From Candidatus Woesearchaeota archaeon (GTDB taxonomy: Archaea > Nanobdellota > Nanobdellia > Pacearchaeales > GW2011-AR1), in assembly GCA_964514585.1 (NCBI GenBank), contig CAZETU010000003.1:80813-144812 (forward strand): a stretch of DNA of 64,000 bases, in the 5' to 3' direction. A program made the position numbers and the translations under genes. Positions within the stretch are counted from its first letter, which is position 1. Every line of letters begins with the position of its first letter. Under the pieces are notes generated by a model that had not been told where the DNA came from, ran no database searches, and worked only from the letters and a program-made list of their open reading frames with translations. Of the stretch, positions 1 to 64,000 are shown in pieces.

Positions 1-2
1 AA

Positions 3-2357
3 AGGGGGAAGGATGGAGAAAAAATTCAGGAAGAAGTTTTGAAGATTACGAGGAAACATAATGTTCGAGTAATGGGTCCTAATTGTATGGGGTTTATTAA
101 TCCTCATTTAGGATTAAATGTAAGTTTTGCAAATAACAAATTGAAGAAGGGGAATATAGCATTCATATCTCAATCTGGAGCTATGGGTTCTTCGGCTTTA
201 GATTGGGCTTTAGATCATGATTTGGGTTTTAGTTTTTTTGCTTCTTTGGGCGCTATGGCAGATATAAGTTTTAGTGATTTAATCGATTATTTAGGGAATG
301 ATCCTCAGACTGAGAGTATTGTTGTTTATATGGAATCCTTGAATAACGCTCGAAAATTTATGTCAGCTGCAAGAGCGTTTTCTAAAAAGAAACCTATAAT
401 TGTTTTAAAATCTGGAAGGAGCGAAGAGGGGGCGAGAGCTGCTAAATCTCATACTGGGAGTTTGGCGGGGAATGATTTAGTTTTTGATTCAGCATTTAGG
501 CGGGCAGGAATTGTTAGGGTTAATGAGACGGATGATTTATTTGACTGTGCAAAAACACTTTCAAAGCAGCAAAAACCTAAAGGGAATAGGCTTGCAATAG
601 TTACTAATGCTGGAGGGCCAGGTGTTTTATCAGCTGATGTTCTTGTTCACAGGGGTGGTAGGGTTGCAGAATTATCTGATAAAACAATTAAAAATTTAAA
701 TAAAGTTTTACCGGAGAATTGGAGCCATGGGAATCCAGTGGATATCTTAGGGGATGCTAATGCTTTTGATTACAAAAAGGCTATTGAGTTTTGTTTAGGT
801 GATGAGGGGGTTGATGGAATTTTAGTTTTATTGACTCCTCAGACAATGACGGATTCTGTTGCGATTGCTAAATCAATTGTTTCGATTAAGAATGATAAGC
901 CAATTCTTGTGTCTTTTATGGGTGGGCCTAGCGTTGAGAAGGGTAAGAAAATTCTTGAAGAGGGAAAAATACCGACGTTTCCATATCCGGAGCGTGCTGT
1001 TAAGGCATTTAGTTATTTATATGATTATTCTAAAAATATAGAATTTTTGTATCAACTTCCGGGCTCTATTCCTCATGCATTTGAACCAGATACGGATGAA
1101 GTAAAAAAGATAATTAATAAATCTGTTGCGAAAAATTTTTTCTCGTTAGATGATTTTGATTCTAAGAGAATATTGTCGAGTTATGGTATTCCGGCCTCTT
1201 CTCAAAAAATTGCTAAGAATGTTAAGCAGGCATTAGAAATTGCGAAGAAGATGGGTTATCCGTTAGTTATGAAGATAGCTTCTCCAAATATATTGCATAA
1301 GACAGAAATCGATGCGGTTAAGTTAGATATTCATTCTGGAAGTGAAGTTAAAAAAGCTTACGGGGAGATAATGTCAAATGTTAAAAAATATAATTCTAAG
1401 GCAAAGATTAATGGAATTATTCTTGAAAAAATGTCTTCTAAGAAATATGAACTGATCATTGGGTGTAAAAAGGATCCGATATTCGGTCCTGTAATTGTTT
1501 TTGGACTTGGTGGCGTTGCTGTTAACTTGTTTAAGGATACAAGTATTGGGCTTCCTCCATTGAATATGGATTTGGCAGAATCTTTAATAGATGATACAAA
1601 AGTGTCTAAATTACTGAGGGGATATAGAAATATGAAAGGTGTAGATATTAATTTCTTGAAGTCTATTCTCTATAAATTTTCTTATCTTATAATAGATTTT
1701 CCGGAAATTAGTGAAATTGATATTAACCCATTTAGTATGAACGAGGAAGGGGGTATGGTTCTTGATGCAAAAATAGTTTTAGATAAAAAATATTTAAGCG
1801 GAAGCCACAAGGCTGAAGTTCCTTACTCTCATTTAGTTATAAGACCTTACCCTAAGGAATATGTAACCAAAATAAAAACGAACAAAGGTAAAGAGGTTAC
1901 GTTGAGACCTATAAGGCCCGAAGATGAACTGATTGAAAAAGAAATGATTGAAAAGTTTTCTGAGGAAACTCAGAGGTTTAGATTTTTTAGGCACTTGAAA
2001 GAAGCCACTCATGATATACTAGTGCAGTATACTTGTAATGATTATGATCGGGAAATTGGATTGGCGGCGGAAATTGAAGAGAAGGGTAAGAAAAAGTTTG
2101 CGGGTGTTGTAAGATTAATAACAGATCCGTATGAAAATAGTGCGGAGTTTGCGATTGTTGTTGCGGATCCATGGCAGGGACATGGTCTTGGTAATAAAAT
2201 GATGGATTATATGTTAGAGTTAGCAAAGAAAAGAAAGGTTGATAAGGTGTATGGTTATCTTTTGAAAGATAATGATATTATGAAGGACATGTTTGAAAAA
2301 AAAGGATTTTTGATTACGGAGCAGGATGATACTTATTATGCCGAGAAGGTCTTGTGA
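3..2357 (+). CDS. ADP-forming acetate/acyl-CoA ligase (alpha + ATP-grasp beta) fused to a C-terminal GNAT acetyltransferase (Pat/PatZ-like); 5'-truncated by the window edge
   Basis: Motifs GPNCMG, SQSGA, SHTGSLAG (phospho-His), TNAGGPG, NPVDILG, DINP. C-terminal GNAT: LRPIRPEDE...AEFAIVVADPWQGHGLG. The frame is open from base 3 to the ORF-track start at 39. Confidence 0.9.
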   Translation, partial: RGKDGEKIQEEVLKITRKHNVRVMGPNCMGFINPHLGLNVSFANNKLKKGNIAFISQSGAMGSSALDWALDHDLGFSFFASLGAMADISFSDLIDYLGNDPQTESIVVYMESLNNARKFMSAARAFSKKKPIIVLKSGRSEEGARAAKSHTGSLAGNDLVFDSAFRRAGIVRVNETDDLFDCAKTLSKQQKPKGNRLAIVTNAGGPGVLSADVLVHRGGRVAELSDKTIKNLNKVLPENWSHGNPVDILGDANAFDYKKAIEFCLGDEGVDGILVLLTPQTMTDSVAIAKSIVSIKNDKPILVSFMGGPSVEKGKKILEEGKIPTFPYPERAVKAFSYLYDYSKNIEFLYQLPGSIPHAFEPDTDEVKKIINKSVAKNFFSLDDFDSKRILSSYGIPASSQKIAKNVKQALEIAKKMGYPLVMKIASPNILHKTEIDAVKLDIHSGSEVKKAYGEIMSNVKKYNSKAKINGIILEKMSSKKYELIIGCKKDPIFGPVIVFGLGGVAVNLFKDTSIGLPPLNMDLAESLIDDTKVSKLLRGYRNMKGVDINFLKSILYKFSYLIIDFPEISEIDINPFSMNEEGGMVLDAKIVLDKKYLSGSHKAEVPYSHLVIRPYPKEYVTKIKTNKGKEVTLRPIRPEDELIEKEMIEKFSEETQRFRFFRHLKEATHDILVQYTCNDYDREIGLAAEIEEKGKKKFAGVVRLITDPYENSAEFAIVVADPWQGHGLGNKMMDYMLELAKKRKVDKVYGYLLKDNDIMKDMFEKKGFLITEQDDTYYAEKVL

Positions 2358-2494
2358 TTTTTGGCGAATCTTAAATTGAATCTGGGCAAGCAATGTTTTT
2401 GTTGATATGATTGTTTTAGAATACAAATTAATAATATTTGCTCATGCAAGTGAGATATCATGCAGAATGTTCTTAATGATAGTAGTGGGGGAGT

Positions 2495-3159
2495 TTAATT
2501 GGGGAATAAATGAGTTATGTTTTTATAATTAATTTCTGAAAAATCATTGATTATTAAATCGGCAATATCTTGAAATTCTTCTTTAGTATGGTATGATGTT
2601 ACAAATGCAATAGATTTCATATTTGCTGCATTTGCAGCTTGAATTCCATTCACAGCATCTTCTATTACAATACAGTTTTTTGGATTAACTTCTAATTCTT
2701 CTGCAGCTTTTAGAAACATTTCAGGATTAGGTTTGTGTAAGTTAATATCTTCAGCTGTAATTAGAATATCTATCTTATCAAAAAAATCAACTAATTTAAG
2801 TAATTGGATTGCTCTGTCTTTCGTGCTTGATGTAGCAACAGCTATCTTAATATTATTATCTTTTAATTTTTTAACTAAATTTAATAAGTAATCATTTGGT
2901 TTAATTTTTTCTTTCATTAATTGAAGTTCTATTGCAAATGCTTTTTTTGAAAAATCAAGAGAATCTATATATTCTGAAATATTAAAATCTTTTTTCCACA
3001 TTTCTATCTGATCTCTAAGAGATCTTCCTATTGTCTTTTTTCTATATTTAGAACTCATATGAGCCCATACTTTTCAAGAAGTTGATTAAATGCTATTGTT
3101 ACATATTCTGGAGTATCCACCAAAACCCCATCCATATCAAATATTACTGCGTTTACCAT
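2495..3159 (-). pseudogene. HAD-family phosphatase (beta-PGM-like) with a 1-nt frameshift at ~3059
   Basis: ATG at 3159 gives MVNAVIFDMDGVLVDTPEY (HAD motif I) for 33 codons. The remainder (KPNPEMF, IVIEDAVNGIQAA) is in the frame of ORF 2495-3058. Confidence 0.85.
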
Positions 3160-3292
3160 TTTATATTGATTTTAAGAATATATATTATTTAAGTTATTCC
3201 TATAGAGATATCTTATTTCCACAAAAAAGAAACTAAAGAGTATTATGTCTCAATCGTGATGTCGCATGTGTAGTTTTTGAATATTCTAGAAA

Positions 3293-4723
3293 TTATAAGT
3301 GCTTGGCCATATCTTGCAAAATTTCATGTGCTGCCATAACTCTTTCTTCTGAAGTTTTTTGGCCTGTTATTGCTCTTCCTATAACTAAAATATCGGAGCC
3401 ATCCTGAACTGCATTTCCTGGAGTAAAAACTCTTTTCTGGTCGGATCCTGCAGGAGTATTTGGTCCCTTTATCCCTGGAGTTACATACATAAAACCTTCA
3501 GGGAGTTTGCTTTTGATTTCGTGGAGATCGGCTGCTGAACAAACGACACCATCAAGACCTGCTTTTTGAGTTAATTGTGCTAACTTTAAAACCTGGTCGG
3601 GGAGGGGCCCTGGAACATTCAGTTGGTGATTTAATATCTCTCTGTCTATACTTGTTAGAACCGTTACTGCGGTGATCTTTGGAACTTTTGTCCCATATTT
3701 CAAGGCTCCGGCTTTTGCCCCATCAACTGCCGCTTGCATCATTTCCAATCCTCCAGATGCGTGAATATTAAACATGTAAATTCCAAGCTTACTTGCAGCA
3801 TCCGCCGCGCCTTTTACAGTATTTGGAATATCATGGTATTTTAGATCTAAGAAAACATTTGCGCCATTGTTTTGGACTAGTTTTACGACTTCGGGTCCAA
3901 ATCTTGTGAATGTTTCTTTTCCTATCTTGAACAGGCCGACCACTTGGCTTAATTCAGCGACCCTTGCCTTCACTTCTTCTATTGTTTCGAGTCCGTCCAA
4001 TGGTAAACAAACCATTTCCCTTGCAGCTTTTTCTTTTTCGGTTAATTCTATTTTTATTATTTTTGGAAAACCGTGTTTTTCTCCCCAGTTGAAAGGATCT
4101 CGTCTCCACTCTGCCAGCATCTCTGTTTGATTTTGATTAATGTATTCTTCTTGTTTGGCAGTTTTTAGTAGTGTGTCGTAATCTAGAAGAGATATTACTT
4201 CGCATGGTTCGTCAAGTTTTTCGAATGCGTTGTTGGCTTTGCCGAGCCCATAACTAAATATTGAGATACAATACTTGCAAACACCGTTGGCATCTCTTAT
4301 GGCCTGGACCGCTCTTGCCGAACTGCCACCCGTAGAAATTAAGTCTTCAATTAATATTACTTCTTTTCCTTCTAGATCTGATTCTGCATCAATTCCTTCT
4401 ATCTGGTTTCTTAGTCCATGTCCTTTTGGTTTATCTCGTACATAGATTAGTGGCTTTTGTAGGGAATCGGCTAAGGTCGTTGCTGGTGGGATTCCTGAAG
4501 TGGATGTTCCGGCAATAATATCGAAGGAAATTCCTTCAGTCTTTAATAAATTCTCAAAAGCATTTAATATTAATTCTCGATATTTTGGACTGGCAAGAAA
4601 CATTCGGTTGTCATTATATATTGGCATTCGGTAGCCTGATGCCCATGTGAAGGGATTGTCCGGTCGTAATTTAATGGCGTGAATTTTTAATGCGGCTTTG
4701 GCAATCTCTTTTGAGTAATCCAT
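3293..4723 (-). CDS. pyrE-pyrF: Bifunctional orotate phosphoribosyltransferase / OMP decarboxylase
   Basis: N-terminal FTWASG..PIYNDNR and the PRPP-binding loop VILIEDLISTGGS; C-terminal FLDLKYHDIPNTV, TPGI and LVIGRAIT. Confidence 0.93.
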   Translation of the reverse strand: MDYSKEIAKAALKIHAIKLRPDNPFTWASGYRMPIYNDNRMFLASPKYRELILNAFENLLKTEGISFDIIAGTSTSGIPPATTLADSLQKPLIYVRDKPKGHGLRNQIEGIDAESDLEGKEVILIEDLISTGGSSARAVQAIRDANGVCKYCISIFSYGLGKANNAFEKLDEPCEVISLLDYDTLLKTAKQEEYINQNQTEMLAEWRRDPFNWGEKHGFPKIIKIELTEKEKAAREMVCLPLDGLETIEEVKARVAELSQVVGLFKIGKETFTRFGPEVVKLVQNNGANVFLDLKYHDIPNTVKGAADAASKLGIYMFNIHASGGLEMMQAAVDGAKAGALKYGTKVPKITAVTVLTSIDREILNHQLNVPGPLPDQVLKLAQLTQKAGLDGVVCSAADLHEIKSKLPEGFMYVTPGIKGPNTPAGSDQKRVFTPGNAVQDGSDILVIGRAITGQKTSEERVMAAHEILQDMAKHL

Positions 4724-4833
4724 AATGGAGTTTAGTGAGGGTGATATATAAATTTTGTCTAAAATTTTTTGCTACTTTGTATTGATGAAAATATTAAGCA
4801 TAATTTTAAATAATATTTTGGCGGGAAGAGGAT

Positions 4834-7503
4834 ATGTTTATAGATTGTCATGTTCATTGTCGGGATTTTGAACAAAGTCATAAAGAAACTGTTGCTCATG
4901 CACTTAGGGTTGCTGAAGATTCGGGTGTGAGTGCTATTTTTGATATGCCAAATACTAGTCCTGCCGTGACTACAAGAAAAGGGGTGCTTGAAAGATTTGC
5001 TCTTGCAAAGGCTGTAAATTCTCCTGTTTTTTATGGGCTTTATATTGGGCTCACTTCTAATCCTGATCAAATTAAGGAAGCTGTTGATACTTATCGAGAA
5101 TTTTTCCCTAAGACTTCTGATGCTAATATGGGAGTGATTGGTTTGAAAATGTTTGCAGGTAAATCGGTGGGGGATTTGACCATTGGTGAGCCTAGCGCTC
5201 AGTTGGAGGTTTACAAACAATTGGTTAAGAATAATTTTTCTGGTGTTTTGGTAGTTCATTGTGAAAAAGAATCTGAAATGAAACCGGAGCTATGGGACTC
5301 TCTTAATTCTGAAACTCATGGTGATGCGAGACCCGAAGAGGCAGAACTGGCTTCTGTTAAGGATCAGATAAATTTTGCGTTACAAACTGGATATGCTAAT
5401 TTGAATACTGTGGGGAAATTGCACATTGCTCATGTTTCTGTTCCGCGGACCGTTGATATTATAGATTTTTTTAGGAATTCTTTGAATATTTCTTGTGGTG
5501 CTACTCCGCATCATTTGTTGTTGAATGACGAAATAATGAAATCTAAAGAGGGTATATTTTACAAGGTGAATCCTCCTTTGAGAAAAAAGAGTAGTCAAAG
5601 GATTTTGTTAGAGAAGTTTAAGCAGGGGAAGATTGATGTGTTGGAGACAGATCATGCTCCTCATACGAGAGAAGAAAAACTTCGGGGGTATATGTCTGGT
5701 ATACCTGAGCTTGCGTCTTGGCCTATTTTTACGAATATATTGAAAAAGGAAGGGGTTGGGAACGTTCTTTTGAAAAGGGTTGCCTTTGAAAATGTGAATA
5801 AGATTTTTGGAACTCAAATTGGAAAATTGAATTTTGGAATCAAGTCGCATGTTGATGAATATGTGTTTAATCCTTATGAAAAATTTGACATGAAGTTGGA
5901 AAAAATAAAACTGGGGAATAAGGAGGTTATGCCTTTTACAATTCCTTCGGGGATTATTACAACTCAAGTTTCTTGTTTGGTAAAATTAGCTAGGGAAATT
6001 CCGGAGCTTGGAATATTAACGACAAAGAGTATTGGGCCCGAACCAAAGCCTGGAAATCGTGAGCCTATTTTGTCTCAACATATTGATGGCGGATTTATTA
6101 ATGCAGTGGGGTTGACAAATCCAGGGGTTAAGAAGTTTGCGAAGGAATTATCTGAGGCAGATTTTCCAAAAGATAAATTTTTACTTGCATCTATTTTTGG
6201 GGGGAATGTGGATGAATTTGTCGAGGTTGCTCAGACTTTGGAAGATTATGTTGACGGCTTCGAATTGAATCTTTCTTGTCCTCATGCTAAGGGGTATGGG
6301 ATGCAACTCGGGCAAGATCCAAAAATTGTTAATGAGATTGTTAGTGGGGTTGTTAGAATAACGGATAAACCGGTTTTTGCGAAGCTGACCCCTAATGCTG
6401 GGAATATTGGAGAGATTGCTAAGTCTGCTGTTGATGCTGGGGCTTATGGGATAGTTGCAATTAATACTGTCGGGCCGGGATGTCATATGGCTCATAGAAA
6501 TCCTGTCTTGACAAATAAGGTAGGGGGGCTTTCTGGTGCAGGTATCGCTCCGATTGGGGTTAAATGTGTTCGTGAGATTCGACAAGCAATTGGCGAGGGT
6601 GTTCCAATTCTTGGGATGGGGGGAATTGGTTCTCCTAAGGAAGTTGAAGCCTATCAAGATGCTGGAGCAAATATGTTTGGAATTGGAAGTGCGCTTGCTG
6701 GGATGACTGATAATAATTTGAAAGATTATTTTGCGGCGATTGTAGATGATGTAAGAAATAAAACAAACTACTCTAAAGGATTTTTGCGGAAAATAGATAT
6801 GGATTATCAAGAGGCGAAGGTTATGAGTGTTGAAGGGTCGGGGAATTTTAAAGTCTTTAGGGCGGATAGATCGCTTAGATCGCGGCCGGGCGAATTTGTC
6901 TTTTTGTGGTTGCCGGGGATCGGGGAAAAGCCGTTCTCAGTTATGGATGATGATCCATTTACTGTAGGAATTTTAGAAGTGGGCGAGTTTACTAAAGAGT
7001 TTGGTAAATTAAAAGAGGGAGATAGTTTTTATTTTCGGGGACCTTATGGTGATGAGGCTTATGTTCCCGAGGGGTCTAATGTTGTTTTAGTCGGAGGAGG
7101 ATGCGGCGTTGCGGGACTCTATCTTCTTGCAAAGAAATTTTCTAAGAGGGCGAGGGTTACAATATTGTTGGCAGCGAAGGATAAAGATCGTCTTGCTTAT
7201 TTGGAGGAGTTTGGAAATTGTGGGGAAATTAAGATAGCTACTGAAGATGGGAGTTTGGGTAGGATGGGATTGGTCACGGATTTAATAAAAGATTTTAAAA
7301 TAGAGGAGGGGACTTACTTCTTTAATTGTGGGCCGAAAGGAATGATAAATGCTGTTTTGCCATTGGAACTTGAACTGACTGAGTCTAGAAGAATTTTTTC
7401 TTCGGTTGACTATATGACTCGATGTGGAGTTGGTATTTGTGGAAGTTGTGCAGATAAGAATGGTATTAGAACTTGTGTTGAAGGACCTTTTATGAATCCT
7501 TAG
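4834..7503 (+). CDS. pyrC-pyrD-pyrK: Triple fusion: dihydroorotase + class 1B dihydroorotate dehydrogenase catalytic subunit + electron-transfer subunit
   Basis: DCHVHCRD, DMPNT, KVNPPLR, ETDHAPH (DHOase); ELNLSCPH, AKLTPN, INTV, GGLSG (PyrD); EKPFSV, RGPYG, VGGGCGVAG, CGVGICGSC..C (PyrK 2Fe-2S), all in one 889-aa ORF. Confidence 0.9.
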   Translation: MFIDCHVHCRDFEQSHKETVAHALRVAEDSGVSAIFDMPNTSPAVTTRKGVLERFALAKAVNSPVFYGLYIGLTSNPDQIKEAVDTYREFFPKTSDANMGVIGLKMFAGKSVGDLTIGEPSAQLEVYKQLVKNNFSGVLVVHCEKESEMKPELWDSLNSETHGDARPEEAELASVKDQINFALQTGYANLNTVGKLHIAHVSVPRTVDIIDFFRNSLNISCGATPHHLLLNDEIMKSKEGIFYKVNPPLRKKSSQRILLEKFKQGKIDVLETDHAPHTREEKLRGYMSGIPELASWPIFTNILKKEGVGNVLLKRVAFENVNKIFGTQIGKLNFGIKSHVDEYVFNPYEKFDMKLEKIKLGNKEVMPFTIPSGIITTQVSCLVKLAREIPELGILTTKSIGPEPKPGNREPILSQHIDGGFINAVGLTNPGVKKFAKELSEADFPKDKFLLASIFGGNVDEFVEVAQTLEDYVDGFELNLSCPHAKGYGMQLGQDPKIVNEIVSGVVRITDKPVFAKLTPNAGNIGEIAKSAVDAGAYGIVAINTVGPGCHMAHRNPVLTNKVGGLSGAGIAPIGVKCVREIRQAIGEGVPILGMGGIGSPKEVEAYQDAGANMFGIGSALAGMTDNNLKDYFAAIVDDVRNKTNYSKGFLRKIDMDYQEAKVMSVEGSGNFKVFRADRSLRSRPGEFVFLWLPGIGEKPFSVMDDDPFTVGILEVGEFTKEFGKLKEGDSFYFRGPYGDEAYVPEGSNVVLVGGGCGVAGLYLLAKKFSKRARVTILLAAKDKDRLAYLEEFGNCGEIKIATEDGSLGRMGLVTDLIKDFKIEEGTYFFNCGPKGMINAVLPLELELTESRRIFSSVDYMTRCGVGICGSCADKNGIRTCVEGPFMNP

Positions 7504-7505
7504 GA

Positions 7506-7628
7506 CGCCCCAACCGGAGTCGAGACCTTTTTGGCATCTCTTAGGGACTGCGTTTAAATATCGAATATTTTTATTTATTGTTGAATTAGTGACGCTGTTG
7601 AACTTTTTAAGTATTGTCGAGGTTGAGT
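7506..7628 (+). repeat. Core-plus-promoter element E5 (CGCCCCAACCGG ... TAAGTATTGTCG)
   Basis: Core at 7506-7517. 7590-7628 matches 16263-16301 at 37/39 nt. The 16-mer ACGCCCCAACCGGAGT is shared with 19116-19131. Confidence 0.8.
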
Positions 7629-7630
7629 GG

Positions 7631-7650
7631 ACCGACAAGATTTATATATA
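7631..7650 (+). promoter_or_regulatory. Archaeal BRE/TATA promoter for the ars-like cluster
   Basis: ACCGACAAGA-TTTATATA, with the ATG at 7671 lying 30 nt after the TATA start. Confidence 0.65.
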
Positions 7651-7670
7651 TTGAAGATTATCAATATGTT

Positions 7671-8129
7671 ATGAAACATAAATATATGATTGGGGGCGTG
7701 GGAATTATAATATTACTACTTATTGTTTTTACAGTGCCCAAATATTTTGCGACGGCTGAGACCATTAATGGGAAGGTTGTCTTTGGAGAGATTAAAAAAG
7801 TTGAAATATACCATTTTCATGCGAATAGACAATGTTATTCATGTAAGACTATTGGAGAATACGCAAAAGAAACAGTAAATATTCACTTCAAAGAAGAACT
7901 TGATTCTAAAATAATAATTTTTGATTCAATAAATATAGATCTCCCGGAGAATAAAGAACTTGCAAGCAAATACGAAGCAAAGGGTTCTTCGTTGATTATT
8001 GGAACCTATTACAAGGATGGGAGCTTTTCAAAAGAAGAGGATACAGCAGTGTGGTACAAAATTGATAATAAAGAAAACTTTGTCTCTTATCTGAAGGGAG
8101 TAATTGAAACAAAGTTTGTTGAGGCATAA
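7671..8129 (+). CDS. arsF: ArsF-family thioredoxin-like protein with N-terminal membrane anchor
   Basis: HFHANRQCYSC CxxC motif and N-terminal hydrophobic helix. ATG 7671 is preferred over the ORF-track start 7614. Confidence 0.7.
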   Translation: MKHKYMIGGVGIIILLLIVFTVPKYFATAETINGKVVFGEIKKVEIYHFHANRQCYSCKTIGEYAKETVNIHFKEELDSKIIIFDSINIDLPENKELASKYEAKGSSLIIGTYYKDGSFSKEEDTAVWYKIDNKENFVSYLKGVIETKFVEA

Positions 8130-8130
8130 A

Positions 8131-8841
8131 ATGAGCTTGATGGCTTTCATGGGGTCCATGTCTGGAAGTAGTTTTCCATTAATTGCCGCATTTTTTATTG
8201 GGTTAATGACGGCTATAAGTCCTTGCCCCTTGGCGTCCAATATAACAGCTATAGCATATATTTCTAAAAAGATAGATAATGGGAAAAAGACATTAATCAC
8301 CGGATTCATATATACCCTTGGAAGAATGTTTACATACGTTCTTTTGGCAGGTTTAATTGTTTATATTGGCGTTAATGTAACATTAATCTCTTTATTTTTA
8401 CAAAAGTATGGAGAAAGAATTCTAGGTCCCGCGTTAATTTTTATCGGCCTAATAATGTTGAACATAATTAAATTACCAACCTTCAAAACAAGTGACAAAA
8501 TTAATAAAATAAAGGAGAATCTTTCAGAAAAAGGATATCTTGGTGGTTTTTTACTAGGTGTCTTCTTTGCTCTTGCCTTTTGTCCTTTTAGCGCAGTTCT
8601 GTTTTTTGGCATGTTAATACCTCTTGCAATTAACTACTCTGACGCTTTCTTAATTCCATCAATCTTTTCCATAGCAACCGGTCTCCCAGTAATTATTTTT
8701 TCTTTCATACTAACATTTAGTGTTTCAAAGGTAGGGAAAGTTATGAACAAAGTTCAAGTATTTGAGAAAGGAATGAGGTATGTTGTTGCAATATTATTTG
8801 TAATTATTGGAGGATATTATGTTATCAATGTTTGGTTATAG
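8131..8841 (+). CDS. arsG: ArsG-family / CcdA-DsbD-like membrane protein
   Basis: TAISPCPLASNI and FALAFCP motifs; about 6 TM segments. ATG 8131 follows the upstream stop. Confidence 0.72.
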   Translation: MSLMAFMGSMSGSSFPLIAAFFIGLMTAISPCPLASNITAIAYISKKIDNGKKTLITGFIYTLGRMFTYVLLAGLIVYIGVNVTLISLFLQKYGERILGPALIFIGLIMLNIIKLPTFKTSDKINKIKENLSEKGYLGGFLLGVFFALAFCPFSAVLFFGMLIPLAINYSDAFLIPSIFSIATGLPVIIFSFILTFSVSKVGKVMNKVQVFEKGMRYVVAILFVIIGGYYVINVWL

Positions 8842-8862
8842 TTAAATTAGGAGAGAAACAAA

Positions 8863-9093
8863 ATGGAGATAAAAATACTTGGAACTGGATGCCCAAATTG
8901 TGTTACTTTAGAAAAAAATGCAAAAACAGCATTGAAAGAACTTGGAATTGACGCAAGACTAAAGAAAGTGACCGACATAGTGAAGATTATGGAATACGGA
9001 GTTATGTCTACACCGGCAATTGTTGTTGATGAAGAGGTTAAGGCTTATGGAAAAGTCTGCACCGTTGATGAAATAAAGAAATTGCTGAGTTAA
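8863..9093 (+). CDS. arsE: Small redox-active disulfide protein (MTH895/ArsE thioredoxin-like)
   Basis: MEIKILGTGCPNC, YGVMSTPAIVVD. Confidence 0.85.
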   Translation: MEIKILGTGCPNCVTLEKNAKTALKELGIDARLKKVTDIVKIMEYGVMSTPAIVVDEEVKAYGKVCTVDEIKKLLS

Positions 9094-9175
9094 GATGAGC
9101 GATTTTTTTATCTATTTCAATTTTTATTAAATGAAAGAGAAAGAGTTTTGTTTAATGTGGAAGTGAGTAATAGGA

Positions 9176-9709
9176 TTATTCTAGTTCTTTTTTGATCATC
9201 TTATGGGCTGCGTTAATTTTTTGGAACATTTTGTGGTCTCCGCCCATGTCAGGGTGATGTTTTTTAGCTAGAGATTTATAATTCTTGGAAATTAATTCTA
9301 AGTCTGTTTCGTCTTCGTCAACACCTAGATTCTTTCTTGCTTCAGCTAGTTTTTCATCTATTTTATCGTCACTAGAAAATTCTCTTTGAAATTGGTCCAG
9401 TGTGATTTCTTTTTCGAATAATTGGTTTATGTAAATTTCTAGGATTTTGTCGATTACGTAAAGGTTGTCAATAAATCTTGGCATTTGAGAGTAGGCATAC
9501 TTTAGGTTTCGACCTTCGAACCAGAATGATACAGAGGCTTTTGCTTTCTTTTGGGCCATTTTTTCCATAGGGATATTTGCGTCATCACGCTCTATGTTTA
9601 GCTGCTTTAGTGTTGTAAAAATGTTATTTTGAACCTTAACGGCACGTCGATCAAATGAGTCCTTAAAGACTGGTTCTTCTAATTCGTATCCTTTTACCTT
9701 TAACATCAT
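9176..9709 (-). CDS. Protein with a C-terminal J domain
   Basis: YKSLAKKHHPDMGGDHKMFQKINAAH (HPD motif) at the C-terminus. Confidence 0.8.
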   Translation of the reverse strand: MMLKVKGYELEEPVFKDSFDRRAVKVQNNIFTTLKQLNIERDDANIPMEKMAQKKAKASVSFWFEGRNLKYAYSQMPRFIDNLYVIDKILEIYINQLFEKEITLDQFQREFSSDDKIDEKLAEARKNLGVDEDETDLELISKNYKSLAKKHHPDMGGDHKMFQKINAAHKMIKKELE

Positions 9710-9789
9710 AATATGTCAAAAATTCGGTTTATAAGTTTAAGCTATTGGGGAGTAGCAACTTTTATAAGGGAACTTTTAGAAATTTATAT

Positions 9790-10320
9790 ATGGATAAGAA
9801 GAAGAAAACTGAAAAGATGAAAACGGCTAAGGAATTTGTAGAGGAAACTATGGAAACTGTTAAATATCATAAGGTAGTTGAAGATGTTCCGGAAGTTGTT
9901 GGGGCTATAGTGGAGCCAAAGGTTGAGGTTAATTATATGGAGAAGTTTTTGAGGTTGCAGGCTGAGTTTGCTAATTATGAGAAGAGGACTGATAAAGAGA
10001 AGAGTGAAATTTATAGTAATGCTAATGCGGATTTGATTTTGCAGTTATTGGAAGTTTTGGATAATTTTGATTTGGCTTTGAAACATAATGAAGATTCTGG
10101 AGTGGCTATGATTCATGAGGATTTGTTTAGAGTTTTGGAGAAGCAAGGATTGATGGTGATTAAGACTGAAGGCAAGTTTTGTCCTCAATTTCATGAGGCG
10201 ATAGTGCAAGAAGAGAGTGAAGAAGACGGGGTTATTTTAGAGGAATTTCAGAAGGGATATTTATTGAATGGTAAACTTTTACGGGCCTCTAAGGTTAAGA
10301 TTAGTACTTCTAGAAAGTAG
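9790..10320 (+). CDS. grpE: Nucleotide exchange factor GrpE
   Basis: LRLQAEFANYEKR, LLEVLDNF, HEAI, KGYLLNGKLLRASKV. First ATG is at 9790. Confidence 0.93.
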   Translation: MDKKKKTEKMKTAKEFVEETMETVKYHKVVEDVPEVVGAIVEPKVEVNYMEKFLRLQAEFANYEKRTDKEKSEIYSNANADLILQLLEVLDNFDLALKHNEDSGVAMIHEDLFRVLEKQGLMVIKTEGKFCPQFHEAIVQEESEEDGVILEEFQKGYLLNGKLLRASKVKISTSRK

Positions 10321-10333
10321 GTGTTAACGGTGA

Positions 10334-10377
10334 ACCGAAATGTTTAAAAAACAAAGTATACACAAGTTTGTATACAC
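10334..10377 (+). promoter_or_regulatory. BRE/TATA promoter of dnaK followed by a GTATACAC direct repeat (putative operator)
   Basis: ACCGAAATGTTTAAAAA, then GTATACAC at 10356 and 10370. Confidence 0.5.
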
Positions 10378-10392
10378 GGAGATTAAAATAAT

Positions 10393-12264
10393 ATGGCAAA
10401 AATTATAGGAATTGATTTAGGGACGACATTTTCAGCGGTAAGTGTGCTTGAAGCTGGAAAGCCGAAGATTATACCAAATACTGAAGGGAATAATACTACT
10501 CCTAGTGTTGTATCTATTAATGGCGATGAAGTTTTAGTTGGTGAAGTTGCAAGGCGAGGAGCTGTTGCTAGTCCTAAGAATACTATTCGAAGTATTAAGA
10601 GAATTATGGGAACTAAGAAAATGACAAAGATTGATGATAAGGAATATTCTCCTGAGCAGGTTTCTGCAATGATTTTGACGAAGTTAAAGAAAGATGCTGA
10701 GGCTTATTTGGGTCATGAAGTAACTGATGCTGTAATTACTGTTCCGGCTTATTTTGGGGATGCTCAGAGAAATGCGACTAAGGATGCGGGTAAGATTGCT
10801 GGTCTTAATGTAAAGAGAATTATTAACGAACCAACAGCTGCGGCACTTGCTTATGGTTTGGAAAAAGATGATGATCATACAATTTTAGTTTTTGATTTTG
10901 GTGGTGGAACTTTTGATGTTTCAATTCTAGAGATTGGTGGTGGAGTTTTTGAAGTTAAGTCTACTGCTGGAAACAATGTCTTAGGGGGCGATGATATTGA
11001 TGATTTGATAATTGATTATTTAGTTGTGGAATTCAAGAAGGATAATGGAATTGATTTGAAAGAAGATTTGGTTGCACTGCAGAGGCTTAAGGAAGCTGCA
11101 GAAAAGGCTAAGATTGAACTTAGTTCAGCTACGAGTACGAAGATTACTATCCCATATATTACTTCAGATGATAAAGGTCCAAAGCATTTAGATGTTAATT
11201 TGACTCGAGCTAACTTTGAAAATATTTGTTCAGATTTTTTTGATAAGTTGAAGGGTCCAACACAGCAAGCAATTAAGGATGCTAAGTCTCCTAAGATTGA
11301 TAAGGTTATTTTAGTTGGTGGAAGTACACGGATTCCTAAGGTTCAAGAAATTGTTAAAGATATTACTGGAATGGATTCTGATAAGTCTGTAAATCCTGAT
11401 GAGGCTATTTCTTTAGGGGCTGCAATCCAGGGTGGAATTATTGGTGGAGACGTTAAGGATGTTTTGCTTCTTGATGTTACATCTTTGACTCTTGGAATTG
11501 AGACTCAAGGTGGACTAAGAGTTGCTTTGATTGATAGGAATACTACTATTCCAACCAAGAAGGCGGAAGTTTTCTCTACAGCTGCTGATAATCAGGATGC
11601 GGTAACAATTAATGTTTTACAAGGGGAAAGAGAAATGGCGAATGATAATAAGTCTCTTGGTAAGTTTGATTTGGTGGGGATTATTCCTGCACCACGAGGA
11701 GTTCCTCAGATTGAAGTTACTTTTGATATTGATACTAACGGAATTGTAAATGTTTCTGCAAAGGATTTGGGAACTGGTAAAGAACAGAAGATTACAGTTA
11801 CTGGTGGATCTTTGAGTGATGAAGAGATTGCGGATATGGTTAAGAATGCTGAGAAGTTTAAAGAAGAAGATGAGAAAAAGAAAGAAAAGATTATGATTGT
11901 AAATGAATCTGAGTCCTTGATTTATTCTACTGAGAAATTATTGAAAGAGCATAAAGATAAGGTTGACAAGGAAACAATTGGTAAGATTCAGGCTGGGCTT
12001 GATGAGTTAAAGGAAACTTTGAAGAGCGAGGATACTGAGAAGATTAAGGCAAAGCTTGAGGAAGTTAAGACTGTTGCTCAGGAACTTGGTGTTAAGATTT
12101 ACGAGCAGGCGGCTGCGGCGCAAGGTGGAGCTGAGGCTGAGGGTGATTCTAATATTGTTGATGCTGAAGTGGTTGAAGAGTCTGAGAAAAAGAAAGAAGA
12201 TGAGAAGAAAAAAGAGGAAAAGAATGAAAATGATTCTTCGGAAGATGAAAGACAAAAAGAATAA
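10393..12264 (+). CDS. dnaK: Chaperone DnaK (Hsp70)
   Basis: [61 protein letters not shown]. Confidence 0.98.
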
Positions 12265-12308
12265 TTTTGTTGCGACGAATTTAAAAGACTAAATGATATT
12301 TATCCATT

Positions 12309-13346
12309 ATGGCAAATAAAGATTACTACAAGATATTGGAAGTGAATAAAACTGATTCTATAGATGTTATTAAAAAAAGTTATAAGAAATTGGCCTTGAA
12401 GTATCATCCTGATAAGGCTACAGACGATAAGAAGAAAGATGCCGAGGATAAGTTTAAGGAAATTAATGAGGCGTATTCTGTTTTAAGTGATGAGGGAAAA
12501 AAGAGGCAGTATGATGCGGGTGGTGGAGCTAGCCAATTTAGGCAGAGAGGTGGCGGACAGAGCTATGGTGGATTTGGGGATATTTTTGGGGATATTTTTG
12601 GTGGTGGAAGCTTTGGAGAAGAGGGTCCTGATTTAGATTTGCATTATAGATTGGTGATAGATTTTATGGAAGCTATTAATGGTGTTGAAAAAGAAATCTC
12701 TATTAAGAAAGAGATTCCGTGTAAGAAATGTGATGGGTCTGGTTCTAAGGATGGTAAGTTTGATATTTGTAAGAGATGTAATGGTAATGGTAGAGTTGAG
12801 ACGATTCAGCAGACTCCTTGGGGTGCAATGCGTCGAGTAGTTAAGTGTGATGAGTGTGAAGGTGAGGGAAGAATTGCCAAGAATAAATGTTCTTATTGTA
12901 GTGGCAAGGGAATTGTGAGGAGTAGAGAGAAAGTTAAGATTAAGATTCCTGAGGGGATTGATAATGGGCAGACTATACGAGTTATGAATGGTGGGAATGC
13001 TATGAAGGGTGTTGCTAATGGTGATTTGTTTTTGCAGATTCAGGTTAAGCCGCATAAAGTTTTCAAGCGGGATGGGATTGATGTTTATATGGATTTTTCA
13101 ATAACGTTTGCGCAGGCTGCACTTGGTGATGAAATTTCTGTGCCTACATTAGATGAAGACGTTAAGATTAAGATTACTAAGGGAACTGAGTCTGGGAGTG
13201 TTTTGAGATTGAGAGATAAGGGTGTGCCAATTGTTAATAATCCTAGTTACAAGGGTGATTTGTTTGTTAATATTGTTGTAAAAACTCCTAAGAAGTTGAG
13301 TAGGGCTCAGGTGAAGTTGTTTAAAGAATTGAAGAAGTTGGACTGA
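12309..13346 (+). CDS. dnaJ: Chaperone DnaJ
   Basis: J domain (KYHPD), G/F region and four CxxCxGxG repeats. Confidence 0.97.
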   Translation: MANKDYYKILEVNKTDSIDVIKKSYKKLALKYHPDKATDDKKKDAEDKFKEINEAYSVLSDEGKKRQYDAGGGASQFRQRGGGQSYGGFGDIFGDIFGGGSFGEEGPDLDLHYRLVIDFMEAINGVEKEISIKKEIPCKKCDGSGSKDGKFDICKRCNGNGRVETIQQTPWGAMRRVVKCDECEGEGRIAKNKCSYCSGKGIVRSREKVKIKIPEGIDNGQTIRVMNGGNAMKGVANGDLFLQIQVKPHKVFKRDGIDVYMDFSITFAQAALGDEISVPTLDEDVKIKITKGTESGSVLRLRDKGVPIVNNPSYKGDLFVNIVVKTPKKLSRAQVKLFKELKKLD

Positions 13347-13411
13347 GGGGGATAACGGTTTGCGGATTTCATAGATTTTGAAAAAGTATTTTTATCTACT
13401 GTAAAATTTAT

Positions 13412-13440
13412 GCCCCAACCGATAGTAGTGGGGGAGTTTT
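13412..13440 (+). repeat. Core copy, sub-family B (GCCCCAACCGATAGTAGTGGGGGAGTTT)
   Basis: GATAGTAGTGGGGGAGTTT also occurs at 2478-2496; CCAACCGATAGTAGTCGGAGAGTTT occurs at 22219-22243. Confidence 0.75.
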
Positions 13441-13502
13441 TAAGAGCTGTTGGCTATTTGGACAAAGTAAACTATATAAACTAATTAGCCTAATTTAAAG
13501 AT

Positions 13503-14024
13503 ATGAATTTAAAAATTTCTGCATGGGCAGCAATTATTGCTGCAATTATTACAATTCCTGGTTTTATATTTGGGATGTTATTGTCAATAATTCCTGAAAA
13601 TAAAATAATTTATACTCTTTCGATGATTTCAGTGGTGGTTAGTATGTTGATAACAGTATTGTTATTTTTAGGATATATAAGAGTTGCAAAAAAGAATAAA
13701 TTAAAATTTCTAGAAGTTATGGTATATATCTCATTGATTATTATATTTATTTCTAAAATTTTTGTAATTTCTGTCAAAGGCGCTACAGTGTTTGACTTTA
13801 TTCTTCTGATATTGTTGGGTATTAACGGATTAGTTTTAGGAATTGCTTTTTTAAAATTAAAAAAAGTTTTTAATGGAATAGCTACTGCTATCGGTGTGAT
13901 GTATATTGTTGATGGCATTCTTATGATGAGTATAATAGGGGCGATCCTAATACCACTAACTCTAACTGCTGCAAGCATTTTAAAGGCAATATTTTTCTTT
14001 AGAGCAAGTAAAAAATATGACTAA
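13503..14024 (+). CDS. Hypothetical membrane protein (~5 TM)
   Basis: 173-aa ORF of successive hydrophobic segments. Confidence 0.75.
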   Translation: MNLKISAWAAIIAAIITIPGFIFGMLLSIIPENKIIYTLSMISVVVSMLITVLLFLGYIRVAKKNKLKFLEVMVYISLIIIFISKIFVISVKGATVFDFILLILLGINGLVLGIAFLKLKKVFNGIATAIGVMYIVDGILMMSIIGAILIPLTLTAASILKAIFFFRASKKYD

Positions 14025-14096
14025 ATGAGTTTTTTAAAATTACGCCCTTCAACTTCTCAAAAAAATAATAAAACAGCGTCGATAAAACTTCAAAAA

Positions 14097-14229
14097 CGTC
14101 CCAACCGGGGCTACTGGAGAGTGTCTGGGTTTCATGGGTGCTGGGATCCTTTTTCGTTTAGTTTAGATATCATTCGTGAGTGTGCGATGGAAGGATTTTA
14201 TAAATCTTGTCGGTCTACTTGTGGGTGAC
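14097..14229 (+). repeat. Core-plus-promoter element E1
   Basis: CGTCCCAACCGGGG core; 14113-14161 is identical (49 bp) to 15017-15065; ends TTATAAATCTTGTCGGTCTAC. Confidence 0.85.
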
Positions 14230-14315
14230 AGATTAATAGATTTTAGGGAAGAATTATGTTTTTAGTTTGATGGTGTTCTGCTATTAGTTACTTTCACTGT
14301 AATGAACATGACCCT

Positions 14316-14876
14316 TTACGTTAATTTTAAATCAGAGATAAAATCTTCATCTATTTTTAACGTTTTTGATGCAACTTTTTTAAGATGGTAAGATATGGAT
14401 CCCTGGTTGCCAATAGCGACATATATAACTTCTCTGTTGAATTTTTCAATGGATGCTTTTACCGCACCTGAGAAATCTCCGTCATTTGATATCAAGTATG
14501 CTTTATCATAATTTTCTGCTTGAGCGTCCAAAGCCAAGTCAAGTGCAAGATTGACATCTGTTGCTTTTTCTACGTAAAATATTTTTCCATCCTTTTTGTG
14601 TTTTTCCAATCTTCCGAAAATTATTTTTAATTTATTTATTTTCTTTAGTTTTTCAAAGAATTTTTGCTGTTCTGCATACATTTTTGGGTTGCTCTCCCCG
14701 ACAGGTGCTATGTAATAATTGATTTGTATTAAATTATTCATTGCTGAAATTTTCTTGCAAAAATCTTCAATATTAACCTTGCAATGGAATGTGTTTTTTA
14801 TAGAAAAATAGAAATTACTTCCATCGATATAAATAATTGCTCCTTTCTTGCCAGAATTCATTTTATGAAAAATCAT
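14316..14876 (-). CDS. NYN (LabA/DUF88, PIN-fold) domain protein
   Basis: IYIDGSNFY, EKATDVNLALD, LISNDGDF. Confidence 0.9.
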   Translation of the reverse strand: MIFHKMNSGKKGAIIYIDGSNFYFSIKNTFHCKVNIEDFCKKISAMNNLIQINYYIAPVGESNPKMYAEQQKFFEKLKKINKLKIIFGRLEKHKKDGKIFYVEKATDVNLALDLALDAQAENYDKAYLISNDGDFSGAVKASIEKFNREVIYVAIGNQGSISYHLKKVASKTLKIDEDFISDLKLT

Positions 14877-14997
14877 GGGGTTAGTCGCCTATCCCCATGG
14901 TGTTAATTATTATTAATAGTAGATCGGGATTTATAAGGTTTGTCATTGGCATTCAACGCCCGGATTTTGAGAAAATGTAAAACAGCGATGGTATAAT

Positions 14998-15072
14998 TCA
15001 CGCCCCAACCGGCGTGACTGGAGAGTGTCTGGGTTTCATGGGTGCTGGGATCCTTTTTCGTTTAGATATCAT
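14998..15072 (-). CDS. Putative leaderless 24-aa micro-ORF (MISKRKRIPAPMKPRHSPVTPVGA) inside element E2
   Basis: ATG lies ~32 nt downstream of a minus-strand BRE/TATA (ACCGACAAGACTTATATA). The paralogous frame in E1 is broken by a 5-nt duplication. Confidence 0.3.
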   Translation of the reverse strand: MISKRKRIPAPMKPRHSPVTPVGA

Positions 15073-15130
15073 TCGATTTGTCGTTGCTGATTAAGATATA
15101 TAAGTCTTGTCGGTCTATTTGAGGGTGACG
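15001..15130 (+). repeat. Core-plus-promoter element E2
   Basis: CGCCCCAACCGG core; 49 bp identical to E1; ends TATATAAGTCTTGTCGGTCTA. Confidence 0.85.
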
Positions 15131-15177
15131 AATGGATGATCCCAAACTCTTAAATAATATTTAAATAGAAAAGTTAT

Positions 15178-15489
15178 ATGGCTTATGTTGTTTATGGAAC
15201 AGAAACATTTGAAAAAGAGTTTGAGAAACTAGGAAATGATTATCGAGATCCCATCAAGAAGATTTTTTTACAATTGAAAGAAAATCCCTACGTAGGTGAT
15301 TCTATAAGATATAGATTTTTTAGAGAAAAGAGGATAAAAGAAAAGCGAATTTATTATATTATTTATGAAGAATTTTCTTCTGTTCTTGTTGTCGCAGTTG
15401 GTGGCAAAAAAGCACAAAAAGGTACAATTGACGAAATAATAAAGTTACTTCCTGAATTTAAAATTTATATGAAAGAATTATTAAGCTAA
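15178..15489 (+). CDS. RelE/ParE-family toxin
   Basis: LKENPYVGDSIRYRFFREKRIKEKRIYYII..VLVVAVGGKKAQK; 103 aa. Confidence 0.75.
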   Translation: MAYVVYGTETFEKEFEKLGNDYRDPIKKIFLQLKENPYVGDSIRYRFFREKRIKEKRIYYIIYEEFSSVLVVAVGGKKAQKGTIDEIIKLLPEFKIYMKELLS

Positions 15490-15687
15490 TTTTCTTACTT
15501 TCTTAGATTTCAAGTCAAGCAAACTTTTTTCAAATTGCCCAATTAAATCTGTATTCATTTTCTTTATTACAATCATTCCATTTAAGTTTTCCATTCCGAC
15601 AATCGAACCTTCATTTAAATCTAGTTCTTGCCTAATTGTTTGAGGTATTACGAGTTGTCCTCTTGAACTTATTTTTGACATTTCCAT
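15481..15687 (-). CDS. AbrB/MazE/SpoVT-family DNA-binding antitoxin
   Basis: SKISSRGQLVIPQTIRQELDLNEGS..IVIKK. ATG 15687 follows a minus-strand BRE/TATA at ~15708-15727. Confidence 0.85.
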   Translation of the reverse strand: MEMSKISSRGQLVIPQTIRQELDLNEGSIVGMENLNGMIVIKKMNTDLIGQFEKSLLDLKSKKVRKLA

Positions 15688-15903
15688 ATAAGAAAGTAAG
15701 ATTATCTTATTTATAAGGTTTTTGGTTTTCCCTGGATATCTCTGGGATTCCATTTTTTACAGATTCTTTCCACAAAAGATATCGTTCTTCATGATTATAT
15801 GGATCAACTTTCATTAATTTTAGAAGGATATACAAATAAAAAGGTCATTGTATAAATGTTGTATATTCGCCCAGCACCCATGAAACCTTAACAGTATTGC
15901 GAA

Positions 15904-16018
15904 CGCCCCAACCGCCCACGACCCCAGTCAAGCATCCTAAGGTGATGTCGTTTGCGTTTGCCTTATGTTAGTTGGTGGCTTTTCTTTTTAAGTCTTGTCG
16001 GTCTACTTTGGGGTTACG
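15904..16018 (+). repeat. Core-plus-promoter element E3
   Basis: CGCCCCAACCG core; 15917-15954 is identical (38 bp) to 25406-25443; ends TAAGTCTTGTCGGTCTAC. Confidence 0.85.
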
Positions 16019-16044
16019 GAATTAGATATAACTATAGCTACGTA

Positions 16045-16172
16045 ATTACCTTTTTCCTTTAGAATCTATTTTATAAAAATCTCCATCGGGGATATTTGCA
16101 TATACCATAGTGTTAATTATTATTAATAATGAGCTGGGGTTTATAGGATTTGTCATCAAATGGTTCAATCCC
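16045..16172 (-). pseudogene. Remnant of the 5' end and promoter of an NYN-gene paralogue
   Basis: 16105-16156 aligns with 14895-14946, and 16049-16082 with the NYN start region at ~14845-14880. Confidence 0.55.
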
Positions 16173-16180
16173 CCAGAATC

Positions 16181-16345
16181 CCCCCACCCCGTAAGCGACC
16201 TTTGTGGCATATTTAATGAGTATCTTTTTTTGTCATTGAATATTTATTTTAGTATGATTTATTGACGCTGTTGGACTTTATAAGTATTGTCGAGGTTGAG
16301 TAGGTAGATTAATTGAATTAGTCTTGTCGGTCTACTTTTGGATGA
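16181..16345 (+). repeat. Degenerate element E6 (paralogue of E5) with a second TCTTGTCGGTCTAC box
   Basis: GACCTTTGTGGCAT resembles 7524-7537; 16263-16301 matches 7590-7628; AGTCTTGTCGGTCTAC at 16320. Confidence 0.65.
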
Positions 16346-16460
16346 TGGATTAAAAATATGGTTGTGTCATGTATATTTAACCCACTTGCTTCAAGATAGA
16401 TTAGGGACTGGAATATTGGCATAGATTAAGATCGATAGGCTTGAAAACTATTTATTCATC

Positions 16461-16587
16461 CCGCCCAAAATTACTGAATTAGGGGTATGAAACTGCCCAA
16501 AACTTCTTTTTTATTCTAAAAATATCCATTTACGCATAAAAATGACCGCCCAAAACCTACTTTTTCTCTTTTTAAAACCGCCCAAAA
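16461..16587 (+). repeat. Four direct C(C/T)GCCCAAAA decamers
   Basis: Starts at 16461, 16493, 16546 and 16578 (spacing 32/53/32). Confidence 0.8.
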
Positions 16588-16622
16588 CAAAGATTTAAAT
16601 AGTTGTATTATTATAAATTGTT

Positions 16623-17702
16623 ATGGTCTGGACAAAGCCCGAAGGATATAGTAAGAAAAGAGTAGATTGGGCAGGAAATATTCTAATTGACAAGAATAGT
16701 TCTGCGGAGGAAAAAGATGAAGCACTTAATATCTTAGACAATTGGAGGGCCATCCATAGATACCCCATGCATATTTTTAAAAAAAGATTAAAATTAGTTT
16801 CAGAAAAAATTGATAAGAATGCCGTTAGTGTTCAAAGACTAAAAAGGCTTCCCTCTGTTTTAAAAAAATTACAAAGAGTTTATTCTGGAAATAAATCCTC
16901 AATGAAGCTTTCGCGAATGCAGGATATTGCAGGATGTAGGGCCGTTGTGTCTAATGTTTCTTTGGCAAAAAGACTCTACAAAGAAGGTTATCTTCAGAGT
17001 GATTTAAAGCATACAAGAGTTAATGAGAAAGATTATATCTCATATCCAAAATCAGATGGCTATCGAAGCATTCATTTGGTTTATAAATATAAAAGCAACA
17101 AGGAAGGTAAAAAAGAGTATAACGGATTACAAATAGAAATTCAAATACGGTCTAAACTTCAACATCTTTGGGCAACGGCAATTGAGACAGTAGATTTGTT
17201 TACTAGGCAAGCGATAAAATCTAATGAAGGGGAAAAGGAATGGAAGGATTTCTTTAGGTTAGTTAGTTCAGCTTTCGCTGTAATGGAGAAAACTCCTCTT
17301 GTTCCGAATACTCCTGCTAATTTGAAAGAATTGTATGCTCAGATAAAAGAAAAAGAAAAAGAATTGCAAGTTATAAAAGTCATGAGGGGATGGGCTTCAG
17401 CCGTGAGAGTTTTTAGACAAGCTTCTAAAGAGAAGCCAAACCTTAAATTTTTTCTTTTGGAGCTTGATGTTTTGCAGGAAAAACTTAATTTAACAGGATA
17501 TTCTCAAGAAGATGAAGAAAAAGCAATCTCAGATTATTCTAGGGCAGAGAAGGTAAATCAAAATAACCGTAGCTATGATGTTGTTTTAGTTGGGGCAGAT
17601 AAAACTAGTGATTTAGAAAAAGCTTATCCTAATTATTTTGTAGATACACGAGAGTTTTTAAAATATCTGGAGAAGATTCTTATGGATGTCATTAAGCCAT
17701 AA
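16623..17702 (+). CDS. RelA/SpoT-domain small alarmone synthetase with a C-terminal regulatory domain (CapRel-like)
   Basis: RLKRLPS, MQDIAGCR, GYRSIH, EIQIRSKLQHLWATAIE; C-terminal AYPNY (YxxY). Confidence 0.8.
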   Translation: MVWTKPEGYSKKRVDWAGNILIDKNSSAEEKDEALNILDNWRAIHRYPMHIFKKRLKLVSEKIDKNAVSVQRLKRLPSVLKKLQRVYSGNKSSMKLSRMQDIAGCRAVVSNVSLAKRLYKEGYLQSDLKHTRVNEKDYISYPKSDGYRSIHLVYKYKSNKEGKKEYNGLQIEIQIRSKLQHLWATAIETVDLFTRQAIKSNEGEKEWKDFFRLVSSAFAVMEKTPLVPNTPANLKELYAQIKEKEKELQVIKVMRGWASAVRVFRQASKEKPNLKFFLLELDVLQEKLNLTGYSQEDEEKAISDYSRAEKVNQNNRSYDVVLVGADKTSDLEKAYPNYFVDTREFLKYLEKILMDVIKP

Positions 17703-17894
17703 GTGGTGTCTTCATATATGCCCTATTTGACTAATTGATTGTATATCTTTTCCTATAATCGATACTTTCTTTTTGGCATAAAAACTTACACATTTTGTAA
17801 AAAATAGTGCTAAATAGCAGTCATTAAACCAAAAATCTACAAAAGAGGCTGAATAGTAAAATAAAATTAATAATTTAAATGCGTATTTCTCATT

Positions 17895-19022
17895 ATGGAA
17901 AAGAAAGATGTCTATAAACATAAAGAACGGTATCTTAAATGGATGGAAGAAAATCTCAATGGGATAAAGAATATCTCAGTTATTAATTCTTCACTGATTC
18001 TAAGCTATCTCTCAGATATGCAAAAAGGTCTAAACATCTCAGCTAAATCTAAAAAAGGGGCAAGGAGTTATACAAGATTGAATAATATCAGACAAAGAAT
18101 GATTTTTTTAATAAAGAAATTTGAGGCTATTTATAATTTAGAGGAGGTCTCAAGAATTGAAGAAGAACAACTACATGATTTTTTTAATAAAATAAGGAAT
18201 GGGACATTAAAAAGGGTGGATGGAAAAGTATATCAGGATCCTGTAAACTTTGTAAAGATTTTCAAAGCGTTTTGGCATTGGCATCAAAAAGTCAATAGAA
18301 AGAAGGGAGTTAATATTGATGATATAACTATTGACCTTGACACGAGTGTAGAGAAGCCAAAATGGGTTTACCTAACTGAAGAACAAATTATGACGTTATG
18401 TAAAAGAGCTCCCTTTGAGTATAAAGTTTTAATAACATTTCTTTATGATGCAGGCGTAAGAGCTCCGGGAGAATTATTAAATCTAAAGATTTCAGATTTC
18501 TATAACGATTTCAAGGAAGTTCACATCAGAGATGAAATAAGTAAGACATTTGGAAGACGGATTAAATTAATGTTCTGTTCAAAACTCGTTAAAGAATATG
18601 TAAACAAAAGAGGACTCTCAAAAGAAGACTATATTTTCTCTATGAGCCCATTTACGATTAATCACAATCTTCAAAAATTAGCAGAAAAGACATTAGGAAC
18701 TGAAAGAAGCTTAGCAGGTCAAAAATATTCAGAACTTACAATGTATGATTTTAGGCATTGCTCTTGCTGTTATTGGCTTCCAAAATATAAATCGGAATCT
18801 GGATTAAAATATCGCTTCGGGTGGAAGAAATCTGAAAGAATATATTACTATTCTGAAATGCTGGGTATGCAGGATACAATATCTGATGAAGATTTATTGC
18901 AAGATACTAGTAGCATGTTATTCAAAAGCAAGGTAAATAAAATTTACATAGATAATAAACTACAAGAATCCAGATTAGATTTTCTTGAGGAAAAAATTAA
19001 GAAACTTACTCAAGAAGAGTAA
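17895..19022 (+). CDS. Tyrosine recombinase/integrase (paralogue 1)
   Basis: YDAGVRAPGEL (catalytic R), SKT, YDFRH, RFGW..IYYYS (catalytic Y). Confidence 0.9.
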   Translation: MEKKDVYKHKERYLKWMEENLNGIKNISVINSSLILSYLSDMQKGLNISAKSKKGARSYTRLNNIRQRMIFLIKKFEAIYNLEEVSRIEEEQLHDFFNKIRNGTLKRVDGKVYQDPVNFVKIFKAFWHWHQKVNRKKGVNIDDITIDLDTSVEKPKWVYLTEEQIMTLCKRAPFEYKVLITFLYDAGVRAPGELLNLKISDFYNDFKEVHIRDEISKTFGRRIKLMFCSKLVKEYVNKRGLSKEDYIFSMSPFTINHNLQKLAEKTLGTERSLAGQKYSELTMYDFRHCSCCYWLPKYKSESGLKYRFGWKKSERIYYYSEMLGMQDTISDEDLLQDTSSMLFKSKVNKIYIDNKLQESRLDFLEEKIKKLTQEE

Positions 19023-19095
19023 ACTTATACGGGTCTTGCTTAACGCCCGAGAAATTTATCAATCCCTTCATTCGATAAAAATAGAAAATATACAA

Positions 19096-19131
19096 CGCCC
19101 CGTCTGGGTATTGCCACGCCCCAACCGGAGT
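19096..19131 (+). repeat. Core copy just downstream of integrase 1 (CGCCCC...CGCCCCAACCGGAGT)
   Basis: Core at 19117-19128, preceded by CGCCCCGTCTGGG at 19096. Confidence 0.8.
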
Positions 19132-19170
19132 TCATTGGTGCGTAGGTTTTAGCGATAGTAGAGTAACCAT

Positions 19171-19677
19171 TTATTTTTCTAAAATAAGCTCTACTTTATT
19201 GATGAAGGATATAGTCTTTTTTCTTAATTTCTTTATCTTGTCTTCGTTGAATAAGCTATTTGTAGAATAGCTTGCATTGTGTCTTTCTTGTTTTAAGTCG
19301 GTGTAGAACTCTGCATCAGACTTATTTATTGATAATTCTTCAATCATCTCTATTTCTTCAAAAGAAAAACTGGAATAATTTTTTATTAAGAATAGTAATG
19401 TTGCCGTATGATTTTTAGAATAATAACCCTTTTTAGACAAAAGAGCTAGGCAGGAGTGATAAAGGGAATAGTAAAGGCCCACAACAACCCAGTCATTGTA
19501 ATCCTTATTTCTTATTAACAAATCGACCATCCTTAAATTATGTTTAGATTTTTCCAGATGCGCATCGATTAATTCTAGGGAATGTTTAGATTCTATTAAG
19601 TTTTTCTTGTCTTTATGAAATTTTATTTCTTTATCGAGAAACTTTTCATTTTCGAAATAGTCTTTAATTTTTTTCAT
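19171..19677 (-). CDS. HEPN-domain protein (toxin of an MNT-HEPN pair)
   Basis: WVVVGLYYSLYHSCLALL..SKNH; ERHNASY. Confidence 0.88.
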   Translation of the reverse strand: MKKIKDYFENEKFLDKEIKFHKDKKNLIESKHSLELIDAHLEKSKHNLRMVDLLIRNKDYNDWVVVGLYYSLYHSCLALLSKKGYYSKNHTATLLFLIKNYSSFSFEEIEMIEELSINKSDAEFYTDLKQERHNASYSTNSLFNEDKIKKLRKKTISFINKVELILEK

Positions 19678-20272
19678 TTTCTTTGTAATATTCTAAATTT
19701 CCTAATATTGGAAATCCATAATTTTTCGCTTGTGTAACTAAATGGTCTTTAGAAGTTTTAAACATATCTAAATTTGTATAGATTATACTTAGTGGATGAT
19801 TCGATTCAGAGTTTATTCTCTTTTTCAATACTTCTAATTTCTTTCTAATTTCTTTCTCATAAAGTTTCTGTAATCCATCATTTTCAAATTTATGTAATAC
19901 TACTAATAAATCAATATCTGAATTTTCTTTTTCCTGTTTTCTTGAAGATGATCCAAAAAAAATAATAAATTCCAACTCAGAAGGGGCTTCTTTAAGAAAA
20001 TTTCTCAATGGTATTTTTACGTTTGGGTTTAGCTTGTTTAATTTTTCTTTATCTAAAATGCTAAAAATTTCTGATTTTTCTGTGCTAAAAATTCTGTAAT
20101 AAACATTTGAAGTTTTTTTATCTTCTTCGATTTTTTTAGAATTTAAAAGTTTTAATAAAGCATTTTGAAGAGAACTATTTGATAATTTAGTGAGATTTTT
20201 TATTTCCGTAAAATATAACCATTCTTTTTTACTCTCATAAAATGTCTTATAAATTTTTTCTTCAGCTTTCAT
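19664..20272 (-). CDS. wHTH + minimal nucleotidyltransferase (MNT antitoxin)
   Basis: FFGSSSRK..SDIDLLVV; overlaps the HEPN start. Confidence 0.88.
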   Translation of the reverse strand: MKAEEKIYKTFYESKKEWLYFTEIKNLTKLSNSSLQNALLKLLNSKKIEEDKKTSNVYYRIFSTEKSEIFSILDKEKLNKLNPNVKIPLRNFLKEAPSELEFIIFFGSSSRKQEKENSDIDLLVVLHKFENDGLQKLYEKEIRKKLEVLKKRINSESNHPLSIIYTNLDMFKTSKDHLVTQAKNYGFPILGNLEYYKENEKN

Positions 20273-20519
20273 ATTCAGAAAATGTTATTGGTCTTTTTAA
20301 AGTTTGCCATTTTGTGGTATTATATTGCCATTTTTTGGTAAATTTGACCATTTTTTGTGAAATCTAGTGTGCTGAACACCACGATGAAAAATTCTCCGGT
20401 CTAGATTTGAATATGACGGAATATGAGGTAATAGTTAGTGTGGTTTGAATAATTGCGCTTATGTCTGGGATATAATTTTTTGTTAAATTATGTGAGGGTT
20501 CGGTAAAAATTATCTCTTT

Positions 20520-22157
20520 TTAATTTTCGTCAACATTATCTAAAATTTCTGATTCTACTCCAGGTTCTGCACTACCATCTCCGCAATCAACCCCGTCTCC
20601 ACAATCTCCATCGGTTGTATCTCCTGGGGCATGAGTTATCGAAGGATCATAATGAGCTTCTCCTCCACTAGCCTCTCCACCTTCAACAACCTCGTTTTTT
20701 TCAGTATCATCTCCAGGAGAATAAGTTTTAATTTCTGTTTTTAATCCATCATCACCAGAAGCATTTCCTTCTGTAGCACCCTTCTTAATTTCTGTTTTTA
20801 ATCCATCATCACCAGAAGCATTTCCTCTTACAACAGTATTGGGACCAGTCCCAGAAGCATAAGTTATATTTTCAATTTGATTTCTAATTTCATTCATCTC
20901 TTTTTTTATTTCCTGAGCTCCTTCATCTACTACCCATTCGTTGTTCTCCATCATCCACCCTTCTCTAATCTCCATTGTTCCATTGCCTCCCATTGTCCCA
21001 TTGGCAGAAGTCCCGGGTGCGTATTGTCTTGATTTATTTTCAAATTCATCTACAATTTTATTAATTTCATTTTCAATAATATAATTTATTAAGCCTTCCC
21101 CATTTTCAACCATTGTAATTTTACCACATTTTTCTTCTAAGAAAACATCACCGTCAAAACATTGTGGGATTCCTTCTTTCATCGTTGGAGTTTGCCCTTC
21201 TCTACCACACTTATCTCTTGGTCCTATAAAATTCCCGTATTCATCCCAATCGTCTTCTGTTTCTTTAAACTTATCATATTGTTTACATTCTGGTTTATCA
21301 TTTTCATTCCAACATTCTTCAGGAACACAATCTGAAGGACTGTCACCCCATAACATCTGTTTCTCTTTTGCTCTAAATAAATTCATTAAAAAATCAGGAA
21401 CAAAACTTTCTGCTTTTGGAGGTTCCATAGAATTTAATTCACCACAGGCACCCTCATCCCCCTGATATTCACATCTAAGCGCTAAAGCAACCATCTTCTC
21501 ACATTTTGCCTTTTCTTCAATATCTTCATTAGCTTCACAATTACAAGTTCCAGGATCATCCATGCAACTTCTAATTTCCAACATTAATTTAACAAACATC
21601 CTTTCTTGAAGGTCTTTCAATTTTTCTAAATCCTCTTTAAGAGGTTCGGGAGCAGTCTCTGGATTACATTCTTCATCTTTTAGCATTAAAGCAAAATTCT
21701 CTTTTGCAAGTTCGCTACAATATTCATAGGTTTTCTCGGTAAGTATGGCAGTTAATTGCGTCTTTTCTTCTTCTAAAAGATATTCATCAAATTCATCTGG
21801 AAGATTTTTTTCATCATTAATTTTATCAGTGATTTCATCAACGCTTGTTTTAATTTGCTCAGAGGTATCCAAAGAAACTTTTTCTTGCACAATTTGAAGT
21901 TTTTGTTTGGCCCTTTCTAAATTTTTAATAGCCTTGTCCTCATCCTGATTTTGAGAATTAACTATTGCGGAATCTACTTCTTTTTCTCTAATTTCCAAAG
22001 CCAACTTAACTTCATTATCTCCAGAGGTAAAAAATATTTTAACATTATCAACAAATCTACCAAATCCAGAATATGTTTGAGTTTGTTCCTGAGCTAAAAC
22101 TAAAGGCAAAATTATTAAGATTCCTAATAAAAGTAAGACTATTACCTCTTTTTTCAT
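20520..22157 (-). CDS. Secreted acidic, Cys-rich hypothetical protein with an internal 19-aa-period repeat
   Basis: Signal peptide (..LPLVLA/QEQ); GNASGDDGLKTEIK twice (DNA repeat at 20728 and 20785). Confidence 0.75.
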   Translation of the reverse strand: MKKEVIVLLLLGILIILPLVLAQEQTQTYSGFGRFVDNVKIFFTSGDNEVKLALEIREKEVDSAIVNSQNQDEDKAIKNLERAKQKLQIVQEKVSLDTSEQIKTSVDEITDKINDEKNLPDEFDEYLLEEEKTQLTAILTEKTYEYCSELAKENFALMLKDEECNPETAPEPLKEDLEKLKDLQERMFVKLMLEIRSCMDDPGTCNCEANEDIEEKAKCEKMVALALRCEYQGDEGACGELNSMEPPKAESFVPDFLMNLFRAKEKQMLWGDSPSDCVPEECWNENDKPECKQYDKFKETEDDWDEYGNFIGPRDKCGREGQTPTMKEGIPQCFDGDVFLEEKCGKITMVENGEGLINYIIENEINKIVDEFENKSRQYAPGTSANGTMGGNGTMEIREGWMMENNEWVVDEGAQEIKKEMNEIRNQIENITYASGTGPNTVVRGNASGDDGLKTEIKKGATEGNASGDDGLKTEIKTYSPGDDTEKNEVVEGGEASGGEAHYDPSITHAPGDTTDGDCGDGVDCGDGSAEPGVESEILDNVDEN

Positions 22158-22218
22158 TAATGTTATTAGAAAAGGAGATATAAAAATCTATCTTTTGTGG
22201 CTTATAAAATCGGACATT

Positions 22219-22243
22219 CCAACCGATAGTAGTCGGAGAGTTT
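22219..22243 (+). repeat. Partial core copy, sub-family B
   Basis: CCAACCGATAGTAGTCGGAGAGTTT, between two divergent surface-protein genes. Confidence 0.7.
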
Positions 22244-22329
22244 TTTTTGGTATAATTAATTACATTTTATTTAGTATTGTTGGCTACATCGAAAGATAGG
22301 TTTTTATACTTTGTATTTATAGGTTAACT

Positions 22330-25323
22330 ATGAAAAAGAGGTTAATAATTTTATTTTTAATTGGAATATTTTTATTCAGTTTTAATTTTGTTAATGCCGC
22401 GACTAATGTTAGTGAATGTGGAATTTTAAGCGAGGGGGATACTACTTATGTTTTGAATGTTTCTTTGAATTCAGGAGATTCTTGTTTATTTGTAAATACT
22501 TCTGATATTATCCTAGATTGTTCAGGATATAATATTACCTATGGAAATTCTACCGATCCAGGATTTGGCATTTTGGCTATTAATCTCACGGCAGGAGATC
22601 TTTCTGGATTAAATAATGTAACTATTAAAAATTGTAACTTTGTTCAAAATGAAACGGCTACGAATACTAGTTCCGCTATATCCTTTGGAAGTGGTTCTCA
22701 GAATGGGGTTATTTATAATAATACCTTTAATGTTGTGGGAAACAGAACGATGGGGGTTTATCTTACGGAGAATGCTTCGAATATGTCGATTTATGGGAAT
22801 ACTTTTACAATTGAAAGTCAGGATAGTTGGGGAATTTATTTTTACGAAGGTTCTGAAGATTGCAGTATTTTTGAAAATACAATTACATTTAATAGTACTG
22901 CTGGAAGCAATGCCTTGATAATTCATATTGGCGATGATTCTAATGGTGCAAATATTACTTCAAATAATATAACTGCTTTTGGAGGTGTTTTATATGGAAT
23001 AGATTTGACTGGAGAAAACTCGACCATTGAAAATAATGATATTAATATTTCTGGAGATGACTCTGCAGGGATTTTTATTTGGGAAAATTCCGAAAGTATG
23101 AATGTTTCTAGGAATAGGATTACTGTTGTGGGGCATTTAAGTTTAGGGATTAGTACCCAAGATAATACTACTGGTATGAATATCAGTTTGAACAATGTTA
23201 CTCTTTCTGGAACTGTTTCAGGGAATAGCAACCCCATACCAGGGATTAAAATAGGACCAAATGGAACAGAGTTTAGTGTGAATTTCAACATTATTGATGT
23301 TTTAGGAAATGAATCTTCGGGAGTTCTTATTATGGATGATGCTTCTTCGGGAACTATATATAGTAATACAATTAATATCTCGGGGGATATGAATTCTCGT
23401 CAAGACCACGGAAGAGGAGGAATTATGGTAGATACTGGAGTTTTTGATATAAATATGTCTTCTAATACTATCACAACTTCTGGCGTTAATTCGACTGGGA
23501 TTTTTGTTTGGGGGAATTTGTCCTATGTTGATTTAAATAATATCACAACTTCAGGGATTAATTCTTATGGAATTTTTTTAAGTAGTGCTGAGGAGATGGA
23601 TTTGACGAATAATAATATTACCACAACAGGAAATAATTCAGAGGGGATTCTTGTGGAGATGTCTTCTGATGATTCAAAAGTTTATAATAATTTAATCAAT
23701 ACTTCTGGAAATTCTTCTCATGGAATTTGGTTAGATAGTTGCACCGATGGAAATTTATCAAATAATAATTTAACTGGAACGGGGGGTTATGGAATTTATT
23801 TAAATGATTGTAATGATTCTTTGGCTTATTCCAATACAATTGTTAATGCAGAAACTTACGGGATTTATGATTATGTGAGCACTTCTTCAAATATTTCTTC
23901 AAATACTGTTTCTGGGACAGTTTATCCTGGTTCGGGGTCTTATGTTTATGGAATTAGAGTACAAAATGGAACTTCTGTAAATGTTGAATTAAATACTTTA
24001 TATGGAAATGACGAGGGCCCTGGAACTTATTGTGGTGGAATTTTAATTTGGATTGCAAATGTAACGGCCTCTTCAAATATAATCTACGAAGATACAAATG
24101 ATAGTTGTACTTATCCTATAGCCATTTCTATGTATCTTAATTCGGGGGAAAATGAAATTACTTTAAATAATAATGAGATAAATTCAAGTCTTGGAAATAA
24201 TAGTTATGGGTTAGGCCTTGGAACTAATGCTGAGGCCTCTAATGAATCTTTTGGAGATGTAATATATGGGACGGGTAATGTGATTAGAAATGCAGATGTA
24301 TGTATAAGTGCAGAAGCTGGAGACTATACAGTTTATGGTTTCGCTTTAACGGATTGCGGAACTTATGATGCTTCAGTTTTAAACGGAGGGCTTATCTCCC
24401 CCATTATTAATACTACCATGGTTTTAATTAATTCATCTTTAAATGAAAGTAGGCTAAATGTTAATGAAGCTTGCAATATAACTCTTCAAGAATATGTTAG
24501 GAGTTATGTTGATGATGGAACTTCTGCGCTTTCTGGAGCAACAGTTGTTTTGACAAACAATAATAGCGCAGAACAGCAATGGAGTAAGACAACTGCTTCA
24601 AATGGGTACACTTCCTATGGTGAAGCAACCTATTATTTTTATAACTCTACTGGTGGGTATAATTATAGTTCAATGACTGTAAGTGTTTCTAAGACGGGAT
24701 ATGATGCTAATTCTGGGACTTCGGTTATAAGTGGGCAATCAACGATGAGTGTTAGTTTGGCTGCGGAGGAAAGCAGTAGTAGTACAGGGGGTAGTAGTTC
24801 TGGGGGAGTATCATCTACTTCTTTTTGGACTTCAACCTATGTTTTAAACAGTCAAGAACTTAAAGATTTTGAGGAAAGTGAATTTATTAAATTGCTATCT
24901 GTAAAGAATAGGGTAGAACTTAAAATTAATGGGACTAATCATCATGTAGGCGTTGTGGAATTGACTGGGACCATGGCAACAATAAATGTTTCCTCGGTTT
25001 CTCAGCAGGCAGTTTTTAACATTGGTGATGAGAAAATGTTTGATGTTGATGTTGATGGTTACTACGATATGTTGATTAGTCTGATAAATATCTCTTCAGA
25101 GAAGGTGAATGTAAGTTTGAAAGCTATAAATGAGCCTGTGGTGGATATATTGGGAATAGATAATACCGATAATAATTCAAGTGAAAATATTGAAGGAGTA
25201 AATGATGATACGAAAGTTGCTGAAAATAACAAATGGATTTTTGTTGGGGTGTTTATTATAATTGCTTTAGGTTTGTCCATTTTTTATTGTTTAAAATATT
25301 TTAAAAAGAAGGAAAGAAAGTGA
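22330..25323 (+). CDS. Large surface glycoprotein with right-handed beta-helix (NosD/PbH1-like) repeats and a C-terminal TM anchor
   Basis: Signal peptide; repeated (I/V)xxNxIxxxGxxSxGI units; many N-x-S/T sequons; Ser/Gly linker; C-terminal hydrophobic helix plus KKKERK. Confidence 0.82.
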   Translation: MKKRLIILFLIGIFLFSFNFVNAATNVSECGILSEGDTTYVLNVSLNSGDSCLFVNTSDIILDCSGYNITYGNSTDPGFGILAINLTAGDLSGLNNVTIKNCNFVQNETATNTSSAISFGSGSQNGVIYNNTFNVVGNRTMGVYLTENASNMSIYGNTFTIESQDSWGIYFYEGSEDCSIFENTITFNSTAGSNALIIHIGDDSNGANITSNNITAFGGVLYGIDLTGENSTIENNDINISGDDSAGIFIWENSESMNVSRNRITVVGHLSLGISTQDNTTGMNISLNNVTLSGTVSGNSNPIPGIKIGPNGTEFSVNFNIIDVLGNESSGVLIMDDASSGTIYSNTINISGDMNSRQDHGRGGIMVDTGVFDINMSSNTITTSGVNSTGIFVWGNLSYVDLNNITTSGINSYGIFLSSAEEMDLTNNNITTTGNNSEGILVEMSSDDSKVYNNLINTSGNSSHGIWLDSCTDGNLSNNNLTGTGGYGIYLNDCNDSLAYSNTIVNAETYGIYDYVSTSSNISSNTVSGTVYPGSGSYVYGIRVQNGTSVNVELNTLYGNDEGPGTYCGGILIWIANVTASSNIIYEDTNDSCTYPIAISMYLNSGENEITLNNNEINSSLGNNSYGLGLGTNAEASNESFGDVIYGTGNVIRNADVCISAEAGDYTVYGFALTDCGTYDASVLNGGLISPIINTTMVLINSSLNESRLNVNEACNITLQEYVRSYVDDGTSALSGATVVLTNNNSAEQQWSKTTASNGYTSYGEATYYFYNSTGGYNYSSMTVSVSKTGYDANSGTSVISGQSTMSVSLAAEESSSSTGGSSSGGVSSTSFWTSTYVLNSQELKDFEESEFIKLLSVKNRVELKINGTNHHVGVVELTGTMATINVSSVSQQAVFNIGDEKMFDVDVDGYYDMLISLINISSEKVNVSLKAINEPVVDILGIDNTDNNSSENIEGVNDDTKVAENNKWIFVGVFIIIALGLSIFYCLKYFKKKERK

Positions 25324-25393
25324 ATTTTTTAAGAAAAGGTAGGTTTGGAAATAATATGTTTTATCGACGCTAATGGCGCAACTCCCCTGATCT

Positions 25394-25507
25394 GCCCCAA
25401 CCGCGCACGACCCCAGTCAAGCATCCTAAGGTGATGTCGTTTGTGTTTGCTTTATACTGATTGGGGGATTTTCTTTATAAGTCTTGTCGACCACTAGATG
25501 GTGACGG
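25394..25507 (+). repeat. Core-plus-promoter element E4
   Basis: GCCCCAACCG core; 38 bp identical to E3; ends TTATAAGTCTTGTCGAC. Confidence 0.85.
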
Positions 25508-25620
25508 AAGTCTCAGAAGTCTCAAATTCTGGGAGTTTTATTTTGAATTCCGACTGAGACTTTATTATAGAAATTTAATAAAAAATAAAAAAATATGATC
25601 AAGAATTAATACTCCTTATC

Positions 25621-25752
25621 TTAATCTTCATCTTCATCAGAATCTTTATCTTCTTTCTTATCTTTGCTCTTATCTTCTTCTTCAGATTCTTCTTCTTCTT
25701 CAGATTCTTCTTCTTCTTCAGATTCTTCGTTTTCTTTTTTTGCTTTTCCCAT
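25621..25752 (-). CDS. 43-aa highly acidic micro-protein (MGKAKKKNEESEEEEESEEEEESEEEDKSKDKKEDKDSDEDED)
   Basis: GGAGGTATAAAA immediately before ATG 25752; TAA at 25621; below the ORF-track cutoff. Confidence 0.65.
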   Translation of the reverse strand: MGKAKKENEESEEEEESEEEEESEEEDKSKDKKEDKDSDEDED

Positions 25753-26052
25753 TTTTATACCTCCATTTAGTTAAATCTCTATAATAAAATGCCTTAAAAG
25801 CCTTCCTTAGAACAAAGTGTAACTTAAAAGGGGCATAAAGTTTAGGCACAGATTTAAATACCAATAATGAAGATATTTTCAGATTATTTATGGGGGGATG
25901 CTTTGCCAATGGGTAAAAATAAAAAGTATATTCAGAATATTTTAAAAACATTACCTGCATCAATGAGCGCTGGAATTACAGGTATGATTAAATAGGAGAT
26001 TGTGGCGAAAGTTATAAAATTAATAAATAAAATATATTGTTAGTAATTGGGA

Positions 26053-26133
26053 TTACTTTTTATTTTTCTTTTTTTTTGCTGGTCTTTTTGCTGCTTCTTT
26101 TGCAGCTGCTTTCTTTTTCTTTTTTACTGGCAT
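26053..26133 (-). CDS. 26-aa highly basic micro-protein (MPVKKKKKAAAKEAAKRPAKKKKNKK)
   Basis: GGAGGTATAAAC immediately before ATG 26133; TAA at 26053. Confidence 0.65.
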   Translation of the reverse strand: MPVKKKKKAAAKEAAKRPAKKKKNKK

Positions 26134-26283
26134 GTTTATACCTCCCTTTAATTTAGGTTTGTAAATTAACCTGATTCATTATATTTATTTGGTATTTAAA
26201 CTCTCTTATTTAAATGGTGTTTTGTTGAATCTCTGAAATAATTAAGTTTATATATTGTTGAGAGAGTGGGGCAGGATTAAATT

Positions 26284-27648
26284 TTATTTAGAATTCTTTT
26301 TTAATTTAATTAATTTTTCATATTCTATTTTCTCCGTTTTATATCCCCTTGAGACATCACAATAATCTCCTGTATACTTCAGGATAGAAAGAAGCAAGCG
26401 ATCTATAAGGCTGATTATTTCCTGGTAAGTTTGTACCTTGTTAATCCCTTCAGGAAATCTCCCTTTATGTACAAAATACTTTCTATATTCAAAGAGTTTT
26501 TTATCTTCAGTTCTATATAGAAATTTAAAGTCCCTTTTTATTCTTTCAATTGAATCTTGAAGGCTTGGGTTATTATAAGATAATTTTGAACAGATATCAT
26601 TAATATTATCCTTGCTTAAATTATGTTCTTTTGGAAGGATTTTTTTTAATTTTTTTGGCTTAAGTTTTAAACTGCTTTCAATCGGATCTTCCCTTTCCTG
26701 ATAAAAACCTTGCAAATTCTCCCCGAGAGTTTCTAATATAACATATCCAATCAAGCATCTCAATTCCATATAAAATGCAGATTTCATTGCAGTATAAAGA
26801 TTGAAAAGGACTGGAAGTCCAATATTATCTTTATATTTGATATAATTCGGATATACTTCTTCAATAAAATCAAATAATCCTTCCGGGGGCAAATGATGAA
26901 TTAAATAATCTCCAGCCCTGAACGGTCTTTTGCCTATATTCGTTGCCTCTCCCCAAACTTTTTCCCCTTCCCTGAGATGGAAAGATTTTGAAGGTATTAT
27001 ATCAACTCCCCTGGCAAAAGAAAGCAAATAGCATACATTTTCGACAATACCCTTAACTTCTTCGTGATTTTTCAGAGAAGTTTTAATAATAATTTCTGTC
27101 GTAAAAGCACCCGTATCCTTAAATTCTTTTTTTAGAGCTTTGATTAATTTATCATAATCATCGAACTGTTTAAAGATAAGTTCATAATTTCCCACGGTGA
27201 TTCTACTCCTATCTAATCTCCAGCCCCCTTTTTGGGAAACTGTTCTTTCGGTACCAACAAATTCAAGATTAGTTATTAAAAAATGTATTTCTTCATCGTC
27301 TTTAGAATCTTTAAATCCCCTTTTTCCGATTATAACATTCGAAAATATTTTAAATTTTAATGTTGCCATAAAATTTTTAATGTTTGCTCCTATAAAATAA
27401 GCCTCTTCGACCTGAATATTCATCCCTGATTCTAATTCTCCATTAATAGAGCACCTTAAACGTGTTTCTTTTTCATTATGTTTTTCCATTAAAAACTTTG
27501 AAAATTCCTCATTTACTCTCAACTCTACAAATATCATACTTTCTTCGGAAATTTTTTGATCTATTATAAATTGAGATTCAAATTCTTTCTTAAATTCAGG
27601 AAAATAAAATTTTCCGCCACCTTTTGTTTCCATAAAAACCCATAACAT
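26284..27648 (-). CDS. ApeA-like HEPN-domain protein (putative anti-viral RNase)
   Basis: 454 aa with a C-terminal helical domain carrying Rx4H (YRKYFVHKG). Confidence 0.6.
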   Translation of the reverse strand: MLWVFMETKGGGKFYFPEFKKEFESQFIIDQKISEESMIFVELRVNEEFSKFLMEKHNEKETRLRCSINGELESGMNIQVEEAYFIGANIKNFMATLKFKIFSNVIIGKRGFKDSKDDEEIHFLITNLEFVGTERTVSQKGGWRLDRSRITVGNYELIFKQFDDYDKLIKALKKEFKDTGAFTTEIIIKTSLKNHEEVKGIVENVCYLLSFARGVDIIPSKSFHLREGEKVWGEATNIGKRPFRAGDYLIHHLPPEGLFDFIEEVYPNYIKYKDNIGLPVLFNLYTAMKSAFYMELRCLIGYVILETLGENLQGFYQEREDPIESSLKLKPKKLKKILPKEHNLSKDNINDICSKLSYNNPSLQDSIERIKRDFKFLYRTEDKKLFEYRKYFVHKGRFPEGINKVQTYQEIISLIDRLLLSILKYTGDYCDVSRGYKTEKIEYEKLIKLKKNSK

Positions 27649-27672
27649 CCAAACTATTTAAACAATTATATA

Positions 27673-27798
27673 TCAAAACCCCCTCAACCGCATCCTAACC
27701 CAATCAGATAAGCTAATTCCCCTATCTTGTGCCTCTTTCTTCAATTTTTCCAACAAGGAAGTTTCAATCCAAACATGTATCTTCGAGTTTCTCTTCAT
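27673..27798 (-). CDS. 41-aa ribbon-helix-helix (CopG-like) regulator
   Basis: MKRNSKIHVWIETSLLEKLKKEAQDRGISLSDWVRMRL; read by hand, below the ORF cutoff. Confidence 0.7.
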   Translation of the reverse strand: MKRNSKIHVWIETSLLEKLKKEAQDRGISLSDWVRMRLRGF

Positions 27799-27901
27799 CG
27801 AATACAATCCCATATTTAATTTTCAAGATCTCTAAGATTCGTTTCAACTTTCTAATAATTTCATCAGCATCTACTTTCTCATAAGGCATTTTGCTCTCCA
27901 T
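27764..27901 (-). CDS. Small hypothetical protein (45 aa, MESKMPYEK...)
   Basis: Its ATG overlaps the end of the MT-A70 gene and its stop overlaps the RHH start, suggesting coupling. Confidence 0.4.
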   Translation of the reverse strand: MESKMPYEKVDADEIIRKLKRILEILKIKYGIVFDEEKLEDTCLD

Positions 27902-28445
27902 TGAATTTATTTGTCTGATTGCCCCAAGAATCCCATCCAGCCATACTTTCTCTAGCAAATAATTCAACTCTCGGTAAGTTTCCCATTAAATCAACAATCT
28001 TATCACGAATTTCATCAGGCTTTCTAGAATGCTCCCTTCTTTGAGATAAAACTATTTGAGGAATATTTGCCGATTGTCTTTTTAATTTCCCCTTAATTCC
28101 CAAAACACAGATTTCAGAATTAGCACGAGTCCAAGCACCCATCCCTAAAAATGGTTTTCCATTTCCCTTATTCGTTTTAACCCAATTAAAGGCAACAGTC
28201 ACATAACGAAAGCCCCATTGCTTAACAGTTTCAATAGCTTCTGGTAAAATACCTAATGTAACCCATAAGAATAAAGCACAATTTTCATCAGCAAATTCAT
28301 CAATAGGAAAGTTGTGAATATCCTTTATTGGAACCGTTGGATAATGTTTGCTAACGTCAGTTGAATATTTCCATGGCGGATCGGCATAAATGATATTATA
28401 TTTTTTATCGGATTTTACATTCCATTTGAAATCTTTTCTTTTCAT
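27879..28445 (-). CDS. MT-A70 family adenine methyltransferase
   Basis: IIYADPPW, LFLWVT, WGFRYVT..WVK, WTRANSE, HSRKPD, ELFARE. Confidence 0.9.
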   Translation of the reverse strand: MKRKDFKWNVKSDKKYNIIYADPPWKYSTDVSKHYPTVPIKDIHNFPIDEFADENCALFLWVTLGILPEAIETVKQWGFRYVTVAFNWVKTNKGNGKPFLGMGAWTRANSEICVLGIKGKLKRQSANIPQIVLSQRREHSRKPDEIRDKIVDLMGNLPRVELFARESMAGWDSWGNQTNKFNGEQNAL

Positions 28446-28478
28446 AAATCCTAGAATTTATTAATCCTTAAATAACGC

Positions 28479-28524
28479 CGAGTGAAAAAAACTATGTAGA
28501 AAAGTTTGTAGAATTTTTCACTCG
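28479..28524. repeat. Perfect 11-bp inverted repeat with a 24-nt spacer in the divergent promoter region
   Basis: CGAGTGAAAAA (28479-28489) / TTTTTCACTCG (28514-28524). Confidence 0.8.
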
Positions 28525-28557
28525 TATACCTATATAAAACATCCATCAACAGACAGC

Positions 28558-28740
28558 ATGGAAAAATGCAAGGTTTGTGGTGTGGAATCGATCCACGAGA
28601 AAGGTGTCTGCAGTTCTTGTACCGAATTTTTCAAATGGAAGTATGGGGAAACCTTTGAGGAAAACTTGAAGATTTTTCTAGAAACCCTTGAAAAACCTAA
28701 ACTAAATTTCAGGAGGAAACGATGGGAAAAAAGACACTAG
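28558..28740 (+). CDS. Small zinc-finger protein
   Basis: CKVC..CSSC; first gene of the secretion operon. Confidence 0.55.
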   Translation: MEKCKVCGVESIHEKGVCSSCTEFFKWKYGETFEENLKIFLETLEKPKLNFRRKRWEKRH

Positions 28741-29060
28741 CTATCTTTGCGATAACGCTTATTGTGTTCACTTTTTTGATTCAATTTGTTTTGGCTGTTG
28801 ATTTTGATAGTGATATATCAGATGAAGACAAAGAAGCATTTGATGAGATTCTTGAACCAGTAATGAAGATCTATAATTTTGTCAAGTATAGTGCCAGCGT
28901 AATTGCTGTTATGGTTTTGTTGTTTGCAGGTATAACGTATATTACTGCAGGAGCAGATCCTGGGAAGCGAGAAAAGGCAAAGAACATGGCAACATATGTT
29001 ATTGTAGGGCTCGTTGTTATTTGGGCAGCACCTTTGATAGTAAACTTTGTCGTTGGATAG
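28722..29060 (+). CDS. TrbC/VirB2-like pilin
   Basis: 112 aa; signal sequence plus two hydrophobic helices separated by ADPGKREKAK. Confidence 0.7.
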   Translation: MGKKTLAIFAITLIVFTFLIQFVLAVDFDSDISDEDKEAFDEILEPVMKIYNFVKYSASVIAVMVLLFAGITYITAGADPGKREKAKNMATYVIVGLVVIWAAPLIVNFVVG

Positions 29061-29061
29061 C

Positions 29062-30450
29062 ATGGAAAGATTTTCTTTTTTTGGAGCTCTTGTACTATTA
29101 ATTATAGTGCAATCTCCCTTTATTTTTTCTTATTCCTGCGACGATATGTCTGGAGAAATTAAGGACGCCTGTTTAGATATTTCTGGGAGTGACTTAAGTG
29201 ATTCTGAGAAAGAGTTATTAATTTCAAATTTAGAATATGAGAATAATCTTGAGCCAAATCACTTTCTTATTTATGGTAAAAATACTGGTTTACAAATTGA
29301 AAATGTTCCCTATGGAATTCAAACTTTCAACGATAAATATATAGAAAATGCATGGATGAAAATTTTCACTGCAATGCCTTTGGTAGTTTATCAGGATTTT
29401 CTTTATGTTCCAAGAAATACAAAAGTGTTAACTGGTTTTCATTATGAATTTAATGAGCCCGAAGATTATCGAAGTTCGGGATATCCAAGGACTTCTAATG
29501 GAGATTGCAGAACTTGGTATCGACTTCTTGAAAAAACAGAAGAAAATAAAATTTATGTAAATGGGGCTTATCAGGGGCAAGGGCGATTGGTTCCAATTAC
29601 AATAAATCAAGATTCTAAGATTGAGTCAGTTTATGCGGTTAAGATAAAATATGATGTTGATTATTATGAATGGGATAGATATTGTTGCAAGAGAAGTGAT
29701 GGGCGATGCGTAAAGTATTGTTATGATTGCGATTATGATCATAATGAAACAAAAGCAGGACAAATAGAAATTAGAGATTCTATTGATGTTAAAATTTATG
29801 AGAATAATCTAGTGGCAGATATTTTGGAGATAACTAATGATGGATATTCCTCGAGGGTAAAACTAGATTATTCTGATTCCACCGAGGTTTCTTTTGTTAA
29901 TTCTGAATATAATTATCATAAATATTTATTTGAATTTACTAATTCATTTCCGCCCTACAATATTTTGACCTTAAAGGCAACGAATTATGGCGGAGAAACA
30001 TTAACTAATCTTTTTAGGGAAGATGATTCGCTGATAGTTAATAATATTGAAGAATGTGCTATAAGAGGTTTTGATTTCTTTAATGAAGTAGAAAGTGAAT
30101 GTTCTTTAGAAAATAGTTTTATTGGTTTGAAAATAAAAACCGATAAGTTAAGGTATAACAACGGGGAAGAAATTGAGATTGAAATCTTTCCAGAAGATGT
30201 TCTTGTAAATTTAACTTATGCAGGAGAATCTTATCTAGTGAAAGACCGAGTAACCCTAAATGCCATCGAGCCTTATAATAAAATAACTACGGTATACCAT
30301 GGGGAACTTTCAGAAAAAATAATTTATATTAAGAATAAATCTAGATTAACTTTGCTTTATAATTTATTTATAATCATTCTAGTTTTTGTTATTTTATATG
30401 TTATAATTAAAAAACACTGGAGGCAAATATGGGAGAATGTGGCTTATTAA
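29062..30450 (+). CDS. Exported membrane-anchored protein of the secretion module
   Basis: N-terminal signal, Cys cluster and C-terminal TM; ATG 29062 follows the pilin stop. Confidence 0.65.
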   Translation: MERFSFFGALVLLIIVQSPFIFSYSCDDMSGEIKDACLDISGSDLSDSEKELLISNLEYENNLEPNHFLIYGKNTGLQIENVPYGIQTFNDKYIENAWMKIFTAMPLVVYQDFLYVPRNTKVLTGFHYEFNEPEDYRSSGYPRTSNGDCRTWYRLLEKTEENKIYVNGAYQGQGRLVPITINQDSKIESVYAVKIKYDVDYYEWDRYCCKRSDGRCVKYCYDCDYDHNETKAGQIEIRDSIDVKIYENNLVADILEITNDGYSSRVKLDYSDSTEVSFVNSEYNYHKYLFEFTNSFPPYNILTLKATNYGGETLTNLFREDDSLIVNNIEECAIRGFDFFNEVESECSLENSFIGLKIKTDKLRYNNGEEIEIEIFPEDVLVNLTYAGESYLVKDRVTLNAIEPYNKITTVYHGELSEKIIYIKNKSRLTLLYNLFIIILVFVILYVIIKKHWRQIWENVAY

Positions 30451-31259
30451 ATTTAGCAAGTTGTATTCCTGAAAAACTTTATGGGTTTTTTATTTCTGTT
30501 TTAAATGCTCCATTAAAACCGCTATTGGGTTTTATCAAGAGTTTGTTGACCGAGCCAGTTAACATAAAAGTTTTAGCACCTATTTGGGCAATTATCCTCT
30601 ATGTTTTGTCTATATTTTATGGATTACTATTACTTTATGCTGGGATGAATTTTATGTTTTCAGGGCATAACGAGGTTAAAAGAGCAAAATCAAAAGAATG
30701 GTTTCAAAATGTTTTCCTAATGATTTTATTTACCCAAATGTCTTTCTTTTTATATGCGATGATTTTAGATGTCTCTAGCTTATTAACTGCAGGGATGATG
30801 AATCTTGTTAATGAAGAGTTCTTCCTCTTGACCGCAGATAATATAATTAACATAGGATTGCAGTTTTTCTTTGCACTATTTTACGTTTTAACATTACTCC
30901 TCACGATGTTAATTCTTATGATAAGATATTTGACAGTTGCGATAGGTGTTGTTTTGTTCCCAATTGGAATCTTTCTATATTTTATTCCTCCAGTTCAGGA
31001 TTATGGAAAATTAATATTAAATTATCTTGGCATTTGTATCTTCATTGGGTTTTTTGATTCAGTAATTTTTCTAGTAGCTTCTCAGTTGATCCAAATTCAA
31101 ATTTTTGAGAATATGAAAATTATGGTTATGATAGGAACTTTTTCTATGGCTAATTTGTTGATGCTCTATCTTCTATTTTTCTCGATTATTAAATCTGCAT
31201 TAAAAACTACTGCCTCGGTTGCAAGACCAATAGTTTCAGTTGCAAAATATTTCGCATGA
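30429..31259 (+). CDS. TrbL/VirB6-like polytopic membrane protein
   Basis: About 6 TM segments; LLIR..VAIGVVLFPI pattern; sits between pilin and VirB4. Confidence 0.6.
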   Translation: MGECGLLNLASCIPEKLYGFFISVLNAPLKPLLGFIKSLLTEPVNIKVLAPIWAIILYVLSIFYGLLLLYAGMNFMFSGHNEVKRAKSKEWFQNVFLMILFTQMSFFLYAMILDVSSLLTAGMMNLVNEEFFLLTADNIINIGLQFFFALFYVLTLLLTMLILMIRYLTVAIGVVLFPIGIFLYFIPPVQDYGKLILNYLGICIFIGFFDSVIFLVASQLIQIQIFENMKIMVMIGTFSMANLLMLYLLFFSIIKSALKTTASVARPIVSVAKYFA

Positions 31260-34180
31260 GCTATCAAATCCCTCAACAATTACAATACCAAGAAAAAATT
31301 ATGTTTGGCTTAACCTTCAAACAGTTAGCTTATGCCTTTTTATTTGGACTCTTGAATGTTCTTGTATTTAAGAGAAGTCCGAGTATTTACTTTGCGATTC
31401 CTTTCATATTTTTCTTTTCATTTCTAGCTGTATTGTTTATGTTTTTTAATTTGGATCAATTAATTAAAAATTATAAGAATTTTTTGTGGAATCGGGAGAT
31501 TATTGAAGATACTAAAAAGATGTCAGAATTTTTTGAATTTGAAAAGATTAAAGAGGATACTATTTTGACTAAAGACCAAAAGAAGGTTGCTGTTTTGAAA
31601 GTTTCGCCTATAAATTTTGGAATTAAACCTGATGAAGAAAAAGAATCAATAATTTATGCATTTCAAAAGTTTCTAAATTCTCTAGACTTCCCGATTCAAA
31701 TTTTAATGAACACCGAGAGTATAAACATAGATTCTTATGTGAAATCAATTGAAAAAACAAATAACAATGAGGGGTTTAAAGAATTGTTTGAAAAATATAA
31801 AAGTCATCTGAGAAAAACAATCGTTTCAGATAAATTATTGAATAGAGTATTTTATGTGATAATTCCTGAGAAAACAGATATTAAAATTCAAGTAGATATT
31901 TGCATGGATCGACTGAGGACGATGAATATGAAAGTCTATCCTCTTGGGAAAAGGGGTTTGACAAAATTTGTTAATTCAATGCAATTTAAGTTTATAAAAA
32001 ATAATCAGGATCATATAGAAACTGATAAGGGGTTTAGTAGAATCATTTATGCTTCAGGCTATCCTCGAAATGTTGAGCTTGGTTTTCTGGATAAAATTGT
32101 TAGTTCTCTTTCGGATTTTAATTTAAGTATACACATTAATCCAAAGCCAATTGATGAAACTATGATTGGATTGAATAAGGAGTTGCAGAAACAAAAAGCA
32201 GATTTGTATGCTATGCAATCTAAAGGAATTTCTAACCCATCACTGGAAATTCAAAACAGGGATACTAGGAATACATTAGAAGAATTACAAAAGGGGAAAG
32301 AAAAGTTGTTTAACATTAGTCTTTATGTTGTTTGTAAAGCAAACTCTAAGGAGGAGTTAGATTTTTTGACGAAAAAGGTAGAATCTGAATTAAATAGTAT
32401 CATGATTATTCCGCAAACTCCGAATTTTAGAATGTTGTTGGGTTTGAAATCCTGTATGCCTTTTGGAATTGACGAGTTGAAAGAAACAAGGAATATAACC
32501 ACAGAGGCTTTGTCTGCTTTCTTCCCCTTTACTTCTCAATTCTTAGATGTTGATGATAATGGTGTTTGGATTGGAAATAACAATAATGGAATTCCTATAA
32601 TTAAAGATATTTTCAAGTTGCCTAATCCGAATGGGTTAGTGTTGGCTCAGTCTGGCGGGGGAAAATCTTATTTTTGTAAATTATTGATAACGAGGTATTT
32701 ACTTAATGGGACAAGGGTTATGATTATAGATCCTCAAGGTGAGTACAAAGCCCTCGTGTCGCATTTTAAGGGGCAACGTGTGGAGATTTCTAAGGATTCC
32801 GATACAATCATCAACCCTCTAGATTTAATGGGACACGACTACATAGAGAAACGACTTAGTTTGATTGATTTAATGGGAGTTATGCTTGGAAAATTGACCG
32901 AATCTCAGCGATCATTTATTGATAAAGCGATTTCTGAGTCATATGAAAGATGCGGAATAAATGAAGATTCTAGGACTTGGAAAAACAAACCTCCAATTTT
33001 GGGTGATGTTTTAGATAATTTGAAGAGATATATGAAAAGTTCTAATCAAATGGATAGCAGTATTTTGGGGAGCTTGATTAATCGGCTTGAAATGTATGTT
33101 TCTGGGGTTTTTAGTTTTATGAATCGGCAAACAAACATTGATTTTGAAGAGGGGCTTGTTTGTTTTGATATTGGAAATATGCCAAGGCAAGTTAAGCCGA
33201 CAATTATGTTTTTAGTTTTAGATTATGTTTATATGAAGATGAAGGCAGATCTGTCTAAGAAAATATTATTGATTGATGAAGCGTGGTCTCTTCTTGGGAG
33301 GACTGAGGATGCAAGTTATGTTTTTGAAATTGTTAAGACTTGTAGGAAATTTAATTTAGGCTTGCTTTTGATTAATCAAGAAGTTGAGGGGTTATTTAAT
33401 TCTCAGGCAGGAAAATCAGTACTTGCAAATTCTGCGTATACCTTATTAATGAGACAAAAGCCTGCAGTCATTAGAGATATTTGTCACACTTTCCATTTGA
33501 GTCAAGCAGAAAAACAACATCTTCTAACTTGTGGCATTGGAGAAGGGCTTTTGATTATGGAAGATGACCATACAAAGATTAAAGTCAAGGCTTCTCCTGA
33601 AGAACATAAATTAATTACAACTAATCCCGATGAGGTTACTGAAAGGGAGAGGGCTGAGGAAGAGTCTAAGAGGCTTGAACAAAAACCAACTAAAGAAATA
33701 AAGATTGATCTCAATGATTGTTTTGGTTGCTTTAGGTTTGACAAACTTACAAAAGAGGAAGTCAAATTTCTTTTGAATAAAAAGTATAAAGTTTCAATGC
33801 AAAAACCTTTTGGAAATTCTAAGAAACAGAAGTTTTTAATTAGACCTAGAAAAAACGAAAGTGATAAACATTTTTTCACAATACATATTATCAAGGAATA
33901 TTTAGAGAGAAAGAAAATTAAAGTTCAAACTTTTGCTACTCGTAAACCCGATTTGGTATTTATGGTCAAGGGGAAGAAGGTTGCTATCGAAGTTGAGACT
34001 GGGAGTATGCTAACTCGAAGAAAAGTCTTTGAAGAAAAGGTTAAGGAGTTGAATAAAAACTATGATAAGTGGTTTTTTGTTGTTACAAATAGAAATAAAA
34101 TTAAAGATTATCAAAAATATGGCAAGACAATTGATTTGAGATACCTAAAAGAGAAAATAGATAGTGCCGTCGGTATATAG
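31256..34180 (+). CDS. virB4: PrgI(VirB3-like)-VirB4 ATPase with a C-terminal PD-(D/E)xK nuclease-like domain
   Basis: N-terminal YQIPQQLQYQEKIMFGLTFKQ plus TM; Walker A AQSGGGKS; IIDPQGEY; Walker B LLIDEAW; C-terminal KPDLVF...AIEVETG. Confidence 0.82.
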   Translation: MSYQIPQQLQYQEKIMFGLTFKQLAYAFLFGLLNVLVFKRSPSIYFAIPFIFFFSFLAVLFMFFNLDQLIKNYKNFLWNREIIEDTKKMSEFFEFEKIKEDTILTKDQKKVAVLKVSPINFGIKPDEEKESIIYAFQKFLNSLDFPIQILMNTESINIDSYVKSIEKTNNNEGFKELFEKYKSHLRKTIVSDKLLNRVFYVIIPEKTDIKIQVDICMDRLRTMNMKVYPLGKRGLTKFVNSMQFKFIKNNQDHIETDKGFSRIIYASGYPRNVELGFLDKIVSSLSDFNLSIHINPKPIDETMIGLNKELQKQKADLYAMQSKGISNPSLEIQNRDTRNTLEELQKGKEKLFNISLYVVCKANSKEELDFLTKKVESELNSIMIIPQTPNFRMLLGLKSCMPFGIDELKETRNITTEALSAFFPFTSQFLDVDDNGVWIGNNNNGIPIIKDIFKLPNPNGLVLAQSGGGKSYFCKLLITRYLLNGTRVMIIDPQGEYKALVSHFKGQRVEISKDSDTIINPLDLMGHDYIEKRLSLIDLMGVMLGKLTESQRSFIDKAISESYERCGINEDSRTWKNKPPILGDVLDNLKRYMKSSNQMDSSILGSLINRLEMYVSGVFSFMNRQTNIDFEEGLVCFDIGNMPRQVKPTIMFLVLDYVYMKMKADLSKKILLIDEAWSLLGRTEDASYVFEIVKTCRKFNLGLLLINQEVEGLFNSQAGKSVLANSAYTLLMRQKPAVIRDICHTFHLSQAEKQHLLTCGIGEGLLIMEDDHTKIKVKASPEEHKLITTNPDEVTERERAEEESKRLEQKPTKEIKIDLNDCFGCFRFDKLTKEEVKFLLNKKYKVSMQKPFGNSKKQKFLIRPRKNESDKHFFTIHIIKEYLERKKIKVQTFATRKPDLVFMVKGKKVAIEVETGSMLTRRKVFEEKVKELNKNYDKWFFVVTNRNKIKDYQKYGKTIDLRYLKEKIDSAVGI

Positions 34181-34182
34181 CT

Positions 34183-34225
34183 ACAGTCACTTCCGCCCCC
34201 TGCCCCTAATATGTCGAGTGACTGT
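34183..34225. repeat. 9-bp inverted repeat with a 25-nt spacer (possible terminator or recognition site)
   Basis: ACAGTCACT (34183-34191) / AGTGACTGT (34217-34225), between convergent genes. Confidence 0.7.
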
Positions 34226-34232
34226 GGGAATT

Positions 34233-35174
34233 TTAACTAACCATCTCATCAACTTCAATTTTATGATTTTCTAAAACCGCTTTTCCAAGAGTTTGTTCAA
34301 TAGTCTCATTAATTTCTTTTAACTCTTCTCGATCTTTAACCAAAAAAGCATAATAGAAATTTACATAACCTACAGCCTTTATCATAATAATAAATCTCGG
34401 GTCTTTTTCTATCATTTTCATAAAATTCTCTAACTCTTTTGTGCAAGAAGGATCAATTCTTGAAATATAAGTATACTCTGTGTAGCCTACTTTTTTCATA
34501 TCTATAATGGGATAGAATCTTAAAATAATTTCTCTTTTCTTTAGAGAATTTATTCGTCTCATAACAGAACTTACACTAGAGTTAAGTTTTTTAGATAATT
34601 CAACAATAGATAATCTTGAGTTTTTCTTTAGAAGAGTTATTAGTTTTAATTCTTCGGGCTTTAGCTTTACGTCTTCAGGAGTTCCTTTGATATCAACCCT
34701 TGATTTCTTTTTCGGATTTAATCGTCTAGCTAAATATGTTTGAGATTTAACACTTTGGAAAGAAAGATAATTTTTTATTTTATCTTTAAACTTGATTAAG
34801 ATTTTAGTTTGTATCTCGTCATATCTTTCAATAGTCTTTGTCCAAACTGAAACATATAACTTCCACTCGCTAACATCATGTAACATATAACAACAACTAA
34901 CTTCTTCGATACTAGTAATCTCCTTTAGGTATTTGTCAACATCTTTGGCAGATACTCCATGAATATCTAAATAGATTGAATGACGACTAAATCCAAACTT
35001 TGGATAATTTACATTTAATGCATATTTTTTGATAACTCCAGATTTTTCTAATTTCTTAATTCTCTTGTCAACAGTTTGTTGAGGAAGCCTAACCGACTTA
35101 GCAATTTTAGAAACAGATTGCCTACAATCTTGTAGCAACTCAAATAAAATCAATTTATCCTTTTCGTCAACCAT
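34233..35174 (-). CDS. Lrp/AsnC-family regulator with two wHTH-RAM units
   Basis: DEKDKLILFELLQDCRQSVSKIAK..RIKKLEKSGVI, repeated at ELKLITLLKKNSRLSIVEL. Confidence 0.85.
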   Translation of the reverse strand: MVDEKDKLILFELLQDCRQSVSKIAKSVRLPQQTVDKRIKKLEKSGVIKKYALNVNYPKFGFSRHSIYLDIHGVSAKDVDKYLKEITSIEEVSCCYMLHDVSEWKLYVSVWTKTIERYDEIQTKILIKFKDKIKNYLSFQSVKSQTYLARRLNPKKKSRVDIKGTPEDVKLKPEELKLITLLKKNSRLSIVELSKKLNSSVSSVMRRINSLKKREIILRFYPIIDMKKVGYTEYTYISRIDPSCTKELENFMKMIEKDPRFIIMIKAVGYVNFYYAFLVKDREELKEINETIEQTLGKAVLENHKIEVDEMVS

Positions 35175-35295
35175 CTTATGATTAAGAGTAATCTTTGCAC
35201 TTATTAAATGTTTTTGATAGTTATTACTCCATTTTTTCTAAAAGGGTTTTAATAAAGAAATTCTTTAGTATATCTAGAAGGTGATAGGAAAACAA

Positions 35296-35574
35296 ATGAC
35301 CCTATCAAAAGAAAATCAAAAAATCCTCAAGCCAACAGAAGATCCGATGGAAATGGAAGGCAAGATGTCTTATACAGAAAGTCAGCGAGCTTGGGGGACT
35401 CTTCGTTTGAAGAGTGAAATTTTTAATGAGTTTAAGCAATTAAAAAGGCGACAGGATAAATTTGGATATAAGTTAATGTTTTGTAGGGGATTTGATCAGT
35501 TAGAAAAAGAGATTAAGAGAATTAAGAAAGATATTGGGGTTCCTCCGTTGTTGGTTTGGTTTGTTAAGGAATAG
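35296..35574 (+). CDS. Hypothetical protein
   Basis: Open frame with ATG 35296, divergent from Lrp; no motif recognised. Confidence 0.45.
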   Translation: MTLSKENQKILKPTEDPMEMEGKMSYTESQRAWGTLRLKSEIFNEFKQLKRRQDKFGYKLMFCRGFDQLEKEIKRIKKDIGVPPLLVWFVKE

Positions 35575-35654
35575 TGATTAGGCAAGTTTTATAAAATAAT
35601 AGAATTACAAATCAAAGTCTAAATGTTTTTAAGTTAGGAATTCTTACTCATTCC

Positions 35655-38213
35655 ATGAAACTAGATAGCTTTCTAAGTAAGTATGGAAAAAAGATGGGCT
35701 ATTTAGAAATGGCGTTCTTTAAAAATATATATTATGAGGACTTGGGAGATGCTGGCCTGGAATTTATTACACCTGAAGTTGATATTGATAGGAATGACGG
35801 AACTGGTAGGAAGTGGAGAATAGACTTTGTTATTAAAACAAAGTTTGCCAAATACGCCATTGAATGTGATGGATTTAACTATCATGCCTCGGGAATGGTT
35901 TCTAAAGACAGAGATAATGATTTACACAATAAAAGGAATGAAACTATTAGGCAGGGATATATCTACACAGAGATTACAAGAGACCAGATTGTCCAAAATC
36001 CTTCAGATGCAATTTATCAGCTTAGAAGACTTTTTATTGCAGATGAAGAGCTATTCTCAATATTTCTTAATAGGAATAAAGGGCTAGTGTCGCCACATGA
36101 GGTTCAAGAAATTGCTTTGAATAAATTAAATGAAACTCGTTCGGCAGGAAAAAAGAAGGGTTTAGTTGTTTTGGCTACAGGTTTGGGTAAGACCTACCTT
36201 GGAGTATTTGATACTCGACAACTTAAATCAAAAAAAATACTTTTTATTGTTCATGTTGGGGAGGTTTTAAAGGATGCAAGAAATTCGTTTGAAGAGGTAA
36301 TGCCAGAAAGATCAAAGGAAATGGGATTTTTTACAGGCAAAGAAAAAGAATCTGGGAAAAATATAATCTTTGCCACGATTCAGACACTTAATCGAGAAAA
36401 AAATTTAAATCAATTTGACTCGGAGCAGTTTGACTATATTATTTTAGATGAAACTCACCATGGTGCAGCCCCTTCTTACAAACCTGTTTTCGAATATTTT
36501 AATCCTAAGTTCTTTTTGGGATTAACTGCGACTCCGGACAGAATGGATAATAAAGAAATTTTACCTTTTTACAATAATAATCTTGTATTCAAGATGGATC
36601 AGGATGAGGCAATTAAAAAAGGTTATTTAACTGGATTGAAATATCTTGGATTCAAAGACAATGTGGATTATTCTCAGATTTATTTTAATGGATTTAAATA
36701 TGATATTTCAGATTTAAACAAAGCTTTAATGATTGAAAAAAGAGATAGGGCCATAATAGAAAAATTCAAAGAGATGGGTGCTAATAAAAAAACAATAGGT
36801 TTCTGTGTTTCAATTGAGCATGCCGATTGGTGTGCAAAGAAATTTAGAGAGGTAGGTATTAATGCAATCTCGATACATTCTAAGCTTGACAGAAGTGAGC
36901 AGCCTATAGAAATGAGAGATCGTGATAAACTCATAAAAGGATTTAAAGAAGGGAAATATCAAGTTGCCTTTGTCGTAGATATGTTTAATGAAGGAGTAAA
37001 TTTCCCTGACGTAGAATGTGTTTTACTGCTTAGACCTACAGAATCTGCGACAATTTTAACACAACAGATTGGGAGAGGATTAAGAATTTCTCCGGGCAAG
37101 AAGGAAGTTTTAATATTAGATTTTATAGGAAATTATAAAACAGCTCATAATATCTTGCCCGCATTGGGCATTGGAGGGACGGGGGAATTAACCAAGGATA
37201 ATGAAAGAGATATATATTACTATGATAACAATGGGAGGAGGGTAGAATTTGAAAATGAAGTAGTAGAAATTTTCAAAATGATGCTAAGCAAATCGACTAA
37301 AAAAGTTAGATCTGAGGTATTAAGTAAAGAGTGGATGGAGTATGCAGATTACTTGGAAAAGTGGACGAAGGATAATCTTTACTGGAAAACAACTCAGCAA
37401 AATAGACATTTCCCAGTTCAGCTAGAGGGGCTCAATATTATCAAAAACAACCCTAGTATTTCTGAAGAGGATTTTAAAAACGAAGTTGGGAAAATCGTTG
37501 AAAAAAATTATCCCAACAAAACAATGACTGCAGGTTTTAGAGCATTAATGCTAAGCAAAATATCTGGGTTAGTTAGCTTGCGATCTCCTTTAAAGGTAAC
37601 CCCCGCCTTCCTTAAAATAAAAAAGATATGTAAGGGGAATTTTTCAAACATTGAAGAATATCAAGAAATTTTAACAAGTCAAATTGAGAAAATATTTTAT
37701 TGGAATATTATTTATGGTACCTTCAGTAAATATGTTCCTTCCGATGAAAGAGTATCGTACAAAGACTTTCATCTTTATCCCTTCTTTTTTCTCTATGAGG
37801 TATTGCTAAAGCTTATTGATGACTATGGGTACAAAGATGGAGAGTTAAGTAAATTGGAATTTAATTCCTTCTTGGCAATATCCAAGAATCAGGAAGAAGT
37901 AAATGAAACTTTAGAAAAAATCATCAATTTTAGAAATTATGAAGAGAAATACGAACTTGAAAAACTTTTAAATAAAAAAAATAACATTGATCCAAGATTT
38001 TTCAATATCCTCGCCTATAATAAGTATCTGATCATGACAAGGGATGGAGTAAAGTTAAACCAAAAACATATTCCTGAATTGAGAAAAAGAGTTTCAAAAT
38101 TTCTTTCTCTTATGAATTCAAAAAAATTAATTATGTTTAATGAGGAGTTACCCGAAAAATATTTGAAAATGTTATATTCTGAAAAGGACATCCTTTCTTA
38201 TCATGGAAATTAA
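35655..38213 (+). CDS. Nuclease (DUF559/Vsr-like)-SF2 helicase (ResIII-like)-putative DNA-recognition domain fusion
   Basis: RIDFVI..AIECDGFNYH; LATGLGKT, ILDETHH, GLTATP, FNEGVN, QQIGRGLR. The C-terminal YPFFFLYEVLLKL..LSKLEF resembles AlwI-type domains. Confidence 0.8.
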   Translation: MKLDSFLSKYGKKMGYLEMAFFKNIYYEDLGDAGLEFITPEVDIDRNDGTGRKWRIDFVIKTKFAKYAIECDGFNYHASGMVSKDRDNDLHNKRNETIRQGYIYTEITRDQIVQNPSDAIYQLRRLFIADEELFSIFLNRNKGLVSPHEVQEIALNKLNETRSAGKKKGLVVLATGLGKTYLGVFDTRQLKSKKILFIVHVGEVLKDARNSFEEVMPERSKEMGFFTGKEKESGKNIIFATIQTLNREKNLNQFDSEQFDYIILDETHHGAAPSYKPVFEYFNPKFFLGLTATPDRMDNKEILPFYNNNLVFKMDQDEAIKKGYLTGLKYLGFKDNVDYSQIYFNGFKYDISDLNKALMIEKRDRAIIEKFKEMGANKKTIGFCVSIEHADWCAKKFREVGINAISIHSKLDRSEQPIEMRDRDKLIKGFKEGKYQVAFVVDMFNEGVNFPDVECVLLLRPTESATILTQQIGRGLRISPGKKEVLILDFIGNYKTAHNILPALGIGGTGELTKDNERDIYYYDNNGRRVEFENEVVEIFKMMLSKSTKKVRSEVLSKEWMEYADYLEKWTKDNLYWKTTQQNRHFPVQLEGLNIIKNNPSISEEDFKNEVGKIVEKNYPNKTMTAGFRALMLSKISGLVSLRSPLKVTPAFLKIKKICKGNFSNIEEYQEILTSQIEKIFYWNIIYGTFSKYVPSDERVSYKDFHLYPFFFLYEVLLKLIDDYGYKDGELSKLEFNSFLAISKNQEEVNETLEKIINFRNYEEKYELEKLLNKKNNIDPRFFNILAYNKYLIMTRDGVKLNQKHIPELRKRVSKFLSLMNSKKLIMFNEELPEKYLKMLYSEKDILSYHGN

Positions 38214-38724
38214 AATAAAACTAGAAGATTCAGAAATTAAAAAATGTAGGGAGTTTGCAGAAAAAGTATTAGACGAAACATATAACCGATTTAATAAATC
38301 TGACAAGGAAAGAGTAGACAGAATTTTTTACGGGAAGGTTGGAGAGGTTGTATTTTTAAAGTTTCTAAATTCCAATAATATCTTTCCAGATGTTTCAGAT
38401 ATGTTTCAAATATTCGAAGGAGAAACAAATGTTGATAAATTTGACTTCAAAACTAAAGGGGATAAAACAATTGACATTAAAACTGCATATAAGCCCTATC
38501 ATAAAAGAATTCTTGTTCCTGAAGATCAATTTGAGGGGAATAAAAACAAGGATTATTATATTGGGATTATGATTGATGATTCATTAAAATATGGAGAAAT
38601 TCTAGGATTTTGCACTTGTGAAGATTTGAAAAAGAATGGCAAAATTAATTTTGGAGAGGGATTTGCATATTGGAAGTATTTATCTGATTTAGAACCTATA
38701 GAAAATTTATTAAAATTATTCTAG
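38203..38724 (+). CDS. Putative PD-(D/E)xK nuclease
   Basis: GKVGEVVF..DKFDFK..TIDIKT; translationally coupled to the helicase. Confidence 0.5.
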   Translation: MEIKIKLEDSEIKKCREFAEKVLDETYNRFNKSDKERVDRIFYGKVGEVVFLKFLNSNNIFPDVSDMFQIFEGETNVDKFDFKTKGDKTIDIKTAYKPYHKRILVPEDQFEGNKNKDYYIGIMIDDSLKYGEILGFCTCEDLKKNGKINFGEGFAYWKYLSDLEPIENLLKLF

Positions 38725-39831
38725 CCGAATTGATTTTTTGGCATTCTTTATAACCTCTGCCATAAAAAAGGCTAATTTCGGGGGAACGGCATTTCCTATT
38801 TGCCTATATATAGAACTCTTTGTACCTACAAATTTAAAATTATCTGGAAAACTTTGAATTCTAGCCCCTTCCCTTGGAGAGAGAGTTCTATTTTCAACTG
38901 GATGTATAAATCTTCCTCCAGAAGGAGTATCAAAACGAGTCGTGATTGTTGGAGCAATTCCATTTTTTTCAAGTCGACCGTATGACCCGCTATGAATTGA
39001 TTTGATATTTTCATCTAATTTAGTATAATTTTCCCCGGGGGATATCTTTTTTATTCTGTCCACTATTTGCTTATCATGAGTGGGTTTATTGTGATTTGAT
39101 GTTTTTTTTGTTGGGGATTCCAAAAATTCTTGATACTGATTATTCGGAATAAGCCCCTTAATATCTCCGATCAAATCTGCATTTTCCAAGTTAGATATAG
39201 CATCCCATACAGTTGTTTTATCAAAAAAATGAGGGTACATTTTTAGTATATCTGATTTGGTTTGCTCAATAATTTTTTCGAAATCAACAGCATTGTTCAA
39301 AGATCCCATAATAAAAACCCTTTCTCTCCCCTGAGGAATGCCAAAATCAGATGCCTTGAAAACACGATAGTAAGTATAATACTTATCTCCCCCTAACTTA
39401 TCCTTATCTTGAAACAATTCTAAAATAGTATTTAAGATCCTTCCTTTATCCATAGTCAATATCCCTTTAACATTTTCAAAAAGAAAAAAGGATGGCTTGA
39501 GTTGTCTCACTATTTCATAATATTCCTTAAAAAGATTATTCCTTGGATCTTCGATGAATCCCTGCCTTATTCTAGCCCCTGCCATAGAAAACCCCTGACA
39601 AGGAGGCCCTCCAATAATAATATCTGCGGGATAATTTTTTAAATTTTTATCCTCAGCTATTTTTTTTATATCTTCTACATAAAGTTTGACCCCTGGATGA
39701 TTTACTCTATAAGTCTCTGCGATTTGCTTATCATATTCAACAGCAGCAGAAATATTAAAGCCCGCCTTGGAAAACCCAACAGACAATCCTCCAACTCCTG
39801 CAAATAAATCAACCACATTAAGAGACTTCAT
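38716..39831 (-). CDS. C5-cytosine DNA methyltransferase
   Basis: DLFAGVGG, GGPPCQGFS, ENVKG, QGRERV, YRQIGNAVPP. Confidence 0.95.
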   Translation of the reverse strand: MKSLNVVDLFAGVGGLSVGFSKAGFNISAAVEYDKQIAETYRVNHPGVKLYVEDIKKIAEDKNLKNYPADIIIGGPPCQGFSMAGARIRQGFIEDPRNNLFKEYYEIVRQLKPSFFLFENVKGILTMDKGRILNTILELFQDKDKLGGDKYYTYYRVFKASDFGIPQGRERVFIMGSLNNAVDFEKIIEQTKSDILKMYPHFFDKTTVWDAISNLENADLIGDIKGLIPNNQYQEFLESPTKKTSNHNKPTHDKQIVDRIKKISPGENYTKLDENIKSIHSGSYGRLEKNGIAPTITTRFDTPSGGRFIHPVENRTLSPREGARIQSFPDNFKFVGTKSSIYRQIGNAVPPKLAFFMAEVIKNAKKSIRLE

Positions 39832-41615
39832 TTTAGATCCTCCTGTCCAGTTCGGTATCTTTCTTTATATTTTTTTATAAAGTTTATTTCGTTCGGTGTT
39901 AGTAAATATATCTTTCCAAGCTCCTCATCGATTTCATCAATAACATCTTTGCATTTCTTATGCTTATATTCATACATTGTTTGTTTGCTATCTATCTTTT
40001 CTTTTGTGTCTTCCAATTTTTTATCCAATTTTCTTGATAATTGGACTAGTTTATCTATAGACTTCCCCCCTATTTTAGGTACGGTAAAATTAAACAGTTC
40101 TTTTTTAGTAATGTGCCAACAGTCAGAAACCTTTATCCAAAACCACCAATACAAACTTGAATTAAAAATTGCATTCGCAATATGTAAATTATCCATAGTT
40201 AGTTTCATAGGAGTATATTCATTCAGTTTGTCTGGCTTAGTTAAAAAAGATTTAATCCAGAAAGCAGCCCTCTTATTAAGGTATAGTGTCTCTGAACCCT
40301 CTTCAAGGGTTAATAAGTTTTTTTCATAGGAATTTATTTTTGAAAAAATACTTAATTCCTTTACGTCTCCTAGTTTTGGATAAAATTCTGGAAAATTTGG
40401 ATTGTTTAGAATAAATTCATTTTCAAGAAATAGCTCCTTTCTTTCATTTTTATACCAATACTTATAATCTGAAGTAAATATTTTATGCCCTTCACCCTGC
40501 CCCTTCTTTAAAAAAAGAATATTTAATTTTTGATGCACTCCGGAAAATAAACAATCTGGACGATCATTATAGCTTAGGACAAATTGGTATTTTGATTGAC
40601 TTTCAACAAATTTTCTTAAACTTCCCATCCTTGCAGTTGATATATAAGATATCGGAATTATAAAGCCTAATACTCCGTGGGGTTTTAATATATTTAAGCT
40701 ATTGTGAATTGTATCTGCATAGGTATTACCGTATTTCATAATGTGACTGTCTTCTGTTTTTGTCTTTTCAACATAGGGCGGATTTCCTATTATTAGATCG
40801 AAAGATAAGTCGAAATTGCAATTAGAGATAAAATTTTTACTTGTAAAATTTTTATCTAATGTTCCCAAAATATTTTTAATATTGGAAGTTTTGCAAAAAT
40901 ATAAGCATTTAAATATAATTCTTATTTTTGAAATATAGGTTGAGTAGGGATCTAAATCATTTCCATGAAGGCTATCGATAATATCATCAATATTTCCAGA
41001 AGAAATTTTCCCGTTTATTTCATTGATTATATTCAATTTGATAGTTAGAACTTGTACCAAAAAGGCCCCAGTTCCGCAAGTTGGATCTAAAATTGAACTT
41101 TTCTGAATAAGATTAATTATCTCCTTTTGATTATTCTTTGAAAGACTAATAATTTTATGAATAATTTTATCTGGATGCTCCGGTTTAAATTTTAATTTAA
41201 ACTTATTAGTAATTAATTGAAAAATAGAATTATAAATTATAAAATCGGATATATCTTCAGGAGTATAATAAACTCCTTTTTCTCTTCGCTCTTGACCCTT
41301 CTCATTTATTTTCCCTAATTCAAATTGAAAATTAGACTCATCGAGATTATGGGAGGCTAGTAATAATATTAAATTTTGATAATAATTAAAATATTCTTTC
41401 TCTGGCTTGTTCTCTCCTAGTAGCAAAAGAAGGTCTCTAGGTGTTTTATGGATATTATCCATTAGGATTTTAACTTTAATTTGGTTGGTAGAATTATCCT
41501 CCTTAGAAAACAAGGATGTCAAAATATCAGAATGATTTAGATTAAAAAATTTCATAAGTTTCTTATCCTCATATTTCAATAGAGATTCTTTCTCCTTAAT
41601 TTTTAGATTCTGCAT
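39828..41615 (-). CDS. N6-adenine DNA methyltransferase (gamma class, Eco57I/TaqI-like)
   Basis: GVYYTP, LDPTCGTGAFL, IIGNPPY; 4-nt overlap with the C5 methylase. Confidence 0.92.
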   Translation of the reverse strand: MQNLKIKEKESLLKYEDKKLMKFFNLNHSDILTSLFSKEDNSTNQIKVKILMDNIHKTPRDLLLLLGENKPEKEYFNYYQNLILLLASHNLDESNFQFELGKINEKGQERREKGVYYTPEDISDFIIYNSIFQLITNKFKLKFKPEHPDKIIHKIISLSKNNQKEIINLIQKSSILDPTCGTGAFLVQVLTIKLNIINEINGKISSGNIDDIIDSLHGNDLDPYSTYISKIRIIFKCLYFCKTSNIKNILGTLDKNFTSKNFISNCNFDLSFDLIIGNPPYVEKTKTEDSHIMKYGNTYADTIHNSLNILKPHGVLGFIIPISYISTARMGSLRKFVESQSKYQFVLSYNDRPDCLFSGVHQKLNILFLKKGQGEGHKIFTSDYKYWYKNERKELFLENEFILNNPNFPEFYPKLGDVKELSIFSKINSYEKNLLTLEEGSETLYLNKRAAFWIKSFLTKPDKLNEYTPMKLTMDNLHIANAIFNSSLYWWFWIKVSDCWHITKKELFNFTVPKIGGKSIDKLVQLSRKLDKKLEDTKEKIDSKQTMYEYKHKKCKDVIDEIDEELGKIYLLTPNEINFIKKYKERYRTGQEDLK

Positions 41616-41806
41616 TTTTATTTTCTCCTTTTAATTCAGATTTCATAAAATTATCTACTTTTCTTGAAAGAATTATTGCATTTTTCTCACAATATTCTTT
41701 GTATTCATCATAGATTTCCTCATCAAGGCTCAATGCAACAGTTTTTCTACCCATATGGATTCATATGGGTTTTAGTTTATAAATCTTTTGGAAAATTTAG
41801 GGCAAT

Positions 41807-43285
41807 TTATTTTAATTCGTTTTGCAAACCCTTAACAATCTCAACCTCTGCCAAAGTATCCAATTCACAATATTTCTCCAAAGCATCTCGAATCTTTTGC
41901 CTTTCCTCCTCACTAACAGAAGAATCGTAAGTAACCCTTTCATATTCATAACTAGCCTGATCCCCTTTCTTAACATCTTTCAAATTTTTATAACTCAAGT
42001 CCGACATTACAGGCAGAACTGCCTTAATACTTGCACTTCCACATTGTTTCGGATCATAATAATGAAAATTCCTAAAAACATCCCATAAGTCTTTTATCCT
42101 TGACAAAATATTTTCATCATACCATTCTCTAAATTCAGGAAATGCCGTTGCAGACTCGTTCATAACGCCTTTTTCAAACCCCTGATTATAGACCAAAATA
42201 CTTCCAGAGTCGCCTAAGTTATCTCTTAATGATTGCATAAATTTAGGTCGAGGATCATCAGTTCCATCAGCTAAAAAAGAGATATGCTCAACTTCTCCAC
42301 CTTCTTCTTTTTGAATATGCAAACTAAACTGAAAAGGTATTCTTTGGTATGGATTCATCCCATCAAACTTAGGCAAAATAGGATTTATTGTCTCAAAATC
42401 TAAATAATAAATTGGATATTCTAAATTTCTCAGAAAATTATTAATCTCAGTTTTATCTATATGTTTTCCTCCGTCATGAGCCAATCTTCTTTGTATTTGT
42501 TGTTTTTCATTTAGTTTTGTGCTTTCAGGAACATCAGTTAAGCATACAATTCCTCCATTATATAATTCGAAACATTTCTTCTTTAACATTCGATAAAAAT
42601 CAAATATACTATTTTCAGGAACTTCGTCCCAACATTCATCCTTAATTGGACAATCATAAGGGTCTGCACATGAAGGACTTATGTTACAAGTAGGTTCTTC
42701 TTGAGAATTAATAACCTTTATCATTTCTTCAATGTTAGACTCGACGTATTTTGAAAATTCTTTAATATTTTCAGTAATTTCAGTTTGAATAAATAATTCT
42801 TTTGGCTCAATTTGACCATTAAGGCAATATTGGTTATTAATATGCATTAAGAAACACTTTCTAATTTTAAGTCCATATTTCTCATAAATATATTTTTGAA
42901 ATGATACGTCGTGCAAATTTACATCTTTAACCTTAGTTGCACTTTTAACTTCAATAATATCCCATTCATCTTTTCCAACAGGAACTAAAATATCTGCCCT
43001 AGAATATAAATTATCAACCATAAATGCAGGTTCAAATAAAGGAATTCTTTTTTTTATTAATTTCTTAGTGTTTTCTAAATTCTCTTTAAAATTTTCATCG
43101 GGAATATTTTCTCCTTCGGGAAAAACTTTCTTAGCTAACTCTCCAACAACATGACCGTCATCGAATTTCTTTTGAGCTAATTCATCAGGTTCAGGAAGTC
43201 GCCTCTTGTCGTTAATTTTAACCCATAATAATTTTGGGCATTGTAGCCCTAGTAGGTAACTTGATTTTGATAGTAGCTTTGGCAT
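41807..43285 (-). CDS. DUF2779-family protein (Cas4/RecB-like nuclease + DEDD/RNase H-like domain), paralogue 1
   Basis: QCPKLLW, RADIL..IIEVKS, C..PYDC..C, YYLDFET, PFQFSLH, SASIKAVLP, YCELDT. Confidence 0.8.
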   Translation of the reverse strand: MPKLLSKSSYLLGLQCPKLLWVKINDKRRLPEPDELAQKKFDDGHVVGELAKKVFPEGENIPDENFKENLENTKKLIKKRIPLFEPAFMVDNLYSRADILVPVGKDEWDIIEVKSATKVKDVNLHDVSFQKYIYEKYGLKIRKCFLMHINNQYCLNGQIEPKELFIQTEITENIKEFSKYVESNIEEMIKVINSQEEPTCNISPSCADPYDCPIKDECWDEVPENSIFDFYRMLKKKCFELYNGGIVCLTDVPESTKLNEKQQIQRRLAHDGGKHIDKTEINNFLRNLEYPIYYLDFETINPILPKFDGMNPYQRIPFQFSLHIQKEEGGEVEHISFLADGTDDPRPKFMQSLRDNLGDSGSILVYNQGFEKGVMNESATAFPEFREWYDENILSRIKDLWDVFRNFHYYDPKQCGSASIKAVLPVMSDLSYKNLKDVKKGDQASYEYERVTYDSSVSEEERQKIRDALEKYCELDTLAEVEIVKGLQNELK

Positions 43286-43346
43286 AAAAGATTTAGGGCT
43301 AAGTAGCTTATAAAATTATTTATAAACTATCAAATCATATCTTATT

Positions 43347-43592
43347 ATGATACTAGGAATAATCGGACTTATTTTAATTGCAGTTGCATGGCTTCCACAA
43401 ATAATCGAAACAATTAAAACTAAGAAAAGTGGATTAAACATTAAATTTGCATTAATTTATGTCATCGGCTCTTTCGTATTAGTAATCTATTCAGTTCAGA
43501 TAAAAGATACGGTTTTCTTAATACTAAACTCTCTTGCAACACTTATGAGTTTTACAGGATTGTTTTATACAATCAAGTATCAAAAGAAATAG
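43347..43592 (+). CDS. PQ-loop / SemiSWEET-like small transporter
   Basis: AWLPQIIETIKTKKS; 3 TM segments; 81 aa. Confidence 0.75.
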   Translation: MILGIIGLILIAVAWLPQIIETIKTKKSGLNIKFALIYVIGSFVLVIYSVQIKDTVFLILNSLATLMSFTGLFYTIKYQKK

Positions 43593-43606
43593 GTGCTTGG
43601 AATTGT

Positions 43607-44755
43607 TCAACTAACAACCCCTTCAATCTGACTAGCTAATTTTTCAAATTTAGCCATATTTATTTCCATTAATTCCATTCTTTCTTGCAAGATTTCATTT
43701 TGTCTTTTTGTTGAATTCAACTCTTTTTCTAATTCTGTTTTAGTCGTGTCTATTAGCATATCCTCTTCTGAAATCGTATCCCTCATTCCTAATAGTTCGC
43801 TGTAATAATGTATTTTATCGCTTTTTTTCCAACCGAATCTATATTTAAGAGCTGATTCACTTTTATAACGAGGCATCCAATAGCAACAAGCACAATGCCT
43901 AAAATCATACATGGTTAGATTGCAGTACTTTTCTCCTGCAGGAGAAACTCCTTCTCCAAAAAGTTTCCTAGCTGTGTTTTTTATAACTCTATTTACATTA
44001 TATGGCTTAAATGTAAATAAATAATCATGAAGCTCCAGTTTTTCTTCCCTAATATATCGTTTGATTAGGTCAGAAGATAACATTAACTTTATTCTTCTAC
44101 CAAAAGTTTTACTTATCTCATCTCTTATGTGAACTTCCTTAAAGTCGTTATGAAGGTCTGAAATTTTAATATTAATTAATTCGGTCGGGGCTCTAATTCC
44201 AGTATCAAACAAAAACATAATCATCGTCCTATATTTGAAAGTGGATTTATCGCAAAAACTTCTAACCTGATCTTCTGTTAAATATACCCATTTTGGTTTA
44301 TCCCGTCTAACGTCTAAATCGATTGTGATATCTTCAACGGTGACACCTTCTTTTCTATTCACTTTAATCCACCAATGCCAAAATGATTTGAAGGCTTTCC
44401 CATAAGTGTCTATTGAGGCATAGATTTTACCATCTTCCCTAGAGACTTCCCCTGTTCTAATTTTGGAAAAGAATACTATGATTTGATCCTCAGTTATTTT
44501 GGTAATATCATCAAGTCCAAATTCATCTTTAAACCTTTTAGAGAAAAATATCATTTTTTGTCTCAATGTGTTCAATCTAATAAAACTTCTCGGACCTTTT
44601 GAACTTCTTGAAGAAACATTTCTCCCGACCTCCATGTCTCCGACATATCTTAAAGTTAAATCAGAATTTACTTTACTAATCCCTGGAACGCCGTCTTTTA
44701 CTGCTATTTTCCAAGCATGGTATTTTTCCTTGTGTTTGTATGGATCTCTTTTCAT
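43607..44755 (-). CDS. Tyrosine recombinase/integrase (paralogue 2)
   Basis: FDTGIRAPTEL, SKT, YDFRH, RFGW..IHYYS; visibly homologous to 17895-19022 throughout. Confidence 0.9.
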   Translation of the reverse strand: MKRDPYKHKEKYHAWKIAVKDGVPGISKVNSDLTLRYVGDMEVGRNVSSRSSKGPRSFIRLNTLRQKMIFFSKRFKDEFGLDDITKITEDQIIVFFSKIRTGEVSREDGKIYASIDTYGKAFKSFWHWWIKVNRKEGVTVEDITIDLDVRRDKPKWVYLTEDQVRSFCDKSTFKYRTMIMFLFDTGIRAPTELINIKISDLHNDFKEVHIRDEISKTFGRRIKLMLSSDLIKRYIREEKLELHDYLFTFKPYNVNRVIKNTARKLFGEGVSPAGEKYCNLTMYDFRHCACCYWMPRYKSESALKYRFGWKKSDKIHYYSELLGMRDTISEEDMLIDTTKTELEKELNSTKRQNEILQERMELMEINMAKFEKLASQIEGVVS

Positions 44756-44891
44756 TGTCTGAAAAGCAAACACTATTTATTAACATCGAGGTTTTGCACA
44801 GGTACCTTATGGGTATCTTACAGGTGTCGTTTAGAAGTCAGAGTTTTGTTTTTCCGCTTGAAAGCTCATCGATTATGCTCCAAGTGGGTTA

Positions 44892-44909
44892 CGCCCCAAC
44901 CGGGGGCTA
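44892..44909 (+). repeat. Core copy upstream of integrase 2 (CGCCCCAACCGGGGGCTA)
   Basis: Matches the E1 core CGTCCCAACCGGGGCTA; 137 bp from the integrase ATG. Confidence 0.8.
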
Positions 44910-44917
44910 ATGGGGAT

Positions 44918-45064
44918 TTAACTTCCCTCTATAATCATTCCGACAGAAAGAAACAATACGAGAAATGATCCAATAGCTACTGGAATATTAAAACTGTCAA
45001 ACAAGGCATAAATTAAAGCTATTGCTGACAAAACTGCTGTGATTTTCGGACTTATCTTCGCCAT
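44918..45064 (-). CDS. 48-aa two-TM micro-protein (MAKISPKITAVLSAIALIYALF...)
   Basis: Read by hand; ATG 45064, TAA 44918. Confidence 0.5.
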   Translation of the reverse strand: MAKISPKITAVLSAIALIYALFDSFNIPVAIGSFLVLFLSVGMIIEGS

Positions 45065-45130
45065 TAATATAACAATGAATCAAACCTTAAAAATGTTTAG
45101 GAACCAACTAATGGTGGGGTAATTTAATCC

Positions 45131-45352
45131 CTACCAAGAACTTGTTGGCCCTTTCTTATGCTTACTTTTCTTAACTGAGCGAAGGTTGCCTGGTTGGTTA
45201 TTATTCTTATTCCCGTCAACATGGTGGGCCTCATATCCCTTTTTTACTTTGCCACCCATTTTCTTTTCTAAAACCCTTTTGTGGACAGACTGTGTAGTTC
45301 CATCATTATCTGTAAATACTTTATATCCACTTTTATTCTTTCTGATAACCAT
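45131..45352 (-). CDS. Small HNH endonuclease-like protein
   Basis: VHKRVLEKK..AHHVDGNKNNNQPGNL. Confidence 0.75.
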   Translation of the reverse strand: MVIRKNKSGYKVFTDNDGTTQSVHKRVLEKKMGGKVKKGYEAHHVDGNKNNNQPGNLRSVKKSKHKKGPTSSW

Positions 45353-45413
45353 GTATTAATAATGCAGACAAAGTTTAAATATGTTCGGAAATAACTAAAT
45401 TTAACTTAAAATA

Positions 45414-45830
45414 TTAATTATCAAATTTTGGCCAATAGCCTCTTTTGAAGATCTTGATGTCTCCCCGAAACATATCTTCCAATTCTTTTTCCAAAGTCTC
45501 CAAAAAGGAGTACATGAGCCATGTTTCTCTTGCTTCGAAAATAATATTTTTCGAATCTAATTGTTTCATAGAAGTTACCACTGATTGAAAACGGGTATCC
45601 AGTATTTCATAGGTTTTTTTTATCTCCTCAGAATTAGTAATATTATAAGGAAGAACTATCTTTAATTGAGCAATCGCAGGATTGTTTTGACTGACTTGTA
45701 TTTTTTTAAAAATTATACTATTTTTCTCTTCTTCCTTATCCACATTTACCCTTTCAGGAACTATTATTTTCCCATTCTTATCAAAGTCCATATTTTTCAC
45801 AATTAGGGAATGTTTATAATTATTTCGCAA
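45414..45830 (-). CDS. Hypothetical protein
   Basis: 138-aa ORF; no motif recognised. Confidence 0.55.
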   Translation of the reverse strand: MRNNYKHSLIVKNMDFDKNGKIIVPERVNVDKEEEKNSIIFKKIQVSQNNPAIAQLKIVLPYNITNSEEIKKTYEILDTRFQSVVTSMKQLDSKNIIFEARETWLMYSFLETLEKELEDMFRGDIKIFKRGYWPKFDN

Positions 45831-45859
45831 ATATCCTTTTTAAGAATAATAGATTAAAA

Positions 45860-46399
45860 TTAAAAGAACCAACCTGGAAATAATAAAATTAAAAGGCTAA
45901 GAATAATCAAAAGAATAAATCCGATAAATAAAATCCATTTAATACCAATCCATACAAATTTTATACCCTTAAATAATATCTTTAATTTTCTATTTTTGAC
46001 CTTTATTTCAAATCTTAAAAATCCTTTAAATAGATTTAATGCAAAAATAATAGAAAACACAATTGTAATATGGTAAATGATAAACCAAGACTTATAATTT
46101 TTAACAATATTTAGATTAATTTGAAGATCTTTGTTGCATCCAGTTATGCTTTCATTGATTTTTTGATTACATTGATTATTAAGTTCATTTGTTAGATCGG
46201 TTTGATTTTGAAGTTGAGATTGGCATACTGAAAGATCTGTGCTTAATTGATTAATCTTATTTTTTTCATTTTCACAACTAAGGCCAGACAGTACATTTAG
46301 TAAACCTATAACCATAACAAGTGTGATAACTATTCCAACTATCCACATGATAAATTCTCCAGGATTATCTGGTATTTCAATTTGACCTTTCTTATTCAT
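45860..46399 (-). CDS. Membrane protein with a class-III-like (KKGQ) N-terminus and coiled coil
   Basis: MNKKGQIEI; TM, coiled coil, two TM. Confidence 0.6.
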   Translation of the reverse strand: MNKKGQIEIPDNPGEFIMWIVGIVITLVMVIGLLNVLSGLSCENEKNKINQLSTDLSVCQSQLQNQTDLTNELNNQCNQKINESITGCNKDLQINLNIVKNYKSWFIIYHITIVFSIIFALNLFKGFLRFEIKVKNRKLKILFKGIKFVWIGIKWILFIGFILLIILSLLILLFPGWFF

Positions 46400-46449
46400 T
46401 ATTTTTTAACACTCATAAGATATTTATAGTTTACTTCTAATGAAATTCT

Positions 46450-47934
46450 ATGTTATTAACAAAATCAAACTACCTCCAGGGGCTACAATGTCCAAAACTA
46501 CTCTGGGTTGCAAAAAACGATAAACAAAGAATGCCTGAGCCAGATAATTCTGCAAAGCATAATTTTATGATGGGAGATATTATTGGAGTTTTAGCTACTA
46601 AGGCTTTTGTTAATGGAACAGATCTTGCAGATTTAGGATTTATGGAGAATATTAATAAGACTAAAGAAGCAATTAAAAAAAGACAGACGATTTATGAGGC
46701 AGGGGTTATGGTTGAGAATTTATTCTCTAGGGCAGATGTTTTGTTGCCTGTTGGAAGGGATGAATGGGATATTATTGAAGTAAAAAGTGCGACGAAAGTT
46801 AAGGACATAAATATCCATGATGTTTCTTTTCAGAAGTATACCTATGAAAAAGCTGGACTTAAAATTCGGAAATGTTTTTTGATGCATATTAATAATGAAT
46901 ATGTGAAGGATGGGAATATTGAACCCGAAGAATTATTTGTCCAGACAGAGATAACTGAAGATGTTCTGGAATATTCGAAAGGAATTGAAGAAAGAATAAA
47001 AGACATGTTTAAGATTATTTCGTCAAAGAAAGAAACGGGGTTTCCTATTGGAATTCAGTGTTCAGAACCATATAAATGTGCATTGAAGAGTGAATGTTGG
47101 AAAGATGTTACAGAAGGAAGTGTTTTTGAATTTTATTATATGCTCAAGAAAAAATGTTTTGAGCTTTATAATGGAGGAATTACTTGTCTGAAAGATGTCC
47201 CAGAGGACGTTAAATTGAATAGTAATCAACAGATACAAAGAAGACTTGCATTTGATGGGGGAAAGCATATAGACAAATTACAAATCAAGAATTTTCTTAG
47301 AAATCTGAAATATCCGATTTATTATTTGGATTTTGAAACTATTGCTCCAGCAATTCCTAAGTTTGATGGGATGAGGCCTTATCAGAGAATTCCATTCCAG
47401 TTTTCATTACATATTCAGAGTAAGACTGGGAAGATTAAGCATATTTCTTTTTTAGCTGATGGAACTAATGATCCGAGACCTAAGTTTATGCAGGCACTCA
47501 GAGACAATTTAAAGAAGCGTGGGAGTATTTTAGTTTACAATCAGGGGTTTGAGAAGGGTGTTATGAACGAGTGTTCTACGGTTTTGCCTGAGTTTATGGA
47601 ATGGTATAAGGGGAATATCGAGCCAAGAGTGAAAGATCTTTTAGATGTTTTCAGAAATTTTTATTATTATGATCCGAAGCAGAAGGGTTCCGCTTCAATA
47701 AAGGCGGTTTTGCCAGCTATGTCGGATTTGAAGTATAGTGATTTAGAGATTAGCGAGGGGATGTTTGCGAGTAATGAATATGAGCGGGTTACTTATGATC
47801 CTTCGGTTAGTAAAAAGGAAAGGAATAATGTCAGGGAGGCCCTGGAAAGATATTGCGAGTTGGATACTTGGGCTGAAGTTGAGATTGTTGGAGCGCTGAG
47901 GAAAGAATTAAAAGGTTTAAAGGGTGAGAAATAG
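46450..47934 (+). CDS. DUF2779-family protein, paralogue 2
   Basis: Same motif set as 41807-43285; end-to-end similarity is evident by eye. Confidence 0.8.
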   Translation: MLLTKSNYLQGLQCPKLLWVAKNDKQRMPEPDNSAKHNFMMGDIIGVLATKAFVNGTDLADLGFMENINKTKEAIKKRQTIYEAGVMVENLFSRADVLLPVGRDEWDIIEVKSATKVKDINIHDVSFQKYTYEKAGLKIRKCFLMHINNEYVKDGNIEPEELFVQTEITEDVLEYSKGIEERIKDMFKIISSKKETGFPIGIQCSEPYKCALKSECWKDVTEGSVFEFYYMLKKKCFELYNGGITCLKDVPEDVKLNSNQQIQRRLAFDGGKHIDKLQIKNFLRNLKYPIYYLDFETIAPAIPKFDGMRPYQRIPFQFSLHIQSKTGKIKHISFLADGTNDPRPKFMQALRDNLKKRGSILVYNQGFEKGVMNECSTVLPEFMEWYKGNIEPRVKDLLDVFRNFYYYDPKQKGSASIKAVLPAMSDLKYSDLEISEGMFASNEYERVTYDPSVSKKERNNVREALERYCELDTWAEVEIVGALRKELKGLKGEK

Positions 47935-47935
47935 T

Positions 47936-49717
47936 ATGAAGATACAGTGGAATGATGATTTGAAACTGAAAGAATTTATCAATTTAGTGGAAGGAGAAAA
48001 AATATTCTTACCTGAATTCCAGAGACCTTTTGTTTGGGAAAAGTCCCAAATCAGATTATTAATAGATAGTATATATAACGACTATACAATAAACAGCGTT
48101 CTTTTTTGGCAAGGTGGAGATGAATTGGCAAGAAGACGTGTGGGAGGGAGCATAAATGAAATTCAGATTCCAAAAAAGGATTCTTCGGAGATTATTACAT
48201 ATTTATTAGATGGGCAACAAAGGGCTACGGCATTGCTTCTAACTTTTACAGATAAAGAAGTCTACAAGGGGAAAAATACCAAGAAGATTGAAAGAGTAGA
48301 ACTTTATTTTGATTCTAAATATGAAGAAGATAATCCTGAATTAAGATTTATATTTGATGATGAGCCTATTGATTATAAAGGAAATGAGATTTTTCTCAAA
48401 GATTTTTCTCAAAGGGAGATTATTGAGAAGTTTGGTGATAGATTTATTAGACTTAAGGATTGTTATCGTTATTTTAAAGAAGAGAGTTATAAATTTCTTA
48501 AAGAAAAAATAGAAGATAAAGATTTACTTTTAGAATATCATGATAAAATACAAAAATTGAAAGAGAGTATTCTTGATAGAAAAATTTATGACATAGAACA
48601 AAAGGGCGAATTAAAAATGGTTCTAGATGTCTTTGAAAGAATAAATACAAAAAATACAAAATTGAATATTTTTGATATAATGATTGCTAAAACTTATCGT
48701 ATGATTGACGATAGCAATTATTTTAGTTTAAGGAAATTTTTATCTATGATTAAATGTAGCTCGTCAATTTCATCGGATTATATGGAAAATTTAAAAAAGA
48801 TTGATTTGAGCGATTCAGATAAATCGATAGACGAAGTTACAATGCTTTTTCTTATGCTGATTATTCTAAAAAAGGAATTTAAACAAAAAGAAGTTTTGAA
48901 GTTAACAACAGATGATTTTTTAGATAATTTGAAAGAAATTCATTCCATTTATTTGAAAGTTTTGCGATATATGGAAAAATATAAAATTGATAAAGAGGAT
49001 TTATCTAAATTCAAACCCATAGTAAAATTTTTAGTAGCCTATATTTCTAATAATAAAGCTCTTGAATTAAAACAAGAGAAATTCTTAGAAAAATGGTTTT
49101 GGAACACAATTCTTTATAATCGTTATCCTGGGGCTCAGAATGAAAAAATAGAAAAAGATTTTATAATATCAAAAAATAATACTGAGGAAAAAGCTCTTGA
49201 AAAATATAGGAAAGATAGAACCAGAAATTTTAATTCAAATCATATAGATGCTCATTATGGTGAAAAAAATCAACTGTATAGCTCTCTTTTTATACTTCTT
49301 TTAGATAAAGGTCCTTTGGATTTTTATAATGGCATAGATGTTAAAAAGAAAAATTTATCGGGGGGCAAACTAGAAGAACATCATATCTTCCCAAAAAATT
49401 CTGAGATTGGTAAAAAAATAAATGAGAGTTTAAAAAATACAGATTATCCTAATTTAATTAATAATATTGCAAATATATCTTTAATAACTAAGGAAACAAA
49501 TAATAATAGAATAAAGAATAAAGACCCCAAAGAATATATTCTTGATTTTGAAAAAGAATACAAGAAGGAAGGTCTTTATGAGGATTTTATTAAGATAATG
49601 AATTCTCAATTTATTACTGAGAAAATGATTGATATGTTAAAAGAAAATAGATTTGAGGATTTTATTAATGCTAGATCTAACTTAATTAAAGAAAAAATAA
49701 ATGAGCTGTGTGATTAA
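47936..49717 (+). CDS. GmrSD-like type IV restriction protein (DUF262 + HNH/DUF1524)
   Basis: LPEFQRPFVWE, LLDGQQRAT, FERINT; C-terminal EEHHIFPK..NIANISLI. Confidence 0.85.
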   Translation: MKIQWNDDLKLKEFINLVEGEKIFLPEFQRPFVWEKSQIRLLIDSIYNDYTINSVLFWQGGDELARRRVGGSINEIQIPKKDSSEIITYLLDGQQRATALLLTFTDKEVYKGKNTKKIERVELYFDSKYEEDNPELRFIFDDEPIDYKGNEIFLKDFSQREIIEKFGDRFIRLKDCYRYFKEESYKFLKEKIEDKDLLLEYHDKIQKLKESILDRKIYDIEQKGELKMVLDVFERINTKNTKLNIFDIMIAKTYRMIDDSNYFSLRKFLSMIKCSSSISSDYMENLKKIDLSDSDKSIDEVTMLFLMLIILKKEFKQKEVLKLTTDDFLDNLKEIHSIYLKVLRYMEKYKIDKEDLSKFKPIVKFLVAYISNNKALELKQEKFLEKWFWNTILYNRYPGAQNEKIEKDFIISKNNTEEKALEKYRKDRTRNFNSNHIDAHYGEKNQLYSSLFILLLDKGPLDFYNGIDVKKKNLSGGKLEEHHIFPKNSEIGKKINESLKNTDYPNLINNIANISLITKETNNNRIKNKDPKEYILDFEKEYKKEGLYEDFIKIMNSQFITEKMIDMLKENRFEDFINARSNLIKEKINELCD

Positions 49718-49723
49718 ATTAAT

Positions 49724-51217
49724 ATGGCAAAAACAAATGGAGAAATTGAGAAAAGATTGTGGGATGCGGCAAATGATCTTAGGACGAACTCTGAATTAAG
49801 CGCAAACCAATATTCTGCGCCTGTCCTGGGTTTAATTTTTCTAAAACACGCTGACTATATCTTCGGAAAAGCAAAAAAAGAGATACAAAAAGAAAACCCC
49901 TCTCCAATGCACTTCCAAGAGAAAGGGGTTTTATATTTGCCAGAAGATGCAAGATACTCTAGATTACTTAGATTGGCAGAAGGAGACAATATCGGAGAGA
50001 AAATAAATAATGCCATGTCTTTGATAGAAAAAGAGAATCCTGGATTAAAAGATATTCTGCCAAAAAACTATACTATCTTTGAAAATGATTTATTGGCGAA
50101 TCTTTTGAAAACTTTTGATTTTGATATTCCTGAGGGAGATATTTTTGGAAAAATCTATGAATATTTTCTAGGTAAGTTTGCAATGAGTGAGGGCCAGGGT
50201 GGGGGAGAGTTCTATACTCCAACGTCTCTTGTTAAATTGATAGTAGAGGTTATTGAGCCATTCCATGGAAAAATTTTAGATCCAGCTTGTGGTAGTGGGG
50301 GGATGTTTGTTCAGAGTGCAAATTTTGTAAAAAAGAATCATAAGTCAGTAAACGATGAGCTTGCTTGTGATGGCCAGGAGAAGACGGGGAAAACGATTAA
50401 TTTGGCCAAGATGAATTTGGCAGTTAATGGGATTGAGGGAGATATCATTCAGGGAAATACTTTTTATGAAGATAATCATGATTCGGTTGGAAAGTATGAT
50501 TTTGTGATGGCTAATCCTCCGTTTAATGTTGATATGAGGAAAGTTGATCCTACTAAAGTTAAGGGAGACCCGCGATGGCCTTTGGGAGTTCCAACTTCTG
50601 GGAAGGCTAATTATTTATGGATTCAGGCTTTTTGGTCTGCGCTTAATGATAAGGGAAGGGCTGGTTTTGTTATGGCTAATTCTGCATCAGATGCTAGGGG
50701 AACAGATACGGAGATTAGGAAGGAGATGATTAAGAGAGATGCAGTTGATGTTATGATTGCTATTTCTGGAAACTTTTTTTATACAGTTACTTTGCCTTGT
50801 ACGCTTTGGTTTCTAGATAAGGGAAAGAAGGGTAGTGATAGAGAAGGAAAGGTTTTGTTTGTTGATGCGAGAGATATTTTTACACAAATTGACAGGGCAC
50901 ATAGGGAGTTTGGTCCAGATCAAATACAGGAAGTTGCAGAGATTGTAAGAAGCTATAGGAAGGAAGAAGGAGCGAAGGAATATTCTGATGTTAAGGGGCT
51001 TTGTAAAGTTGCGACAATTGGGGAAATTGAGGCACAGGGATGGAGCTTAAATCCTGGAAGATATGTTGGAGTTAAGGATAAAGAAGAAGCAGAAGATTTT
51101 GATTTTGAAGCGACACTGGAAGAGTATAGTGAAGAATTGCAAGGACTTAATATTGAGGCCAAAGAACTAGGAGAACAAATTAATATTAATGTGAGCAAAT
51201 TATTAGGGGTTAAATGA
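49724..51217 (+). CDS. hsdM: Type I RM methyltransferase subunit
   Basis: [37 protein letters not shown]. Confidence 0.95.
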
Positions 51218-51218
51218 A

Positions 51219-52496
51219 ATGAAAAGAATTAATTGCAATCTAATTGATGTTTGTACAAAAATAACTGATGGTGCACATTGGAGTCCAAAATCTGTAAAAG
51301 AAGGTATCCCAATGGCTTCTGTAAAAGACATGACAGATTTTGGATTTAATATCGAATCTTGCAGGAAAATTTCTGAAGAAGATTATAAGAAATTAGTTAA
51401 AAATGATTGTAAACCTCTAAAAAATGATATCTTGATAGCAAAAGATGGAAGTTATCTAAAGCATGTTTTTGTCTGGAAAGAAGAAAAAGATTTAGCAATA
51501 TTATCTTCAATTGCCATATTAAGGCCAAATTTAGAAAAGATAGATTCAGCCTATTTAGCAAAATATTTACAATCTCCTTTTGTAAAAAAGTCTATGGCTA
51601 ATTATGTTTCTGGAGCAGCAATACCTAGAATCATATTGAAAGATTTTAAACAATTTTCAATTTCAATTCCAAAAAAAATTAACGAACAAAAAAATATAGC
51701 AATAATTCTTTCAAATTATGATGGTTTAATAGAAAACAACGAGAAGAGAATTAAAGTTCTTGAGAATATTGCTAAGTTGATTTATGAAGAATGGTTTGTT
51801 AGGTTTAAGTTTCCAGGGCATGAAAAAGTGAAAATGATTGATAGTGAGACTGAGTTTGGCATAATTCCTGAGGGATGGAAAGTAAAACCATTTAGTGATT
51901 TTTGTTCAAAAATTACTGACGGGACCCATGAGGTAATAAAACCTGTGAAGGATGGTTTTTACATGGTTTCAGCAACAAACCTTAAAGATGGCTTTATTGA
52001 TTTTTCTAGAACTCATTTTATTTCTGAAAAAGATCATAAAAAAATAATGTTAAGAAGTAAGCCAGAAAAAGGAGACATCTTATTTTCTAAAATAGGGACA
52101 ATAGGGAATATTGCAGTAGTAAAACAAGATTTTGAATTTAGTATAAAAAATATTGCCTTGTTCAAACCCCTCTCTAATGAATTATCTTCTTTTATTTATT
52201 CTTATTTCAACAATGATTCTAATCTAGCAAATTTTTCTACTAAGGCTTCTGGAACTTCTCAAAAATTCTTTAGTTTAGCTTTCTTGAGGAATATGAACAT
52301 GGTCTATCCCGAAGAAAAAATAATTTTAAATTTTGACAGAGTAGTTTGTCCAATATTAGAACAAAGACACATCTTAAATAAAAAAAACCAAAACCTCAGA
52401 AAAACTAGAGATCTTTTATTGCCAAAACTTATTTCAGGAGAAATTGATGTAACAAAATTGGATATTAAACTAAATCAAGAAATAGTTAATACTTAA
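51219..52496 (+). CDS. hsdS: Type I RM specificity subunit
   Basis: Two TRDs (ITDGAH / ITDGTH); EQKNIAIILS; PEGW; RDLLLPKLISG. Confidence 0.93.
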   Translation: MKRINCNLIDVCTKITDGAHWSPKSVKEGIPMASVKDMTDFGFNIESCRKISEEDYKKLVKNDCKPLKNDILIAKDGSYLKHVFVWKEEKDLAILSSIAILRPNLEKIDSAYLAKYLQSPFVKKSMANYVSGAAIPRIILKDFKQFSISIPKKINEQKNIAIILSNYDGLIENNEKRIKVLENIAKLIYEEWFVRFKFPGHEKVKMIDSETEFGIIPEGWKVKPFSDFCSKITDGTHEVIKPVKDGFYMVSATNLKDGFIDFSRTHFISEKDHKKIMLRSKPEKGDILFSKIGTIGNIAVVKQDFEFSIKNIALFKPLSNELSSFIYSYFNNDSNLANFSTKASGTSQKFFSLAFLRNMNMVYPEEKIILNFDRVVCPILEQRHILNKKNQNLRKTRDLLLPKLISGEIDVTKLDIKLNQEIVNT

Positions 52497-52520
52497 AAAT
52501 ATCAAATACTTTAATATAAA

Positions 52521-55500
52521 ATGGCTAAAGAATACACTGAAGATGCGCTTGTTGAAAAAGAAGCAGTAAAATTTTTAACTGAAAAATTTAATTATTCTCA
52601 TCTTGATTGCTTTAAGGAGTTTGAAAAAGGAGAAAGCTTTCTTGGGAGGGAAAATGCCTCAGAAGTTATTTTGGTTTCTAAACTAAGAGAAGCTATTACA
52701 GCATTAAATCCTAAACTTCCAAGTGATGCAATTGAGCAAGCAATAATTGAAATAAAAAAGGACAGAAACAAAATGAGCCTATTTAATGCTAACAAAGAAG
52801 CCTACCATTTAATAAAAAATGGGGTTAAAGTTAAAGTTAAGATTAACAATAAGATAGAAGATAAAATTGTCAAGGTGATAGATTTTAATGATGCCTCAAA
52901 GAATGATTTTTTTATTGCAACTCAATTTTGGATTACGGGGGAAATTTATAAGAAAAGGCCTGATTTAATCTTATTTGTTAATGGTATACCTTTAGTCCTA
53001 ATGGAATTTAAGAGCACTCAGGTAAATCTTCAAAAAGCTTATACTGACAATATTACAGACTACAAAGATACGATACCTCAAATATTTAATTATAATTCAT
53101 TCATTTTAATTTCAAATGGATTAGATTCTAAGATTGGATCCCTGACTTCAGAATATGAGCATTATTCTAGCTGGAAAAAATTAAGTGAAGACGATAAGCC
53201 ATCAACTTTTTTAGATAAAGCCTTACTTGGAAGCTGTTCTCCTGAAAATGTTCTTGATTTGTTTGAAAATTTTACTTTATTCACTTCAATTAACAATAAG
53301 CCTGTTAAAATAACTGCGAAAAATCATCAATTTTTGGGAGTTAATAATTCTGTTGAATCTTTCAAGAAAAGAAAGGAGAATAAAGGAAGGCTGGGAGTGT
53401 TTTGGCATACTCAAGGTTCTGGAAAAAGTTTTTCTATGTTATTTTTTGCCCAAAAGATATTAAGAAAGTTTGAGGGAAATTATACCTTTGTTGTTACAAC
53501 AGATAGAGATGAATTAGATACTCAAATCTATAAAAATTTTCAGAATGCGGGGGTTGTAACCGAAGAAGATGTTCAAGCAAAAAGCGGGAAACATCTTAAA
53601 GAATTATTAAAAGAAAACCATAGAATGATTTTCACGCTAATTCATAAATTTAACACTAAGAAAGGGGAAACTTATCCTGAGATTTCCGATCGTGATGATA
53701 TAATTATTATGACTGATGAAGCCCACAGAACACAATATGACACCTTGGCTTTAAACATGAGAACTGCGCTTCCAAATGCTTCTTTTATTGGATTTACTGG
53801 AACACCTCTTATGAAAAAGGGAGAGGAAAGAACTAAGGATACTTTCGGAGAGTATGTTAGTGAGTATAATTTTAGGGATTCGGTAGATGATAAAGCAACG
53901 GTTCCATTGTATTATGAGAATAGGGTTCCAGAGTTACAATTAATTAACCCGAGCTTGAATGATGAGATTTATGAAGTGATTGATGATGCAGATCTTTCGG
54001 AAAAGGAAACTGAAAAGTTAGAGAAAAGGTTGGGCTCAAATTATGATATCATAACTCGAGAAGATAGACTGAATATTATTGCTGAAGATATCGTTAATCA
54101 TTTTTTAGGAAGGGGTTATTCTGGAAAGGCGATGGTACTTTCTATAGACAAGTTCACAACAGTAAGAATGCATGATAAAGTGAGATATCATTTTGACAAG
54201 AGATTTGAAGCGCTAAAAATAAAGTTGAGAGATTCTGAGCCAGAATATCATGAAGAGATAAAGGCAAAAATTAAAGAAATCAAGGATTTGGACATGGCGG
54301 TGATTATTAGTTCTGAACAAAATGAAATAAAGAAATTTTCCGACAAGGGTTTACAAATAAAATCTCATCGAGAGAGAATGGTTAAGGAAGATTTGGCGGA
54401 AGAGTTCAAAAAAACAAAAAGTTCACTAAAGATAGTATTCGTTTGTAACATGTGGATTACTGGTTTTGATGCTCCTTCTGTTTCTACGATGTATCTTGAT
54501 AAGCCTATGAAAAATCATACTTTAATGCAAGCGATTGCTAGAGCGAATAGAGTTTTCGAAGATAAGCAGGGCGGATTTATTGTAGATTACATAAATGTCT
54601 TCAAAAATTTAAAAGAGGCCTTGGCTATTTATGCTTCTTCTAGGGACGGGTCAACTGAAATTCCTATTGAATCAAAAGAAAAGTTATTTGAGGCCCTTAA
54701 AGAATATTTTACGGAATTTAAAAAATTCCTCAATAAGAACAAAGTTGATTTGAAAAAAATAGAACTTTCAAAGGGGATGGAGAAATATGGCCCTTTAAAT
54801 GAAGCAATTTCTAACTTAGTTGCAAGTGAAGAAATTAAAAAAGATTTTTTAACAAAGGCTGGAAATGCCGTTAAAATATACAAGGCAATTTTACCACATA
54901 AACAAGCCTCAGAATTTACAAAAGAAATAGAAATAATTAAGGTTTTGACTAAGATGATTTATTCTTTAGATCCCGAAGTAGATATAACATCTGTAGTTAG
55001 GGATATTAGAGAAGTTCTGGATCTTTCTATTTCTTCTAAAGGATATTTAATTAACAAAGAAGGACAAGACGATTTGATTAATATAGGGGACATCGATTTC
55101 GAGAAATTGTCTGAGAAATTCAACAAAAACAGAGATAACTCCCAACTTGAAAGGTTGAAAAATATCCTATCATTCAGATTAAAAGAATTAATGCAACTTA
55201 ATGATACTCGTGTTGATTTTCAAGAAAGATTTGAGGAAATTATTAAGGAATATAATTCTTCTTCTAAAAATAATGATAAATATTTTGAAGCTCTGAAGAA
55301 GTTCTCTAAAGATTTGGCCAAAGAGGAGAAAAGGTATGTAGAGGAAGGATTGTCTGAAGAAGAATTGGCAATTTATGATAAACTTAAGAAAGAAAAATTA
55401 TCCGATGCAGAATTAAAGAAGATAAAGAAGTTATCGAAAGATTTGCTTAAAAAATTAATTCCTAAGAAAGTAGTTTTAGAGTGGAAGAAAAAGAGGCAAT

Positions 55501-55658
55501 CTTTAGCTTCGGTTCACATAACCATTCAAGATGAATTAGAAAAACTTCCAGAGAGCTATACCCCTGAAGATCGGAAGGAAAAGGAATTGGTTGTTTTCCA
55601 GCATGTTTATGATCATTATTCTGGAGACAAAAAGAATGTTTATTTAATTAATAAATAG
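52521..55658 (+). CDS. hsdR: Type I RM restriction subunit
   Basis: RPDLILFVNGIPLVLMEFK, HTQGSGKS, DEAHR, FTGTP, MQAIARANR. Confidence 0.95.
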   Translation: MAKEYTEDALVEKEAVKFLTEKFNYSHLDCFKEFEKGESFLGRENASEVILVSKLREAITALNPKLPSDAIEQAIIEIKKDRNKMSLFNANKEAYHLIKNGVKVKVKINNKIEDKIVKVIDFNDASKNDFFIATQFWITGEIYKKRPDLILFVNGIPLVLMEFKSTQVNLQKAYTDNITDYKDTIPQIFNYNSFILISNGLDSKIGSLTSEYEHYSSWKKLSEDDKPSTFLDKALLGSCSPENVLDLFENFTLFTSINNKPVKITAKNHQFLGVNNSVESFKKRKENKGRLGVFWHTQGSGKSFSMLFFAQKILRKFEGNYTFVVTTDRDELDTQIYKNFQNAGVVTEEDVQAKSGKHLKELLKENHRMIFTLIHKFNTKKGETYPEISDRDDIIIMTDEAHRTQYDTLALNMRTALPNASFIGFTGTPLMKKGEERTKDTFGEYVSEYNFRDSVDDKATVPLYYENRVPELQLINPSLNDEIYEVIDDADLSEKETEKLEKRLGSNYDIITREDRLNIIAEDIVNHFLGRGYSGKAMVLSIDKFTTVRMHDKVRYHFDKRFEALKIKLRDSEPEYHEEIKAKIKEIKDLDMAVIISSEQNEIKKFSDKGLQIKSHRERMVKEDLAEEFKKTKSSLKIVFVCNMWITGFDAPSVSTMYLDKPMKNHTLMQAIARANRVFEDKQGGFIVDYINVFKNLKEALAIYASSRDGSTEIPIESKEKLFEALKEYFTEFKKFLNKNKVDLKKIELSKGMEKYGPLNEAISNLVASEEIKKDFLTKAGNAVKIYKAILPHKQASEFTKEIEIIKVLTKMIYSLDPEVDITSVVRDIREVLDLSISSKGYLINKEGQDDLINIGDIDFEKLSEKFNKNRDNSQLERLKNILSFRLKELMQLNDTRVDFQERFEEIIKEYNSSSKNNDKYFEALKKFSKDLAKEEKRYVEEGLSEEELAIYDKLKKEKLSDAELKKIKKLSKDLLKKLIPKKVVLEWKKKRQSLASVHITIQDELEKLPESYTPEDRKEKELVVFQHVYDHYSGDKKNVYLINK

Positions 55659-55897
55659 ATTTAAGGGTATTTTTATAATTTTTTTGGGTTGTTGTGTGGT
55701 TGAGAATATGGAAAGGGGAAAAAGAAGATAAATTAATAGCTTTGACCTATCCGTCTTATTCTAAAAAGGCTAACCTTTGGAAGCCTTTGTTCAAACCTTT
55801 TTTTCATGCGTGAAATTTATTAATTTTCGACCTACCCTTTTTCTTAGCTGTATGGACCAATAACTAAATATATAAATCAGACTCACATAACATAAAT

Positions 55898-57211
55898 ATG
55901 AGACAACTTTTTAATCCATTCGGTAAAAAATTTAGTGAGGTGAAAAAAGAAGATTTAGAAATTCTTAAATCTGTAGCAGAAGGCTGGAATATAGAATATA
56001 AAAGCCAAAAACCAAACGCTAGAGATATTTCAAAATCAATCTCATCATTCGCAAATTCACATGGGGGAATTTATTTCGTGGGGATAGAAGAAGATGGAAA
56101 AACAAATTGTGCAAAAAATATTCTTGGGGTGTCAGACTCACCAGATGACATTAGAGACGCTGTTCAAGGAAACTTACAACCATTCCCTTTTTTTGAAACG
56201 TTTTCTATTAATTTGGAGAATGACAAAAAAGTTTTAATGGCAGTGGTTCCAAGTGGAGAAAACACACCCTATATAAATTCAAACGGGAAAATTTACAGGA
56301 GGCAGGCTTCGGCTTCAGACCCGATAACTTCAGAAAGTAATAGGTTTGCTATTGATGAGCTCTATAGGAGAGCGAAAAATTATGAAAAAGGAATTGAAAA
56401 ATTTAGAAACTCGGAATTTACATTTTGTAATTTGGAGAATGATACCCCCTACTTGGAAATTTATGCCAATACCATACCATTTAACCATTTTGTAATAAAA
56501 GATTTTTTTAAAGAAGAGGTTATGGGTGCACTTTTAAATCAGTTCAATGGAGAGGTTAAGATTGAAGAAAAAAAAGAGGATGGAAGTATCTTAATATCGT
56601 TTACTTCAAATATAAAATTTGATTCTATACAAACCTATTCGGAGAGTATATCAATTAGAAATTTAGAGAATCAAGATTTAGCTTATAACGGATTAACCAT
56701 CGAGATAGATATTTCTGGGAATCTTAAGTTGCTAATTCCGTTGAATAAACAAATTGGTTTCTCGGGAGCATTTGGAGAAAGGTTTTCTAAGGTTTTGAAA
56801 AAATCAAATGAAGATTCTATTTCATCCATAAATTTTCTTGATACAAGACATATTTTTGGCTCTATCTTAGCATTGGTTAATAGATATGTTGACTATCTTG
56901 AACAAAGTGGGTATACTGATAAGTTAGAATTTAAGATGAGGCTAAGAAATTGCTGGAGAACTAGTTTGTATATTGACAGTGAAAAGTTTATTGAATATGT
57001 AGAAAAGTTTGGGGTGCCTATTTGCATGAAATCAGAACAAGATTTCCCAAAATTTCCCAGCTTAATAGATATTCAGGATATTAAAAATAGTCCAATTATT
57101 CAAACGGCTAGTTTATTCTCCCACGTTGCAAACTCACTAGGAGTTTGTTCAAATACCGCCTTCCTTTCTGTCATAGAAGAGATTCAGACGAATCCTCAAT
57201 CGAATTCATAG
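55898..57211 (+). CDS. AlbA_2 / Schlafen-like domain protein
   Basis: EGWNIEYKS, ISSFANSHGGIYFVGI, IYRRQ. Confidence 0.8.
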   Translation: MRQLFNPFGKKFSEVKKEDLEILKSVAEGWNIEYKSQKPNARDISKSISSFANSHGGIYFVGIEEDGKTNCAKNILGVSDSPDDIRDAVQGNLQPFPFFETFSINLENDKKVLMAVVPSGENTPYINSNGKIYRRQASASDPITSESNRFAIDELYRRAKNYEKGIEKFRNSEFTFCNLENDTPYLEIYANTIPFNHFVIKDFFKEEVMGALLNQFNGEVKIEEKKEDGSILISFTSNIKFDSIQTYSESISIRNLENQDLAYNGLTIEIDISGNLKLLIPLNKQIGFSGAFGERFSKVLKKSNEDSISSINFLDTRHIFGSILALVNRYVDYLEQSGYTDKLEFKMRLRNCWRTSLYIDSEKFIEYVEKFGVPICMKSEQDFPKFPSLIDIQDIKNSPIIQTASLFSHVANSLGVCSNTAFLSVIEEIQTNPQSNS

Positions 57212-58581
57212 AGGTCTCTCTTCTCTGTGAATTTGCTTTTATCTTCCATCATTTTTTTAATTTCTTCTGGAAGATTCTCATCGTCAAATTTAACATCTCC
57301 TTCCATTGCGCAAAAATTATGATTAATCGTCCCATTGGCATAATGATTTTCAGAAACTCCAATAATTTTATCGACATTATGTTTATTCTTCATTAATGCA
57401 GTGTAAAATTTTAACATTTCCTCATTTGTTTTTGCATCTTGATTTTTTCTTGAGAAGATAAATAGATAATTGTGACCCTCCCCTAAACTAATAAATGGAG
57501 CTCTGAAATCTTGTCTCCCAAAAATAAAATCCTTATAAGCTGGAAGGATACTCTCGGCTATTAGCCTCCTTTGAAAACGATTTAGATTGATTAACTCTAC
57601 TAAAAATTTATCATTACTCTGGGGGGCTGTGGGTAAGATTTTATTTATTATCTCATCAATAAAATAGCTATCCTTATTTTTTTCAGTCCGTCGTTTCAAT
57701 TTCTTTGATAATTCTCCCGTTCCTAGACTTTCCTCAAAATCATCCGTAATTACTACCATTGATGACTTGTCAAATTCTTCACGAGTCATTTCTGCCGGAA
57801 TCATAGTTCTATTTGTGGAGAAAAAATAGCCGAGTATTTGCCGTTCGCTTAGAAGGGGAGCATTTTTCTGAACTAAAATTCTTCTCTTGTCTAAATATTC
57901 CAGAAACTCGGGGAGAGTGTCATTAAATTCTATAATTTTTGAAAGTTCTTGATAGGTTAAAATGTTAGGAATTTCGTCCTTATTTCTCAGATTAATTGTG
58001 TTCCCTTTGGTTATGAAATGGTCTTTATCTGCATGAAAATAAGAAACACAAACTCCAATTACTTTTTTTATATCTTCAGATTTAATTTCTATCTCTTTGC
58101 CTAAATTATTATAAAATTTCTTTTTGTATTCATCTCTTCTTGCCCAATTAATTGTAGTTTCTAATTGGCTTATTGCTTTATCTATACATCTCCTTTTGAA
58201 TCTGTCAAATTCTTCTATTTTAGTATAGTCTTTGGTTTTTGATTGAAACACTACAAGTGTCCCATCAAAGAAAATCATATTATCACAAAATTCATCCCCA
58301 TTTTCTAGCTTCGGATTAAGAAATAAGAATTTGTTATAGACTAACTTGCCGAGTAATTCATTGATTTTATTTTCCTGGGTATCCCCAAAATCTGTCAATG
58401 AAATATAATCCTCTTCTAACCGATGTAATTTATTTCTACCGATTAATTTTTTTATGCTCTTTGAAACAGTCCCCTCTTCTAAATCTAAATTCTTCACCAT
58501 ATCCTTGATAAGAGATTCCTCTTTTGCAATCCCCCCATTTTCAAAGAGAAGATCAATTAAGATTGGTTCTAATGTTCCCAT
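57196..58581 (-). CDS. Hypothetical protein with N-terminal wHTH and NERD/PD-(D/E)xK-like nuclease motif
   Basis: EFCDNMIFFDGTLVVFQSK; AISQL. Confidence 0.55.
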   Translation of the reverse strand: MGTLEPILIDLLFENGGIAKEESLIKDMVKNLDLEEGTVSKSIKKLIGRNKLHRLEEDYISLTDFGDTQENKINELLGKLVYNKFLFLNPKLENGDEFCDNMIFFDGTLVVFQSKTKDYTKIEEFDRFKRRCIDKAISQLETTINWARRDEYKKKFYNNLGKEIEIKSEDIKKVIGVCVSYFHADKDHFITKGNTINLRNKDEIPNILTYQELSKIIEFNDTLPEFLEYLDKRRILVQKNAPLLSERQILGYFFSTNRTMIPAEMTREEFDKSSMVVITDDFEESLGTGELSKKLKRRTEKNKDSYFIDEIINKILPTAPQSNDKFLVELINLNRFQRRLIAESILPAYKDFIFGRQDFRAPFISLGEGHNYLFIFSRKNQDAKTNEEMLKFYTALMKNKHNVDKIIGVSENHYANGTINHNFCAMEGDVKFDDENLPEEIKKMMEDKSKFTEKRDLYEFD

Positions 58582-58623
58582 ATAAAAAATAAACGGAGGG
58601 GATATAATAATCTATCTTAAATA

Positions 58624-58982
58624 CTAATAATTTCTACACTTATTCGGCACTCTTCCTAAATGCACCTTTCCGCAAACTTTACAGATTGCCTTGGGGTCAT
58701 TTAATCTTTTTCGCATTCCACTTTGGACCTTGTAAGAAACCACCTTAGAGTTCCATTCAGCCATCAAGAAGCCTAAAGCACACTTGAACCATCACCTGGT
58801 AAGGCTGTATCAACTTCTCCCTCAGCCATACTTGTTACAGTGCATTTTTCAGATACTTCTTTCATCGTTTTGAGCCCATCTTCAATACGCCGACTCCATC
58901 GAGTTAAATCTTCCACTATAATCCTCTGTATGCGGTTTGCTCTAACTTCTCTTAACATCTTACAGAAGGAGGGCCTGGTATA
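58624..58982 (-). pseudogene. Small serine recombinase (resolvase-like) with a C-terminal Zn ribbon; 5' end lost and internal frameshift
   Basis: RPSFCKML..IIVEDLTRWSR..VDTALP, then in another frame WFKCALGFLMAEWNSKVVSYKVQSGM..CKVCGKVH. Confidence 0.75.
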
Positions 58983-59283
58983 AAAAGTTATTTTTAAAGT
59001 GAAATATCCTTTTGTTTTTCAAGAATTTTCTTTCCGTGTTCACTTATCTTGTAAATCTTAGATTTTCTAGCTTCATTTATTATAACGAACCATACAAAAA
59101 CATATAACCAAAACACAAATAGTCTGATTCATAATGGAAAATGAAATGAAAAAAATAAGAAACAATCAGGAATTTCTAAATCTTTGTAGGTCTCTAAAAA
59201 TAAATGGAATAGTCAAATCAAGAGAGGAATATCTCAAATTAATGATAAATATAACAAAGGATTATTTCGCTAAAAAAAGACTT

Positions 59284-59550
59284 CTAAGGGCACACATTAG
59301 GAAGTTCTCTCAAAATTTCTCGTCCTAACCGGGTTATAGAATAAAATTTAAATGCACGATCCTCAGGATTTTTACAAATAGCCAATTTTTTATCACATAG
59401 TTCTCCTATAGTTCGAGATGTATGCGCCTTGTACATTTTTGTTATTCTCATTATCTCAGGTTGACTTATTTGTTTTTCTAATAATAATTTTAGAACTTCT
59501 CTCCTTCGCTTACTTCGGGCAATAAAACTGATAATTGTTGGATCAACCAT
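59284..59550 (-). CDS. Winged-HTH transcriptional regulator
   Basis: SKRRREVLKLL..EIMRIT..SRTIGELCDKKL..YSITRLG. Confidence 0.8.
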   Translation of the reverse strand: MVDPTIISFIARSKRRREVLKLLLEKQISQPEIMRITKMYKAHTSRTIGELCDKKLAICKNPEDRAFKFYSITRLGREILRELPNVCP

Positions 59551-59774
59551 ATACTGAACGAGTAACCATTATTTATATTGAGATGTTACCTTTTGAGTTA
59601 CCATAATGTTTAAAAGGCGTATTTGTCAGATAGTTAAAATAAACAAAGGAAACTTTTTGCATGTCATAAGTATCGCATTGGGTGCATTAGTCGCCCCGAG
59701 TTGACCAAGTAAGTATTAAAAGGTTAAAAAACTCTTAATCATTAACTCCTGAGTTTAGAGACGATAGAAAAAAT

Positions 59775-60272
59775 ATGGATAAAGAAAATAAAAATCAGTC
59801 TTTGAAAATAGTTCTTCTAATTGTATTAATGCTTATCCTTTCTATGAATTTTATTGATGCATCTATTGATGATGAGGTTTATGAAACTTTAATAAATAAT
59901 ACTGGAGAATTTTATTTGGACAATGCAGAAGAAGATTGTCAAATGGTTGGTGCTTCTTGGGAGTATATTTCTCCAGAAAATGAAGAATCAAGATATGAAT
60001 GTGTTTGTAGTGAATATATAGATGGAAAACAAACCATGGAATGGAACGGAACTAATTGTTTTCCCATAACTAGTGAATCAAAATGTAAAAATACTGGGGG
60101 AGTCTTAGTCAATCGTGAATGTATGTGTGAAGATGGTGAATGGATAGAAGATATTGGGTGCCAGACTATAGAACATAAAAGCAATTTATTAAATATTTTC
60201 CTAATAATTTTTGGGAGCCTAATAATTCTCTTTTTAATTTTAATTATTTTTGGGAGAAACCGTAAAAAATGA
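59775..60272 (+). CDS. Secreted Cys-rich membrane-anchored protein
   Basis: Signal peptide; CxxxGxxW..CxC repeats; C-terminal TM plus RNRKK. Confidence 0.75.
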   Translation: MDKENKNQSLKIVLLIVLMLILSMNFIDASIDDEVYETLINNTGEFYLDNAEEDCQMVGASWEYISPENEESRYECVCSEYIDGKQTMEWNGTNCFPITSESKCKNTGGVLVNRECMCEDGEWIEDIGCQTIEHKSNLLNIFLIIFGSLIILFLILIIFGRNRKK

Positions 60273-63200
60273 GAAAAAAATTTATTATTATAGCTGTTTT
60301 GGTATTATTTTTAATTAATTTTTCCTTAATTAATGCTATTCAGGAACCAAATAATGTTGATATCAAAACTAATTCTCTTATCGATTCGTCTTCTTCAGAT
60401 TTATTTAATAAAAATTGTTATTCTCTTTCAAACAACCCTATTAAAGATATAAAAGATTTAGATGATCTTTTGAATCTTTATTTATCCGATAATGAAAAGG
60501 AAAATTATTCTAAAATTTTAGAATCAGAAGTATACCCCCTATTTAATAATAAACAAATTTGTAATGTTTCGTTATATCTTGAGATAATAAACGAAAAATT
60601 AGGGCTGGGTATCGATAAAGAAATTATAGAAGAAACTTCAAGATTTATTAAAGAGGAACTCGAAGACAATAGAAAATGTGAACTTAATGGGCTTGATAAC
60701 TTAGAAGAACCAAATATAAAAGAATTACTTGATGCTAATGAAAAGATAGATAAGAGTAGTAGTAAAATAAAATTTTCTTCTATTGACAGTGCTTCTTCAG
60801 CCCTCATAATGGATACTGCAGATTCCCTTACTGGAGATACTTATGTGGTTCTTATTTTTGTAGATGACCCTGATAATAATTGGGATTCTGGAGACATAAG
60901 TTATGCCCTGAATATGGTGGGTGAAACAAAAAATTGGATGGAAGATGAATCCCCGTTACAGGCAAATGTTAATATAAATTATGGATATTATACTTCTTCA
61001 ATATCAACAGATCCTAATGAATGTAATGATGTATATGATTGTCAATGCAAGGATTGGATGAATGAAGCTATTGCAAATTTAGGACTTTCGGATTCTAATA
61101 ATAATGGATATATTATTGATGAACTGAATAATCATATTTTAGAGTTGAATAATGTAGATAATGTTTATCCTATTTTTATGGTAAAAAATAAAGGTTTATT
61201 TGGGGTTGACTCTTCGTATTCTTGTTCTGGCGAATGGATACCCAGAATTGCATTATTTTATTATGAATCTTGCATATTGGGTATTTGTAATAAACATGAA
61301 TCTGATGTTTATATTCATGAATCTTTACATGCTTTTAGTGCTGACGATGAATATATGGGTCCTTGGACTTGTGATTCTTCAGCTGATTGTACAAGGGAAG
61401 TTCGTTGGGGCTATCCTAATGGAAATTGTGGTTATTGTTCAGGAACTCAAGATTCAATTATGAAATGTTGTAGCTCTGATACTTCTCTGTGGGCATCATC
61501 ATATACCAAAGGACAAATTGGTTGGGGGGATCATGACGGGGATTTGAACGTAGACCCATTAGATAATTGTATGTATGTCCATAACCCTTCACAAATAAAT
61601 ACTGATGGGGATGTTTTTGGAAATGCTTGTGATTCAGATGATGATAATGATGGGATTAAAGATAATGTGGATAATTGCCCAATTAATTCAAATCCATTAC
61701 AAGAAAATAATGATGGAGATTCTTATGGAGATATTTGTGATTCAGATGATGATAATGATGGAGTATCGGATATTAATGATAATTGCCCAGATACACCTGG
61801 CTTGTTAGAGTACAGTGGATGTCCAGATACCTTTCCTCCAGAAATAGCAATCCTTTCACCATTAGATTTTTCTTGGCATAATTCTAACAATATCTTTACA
61901 AATGTTTATGCAGGAGAAACTGCAAAGTGGATAAAAAATTCTTTAGATAATGAAGGTCCTAAACTAAAATGTAATAATTGTAGTGCTGTAGCATATAATT
62001 TATCTGACTTAGGGGAAGGAATCCATACTTTTACCACTTATGCTTCAGATTATTCAGATAATATTGGAACTGAAACCATAAAATTTTATGTTGATATAAC
62101 TAGGCCTGTTATTCATAGCCAATCTCCAGAAGATGGAAGCATTATCCTTCCGAACATAACTGATTTTAAGGTGAATTATACCGAGGAGAATCTTAAAGAC
62201 ATTTCTTTAAATTTATATGTAATTGACGATAAGCCCGAAGTTGAATTGTTTGTGATGAGTCATTGCCCCTATGGAGCTCAAGCTGAGAAGGGGATTATCC
62301 CAGTGTTTGAATTATTAGATGATAAGATTAATAGTGAAATAAGATTTACTCATTTTTTTATGCATGGGGAAGAGGAACTAGAAGAAAATTATAGACAGAT
62401 CTGTATAAGGGAGAGAAAGCCAGATGAATATTTAGATTATTTGAAATGCTTTTTAGAGTATGGAGATTCTGATAAATGTTTAATTGAGATGGGCATTAAT
62501 GAAACCATAAATGGTTGCTTGTTAAATAAGGACTACATGTGGACTTCGGATTATGACTCTGAGTTAAGTGAAGTATTTGGAGTTGAGGAGAGTCCCACCC
62601 TTGTTATAAATGGCGAGATAGTTAACAGTGGGCGAGATTCTGCAAGTTATTTGAAGACAATATGTTCGACATTTGACGAGGCACCTGAAGAATGTAAAGA
62701 GAATTTAAGTTCTGAAACCCCTACTCCTGGATTTGGGAATTCTAATATTATTACATCTAATGCGGAAATTATAGTCCCTATTCCAAGTAGTGGCGGAGGT
62801 TCTAGCGAAGAAGGTTCTAGTATTCCGATTCCAAGTAGTGGCGGTTCTTCTGGTGGCGGAGGATCTAATATTGGGGTTCCTAGTGGTGGTAGTAGTCCTA
62901 GCGGCGGGATAGTGAATAATAAAACGCTAAGAAGAATTTTGCATAAATCTTCATGCCCATTTGGAATAAATCAAGAATGTTCTTTTGAAATTAATTTAAG
63001 CGATTATACAGATAAAAAAATAAAATATTGGTTCAGTCTGGAAGATATAGCAGAATCTGTAACTTATGGGAATATATCAAATTTAGAAGTTAAAGCACAA
63101 ATTGCCTCAAATTTAACAAAGCATATATGGAACAATACAATACAACTTAAAGACAATGAAGGAATAATTATAGAGTTTGATGCCACTAATGATTCTACAG

Positions 63201-63910
63201 ATTTAACAAATTTATTCGTAGAAAAACAATCGAATGAAAGTGATTATTCTTACATGTTGATTTCGGGTTTAAATTTAACATCTCAAAACAAAACAAAAAC
63301 GGTTTATCTCGATAGAATTATGAATGGGACTGGAATTTGCATTAGGGATGAGGAAATTTTGAATATTAGTGAAATTAGTTCTAGCTGTACTGGAACAAAT
63401 GAATATTGGTTAACTTGTCCAGGAAGTTTTGAGAGCTATAATTGTAGTTTAGTTGAAAATGATACGAGATATAAAATTTCGGGATTGAGCCATTCAGGGA
63501 TTAGAGAGCAAAAGACCTATTGTGGGGATGGAATTCCTAATGGTGGGGAAACTTGCTCTTCTTGTCCTGCTGATGTTGGTGTTTGCCTTATAGATCCTCC
63601 TGCTGGTGGTGGAGGAGGCGGAAGCGGAGCTCCAGCGGTCGTAGTAAACGAAACTAATAATGAAACTAATGAAACTGTTATAGATTATGACGTAGAAACT
63701 TTCGATGAGAGTGTAAACCAAACTGACATCGGGGAGGAAGAGCCAAGAAGCTTTTTTAGCTTTATGACAGGGGCTGTTATCGGTGGAGGTTCTGGAAGCT
63801 GGTGGGTTATTATAGTTGTGGTAGTTATTTTAGTGGGCGCAGGATTTGTTAGGCATAAGAAAAAATATTTCAAAAAAGGTAGTAAGAGAAACCCAGTAAA
63901 AATTAATTAA
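60269..63910 (+). CDS. Multidomain surface protein: HExxH metallopeptidase, thrombospondin type-3 repeats, thioredoxin-like domain, C-terminal TM
   Basis: IHESLHAF..DDEY; DGDxxGxACDSDDDNDG..DNCP repeats; VELFVMSHCPYG; CGDG..GETCSSCP; TM plus basic tail. Confidence 0.82.
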   Translation: MRKKFIIIAVLVLFLINFSLINAIQEPNNVDIKTNSLIDSSSSDLFNKNCYSLSNNPIKDIKDLDDLLNLYLSDNEKENYSKILESEVYPLFNNKQICNVSLYLEIINEKLGLGIDKEIIEETSRFIKEELEDNRKCELNGLDNLEEPNIKELLDANEKIDKSSSKIKFSSIDSASSALIMDTADSLTGDTYVVLIFVDDPDNNWDSGDISYALNMVGETKNWMEDESPLQANVNINYGYYTSSISTDPNECNDVYDCQCKDWMNEAIANLGLSDSNNNGYIIDELNNHILELNNVDNVYPIFMVKNKGLFGVDSSYSCSGEWIPRIALFYYESCILGICNKHESDVYIHESLHAFSADDEYMGPWTCDSSADCTREVRWGYPNGNCGYCSGTQDSIMKCCSSDTSLWASSYTKGQIGWGDHDGDLNVDPLDNCMYVHNPSQINTDGDVFGNACDSDDDNDGIKDNVDNCPINSNPLQENNDGDSYGDICDSDDDNDGVSDINDNCPDTPGLLEYSGCPDTFPPEIAILSPLDFSWHNSNNIFTNVYAGETAKWIKNSLDNEGPKLKCNNCSAVAYNLSDLGEGIHTFTTYASDYSDNIGTETIKFYVDITRPVIHSQSPEDGSIILPNITDFKVNYTEENLKDISLNLYVIDDKPEVELFVMSHCPYGAQAEKGIIPVFELLDDKINSEIRFTHFFMHGEEELEENYRQICIRERKPDEYLDYLKCFLEYGDSDKCLIEMGINETINGCLLNKDYMWTSDYDSELSEVFGVEESPTLVINGEIVNSGRDSASYLKTICSTFDEAPEECKENLSSETPTPGFGNSNIITSNAEIIVPIPSSGGGSSEEGSSIPIPSSGGSSGGGGSNIGVPSGGSSPSGGIVNNKTLRRILHKSSCPFGINQECSFEINLSDYTDKKIKYWFSLEDIAESVTYGNISNLEVKAQIASNLTKHIWNNTIQLKDNEGIIIEFDATNDSTDLTNLFVEKQSNESDYSYMLISGLNLTSQNKTKTVYLDRIMNGTGICIRDEEILNISEISSSCTGTNEYWLTCPGSFESYNCSLVENDTRYKISGLSHSGIREQKTYCGDGIPNGGETCSSCPADVGVCLIDPPAGGGGGGSGAPAVVVNETNNETNETVIDYDVETFDESVNQTDIGEEEPRSFFSFMTGAVIGGGSGSWWVIIVVVVILVGAGFVRHKKKYFKKGSKRNPVKIN

Positions 63911-64000
63911 TCCTCTTACATTTATCAGGCACTCTCCCCAGATGAACCTTTCCACAGAATTTACAAATTGCCTTAGGGTCATTCAATCTCTTCATCATTC
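63903..64000 (-). CDS. 3' end of a second small serine recombinase paralogue (runs off the window)
   Basis: KRLNDPKAICKFCGKVHLGRVPDKC vs KRLNDPKAICKVCGKVHLGRVPNKC at ~58630-58710. Confidence 0.75.
   Translation of the reverse strand, partial: MMKRLNDPKAICKFCGKVHLGRVPDKCKRIN

Follow-up and report, generated by a model that had tools for sequence, protein, structure and literature searches.

A probable tRNA-Asp-anchored island of stacked tyrosine-integrase elements, with many small integrase-less units, in a DPANN archaeon

The genomes of DPANN archaea are tiny and leave large metabolic gaps, and how these archaea acquire genes is poorly understood. The cassettes of integrons are co-oriented and promoterless, their expression is driven by a Pc promoter beside attI, and the attC sites are imperfect palindromes of 57-141 bp that fold in single-stranded form. 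Site-specific accretion and CIMEs are exemplified in streptococci by ICESt1 and ICESt3. Integrons have been reported in Archaea (PMC9668308), and in outline they resemble the locus described here, with a site-specific tyrosine recombinase, co-oriented sites, and short accessory units that include toxin-antitoxin and defence genes. The Islander-type islands at tRNA and tmRNA genes (PMC4383910) share with it an intact tRNA at the end, direct displaced copies of the tRNA 3' end, an adjoining integrase, and tandem elements. The streptococcal CIMEs and ICE/IME accretion (PMC5704250) also provide a parallel, in that integrase-less, att-flanked units stand in tandem with an integrase-bearing conjugative element and at least one unit is of deletion origin. 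The Prochlorococcus tycheposons (bioRxiv 10.1101/2020.12.28.424599) are similar in using few tRNA targets in a streamlined genome and in carrying metabolic and defensive cargo; in tycheposon islands, as here, newcomers displace older elements inward, and integrase fragments and partial tRNAs are scattered. Tandem archaeal elements resemble the locus in their tyrosine integrases at tRNA genes, tandem integration, and module exchange; the review that describes them (PMC8371274) mentions neither DPANN nor the integrase family found here, and we found no such array described for DPANN in the literature.

The window, which is the whole stretch of 64,000 nucleotides that was analysed, contains seven exact copies of GCCCCAACCG, starting at 7507, 13412, 15002, 15905, 19118, 25394, and 44893, and one copy with a single mismatch at 14098. 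The first-pass annotation had described this core as uniformly oriented and intergenic, and had proposed a genome-wide count against chance. Both properties were confirmed, and the core is non-random: the expected number in the window is 0.46, none of 100 shuffled windows contained nine or more core matches, all eight copies are on the plus strand, and the ORF lists place them between genes throughout. The coordinates also agree, once the leading C of the core as originally written is counted. Across the whole genome, there are 15 exact core 10-mers. Two of these are on contig C2 in DNA that looks coding and has no adjoining arm, as judged from sequence context, one is on contig C10 without a recognisable arm, and the others are located in mobile-element regions.

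As 12-nt sites, all on the plus strand, the copies occupy positions 7505-7516 (ACGCCCCAACCG, in reverse complement the final 12 nt of tRNA-Asp plus one base), 13410-13421 (ATGCCCCAACCG), 14096-14107 (ACGTCCCAACCG, with the mismatch), 15000-15011, 15903-15914, 19116-19127, 25392-25403 (exact in the 10-mer), and 44891-44902, and they are here numbered 1 to 8. Core 2 lies within a 34-bp site (13408-13441), of a type that occurs four more times on contig C9. The partial copy previously noted at 22219 is real and represents a degenerate copy of this site (22218-22251, plus strand), of the type ATTCCAACCG + GATAGTAGT... The left-most junction is a half-site, GATAGTAGTGGGGGAG (2478-2493, plus strand), which consists of the spacer and the right arm of the 34-bp site type and is located 120 nt past an ATP-grasp/CoA-ligase-GNAT gene (3-2357).

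In same-genus genomes, tRNA-Asp(GTC) ends in the reverse complement of the core, CGGTTGGGGCG(T), in agreement with the earlier suggestion that the core is tRNA-Asp-like. The core thus represents an att-type duplicate of the last 12 nt of the tRNA, at the extreme 3' end of the gene, with a G discriminator. The CGGTTGGGGCG 11-mer is present at 73 places in 21 of the 41 genomes searched, the present genome included, while the reversed control gave six. By taxonomy, it was found in 19 of 24 same-genus genomes but in only one of 16 outside the genus, and ARAGORN called a tRNA-Asp(GTC) ending in the 11-mer at nine of the 19 first loci. The tRNA is absent from the assembly itself, and its position was taken from an overlapping metagenome contig, L057, which is 100% identical to positions 50269-64000 (the last 13.7 kb) of the window. 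There, tRNA-Asp(GTC) occupies 20353-20424 and lies 6.6 kb to the right of the window end, on the strand and side that had been predicted; the window-equivalent position is 70621-70692, minus strand. A 401-aa integrase is located 47 nt from the 3' end of this tRNA. Since the core is the tRNA-Asp 3' end and the tRNA itself lies beyond the window, we consider the region to be a tRNA-Asp-anchored accretion island of tyrosine-integrase elements (probability roughly 0.85). An intact tRNA at one end, direct displaced 3' fragments, and an adjoining tyrosine integrase, which together characterise the Islander-type islands, are all present. The island covers about 68 kb between the CoA-ligase/GNAT gene and the tRNA, where 10 or more modules are stacked, and thereby makes up about 6% of the assembled genome at a single tRNA end. 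The array also reaches past the range of 7506-44909 given previously, to about 2478 on one side and to the tRNA near 70.6 kb on the other.

Integrase 1 (375 aa; 17895-19022, plus strand) is a tyrosine recombinase with its 3' end towards the core, which follows 95 bp past the stop codon. Integrase 2 (382-388 aa; 43607-44773, minus strand; Pfam PF00589, E=3e-10) reads away from core 8, and the distance from its start to the core is 137 bp with an ATG start (382 aa) or 119 bp with a GTG start. The spacings of 95 and 137 bp reported earlier are thus correct, the latter for the ATG start. Because integrase 1 is directed towards its core and integrase 2 away from it, the elements are not uniform, which is a point against the island reading. 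The direction of integrase 2 is that of the tRNA-proximal integrases on contigs C1 and C2, which are located 100-160 nt after intron-bearing tRNA-Gly(TCC) and tRNA-Tyr genes and are followed by shared arm sequence. The two window integrases are 52% identical, and the 401-aa integrase shows 39-47% identity to both and to those on C1 and C2, so that, with the tRNA-Gly and tRNA-Tyr representatives, the organism has at least five full-length family members. Six family members are invariant at the residues assigned here to the catalytic R, K, R-H, W, and Y. A protein search retrieved more than 2,300 relatives of the family, and the best relative with a solved structure is Pyrococcus XerA (4A8E; E=0.004). 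These sequences suggest that a single, DPANN-specific tyrosine integrase family catalyses the recombination.

Conserved arms adjoin the cores in the island. Between genomes, the arms are 80-91% identical as compared to 70-74% for local genes in the same genomes, a comparison that is biased by its restriction to BLAST-detectable arms. In 14 arm copies from nine genomes, the conservation is limited to about 45 nt at the core and does not include the TATA region. The ends of tRNA-Tyr and tRNA-Glu also recur as exact 12-nt copies that adjoin homologous arms. Neither core nor arms matched Rfam, and the consensus fold of the 14 arms has four invariant pairs (-3.3 kcal/mol) and no covariation. It is very improbable that core and arms represent a small RNA, terminator, or operator that regulates genes independently of recombination. 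In this genome, several cores have a TATA-like box at a distance of about 95 nt, a short hairpin is possible at some cores, and some copies are followed by a T-run, but the fold and Rfam results argue against such a role, as do the between-genome conservation, which stops short of the TATA region, and the identity of the core with the tRNA-Asp end and its coincidence with homology breaks.

Such breaks were observed in the relatives. In G013 and G018, an ortholog of integrase 1 adjoins an intact tRNA-Asp in the same layout as at the integrase 1 locus, and the alignment to the window covers the integrase end and the arm and terminates exactly at core 6. This was the breakpoint comparison proposed in the first-pass annotation. 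The tandem accretion at a single site that was claimed there is supported. The cargo and order of the modules vary among genomes, and the integrase-1-type mini-element carries a gene for a 404-aa protein, HEPN/MNT, or a CapRel-like gene in three of them. In the mechanism that we propose, the integrases would recombine sites carried by the elements with the final 12 nt of tRNA-Asp(GTC), CGGTTGGGGCG+T, such that every insertion restores the tRNA end and a 12-nt copy stays at the far junction. With one copy left per mobile insertion, about 68 kb would have accumulated at one site. Subsequent insertions may use the tRNA or any displaced copy as target, which would stack at least 10 modules with their copies in one orientation. 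The integrase-less modules are CIME-like, and the resident integrases may be able to move them. We infer the crossover placement and the insertion order.

Three modules retain an integrase and are still complete as integrative elements, one of 25.7 kb, an ICE-like one of 19.5 kb, and a mini-element of 3.2 kb. The integrase-less modules are 0.7-6 kb long, contain 1-7 genes, and still have their core together with some 45 nt of conserved arm. The contents proposed earlier agree with Pfam for NYN, ParE/RelE and MazE/AbrB, RelA_SpoT, HEPN and nucleotidyltransferase, the beta-helix protein, T4SS pilin/VirB4, and the methylases. Module 0 (about 5 kb; 2494-7504) encodes a HAD hydrolase and the PyrE-PyrF and PyrC-PyrD-PyrK fusions. 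A PyrCDK homolog was found in three of 40 same-genus genomes, and in G015 the ortholog of gene 3-2357 adjoins dnaJ directly, with no intervening pyr genes. Module 1 (5.9 kb; 7517-13409) contains genes for a 171-aa protein, a DsbD-like protein, thioredoxin, a J-domain protein, and GrpE-DnaK-DnaJ, but no integrase; its arm (7517-7686) is homologous to arms at tRNA-Tyr, tRNA-Glu, and tRNA-Gly cores. The DnaK block is placed between two direct cores, yet its orientation is opposite to that in G015, and simple site-specific integration does not account for this inversion, a further point against the island reading.

Module 2 (0.69 kb; 13422-14095) contains a single gene for a 173-aa membrane protein on the plus strand. 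In module 3 (0.90 kb; 14108-14999), the NYN-domain gene (14316-14876, minus strand) is flanked by two 80%-identical arm units, and its ortholog in G013 is likewise flanked by two cores. Module 4 (0.90 kb; 15012-15902) contains a ParE/RelE-like gene (15178-15489, plus strand), a MazE/AbrB-like gene (15481-15753, minus strand), and, beside core 5 where the start of an intact integrase is expected, a stub of the first ~34 integrase codons (15722-15823, minus strand; tblastn E=2.7e-5). The stub DNA is 82% identical to the start of the intact integrase at tRNA-Asp in G015, and a stub in G013 is 89% identical to it. Module 4 is thus a deletion derivative of an integrase-bearing element. Like CIMEs, modules 2, 3, and 4 are att-flanked and lack integrase and transfer genes, the stub being the only integrase sequence detected in them by tblastn, and a deletion origin was found for module 4 only.

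Module 5 (3.2 kb; 15915-19115) is a complete mini-element with an arm, an NYN-promoter remnant (16020-16156), a duplicate of the 12-nt tRNA-Tyr 3' end (GGGTGGGGGGAT; 16178-16189, minus strand) with its own arm, the CapRel-like RelA_SpoT gene (16623-17702), and integrase 1. The tRNA-Tyr copy and its arm are a fragment of a tRNA-Tyr-type array. Module 6a (3.1 kb; 19128-22217) contains HEPN (19171-19677) and nucleotidyltransferase (19664-20272) genes, both on the minus strand, and a gene for a 545-aa secreted protein; in G015 and G018, the HEPN/MNT pair also adjoins a core, in opposite orientation. Module 6b (3.2 kb; 22252-25391) encodes a 997-aa beta-helix surface protein. The ICE-like module 7 (19.5 kb; 25404-44890) contains MT-A70, an HTH regulator, a helicase-nuclease, m5C and m6A methylases, DUF2779, and, along with integrase 2, a T4SS pilin (PF18895) and a VirB4/TraG-like ATPase; no relaxase or coupling protein was recognised by Pfam. 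A paralogous element is located at tRNA-Tyr, from the end of C2 to the start of C3. The window ends in module 8, with the first 19.1 kb (44903-64000) of the 25.7-kb element, which contains HNH, DUF2779, GmrSD, type I R-M hsdMSR, Schlafen/AlbA_2, and a TSP3-repeat protein and continues past the window with a resolvase, small ORFs, and the 401-aa integrase up to tRNA-Asp(GTC).

A classical integron or CALIN, with IntI and attC-bounded promoterless cassettes, can practically be dismissed. The layout is similar, with same-orientation repeats, units of 1-2 genes, and toxin-antitoxin and defence cargo, and CCCAAC is akin to the inverse core RYYYAAC. However, integrases 1 and 2 reach 21.5 and 23.3 bits with the IntI model (NCBIfam TIGR02249), whose cut-off is 265. 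The repeat is identical to a tRNA 3' end, a tRNA rather than attI anchors the array, and no hairpin-forming inverted repeat was found at the sites (seed 6 / length 8) or in the arm consensus fold. The NYN, AbrB-like, and HEPN/MNT genes are on the minus strand and the RelE-like and membrane protein genes on the plus strand, each with its own upstream region, and a single Pc promoter can therefore not serve all of them. The island is not a member of the integron family.

A functional analogue of integrons is another matter: the integrase-less units of 1-2 genes might themselves be mobile, excised as circles by resident integrases and captured singly at tRNA-derived cores, which we regard as a tentative idea; that the array still captures genes actively, rather than being a graveyard, is similarly doubtful. 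Many same-genus genomes contain small core-bounded units (0.58-5 kb), and their cargo is varied (NYN, methyltransferases, IMPDH, adenylosuccinate synthetase, Fic, GNAT, and P-type ATPase), and arms are more conserved than cargo. A unit directly adjoins the intact tRNA in G007, the tRNA of G009 is followed, at the contig end, by an arm type without an integrase, and a distinct integrase-less arm type is kept between genomes. The NYN unit is found with the same arm at an Asp core here and in G013, but at a tRNA-Tyr core in G059. Against this, 10 of 13 NYN orthologs in other genomes have neither an Asp nor a Tyr core closer than 1.5 kb, and the HEPN, MNT, and NYN proteins are 66-78% identical between genomes, near the 76-80% of DnaK, as would fit a long residence. 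The shuffling could also result from homologous recombination between similar arms, and the stub indicates that one unit arose through deletion in place.

The population data also bear on this question. The 17 contig stretches with integrase 1 or 2 that were retrieved, out of 27 on record and from at least eight samples, match the window at 99.9% or more with identical order, and no recombination product, be it a structural variant, circle junction, or empty site, was seen, which also counts against the accretion reading. The invariant array gives no sign of ongoing cassette turnover. The integron-like platform for cassette accretion proposed in the first-pass annotation is thus not established, as this invariance, the integrases that are not IntI, the tRNA-derived sites, the genes on both strands, and the integrase stub count against it. 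Equally unsure is pure decay, in which only integrase-bearing elements inserted and the small units are the defunct remains of internal deletions, now fixed. The stub (15722-15823), the NYN-promoter remnant (16020-16156), the degenerate sites at 2478 and 22222, and the array unchanged across samples are consistent with decay, and loss of the integrase following integration is documented for archaeal elements (PMC8371274). But seven of the eight cores are exact, arms are 80-91% identical across genomes where neutral DNA is expected to be unrecognisable, and relatives have tRNA-adjoining units with an arm type that was not observed beside any integrase.

More speculatively, tRNA 3' ends across this DPANN genus and its allies may be docking sites of a cassette system convergent with integrons; it is conceivable, though unlikely, that this moves units of 0.6-6 kb, bounded by the 12-nt core and about 45 nt of conserved mirrored arms, with an undescribed integrase family excising and capturing them in trans. 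It would supply defence, chaperone, and nucleotide-synthesis genes to genomes otherwise without them. The cargo of the accretion island comprises restriction-modification, toxin-antitoxin pairs, a T4SS element, and a surface adhesin, as well as a GrpE-DnaK-DnaJ operon and fused pyrimidine-synthesis genes that are absent from most relatives. If the small units are mobile, they offer a simple recombination system with defined 12-nt targets that is experimentally accessible, and a way for genes to pass between uncultured archaea; if they are immobile, the locus is a clear yet ordinary tRNA-anchored island.

The island is of a known kind, and what is unusual is the abundance of small units without an integrase of their own. 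Unlike the Islander-type islands, it has a very short identity block of 12 nt and at least 10 modules at one tRNA, most of them integrase-less, in a DPANN archaeon of about 1 Mb. It differs from integrons in the lack of IntI and attI/Pc, in the apparent lack of attC, in its tRNA-derived sites, and in the genes on both strands with their own upstream regions. The tycheposons, whose mobility was demonstrated by experiment, have an unrelated integrase family, and the island lacks replication modules, has a T4SS in one element, and contains many units of 0.7-3 kb. In contrast to the streptococcal CIMEs, the island is found in an archaeal host at a tRNA anchor, and its array contains far more units.

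The GC-rich core GCCCCAACCG is present in seven exact copies in the window, at positions 7507, 13412, 15002, 15905, 19118, 25394 and 44893, and in one copy with a single mismatch at position 14098, as compared to 0.46 copies expected by chance. All copies are located on the plus strand and between ORFs, which bears out the repeat described in the first-pass annotation. The partial copy reported near 22219 is also real and represents a degenerate form of a 34-bp site type that includes the core at 13412, and there is an additional half-site at 2478-2493. The assembly consists of 1.04 Mb in 18 contigs and is about 90% complete, and the archaeal SSU model is matched in it over its full length; the window comprises the final 64 kb of contig C3. 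Across all contigs, the exact 10-mer was found 15 times. Of these, two in contig C2 are located in coding-looking DNA and one in contig C10 lacks a recognizable arm, as we call the conserved sequence beside the core; the others are in mobile-element regions.

No tRNA gene was detected in the window by ARAGORN, and tRNA-Asp was absent from all 18 contigs in searches with ARAGORN and Infernal. The copy at 44891 (core 8) was considered as a degenerate tRNA, but this was ruled out since it has neither an acceptor 5' strand nor a T-loop. Rfam searches of the window and five other loci assigned neither the cores nor the arms to any family, the sole match being a partial tRNA at the end of contig C9. 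The arms that follow the individual cores are about 130 nt long and belong to a few homologous families. The same arm sequence is found downstream of the intact, intron-bearing genes for tRNA-Gly(TCC) in contig C1 and tRNA-Tyr in contig C2, where integrase paralogs begin 100-160 nt past the tRNA, while other arm copies adjoin 12-nt sequences identical to the 3' end of tRNA-Tyr or tRNA-Glu. By analogy with the tRNA-Gly(TCC) and tRNA-Tyr loci, the core in the window would be expected to correspond to the reverse complement of a tRNA 3' end.

A look-up with the last protein in the window identified the metagenome contig ena:ERZ27315522:k141_169111, whose 13,732-nt overlap with positions 50269-64000 contains 0 mismatches and which extends beyond the end of the window. 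It contains a tRNA-Asp(GTC) gene on the minus strand, 6.6 kb past the window end (window-equivalent 70621-70692), and a third integrase of 401 aa located 47 nt from the 3' end of this tRNA. The cognate tRNA predicted on the minus strand to the right of the window was thus found on an identical, overlapping contig. The sequence CGGTTGGGGCG was identified at 73 places in 21 of the 41 genomes searched, including our own, versus 6 for the reversed control. It is present in 19 of 24 genomes of the same genus versus 1 of 16 outside the genus, and is often repeated on one strand of a single contig. [quoted passage not shown] By sequence comparison, the core is an att-type copy of the tRNA-Asp end. 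Just past the window end (13635-20305 on the metagenome contig), the 401-aa integrase is accompanied by a serine resolvase, an RHH protein and about ten small ORFs with a common orientation, and this stretch appears to be the plasmid- or virus-like core of the element closest to the tRNA.

The cores divide the region into modules, and the gene contents named in the first-pass annotation agree with the Pfam matches. To the left of the array is a CoA-ligase/GNAT gene (3-2357), followed by a pyr module that extends from the half-site at 2478 to the core at 7505 and contains a HAD hydrolase, PyrEF and PyrCDK. The latter two are fusion proteins, PyrE-PyrF of 476 aa and the triple fusion PyrC-PyrD-PyrK of 889 aa (3293-7503). 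Since only 3 of 40 genomes of the same genus yielded a homolog of this triple fusion, pyrimidine synthesis looks like island cargo. The next module (7505-13410) contains DsbD, thioredoxin, a J-protein and GrpE-DnaK-DnaJ, and is followed by a membrane protein (13410-14096), an NYN module (14096-15000) and a RelE/AbrB-like pair with an integrase stub (15000-15903). The stub (15722-15823) matches the N-termini of integrases (E=2.7e-5), and its position corresponds to the start of an intact integrase beside tRNA-Asp in the related genome G015, with 82% DNA identity. A mini-element of 3.2 kb (15903-19116) contains integrase 1 (17895-19022, plus strand, 375 aa) and, as its sole cargo, a CapRel-like gene with a RelA_SpoT domain (16623-17702) without an adjacent antitoxin. 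It also includes a tRNA-Tyr-derived 12-mer together with its arm (16178-16189), which shows exchange between arrays. HEPN/MNT genes and a secreted protein are located between the core at 19116 and the degenerate site at 22218, and an adhesin between this site and the core at 25392.

The two largest units are a 19.5-kb ICE-like element with integrase 2 (43607-44773, minus strand), between the cores at 25392 and 44891, and a 25.7-kb defence-rich element with the 401-aa integrase, which extends from the core at 44891 to tRNA-Asp. The former contains a T4SS-like operon (28722-34180) encoding a TrbC/VirB2-type pilin and a 974-aa PrgI-VirB4/TraG-like ATPase, for which no relaxase was recognized by Pfam; a paralog of the operon is located at the start of contig C3, in a tRNA-Tyr element. 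Two DUF2779 genes, at 41807-43285 on the minus strand and 46450-47934 on the plus strand, form an inverted pair of 1.47 kb with 71% DNA identity that flanks integrase 2 and core 8, with its members in two neighbouring elements.

Integrases 1 and 2 share 52% identity, and the 401-aa integrase is 39-47% identical to these and to the integrases in contigs C1 and C2. The residues R, K, R-H, W and Y, read as catalytic, are invariant in six family members. The only solved relative is archaeal XerA (E=0.004). A protein search retrieved more than 2,300 relatives with generic annotation, named as archaeon, Nanoarchaeota or Pacearchaeota. Between genomes, the arms are 80-91% identical versus 70-74% for the genes in this region, and the conserved portion is the approximately 45 nt beside the core, which includes a CACCCAT box resembling the inverted core. 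No inverted repeats were found around four cores at seed 6 and length 8, and a consensus RNA fold of 14 arms revealed no covariation. A 13-8-13 palindrome holds in the copies in contig C9 and is weak in those in the window.

The relatives G013 and G018 contain an ortholog of integrase 1 (72-74% DNA identity) immediately beside an intact tRNA-Asp. When aligned with the window, their sequences match across the end of the integrase and the arm as far as the core, past which there is the tRNA body in these genomes and the next module in the window. Homology thus stops at the core, as had been anticipated. The cargo of the mini-element differs, being a CapRel-like gene in the window versus a 404-aa protein or HEPN/MNT in G013 and G018. 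Furthermore, the NYN module is located immediately before the integrase-1 element in G013, while the RelE/AbrB module intervenes in the window. In G015, tRNA-Asp is followed by three elements of 22-24 kb. Core-to-core spacings in the window and in relatives fall into two groups, of 0.14-6.3 kb and 19.5-24 kb. The cargo of the small modules in relatives (35 ORFs) is diverse and includes metabolic enzymes. The comparison covered 13 NYN orthologs from other genomes; a position between Asp cores was seen only for that of G013, while that of G059 adjoins a Tyr core. To the left of the orthologs in G012, G011 and G062 there is a conserved, GC-rich non-coding stretch of about 170 nt, apparently structured, which may be an RNA gene.

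The J-protein/GrpE/DnaK/DnaJ block (9176-13346) is found in other contexts in other genomes, and DnaK was detected in 15 of 24 genomes of the same genus versus none of 16 from elsewhere in the order. The orientation of the block in the window is opposite to that in G015, in which the ortholog of the gene at 3-2357 directly adjoins dnaJ. A simple inversion between cores is ruled out since both flanking cores are direct, and recombination between mirrored arms could have caused the change. Within the population, all 17 retrieved contig stretches with integrase 1 or 2 (27 are on record; at least eight samples) agree with the window to 99.9% or more, with no strain or structural variants except for one 18-nt indel, and no circular form was seen. 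A search for an empty tRNA-Asp site bordered by the left genes of the window was negative.

Sequences of 12 nt identical to the 3' ends of tRNA-Leu, tRNA-Arg, tRNA-Thr (two genes) and tRNA-Ser are present on contigs C1, C2, C6, C7 and C10, near or distant from the respective genes, with two extra tRNA-Leu copies at +95 and +190 nt; targeting of tRNA 3' ends is thus general in this genome. Assembly breaks fall at att regions: the end of C2 and the start of C3 overlap by 55 nt, linking tRNA-Tyr and its integrase to T4SS genes, the end of C5 (tRNA-Glu and arm) overlaps the start of C9, and the end of C7 (5' part of a tRNA-Glu) overlaps the end of C9. Contig C15 (3.5 kb) has a GC content of 52% versus 31-39% in the other contigs and contains no rRNA, and may be foreign or mis-binned DNA.

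The region had been interpreted as an integron-like platform. The layout is similar, but the integrases are far from IntI, with scores of 21-23 bits versus a cut-off of 265, and a classical integron was therefore rejected. Archaeal integrons with IntI and attC exist and are distinct from this array (PMC9668308). Literature searches identified no description of such arrays in DPANN, which are not mentioned in a review of archaeal recombinases that covers tandem elements and integrase loss in archaea (PMC8371274). Judging from sequence, the array is very probably a variant of a known island type, and the integron analogy holds only for its layout. Elements integrated in tandem at tRNA genes are known from earlier work, as are remnants that contain fragmented integrases and partial tRNAs, and units flanked by att sites that lack an integrase (Islander, PMC4383910; tycheposons, 10.1101/2020.12.28.424599; review of IMEs and CIMEs, PMC5704250; archaeal tandem elements, PMC8371274).

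Follow-up and report, generated by a model that had tools for sequence, protein, structure and literature searches.

What are the twin elements of about 130 bp, E1 (14097-14232) and E2 (15001-15132), that bracket an NYN-domain gene (14316-14876, minus strand) in the 64-kb window analysed here, that is, in the whole stretch of DNA under study? A preliminary description had read them as cassettes with a promoter that fires through an attachment (att) core, or as genes for a small RNA or a 24-aa leaderless peptide. Here, we propose that E1 and E2 are likely to be the integrase-distal arms of two degenerate, integrase-less units, stacked with tRNA-Asp 3'-end elements of Pacearchaeota, and that they probably have no function beyond that of att arms.

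Both elements are real, and their outline is largely as first described. The 49 identical bases (14113-14161 = 15017-15065) sit within a 66-nt match at 94%, and a second conserved block is common to the right ends of E1 and E2. On the minus strand we recovered the claimed BRE/TATA, with TATA hexamers at 14199-14204 and 15099-15104 and BRE-like stretches at 14205-14214 and 15105-15114, as well as an ATG at leaderless distance (at 14173 in E1 and 15072 in E2, 25 and 26 nt after the respective hexamer). Together with a conserved GTCACC further upstream (14224-14229 and 15124-15129), these make up promoter blocks of 14199-14229 and 15099-15129. Chance is excluded by the counts in the window: an 18-mer within the E1/E2 body occurs 3 times (0.02 expected), the 13-mer promoter block 5 times (0.78 expected), and the 11-bp core 8 times (0.07 expected), always on the plus strand.

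The identity of the core answers the first part of the question. On the minus strand it reads as the 3'-terminal 11 nt of tRNA-Asp(GTC), matched exactly in E2 (15001-15011) and with one mismatch in E1 (14097-14107). Loci from Pacearchaeota/Nanoarchaeota metagenome-assembled genomes (MAGs) were gathered by a search with the integrase at 43607-44773, and in one of them (L034) ARAGORN finds a canonical tRNA-Asp(GTC) that ends in the core, with an integrase 87% identical to 43607-44773 about 120 nt downstream. A tRNA-Asp(GTC) is present in 38 of the 48 other genomes of the same genus. In each of the 29 tRNA-Asp copies examined, the 3' end is the core or differs from it by one base, and in many an integrase start follows directly. 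The att-core reading of the preliminary description is therefore right, and what had looked like a constant 3' handle is the tRNA-Asp tail carried by every att copy.

This bears directly on the idea that E1 and E2 encode non-coding RNAs of about 75 nt with a constant, tRNA-like 3' handle. A credible promoter is indeed followed, after 75-90 nt, by a conserved 3' sequence and T runs, but the handle is found at every att site whatever the type of body, and the conservation pattern is that of two gene ends plus att-site blocks. The putative E1 and E2 transcripts fold no better than shuffled sequences (z +0.46 to +1.06), and Rfam gives no match in the window at the gathering threshold, or in three relatives even at E <= 1. 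With the handle accounted for as the 3' end of tRNA-Asp and no support from folding or Rfam, we regard such RNAs as extremely improbable. We also considered and rejected E1 and E2 as tRNA-like genes: in some relatives the core-adjacent region looks like a diverged piece of a T-arm, but the 5' strand of an acceptor stem is lacking.

ARAGORN detected no tRNA in the window, and the source assembly (89.65% complete) contains no tRNA-Asp; the target tRNA expected at the end of the stack is not encountered in this genome. An intact target tRNA does stand at the end of the stack in four relatives (G015, G025, G031 and G013). In the window, the last core (44892-44902) abuts the 3' end of a 49-codon, membrane-like minus-strand ORF and not a tRNA (44892-45066). 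There, 14 nt are identical to the tRNA-Asp tail, and a shifted 10/11 match to the T-loop region comes next, possibly a degenerate tRNA remnant. A comparison of the flanks of the stack with the tRNA-Asp flanks of relatives revealed no synteny.

If the core is a tRNA tail, what is the body between core and promoter? Of 36 genomes sampled from the genus, 14 contain related arms, and 24 genomes from other genera of the order contain none. A strict pattern scan of genome contigs returned one locus, and a looser metagenome scan took its place. Some relatives have about 250 extra nt separating the promoter block from the E1-like left part, and these complete a minus-strand ORF of 86 aa with two CxxC pairs and a CPFC motif. 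The predicted zinc-ribbon protein has 31 database members (P0001-P0031), mostly of 86-95 aa and some labelled Pacearchaeota. Judged by its conserved cysteines (alignment A1) and its dN/dS of 0.09-0.17 (78 codons), this is a real gene family. Searches of Pfam, NCBIfam and PHROGs returned only generic zinc-ribbon matches below cut-off, and an AlphaFold model of the protein (pLDDT 77) had no Foldseek match in the PDB at E <= 0.001. In G007, G015, G021, G025 and GCA_018670775 the intact gene (86-92 aa) is flanked by the same promoter on one side and a core on the other, and its stop codon is 22-24 nt from the core in 5/5 intact copies examined.

E1 and E2 are homologous to these full-length genes in two stretches, one running from the promoter to the start codon and the other from the last ~12 codons through the core; about 220 nt of the middle of the gene are missing from both (alignment A2). 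Read from this alignment, the E1/E2 body is the remnant of a zinc-ribbon gene whose middle has been deleted. In E1 the start, the last ~12 codons and the stop have stayed in frame, giving a remnant ORF of 13 codons plus stop (14132-14173, minus strand). Both elements share with the family a homologous promoter, a start codon and a 3' end at the matching distance from the core; since neither has an intact ORF with CxxC pairs (E1 having 13 codons and E2 being frameshifted), they are remnants of the family and not members of it. Using tblastn, no full-length copy of the zinc-ribbon gene was found in the source genome. The same promoter block also precedes unrelated small ORFs that start MKTA(K/T)LTK (G021:C59:2344-2374, which is locus L117, and G011:C7), and one arm class, of 18 codons, looks like this N-terminus fused to a zinc-ribbon tail.

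What, then, of the 24-aa peptide? The ORF exists in E2 (14998-15072, minus strand, 24 codons), running from 15072 to 14998 through the core to a stop just past it, but it is a frameshift product confined to E2, with no counterpart elsewhere. It arose because E2 lost one copy of a 5-nt repeat (15061-15065). The preliminary description had the polarity of this change reversed, attributing a 5-nt duplication to E1: a doubled TAAAC, or a close variant, is present in every E1/E2-type relative examined, and on this comparison the doubled TAAAC of E1 is the ancestral form. We reject the leaderless peptide on these grounds, as it is unique to E2 and not conserved. The check that had been suggested, a search for homologues and a comparison of codon-level with structural conservation, did yield homologues, and coding selection is evident on the parent zinc-ribbon gene, but no structure signal was found and the 24-aa frame is not conserved.

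The promoter fares better. Among 632 ORFs of at least 200 aa in the source genome, a TTTAWA box ends 23 nt (106 ORFs) or 21 nt (42 ORFs) before the ATG. Positions near -33/-32 are rich in A and no Shine-Dalgarno signal is present; leaderless transcription is therefore the norm in this genome. Across the genus, the block GTCACC-N11-CGACAAGAYTTATA is found before five intact zinc-ribbon genes, four integrase genes and one further small ORF; in the zinc-ribbon and integrase genes the ATG comes 24-26 nt after the block. The claim of a promoter that points at the core is upheld by this recurrence before intact genes in relatives and by a spacing near that of the genome's own genes, and the BRE/TATA of E1 and E2 is very probably the real promoter of the recombination module. 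By the same reasoning from sequence, it would presumably still fire in E1 and E2. The 14-mer of the promoter, allowing at most 2 mismatches, is not clearly over-represented genome-wide (24 matches against about 16 in shuffles), so its value as evidence lies in position and context and not in its count.

Other arms in the window carry comparable blocks. A second arm type (15904-16020 and 25393-25507; also in G018:C25) has the same promoter block 72 nt from the core, but no start codon follows at the leaderless spacing, and the arm may be non-coding or what is left of another small gene. A third type lies at 7506-7670 and 16180-16350, with a degenerate core near 16180. Two divergently oriented promoter-like blocks lie at 7606-7650, and the rightward one stands at leaderless distance before an ArsF-family gene (7671-8129).

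Would such a promoter express a neighbouring gene, as the preliminary description supposed in comparing each cassette to an integron with a Pc-like promoter that drives the next gene to the left? For E1 this is unlikely: there is no gene downstream, and transcription would run into T5 and T7 runs directly past the core (14040-14096, minus strand), a probable terminator. Over its first ~50 nt, this post-core flank is almost the same as the sequence that follows the intact tRNA-Asp in G009. For E2 the case is mixed, as only T4 runs intervene between its core and NYN, but NYN is preceded, about 26 nt from its ATG, by a TATA-like box of its own, and overall we think it unlikely that the E2 promoter drives this gene. 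The NYN upstream region (14895-14946), which holds the TATA-like box and a hairpin-forming leader, is repeated at 16105-16156 with 81% identity, before a 54-codon minus-strand ORF.

The integron comparison as a whole, with NYN as the gene expressed from E2, draws on cassette-sized units between repeated cores, a promoter pointing across the core, and the lack of anything stronger than T4 runs between the E2 core and NYN. Like integron cassettes, the units are small and promoter-poor, and their recombination sites are of ~60-140 bp with dyad symmetry. Here, however, the core is a tRNA fragment at the centre of the dyad and not an attC, with no R''/L''/L'/R' layout and no IntI-type integrase (against the integron-integrase model TIGR02249, the recombinases reach 23.3 and 21.5 bits, the cut-off being 265), and the cassettes are decayed autonomous elements, complete with integrase stubs. 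Given also that E1 has strong T runs and no gene to drive and that NYN has its own TATA-like box, the comparison fails, and we judge an integron-like platform to be very improbable. A folded, single-stranded attC-like substrate was considered separately and discarded, as the conserved crossover core falls in a loop and not in a stem.

We return to the preferred reading, that of arms from decayed tRNA-targeting elements, for which relatives supply the undecayed form. On contig C6 of G015, tRNA-Asp is followed by an arm, the integrase, some 21 kb of cargo, the promoter, the zinc-ribbon gene and a degenerate core, in that order; past that core there is a 1.5-kb unit with a 28-codon remnant and then another core. 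Contig C1 of G025 has the same order over 35 kb, and wherever it could be checked the zinc-ribbon module lies at the integrase-distal end of elements of 23-35 kb. From the G015 and G025 layouts, the promoter and zinc-ribbon module can be placed at the outward-facing, integrase-distal end of autonomous elements.

The opposite end can be recognised next to E2. On the minus strand, the 190 nt from 15914 to 15725 match, at 82% identity, the G015 junction in which the tRNA tail is followed by the integrase-side arm and the first ~100 nt of the integrase. It comprises a core (15904-15914), an inverted-repeat partner (15870-15887) and an integrase 5' stub (about 15835 to 15725). The partner is the exact reverse complement of the E2 inverted-repeat half-site (15032-15049); the corresponding half-site in E1 (14128-14145), a candidate integrase-binding site, contains the stop codon of the remnant ORF. 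As both ends are present, 15001-15904 is one shrunken element, made up of the E2 arm, a ParE-like gene, a MazE/AbrB-like gene, the integrase stub, an arm and a core. Its neighbour, the 904-bp unit 14097-15001, consists of the E1 arm and its NYN cargo, and NYN is bracketed by E1 and E2 only because the two units lie side by side.

An intact tyrosine integrase adjoins the last core of the stack (gene, arm and core spanning 43607-44902, minus strand). The gene at 43607-44773 matches Pfam Phage_integrase (3e-10) and PHROG integrase (1e-18), and its start is 118 nt from the core at 44892. A second integrase (17895-19127, plus strand) is 52% identical to the first and has its 3' end towards a core (19117-19127). 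This protein of 375 aa has no Pfam match at E <= 0.01, and the orientation of its gene, with the 3' and not the 5' end towards the core, recurs beside tRNA-Asp in G013:C22; the reversed layout may represent a second element architecture. Elsewhere in the source genome, contig C16 (3.5 kb) carries three tandem tyrosine-recombinase genes on one strand, and contig C9 has another integrase beside a partial tRNA at the contig end, which belongs to a different target system.

How does this arrangement compare with known systems? As in CIME-like tRNA accretion and in archaeal type II (lambda-like, pNOB8-type) elements, each unit is delimited by direct repeats of a tRNA 3' end, units are stacked at one site, and an intact tyrosine integrase adjoins one of the repeats. 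As in CIMEs, small units keep both arms and have lost the integrase. The integrases carry the YxxR signature, which has been assigned to the pNOB8-type subfamily in a review that notes tandem integration in archaea and does not mention DPANN or Pacearchaeota (PMC8371274). What differs is the host (DPANN/Pacearchaeota), the size of the units (only 0.7-0.9 kb), the dedicated promoter and small zinc-ribbon gene in the distal arm, and the lack of a tRNA-Asp at the stack in this assembly.

For the outward promoter, the closest parallels are bacterial. Both Pcirc of ICEclc (PMC5812530) and the 3'-end promoter of ICEKp1 (PMC13023037) make integrase transcription dependent on the state of the element, since excision fuses the far-end promoter upstream of int; in integrated ICEKp1 the integrase sits behind a tRNA promoter (PMC13023037). 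The elements described here likewise have an outward promoter at the integrase-distal end, which excision would put upstream of int across the joined att site, and, as in ICEKp1, the integrase lies directly downstream of a tRNA gene. The likeness is one of anatomy alone, and here the promoters are archaeal and leaderless, with a small protein gene or its remnant between promoter and att core. For the zinc-ribbon gene, a comparison by possible role and not by sequence homology can be made with SNJ2, where the accessory genes Orf2 and Orf3 are co-transcribed with int and promote integration (PMC5861418); in both cases an archaeal, tRNA-targeting tyrosine integrase is accompanied by small accessory genes, with the zinc-ribbon gene as a putative one. 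Unlike in SNJ2, the att core separates the zinc-ribbon gene from int, so that the two could be co-transcribed only in a circle or across a tandem junction.

Taken together, these features suggest the following scheme. An intact distal arm comprises a leaderless promoter, a zinc-ribbon gene of 86-92 aa, a half-site overlapping its stop codon and, 22-24 nt further on, the core. In E1 and E2 the middle of the gene has been deleted and the promoter, the start, the last ~12 codons, the half-site and the core remain, and this retained part is plausibly what recombination needs in cis. Were the promoter still to fire, it would produce a short transcript ending at the T runs past the core, clearly so in E1 and more weakly in E2. 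In an excised circle or at a tandem junction, the outward promoter would read across the core into int, and by analogy we infer a mode of action like that of ICEclc Pcirc. No T5 run is present in the integrase-side arm ahead of 43607-44773, so that read-through into int would be possible in either state.

One observation runs against simple decay. The internal deletions in these arms fall into seven classes (of 13, 13, 17, 18, 20/27, 28 and 32 codons), and in 7/7 the start codon is in frame with the conserved tail, for which the chance is (1/3)^7, or ~0.0005, although the classes may not be fully independent. Such retention in all deletion classes is not predicted by pure decay. Could the mini-ORFs be under selection, either for a short functional peptide made of the zinc-ribbon tail or for an attenuator-like control by translation of read-through into the integrase? 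Beyond the frame count, the other two frames hit a TAA inside the 5-nt motif, ~25 nt before the arm. The matched arms of a site can, moreover, form a very stable hairpin around the core: at L025:1140-1262 (G007:C17) a 21-nt inverted repeat flanks the core, and arm, core and arm folded as RNA give -54 kcal/mol (z -8.3). There is a precedent in ICEKp1, whose int transcripts are attenuated by stem-loops in their 5' UTR (PMC13023037). Yet there is free variation in the residues that separate the conserved motif from the stop, hence little sign that a peptide is under selection, and what is conserved coincides with DNA blocks of the arm. The out-of-frame E2 and an ATG-less copy in G019 both persist, any lack of full independence among the deletion classes would weaken the frame count, and E1 and E2 have no downstream partner repeat and hence no hairpin. 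On balance, we think selection on the mini-ORFs unlikely. The edges of the inverted repeats vary between elements and agree between the two arms of one element.

A more specific version is that leaderless translation of the mini-ORF, across the repeated 5-nt motif and up to its stop inside the arm, would block the core hairpin and so gate read-through from the outward promoter into int in an excised or tandem element. Owing to the strength of the matched-arm hairpin, we keep such translation-coupled control as a low-probability case, and it is an improbable one. If true, it would amount to a translation-coupled switch built into an archaeal attachment site.

In light of E1 and E2 being, as we think likely, arms of decayed elements, an apparent new RNA or peptide locus becomes an ordinary one: twin repeats of this kind in DPANN genomes would be the ends of decayed tRNA-targeting elements. 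In the literature searched, we found no outward promoter combined with a small zinc-ribbon gene abutting an att core. The promoter and zinc-ribbon module may serve as an annotation marker for the ends of such elements, and the zinc-ribbon protein would be a candidate accessory factor for recombination in archaea that lack a genetic system.
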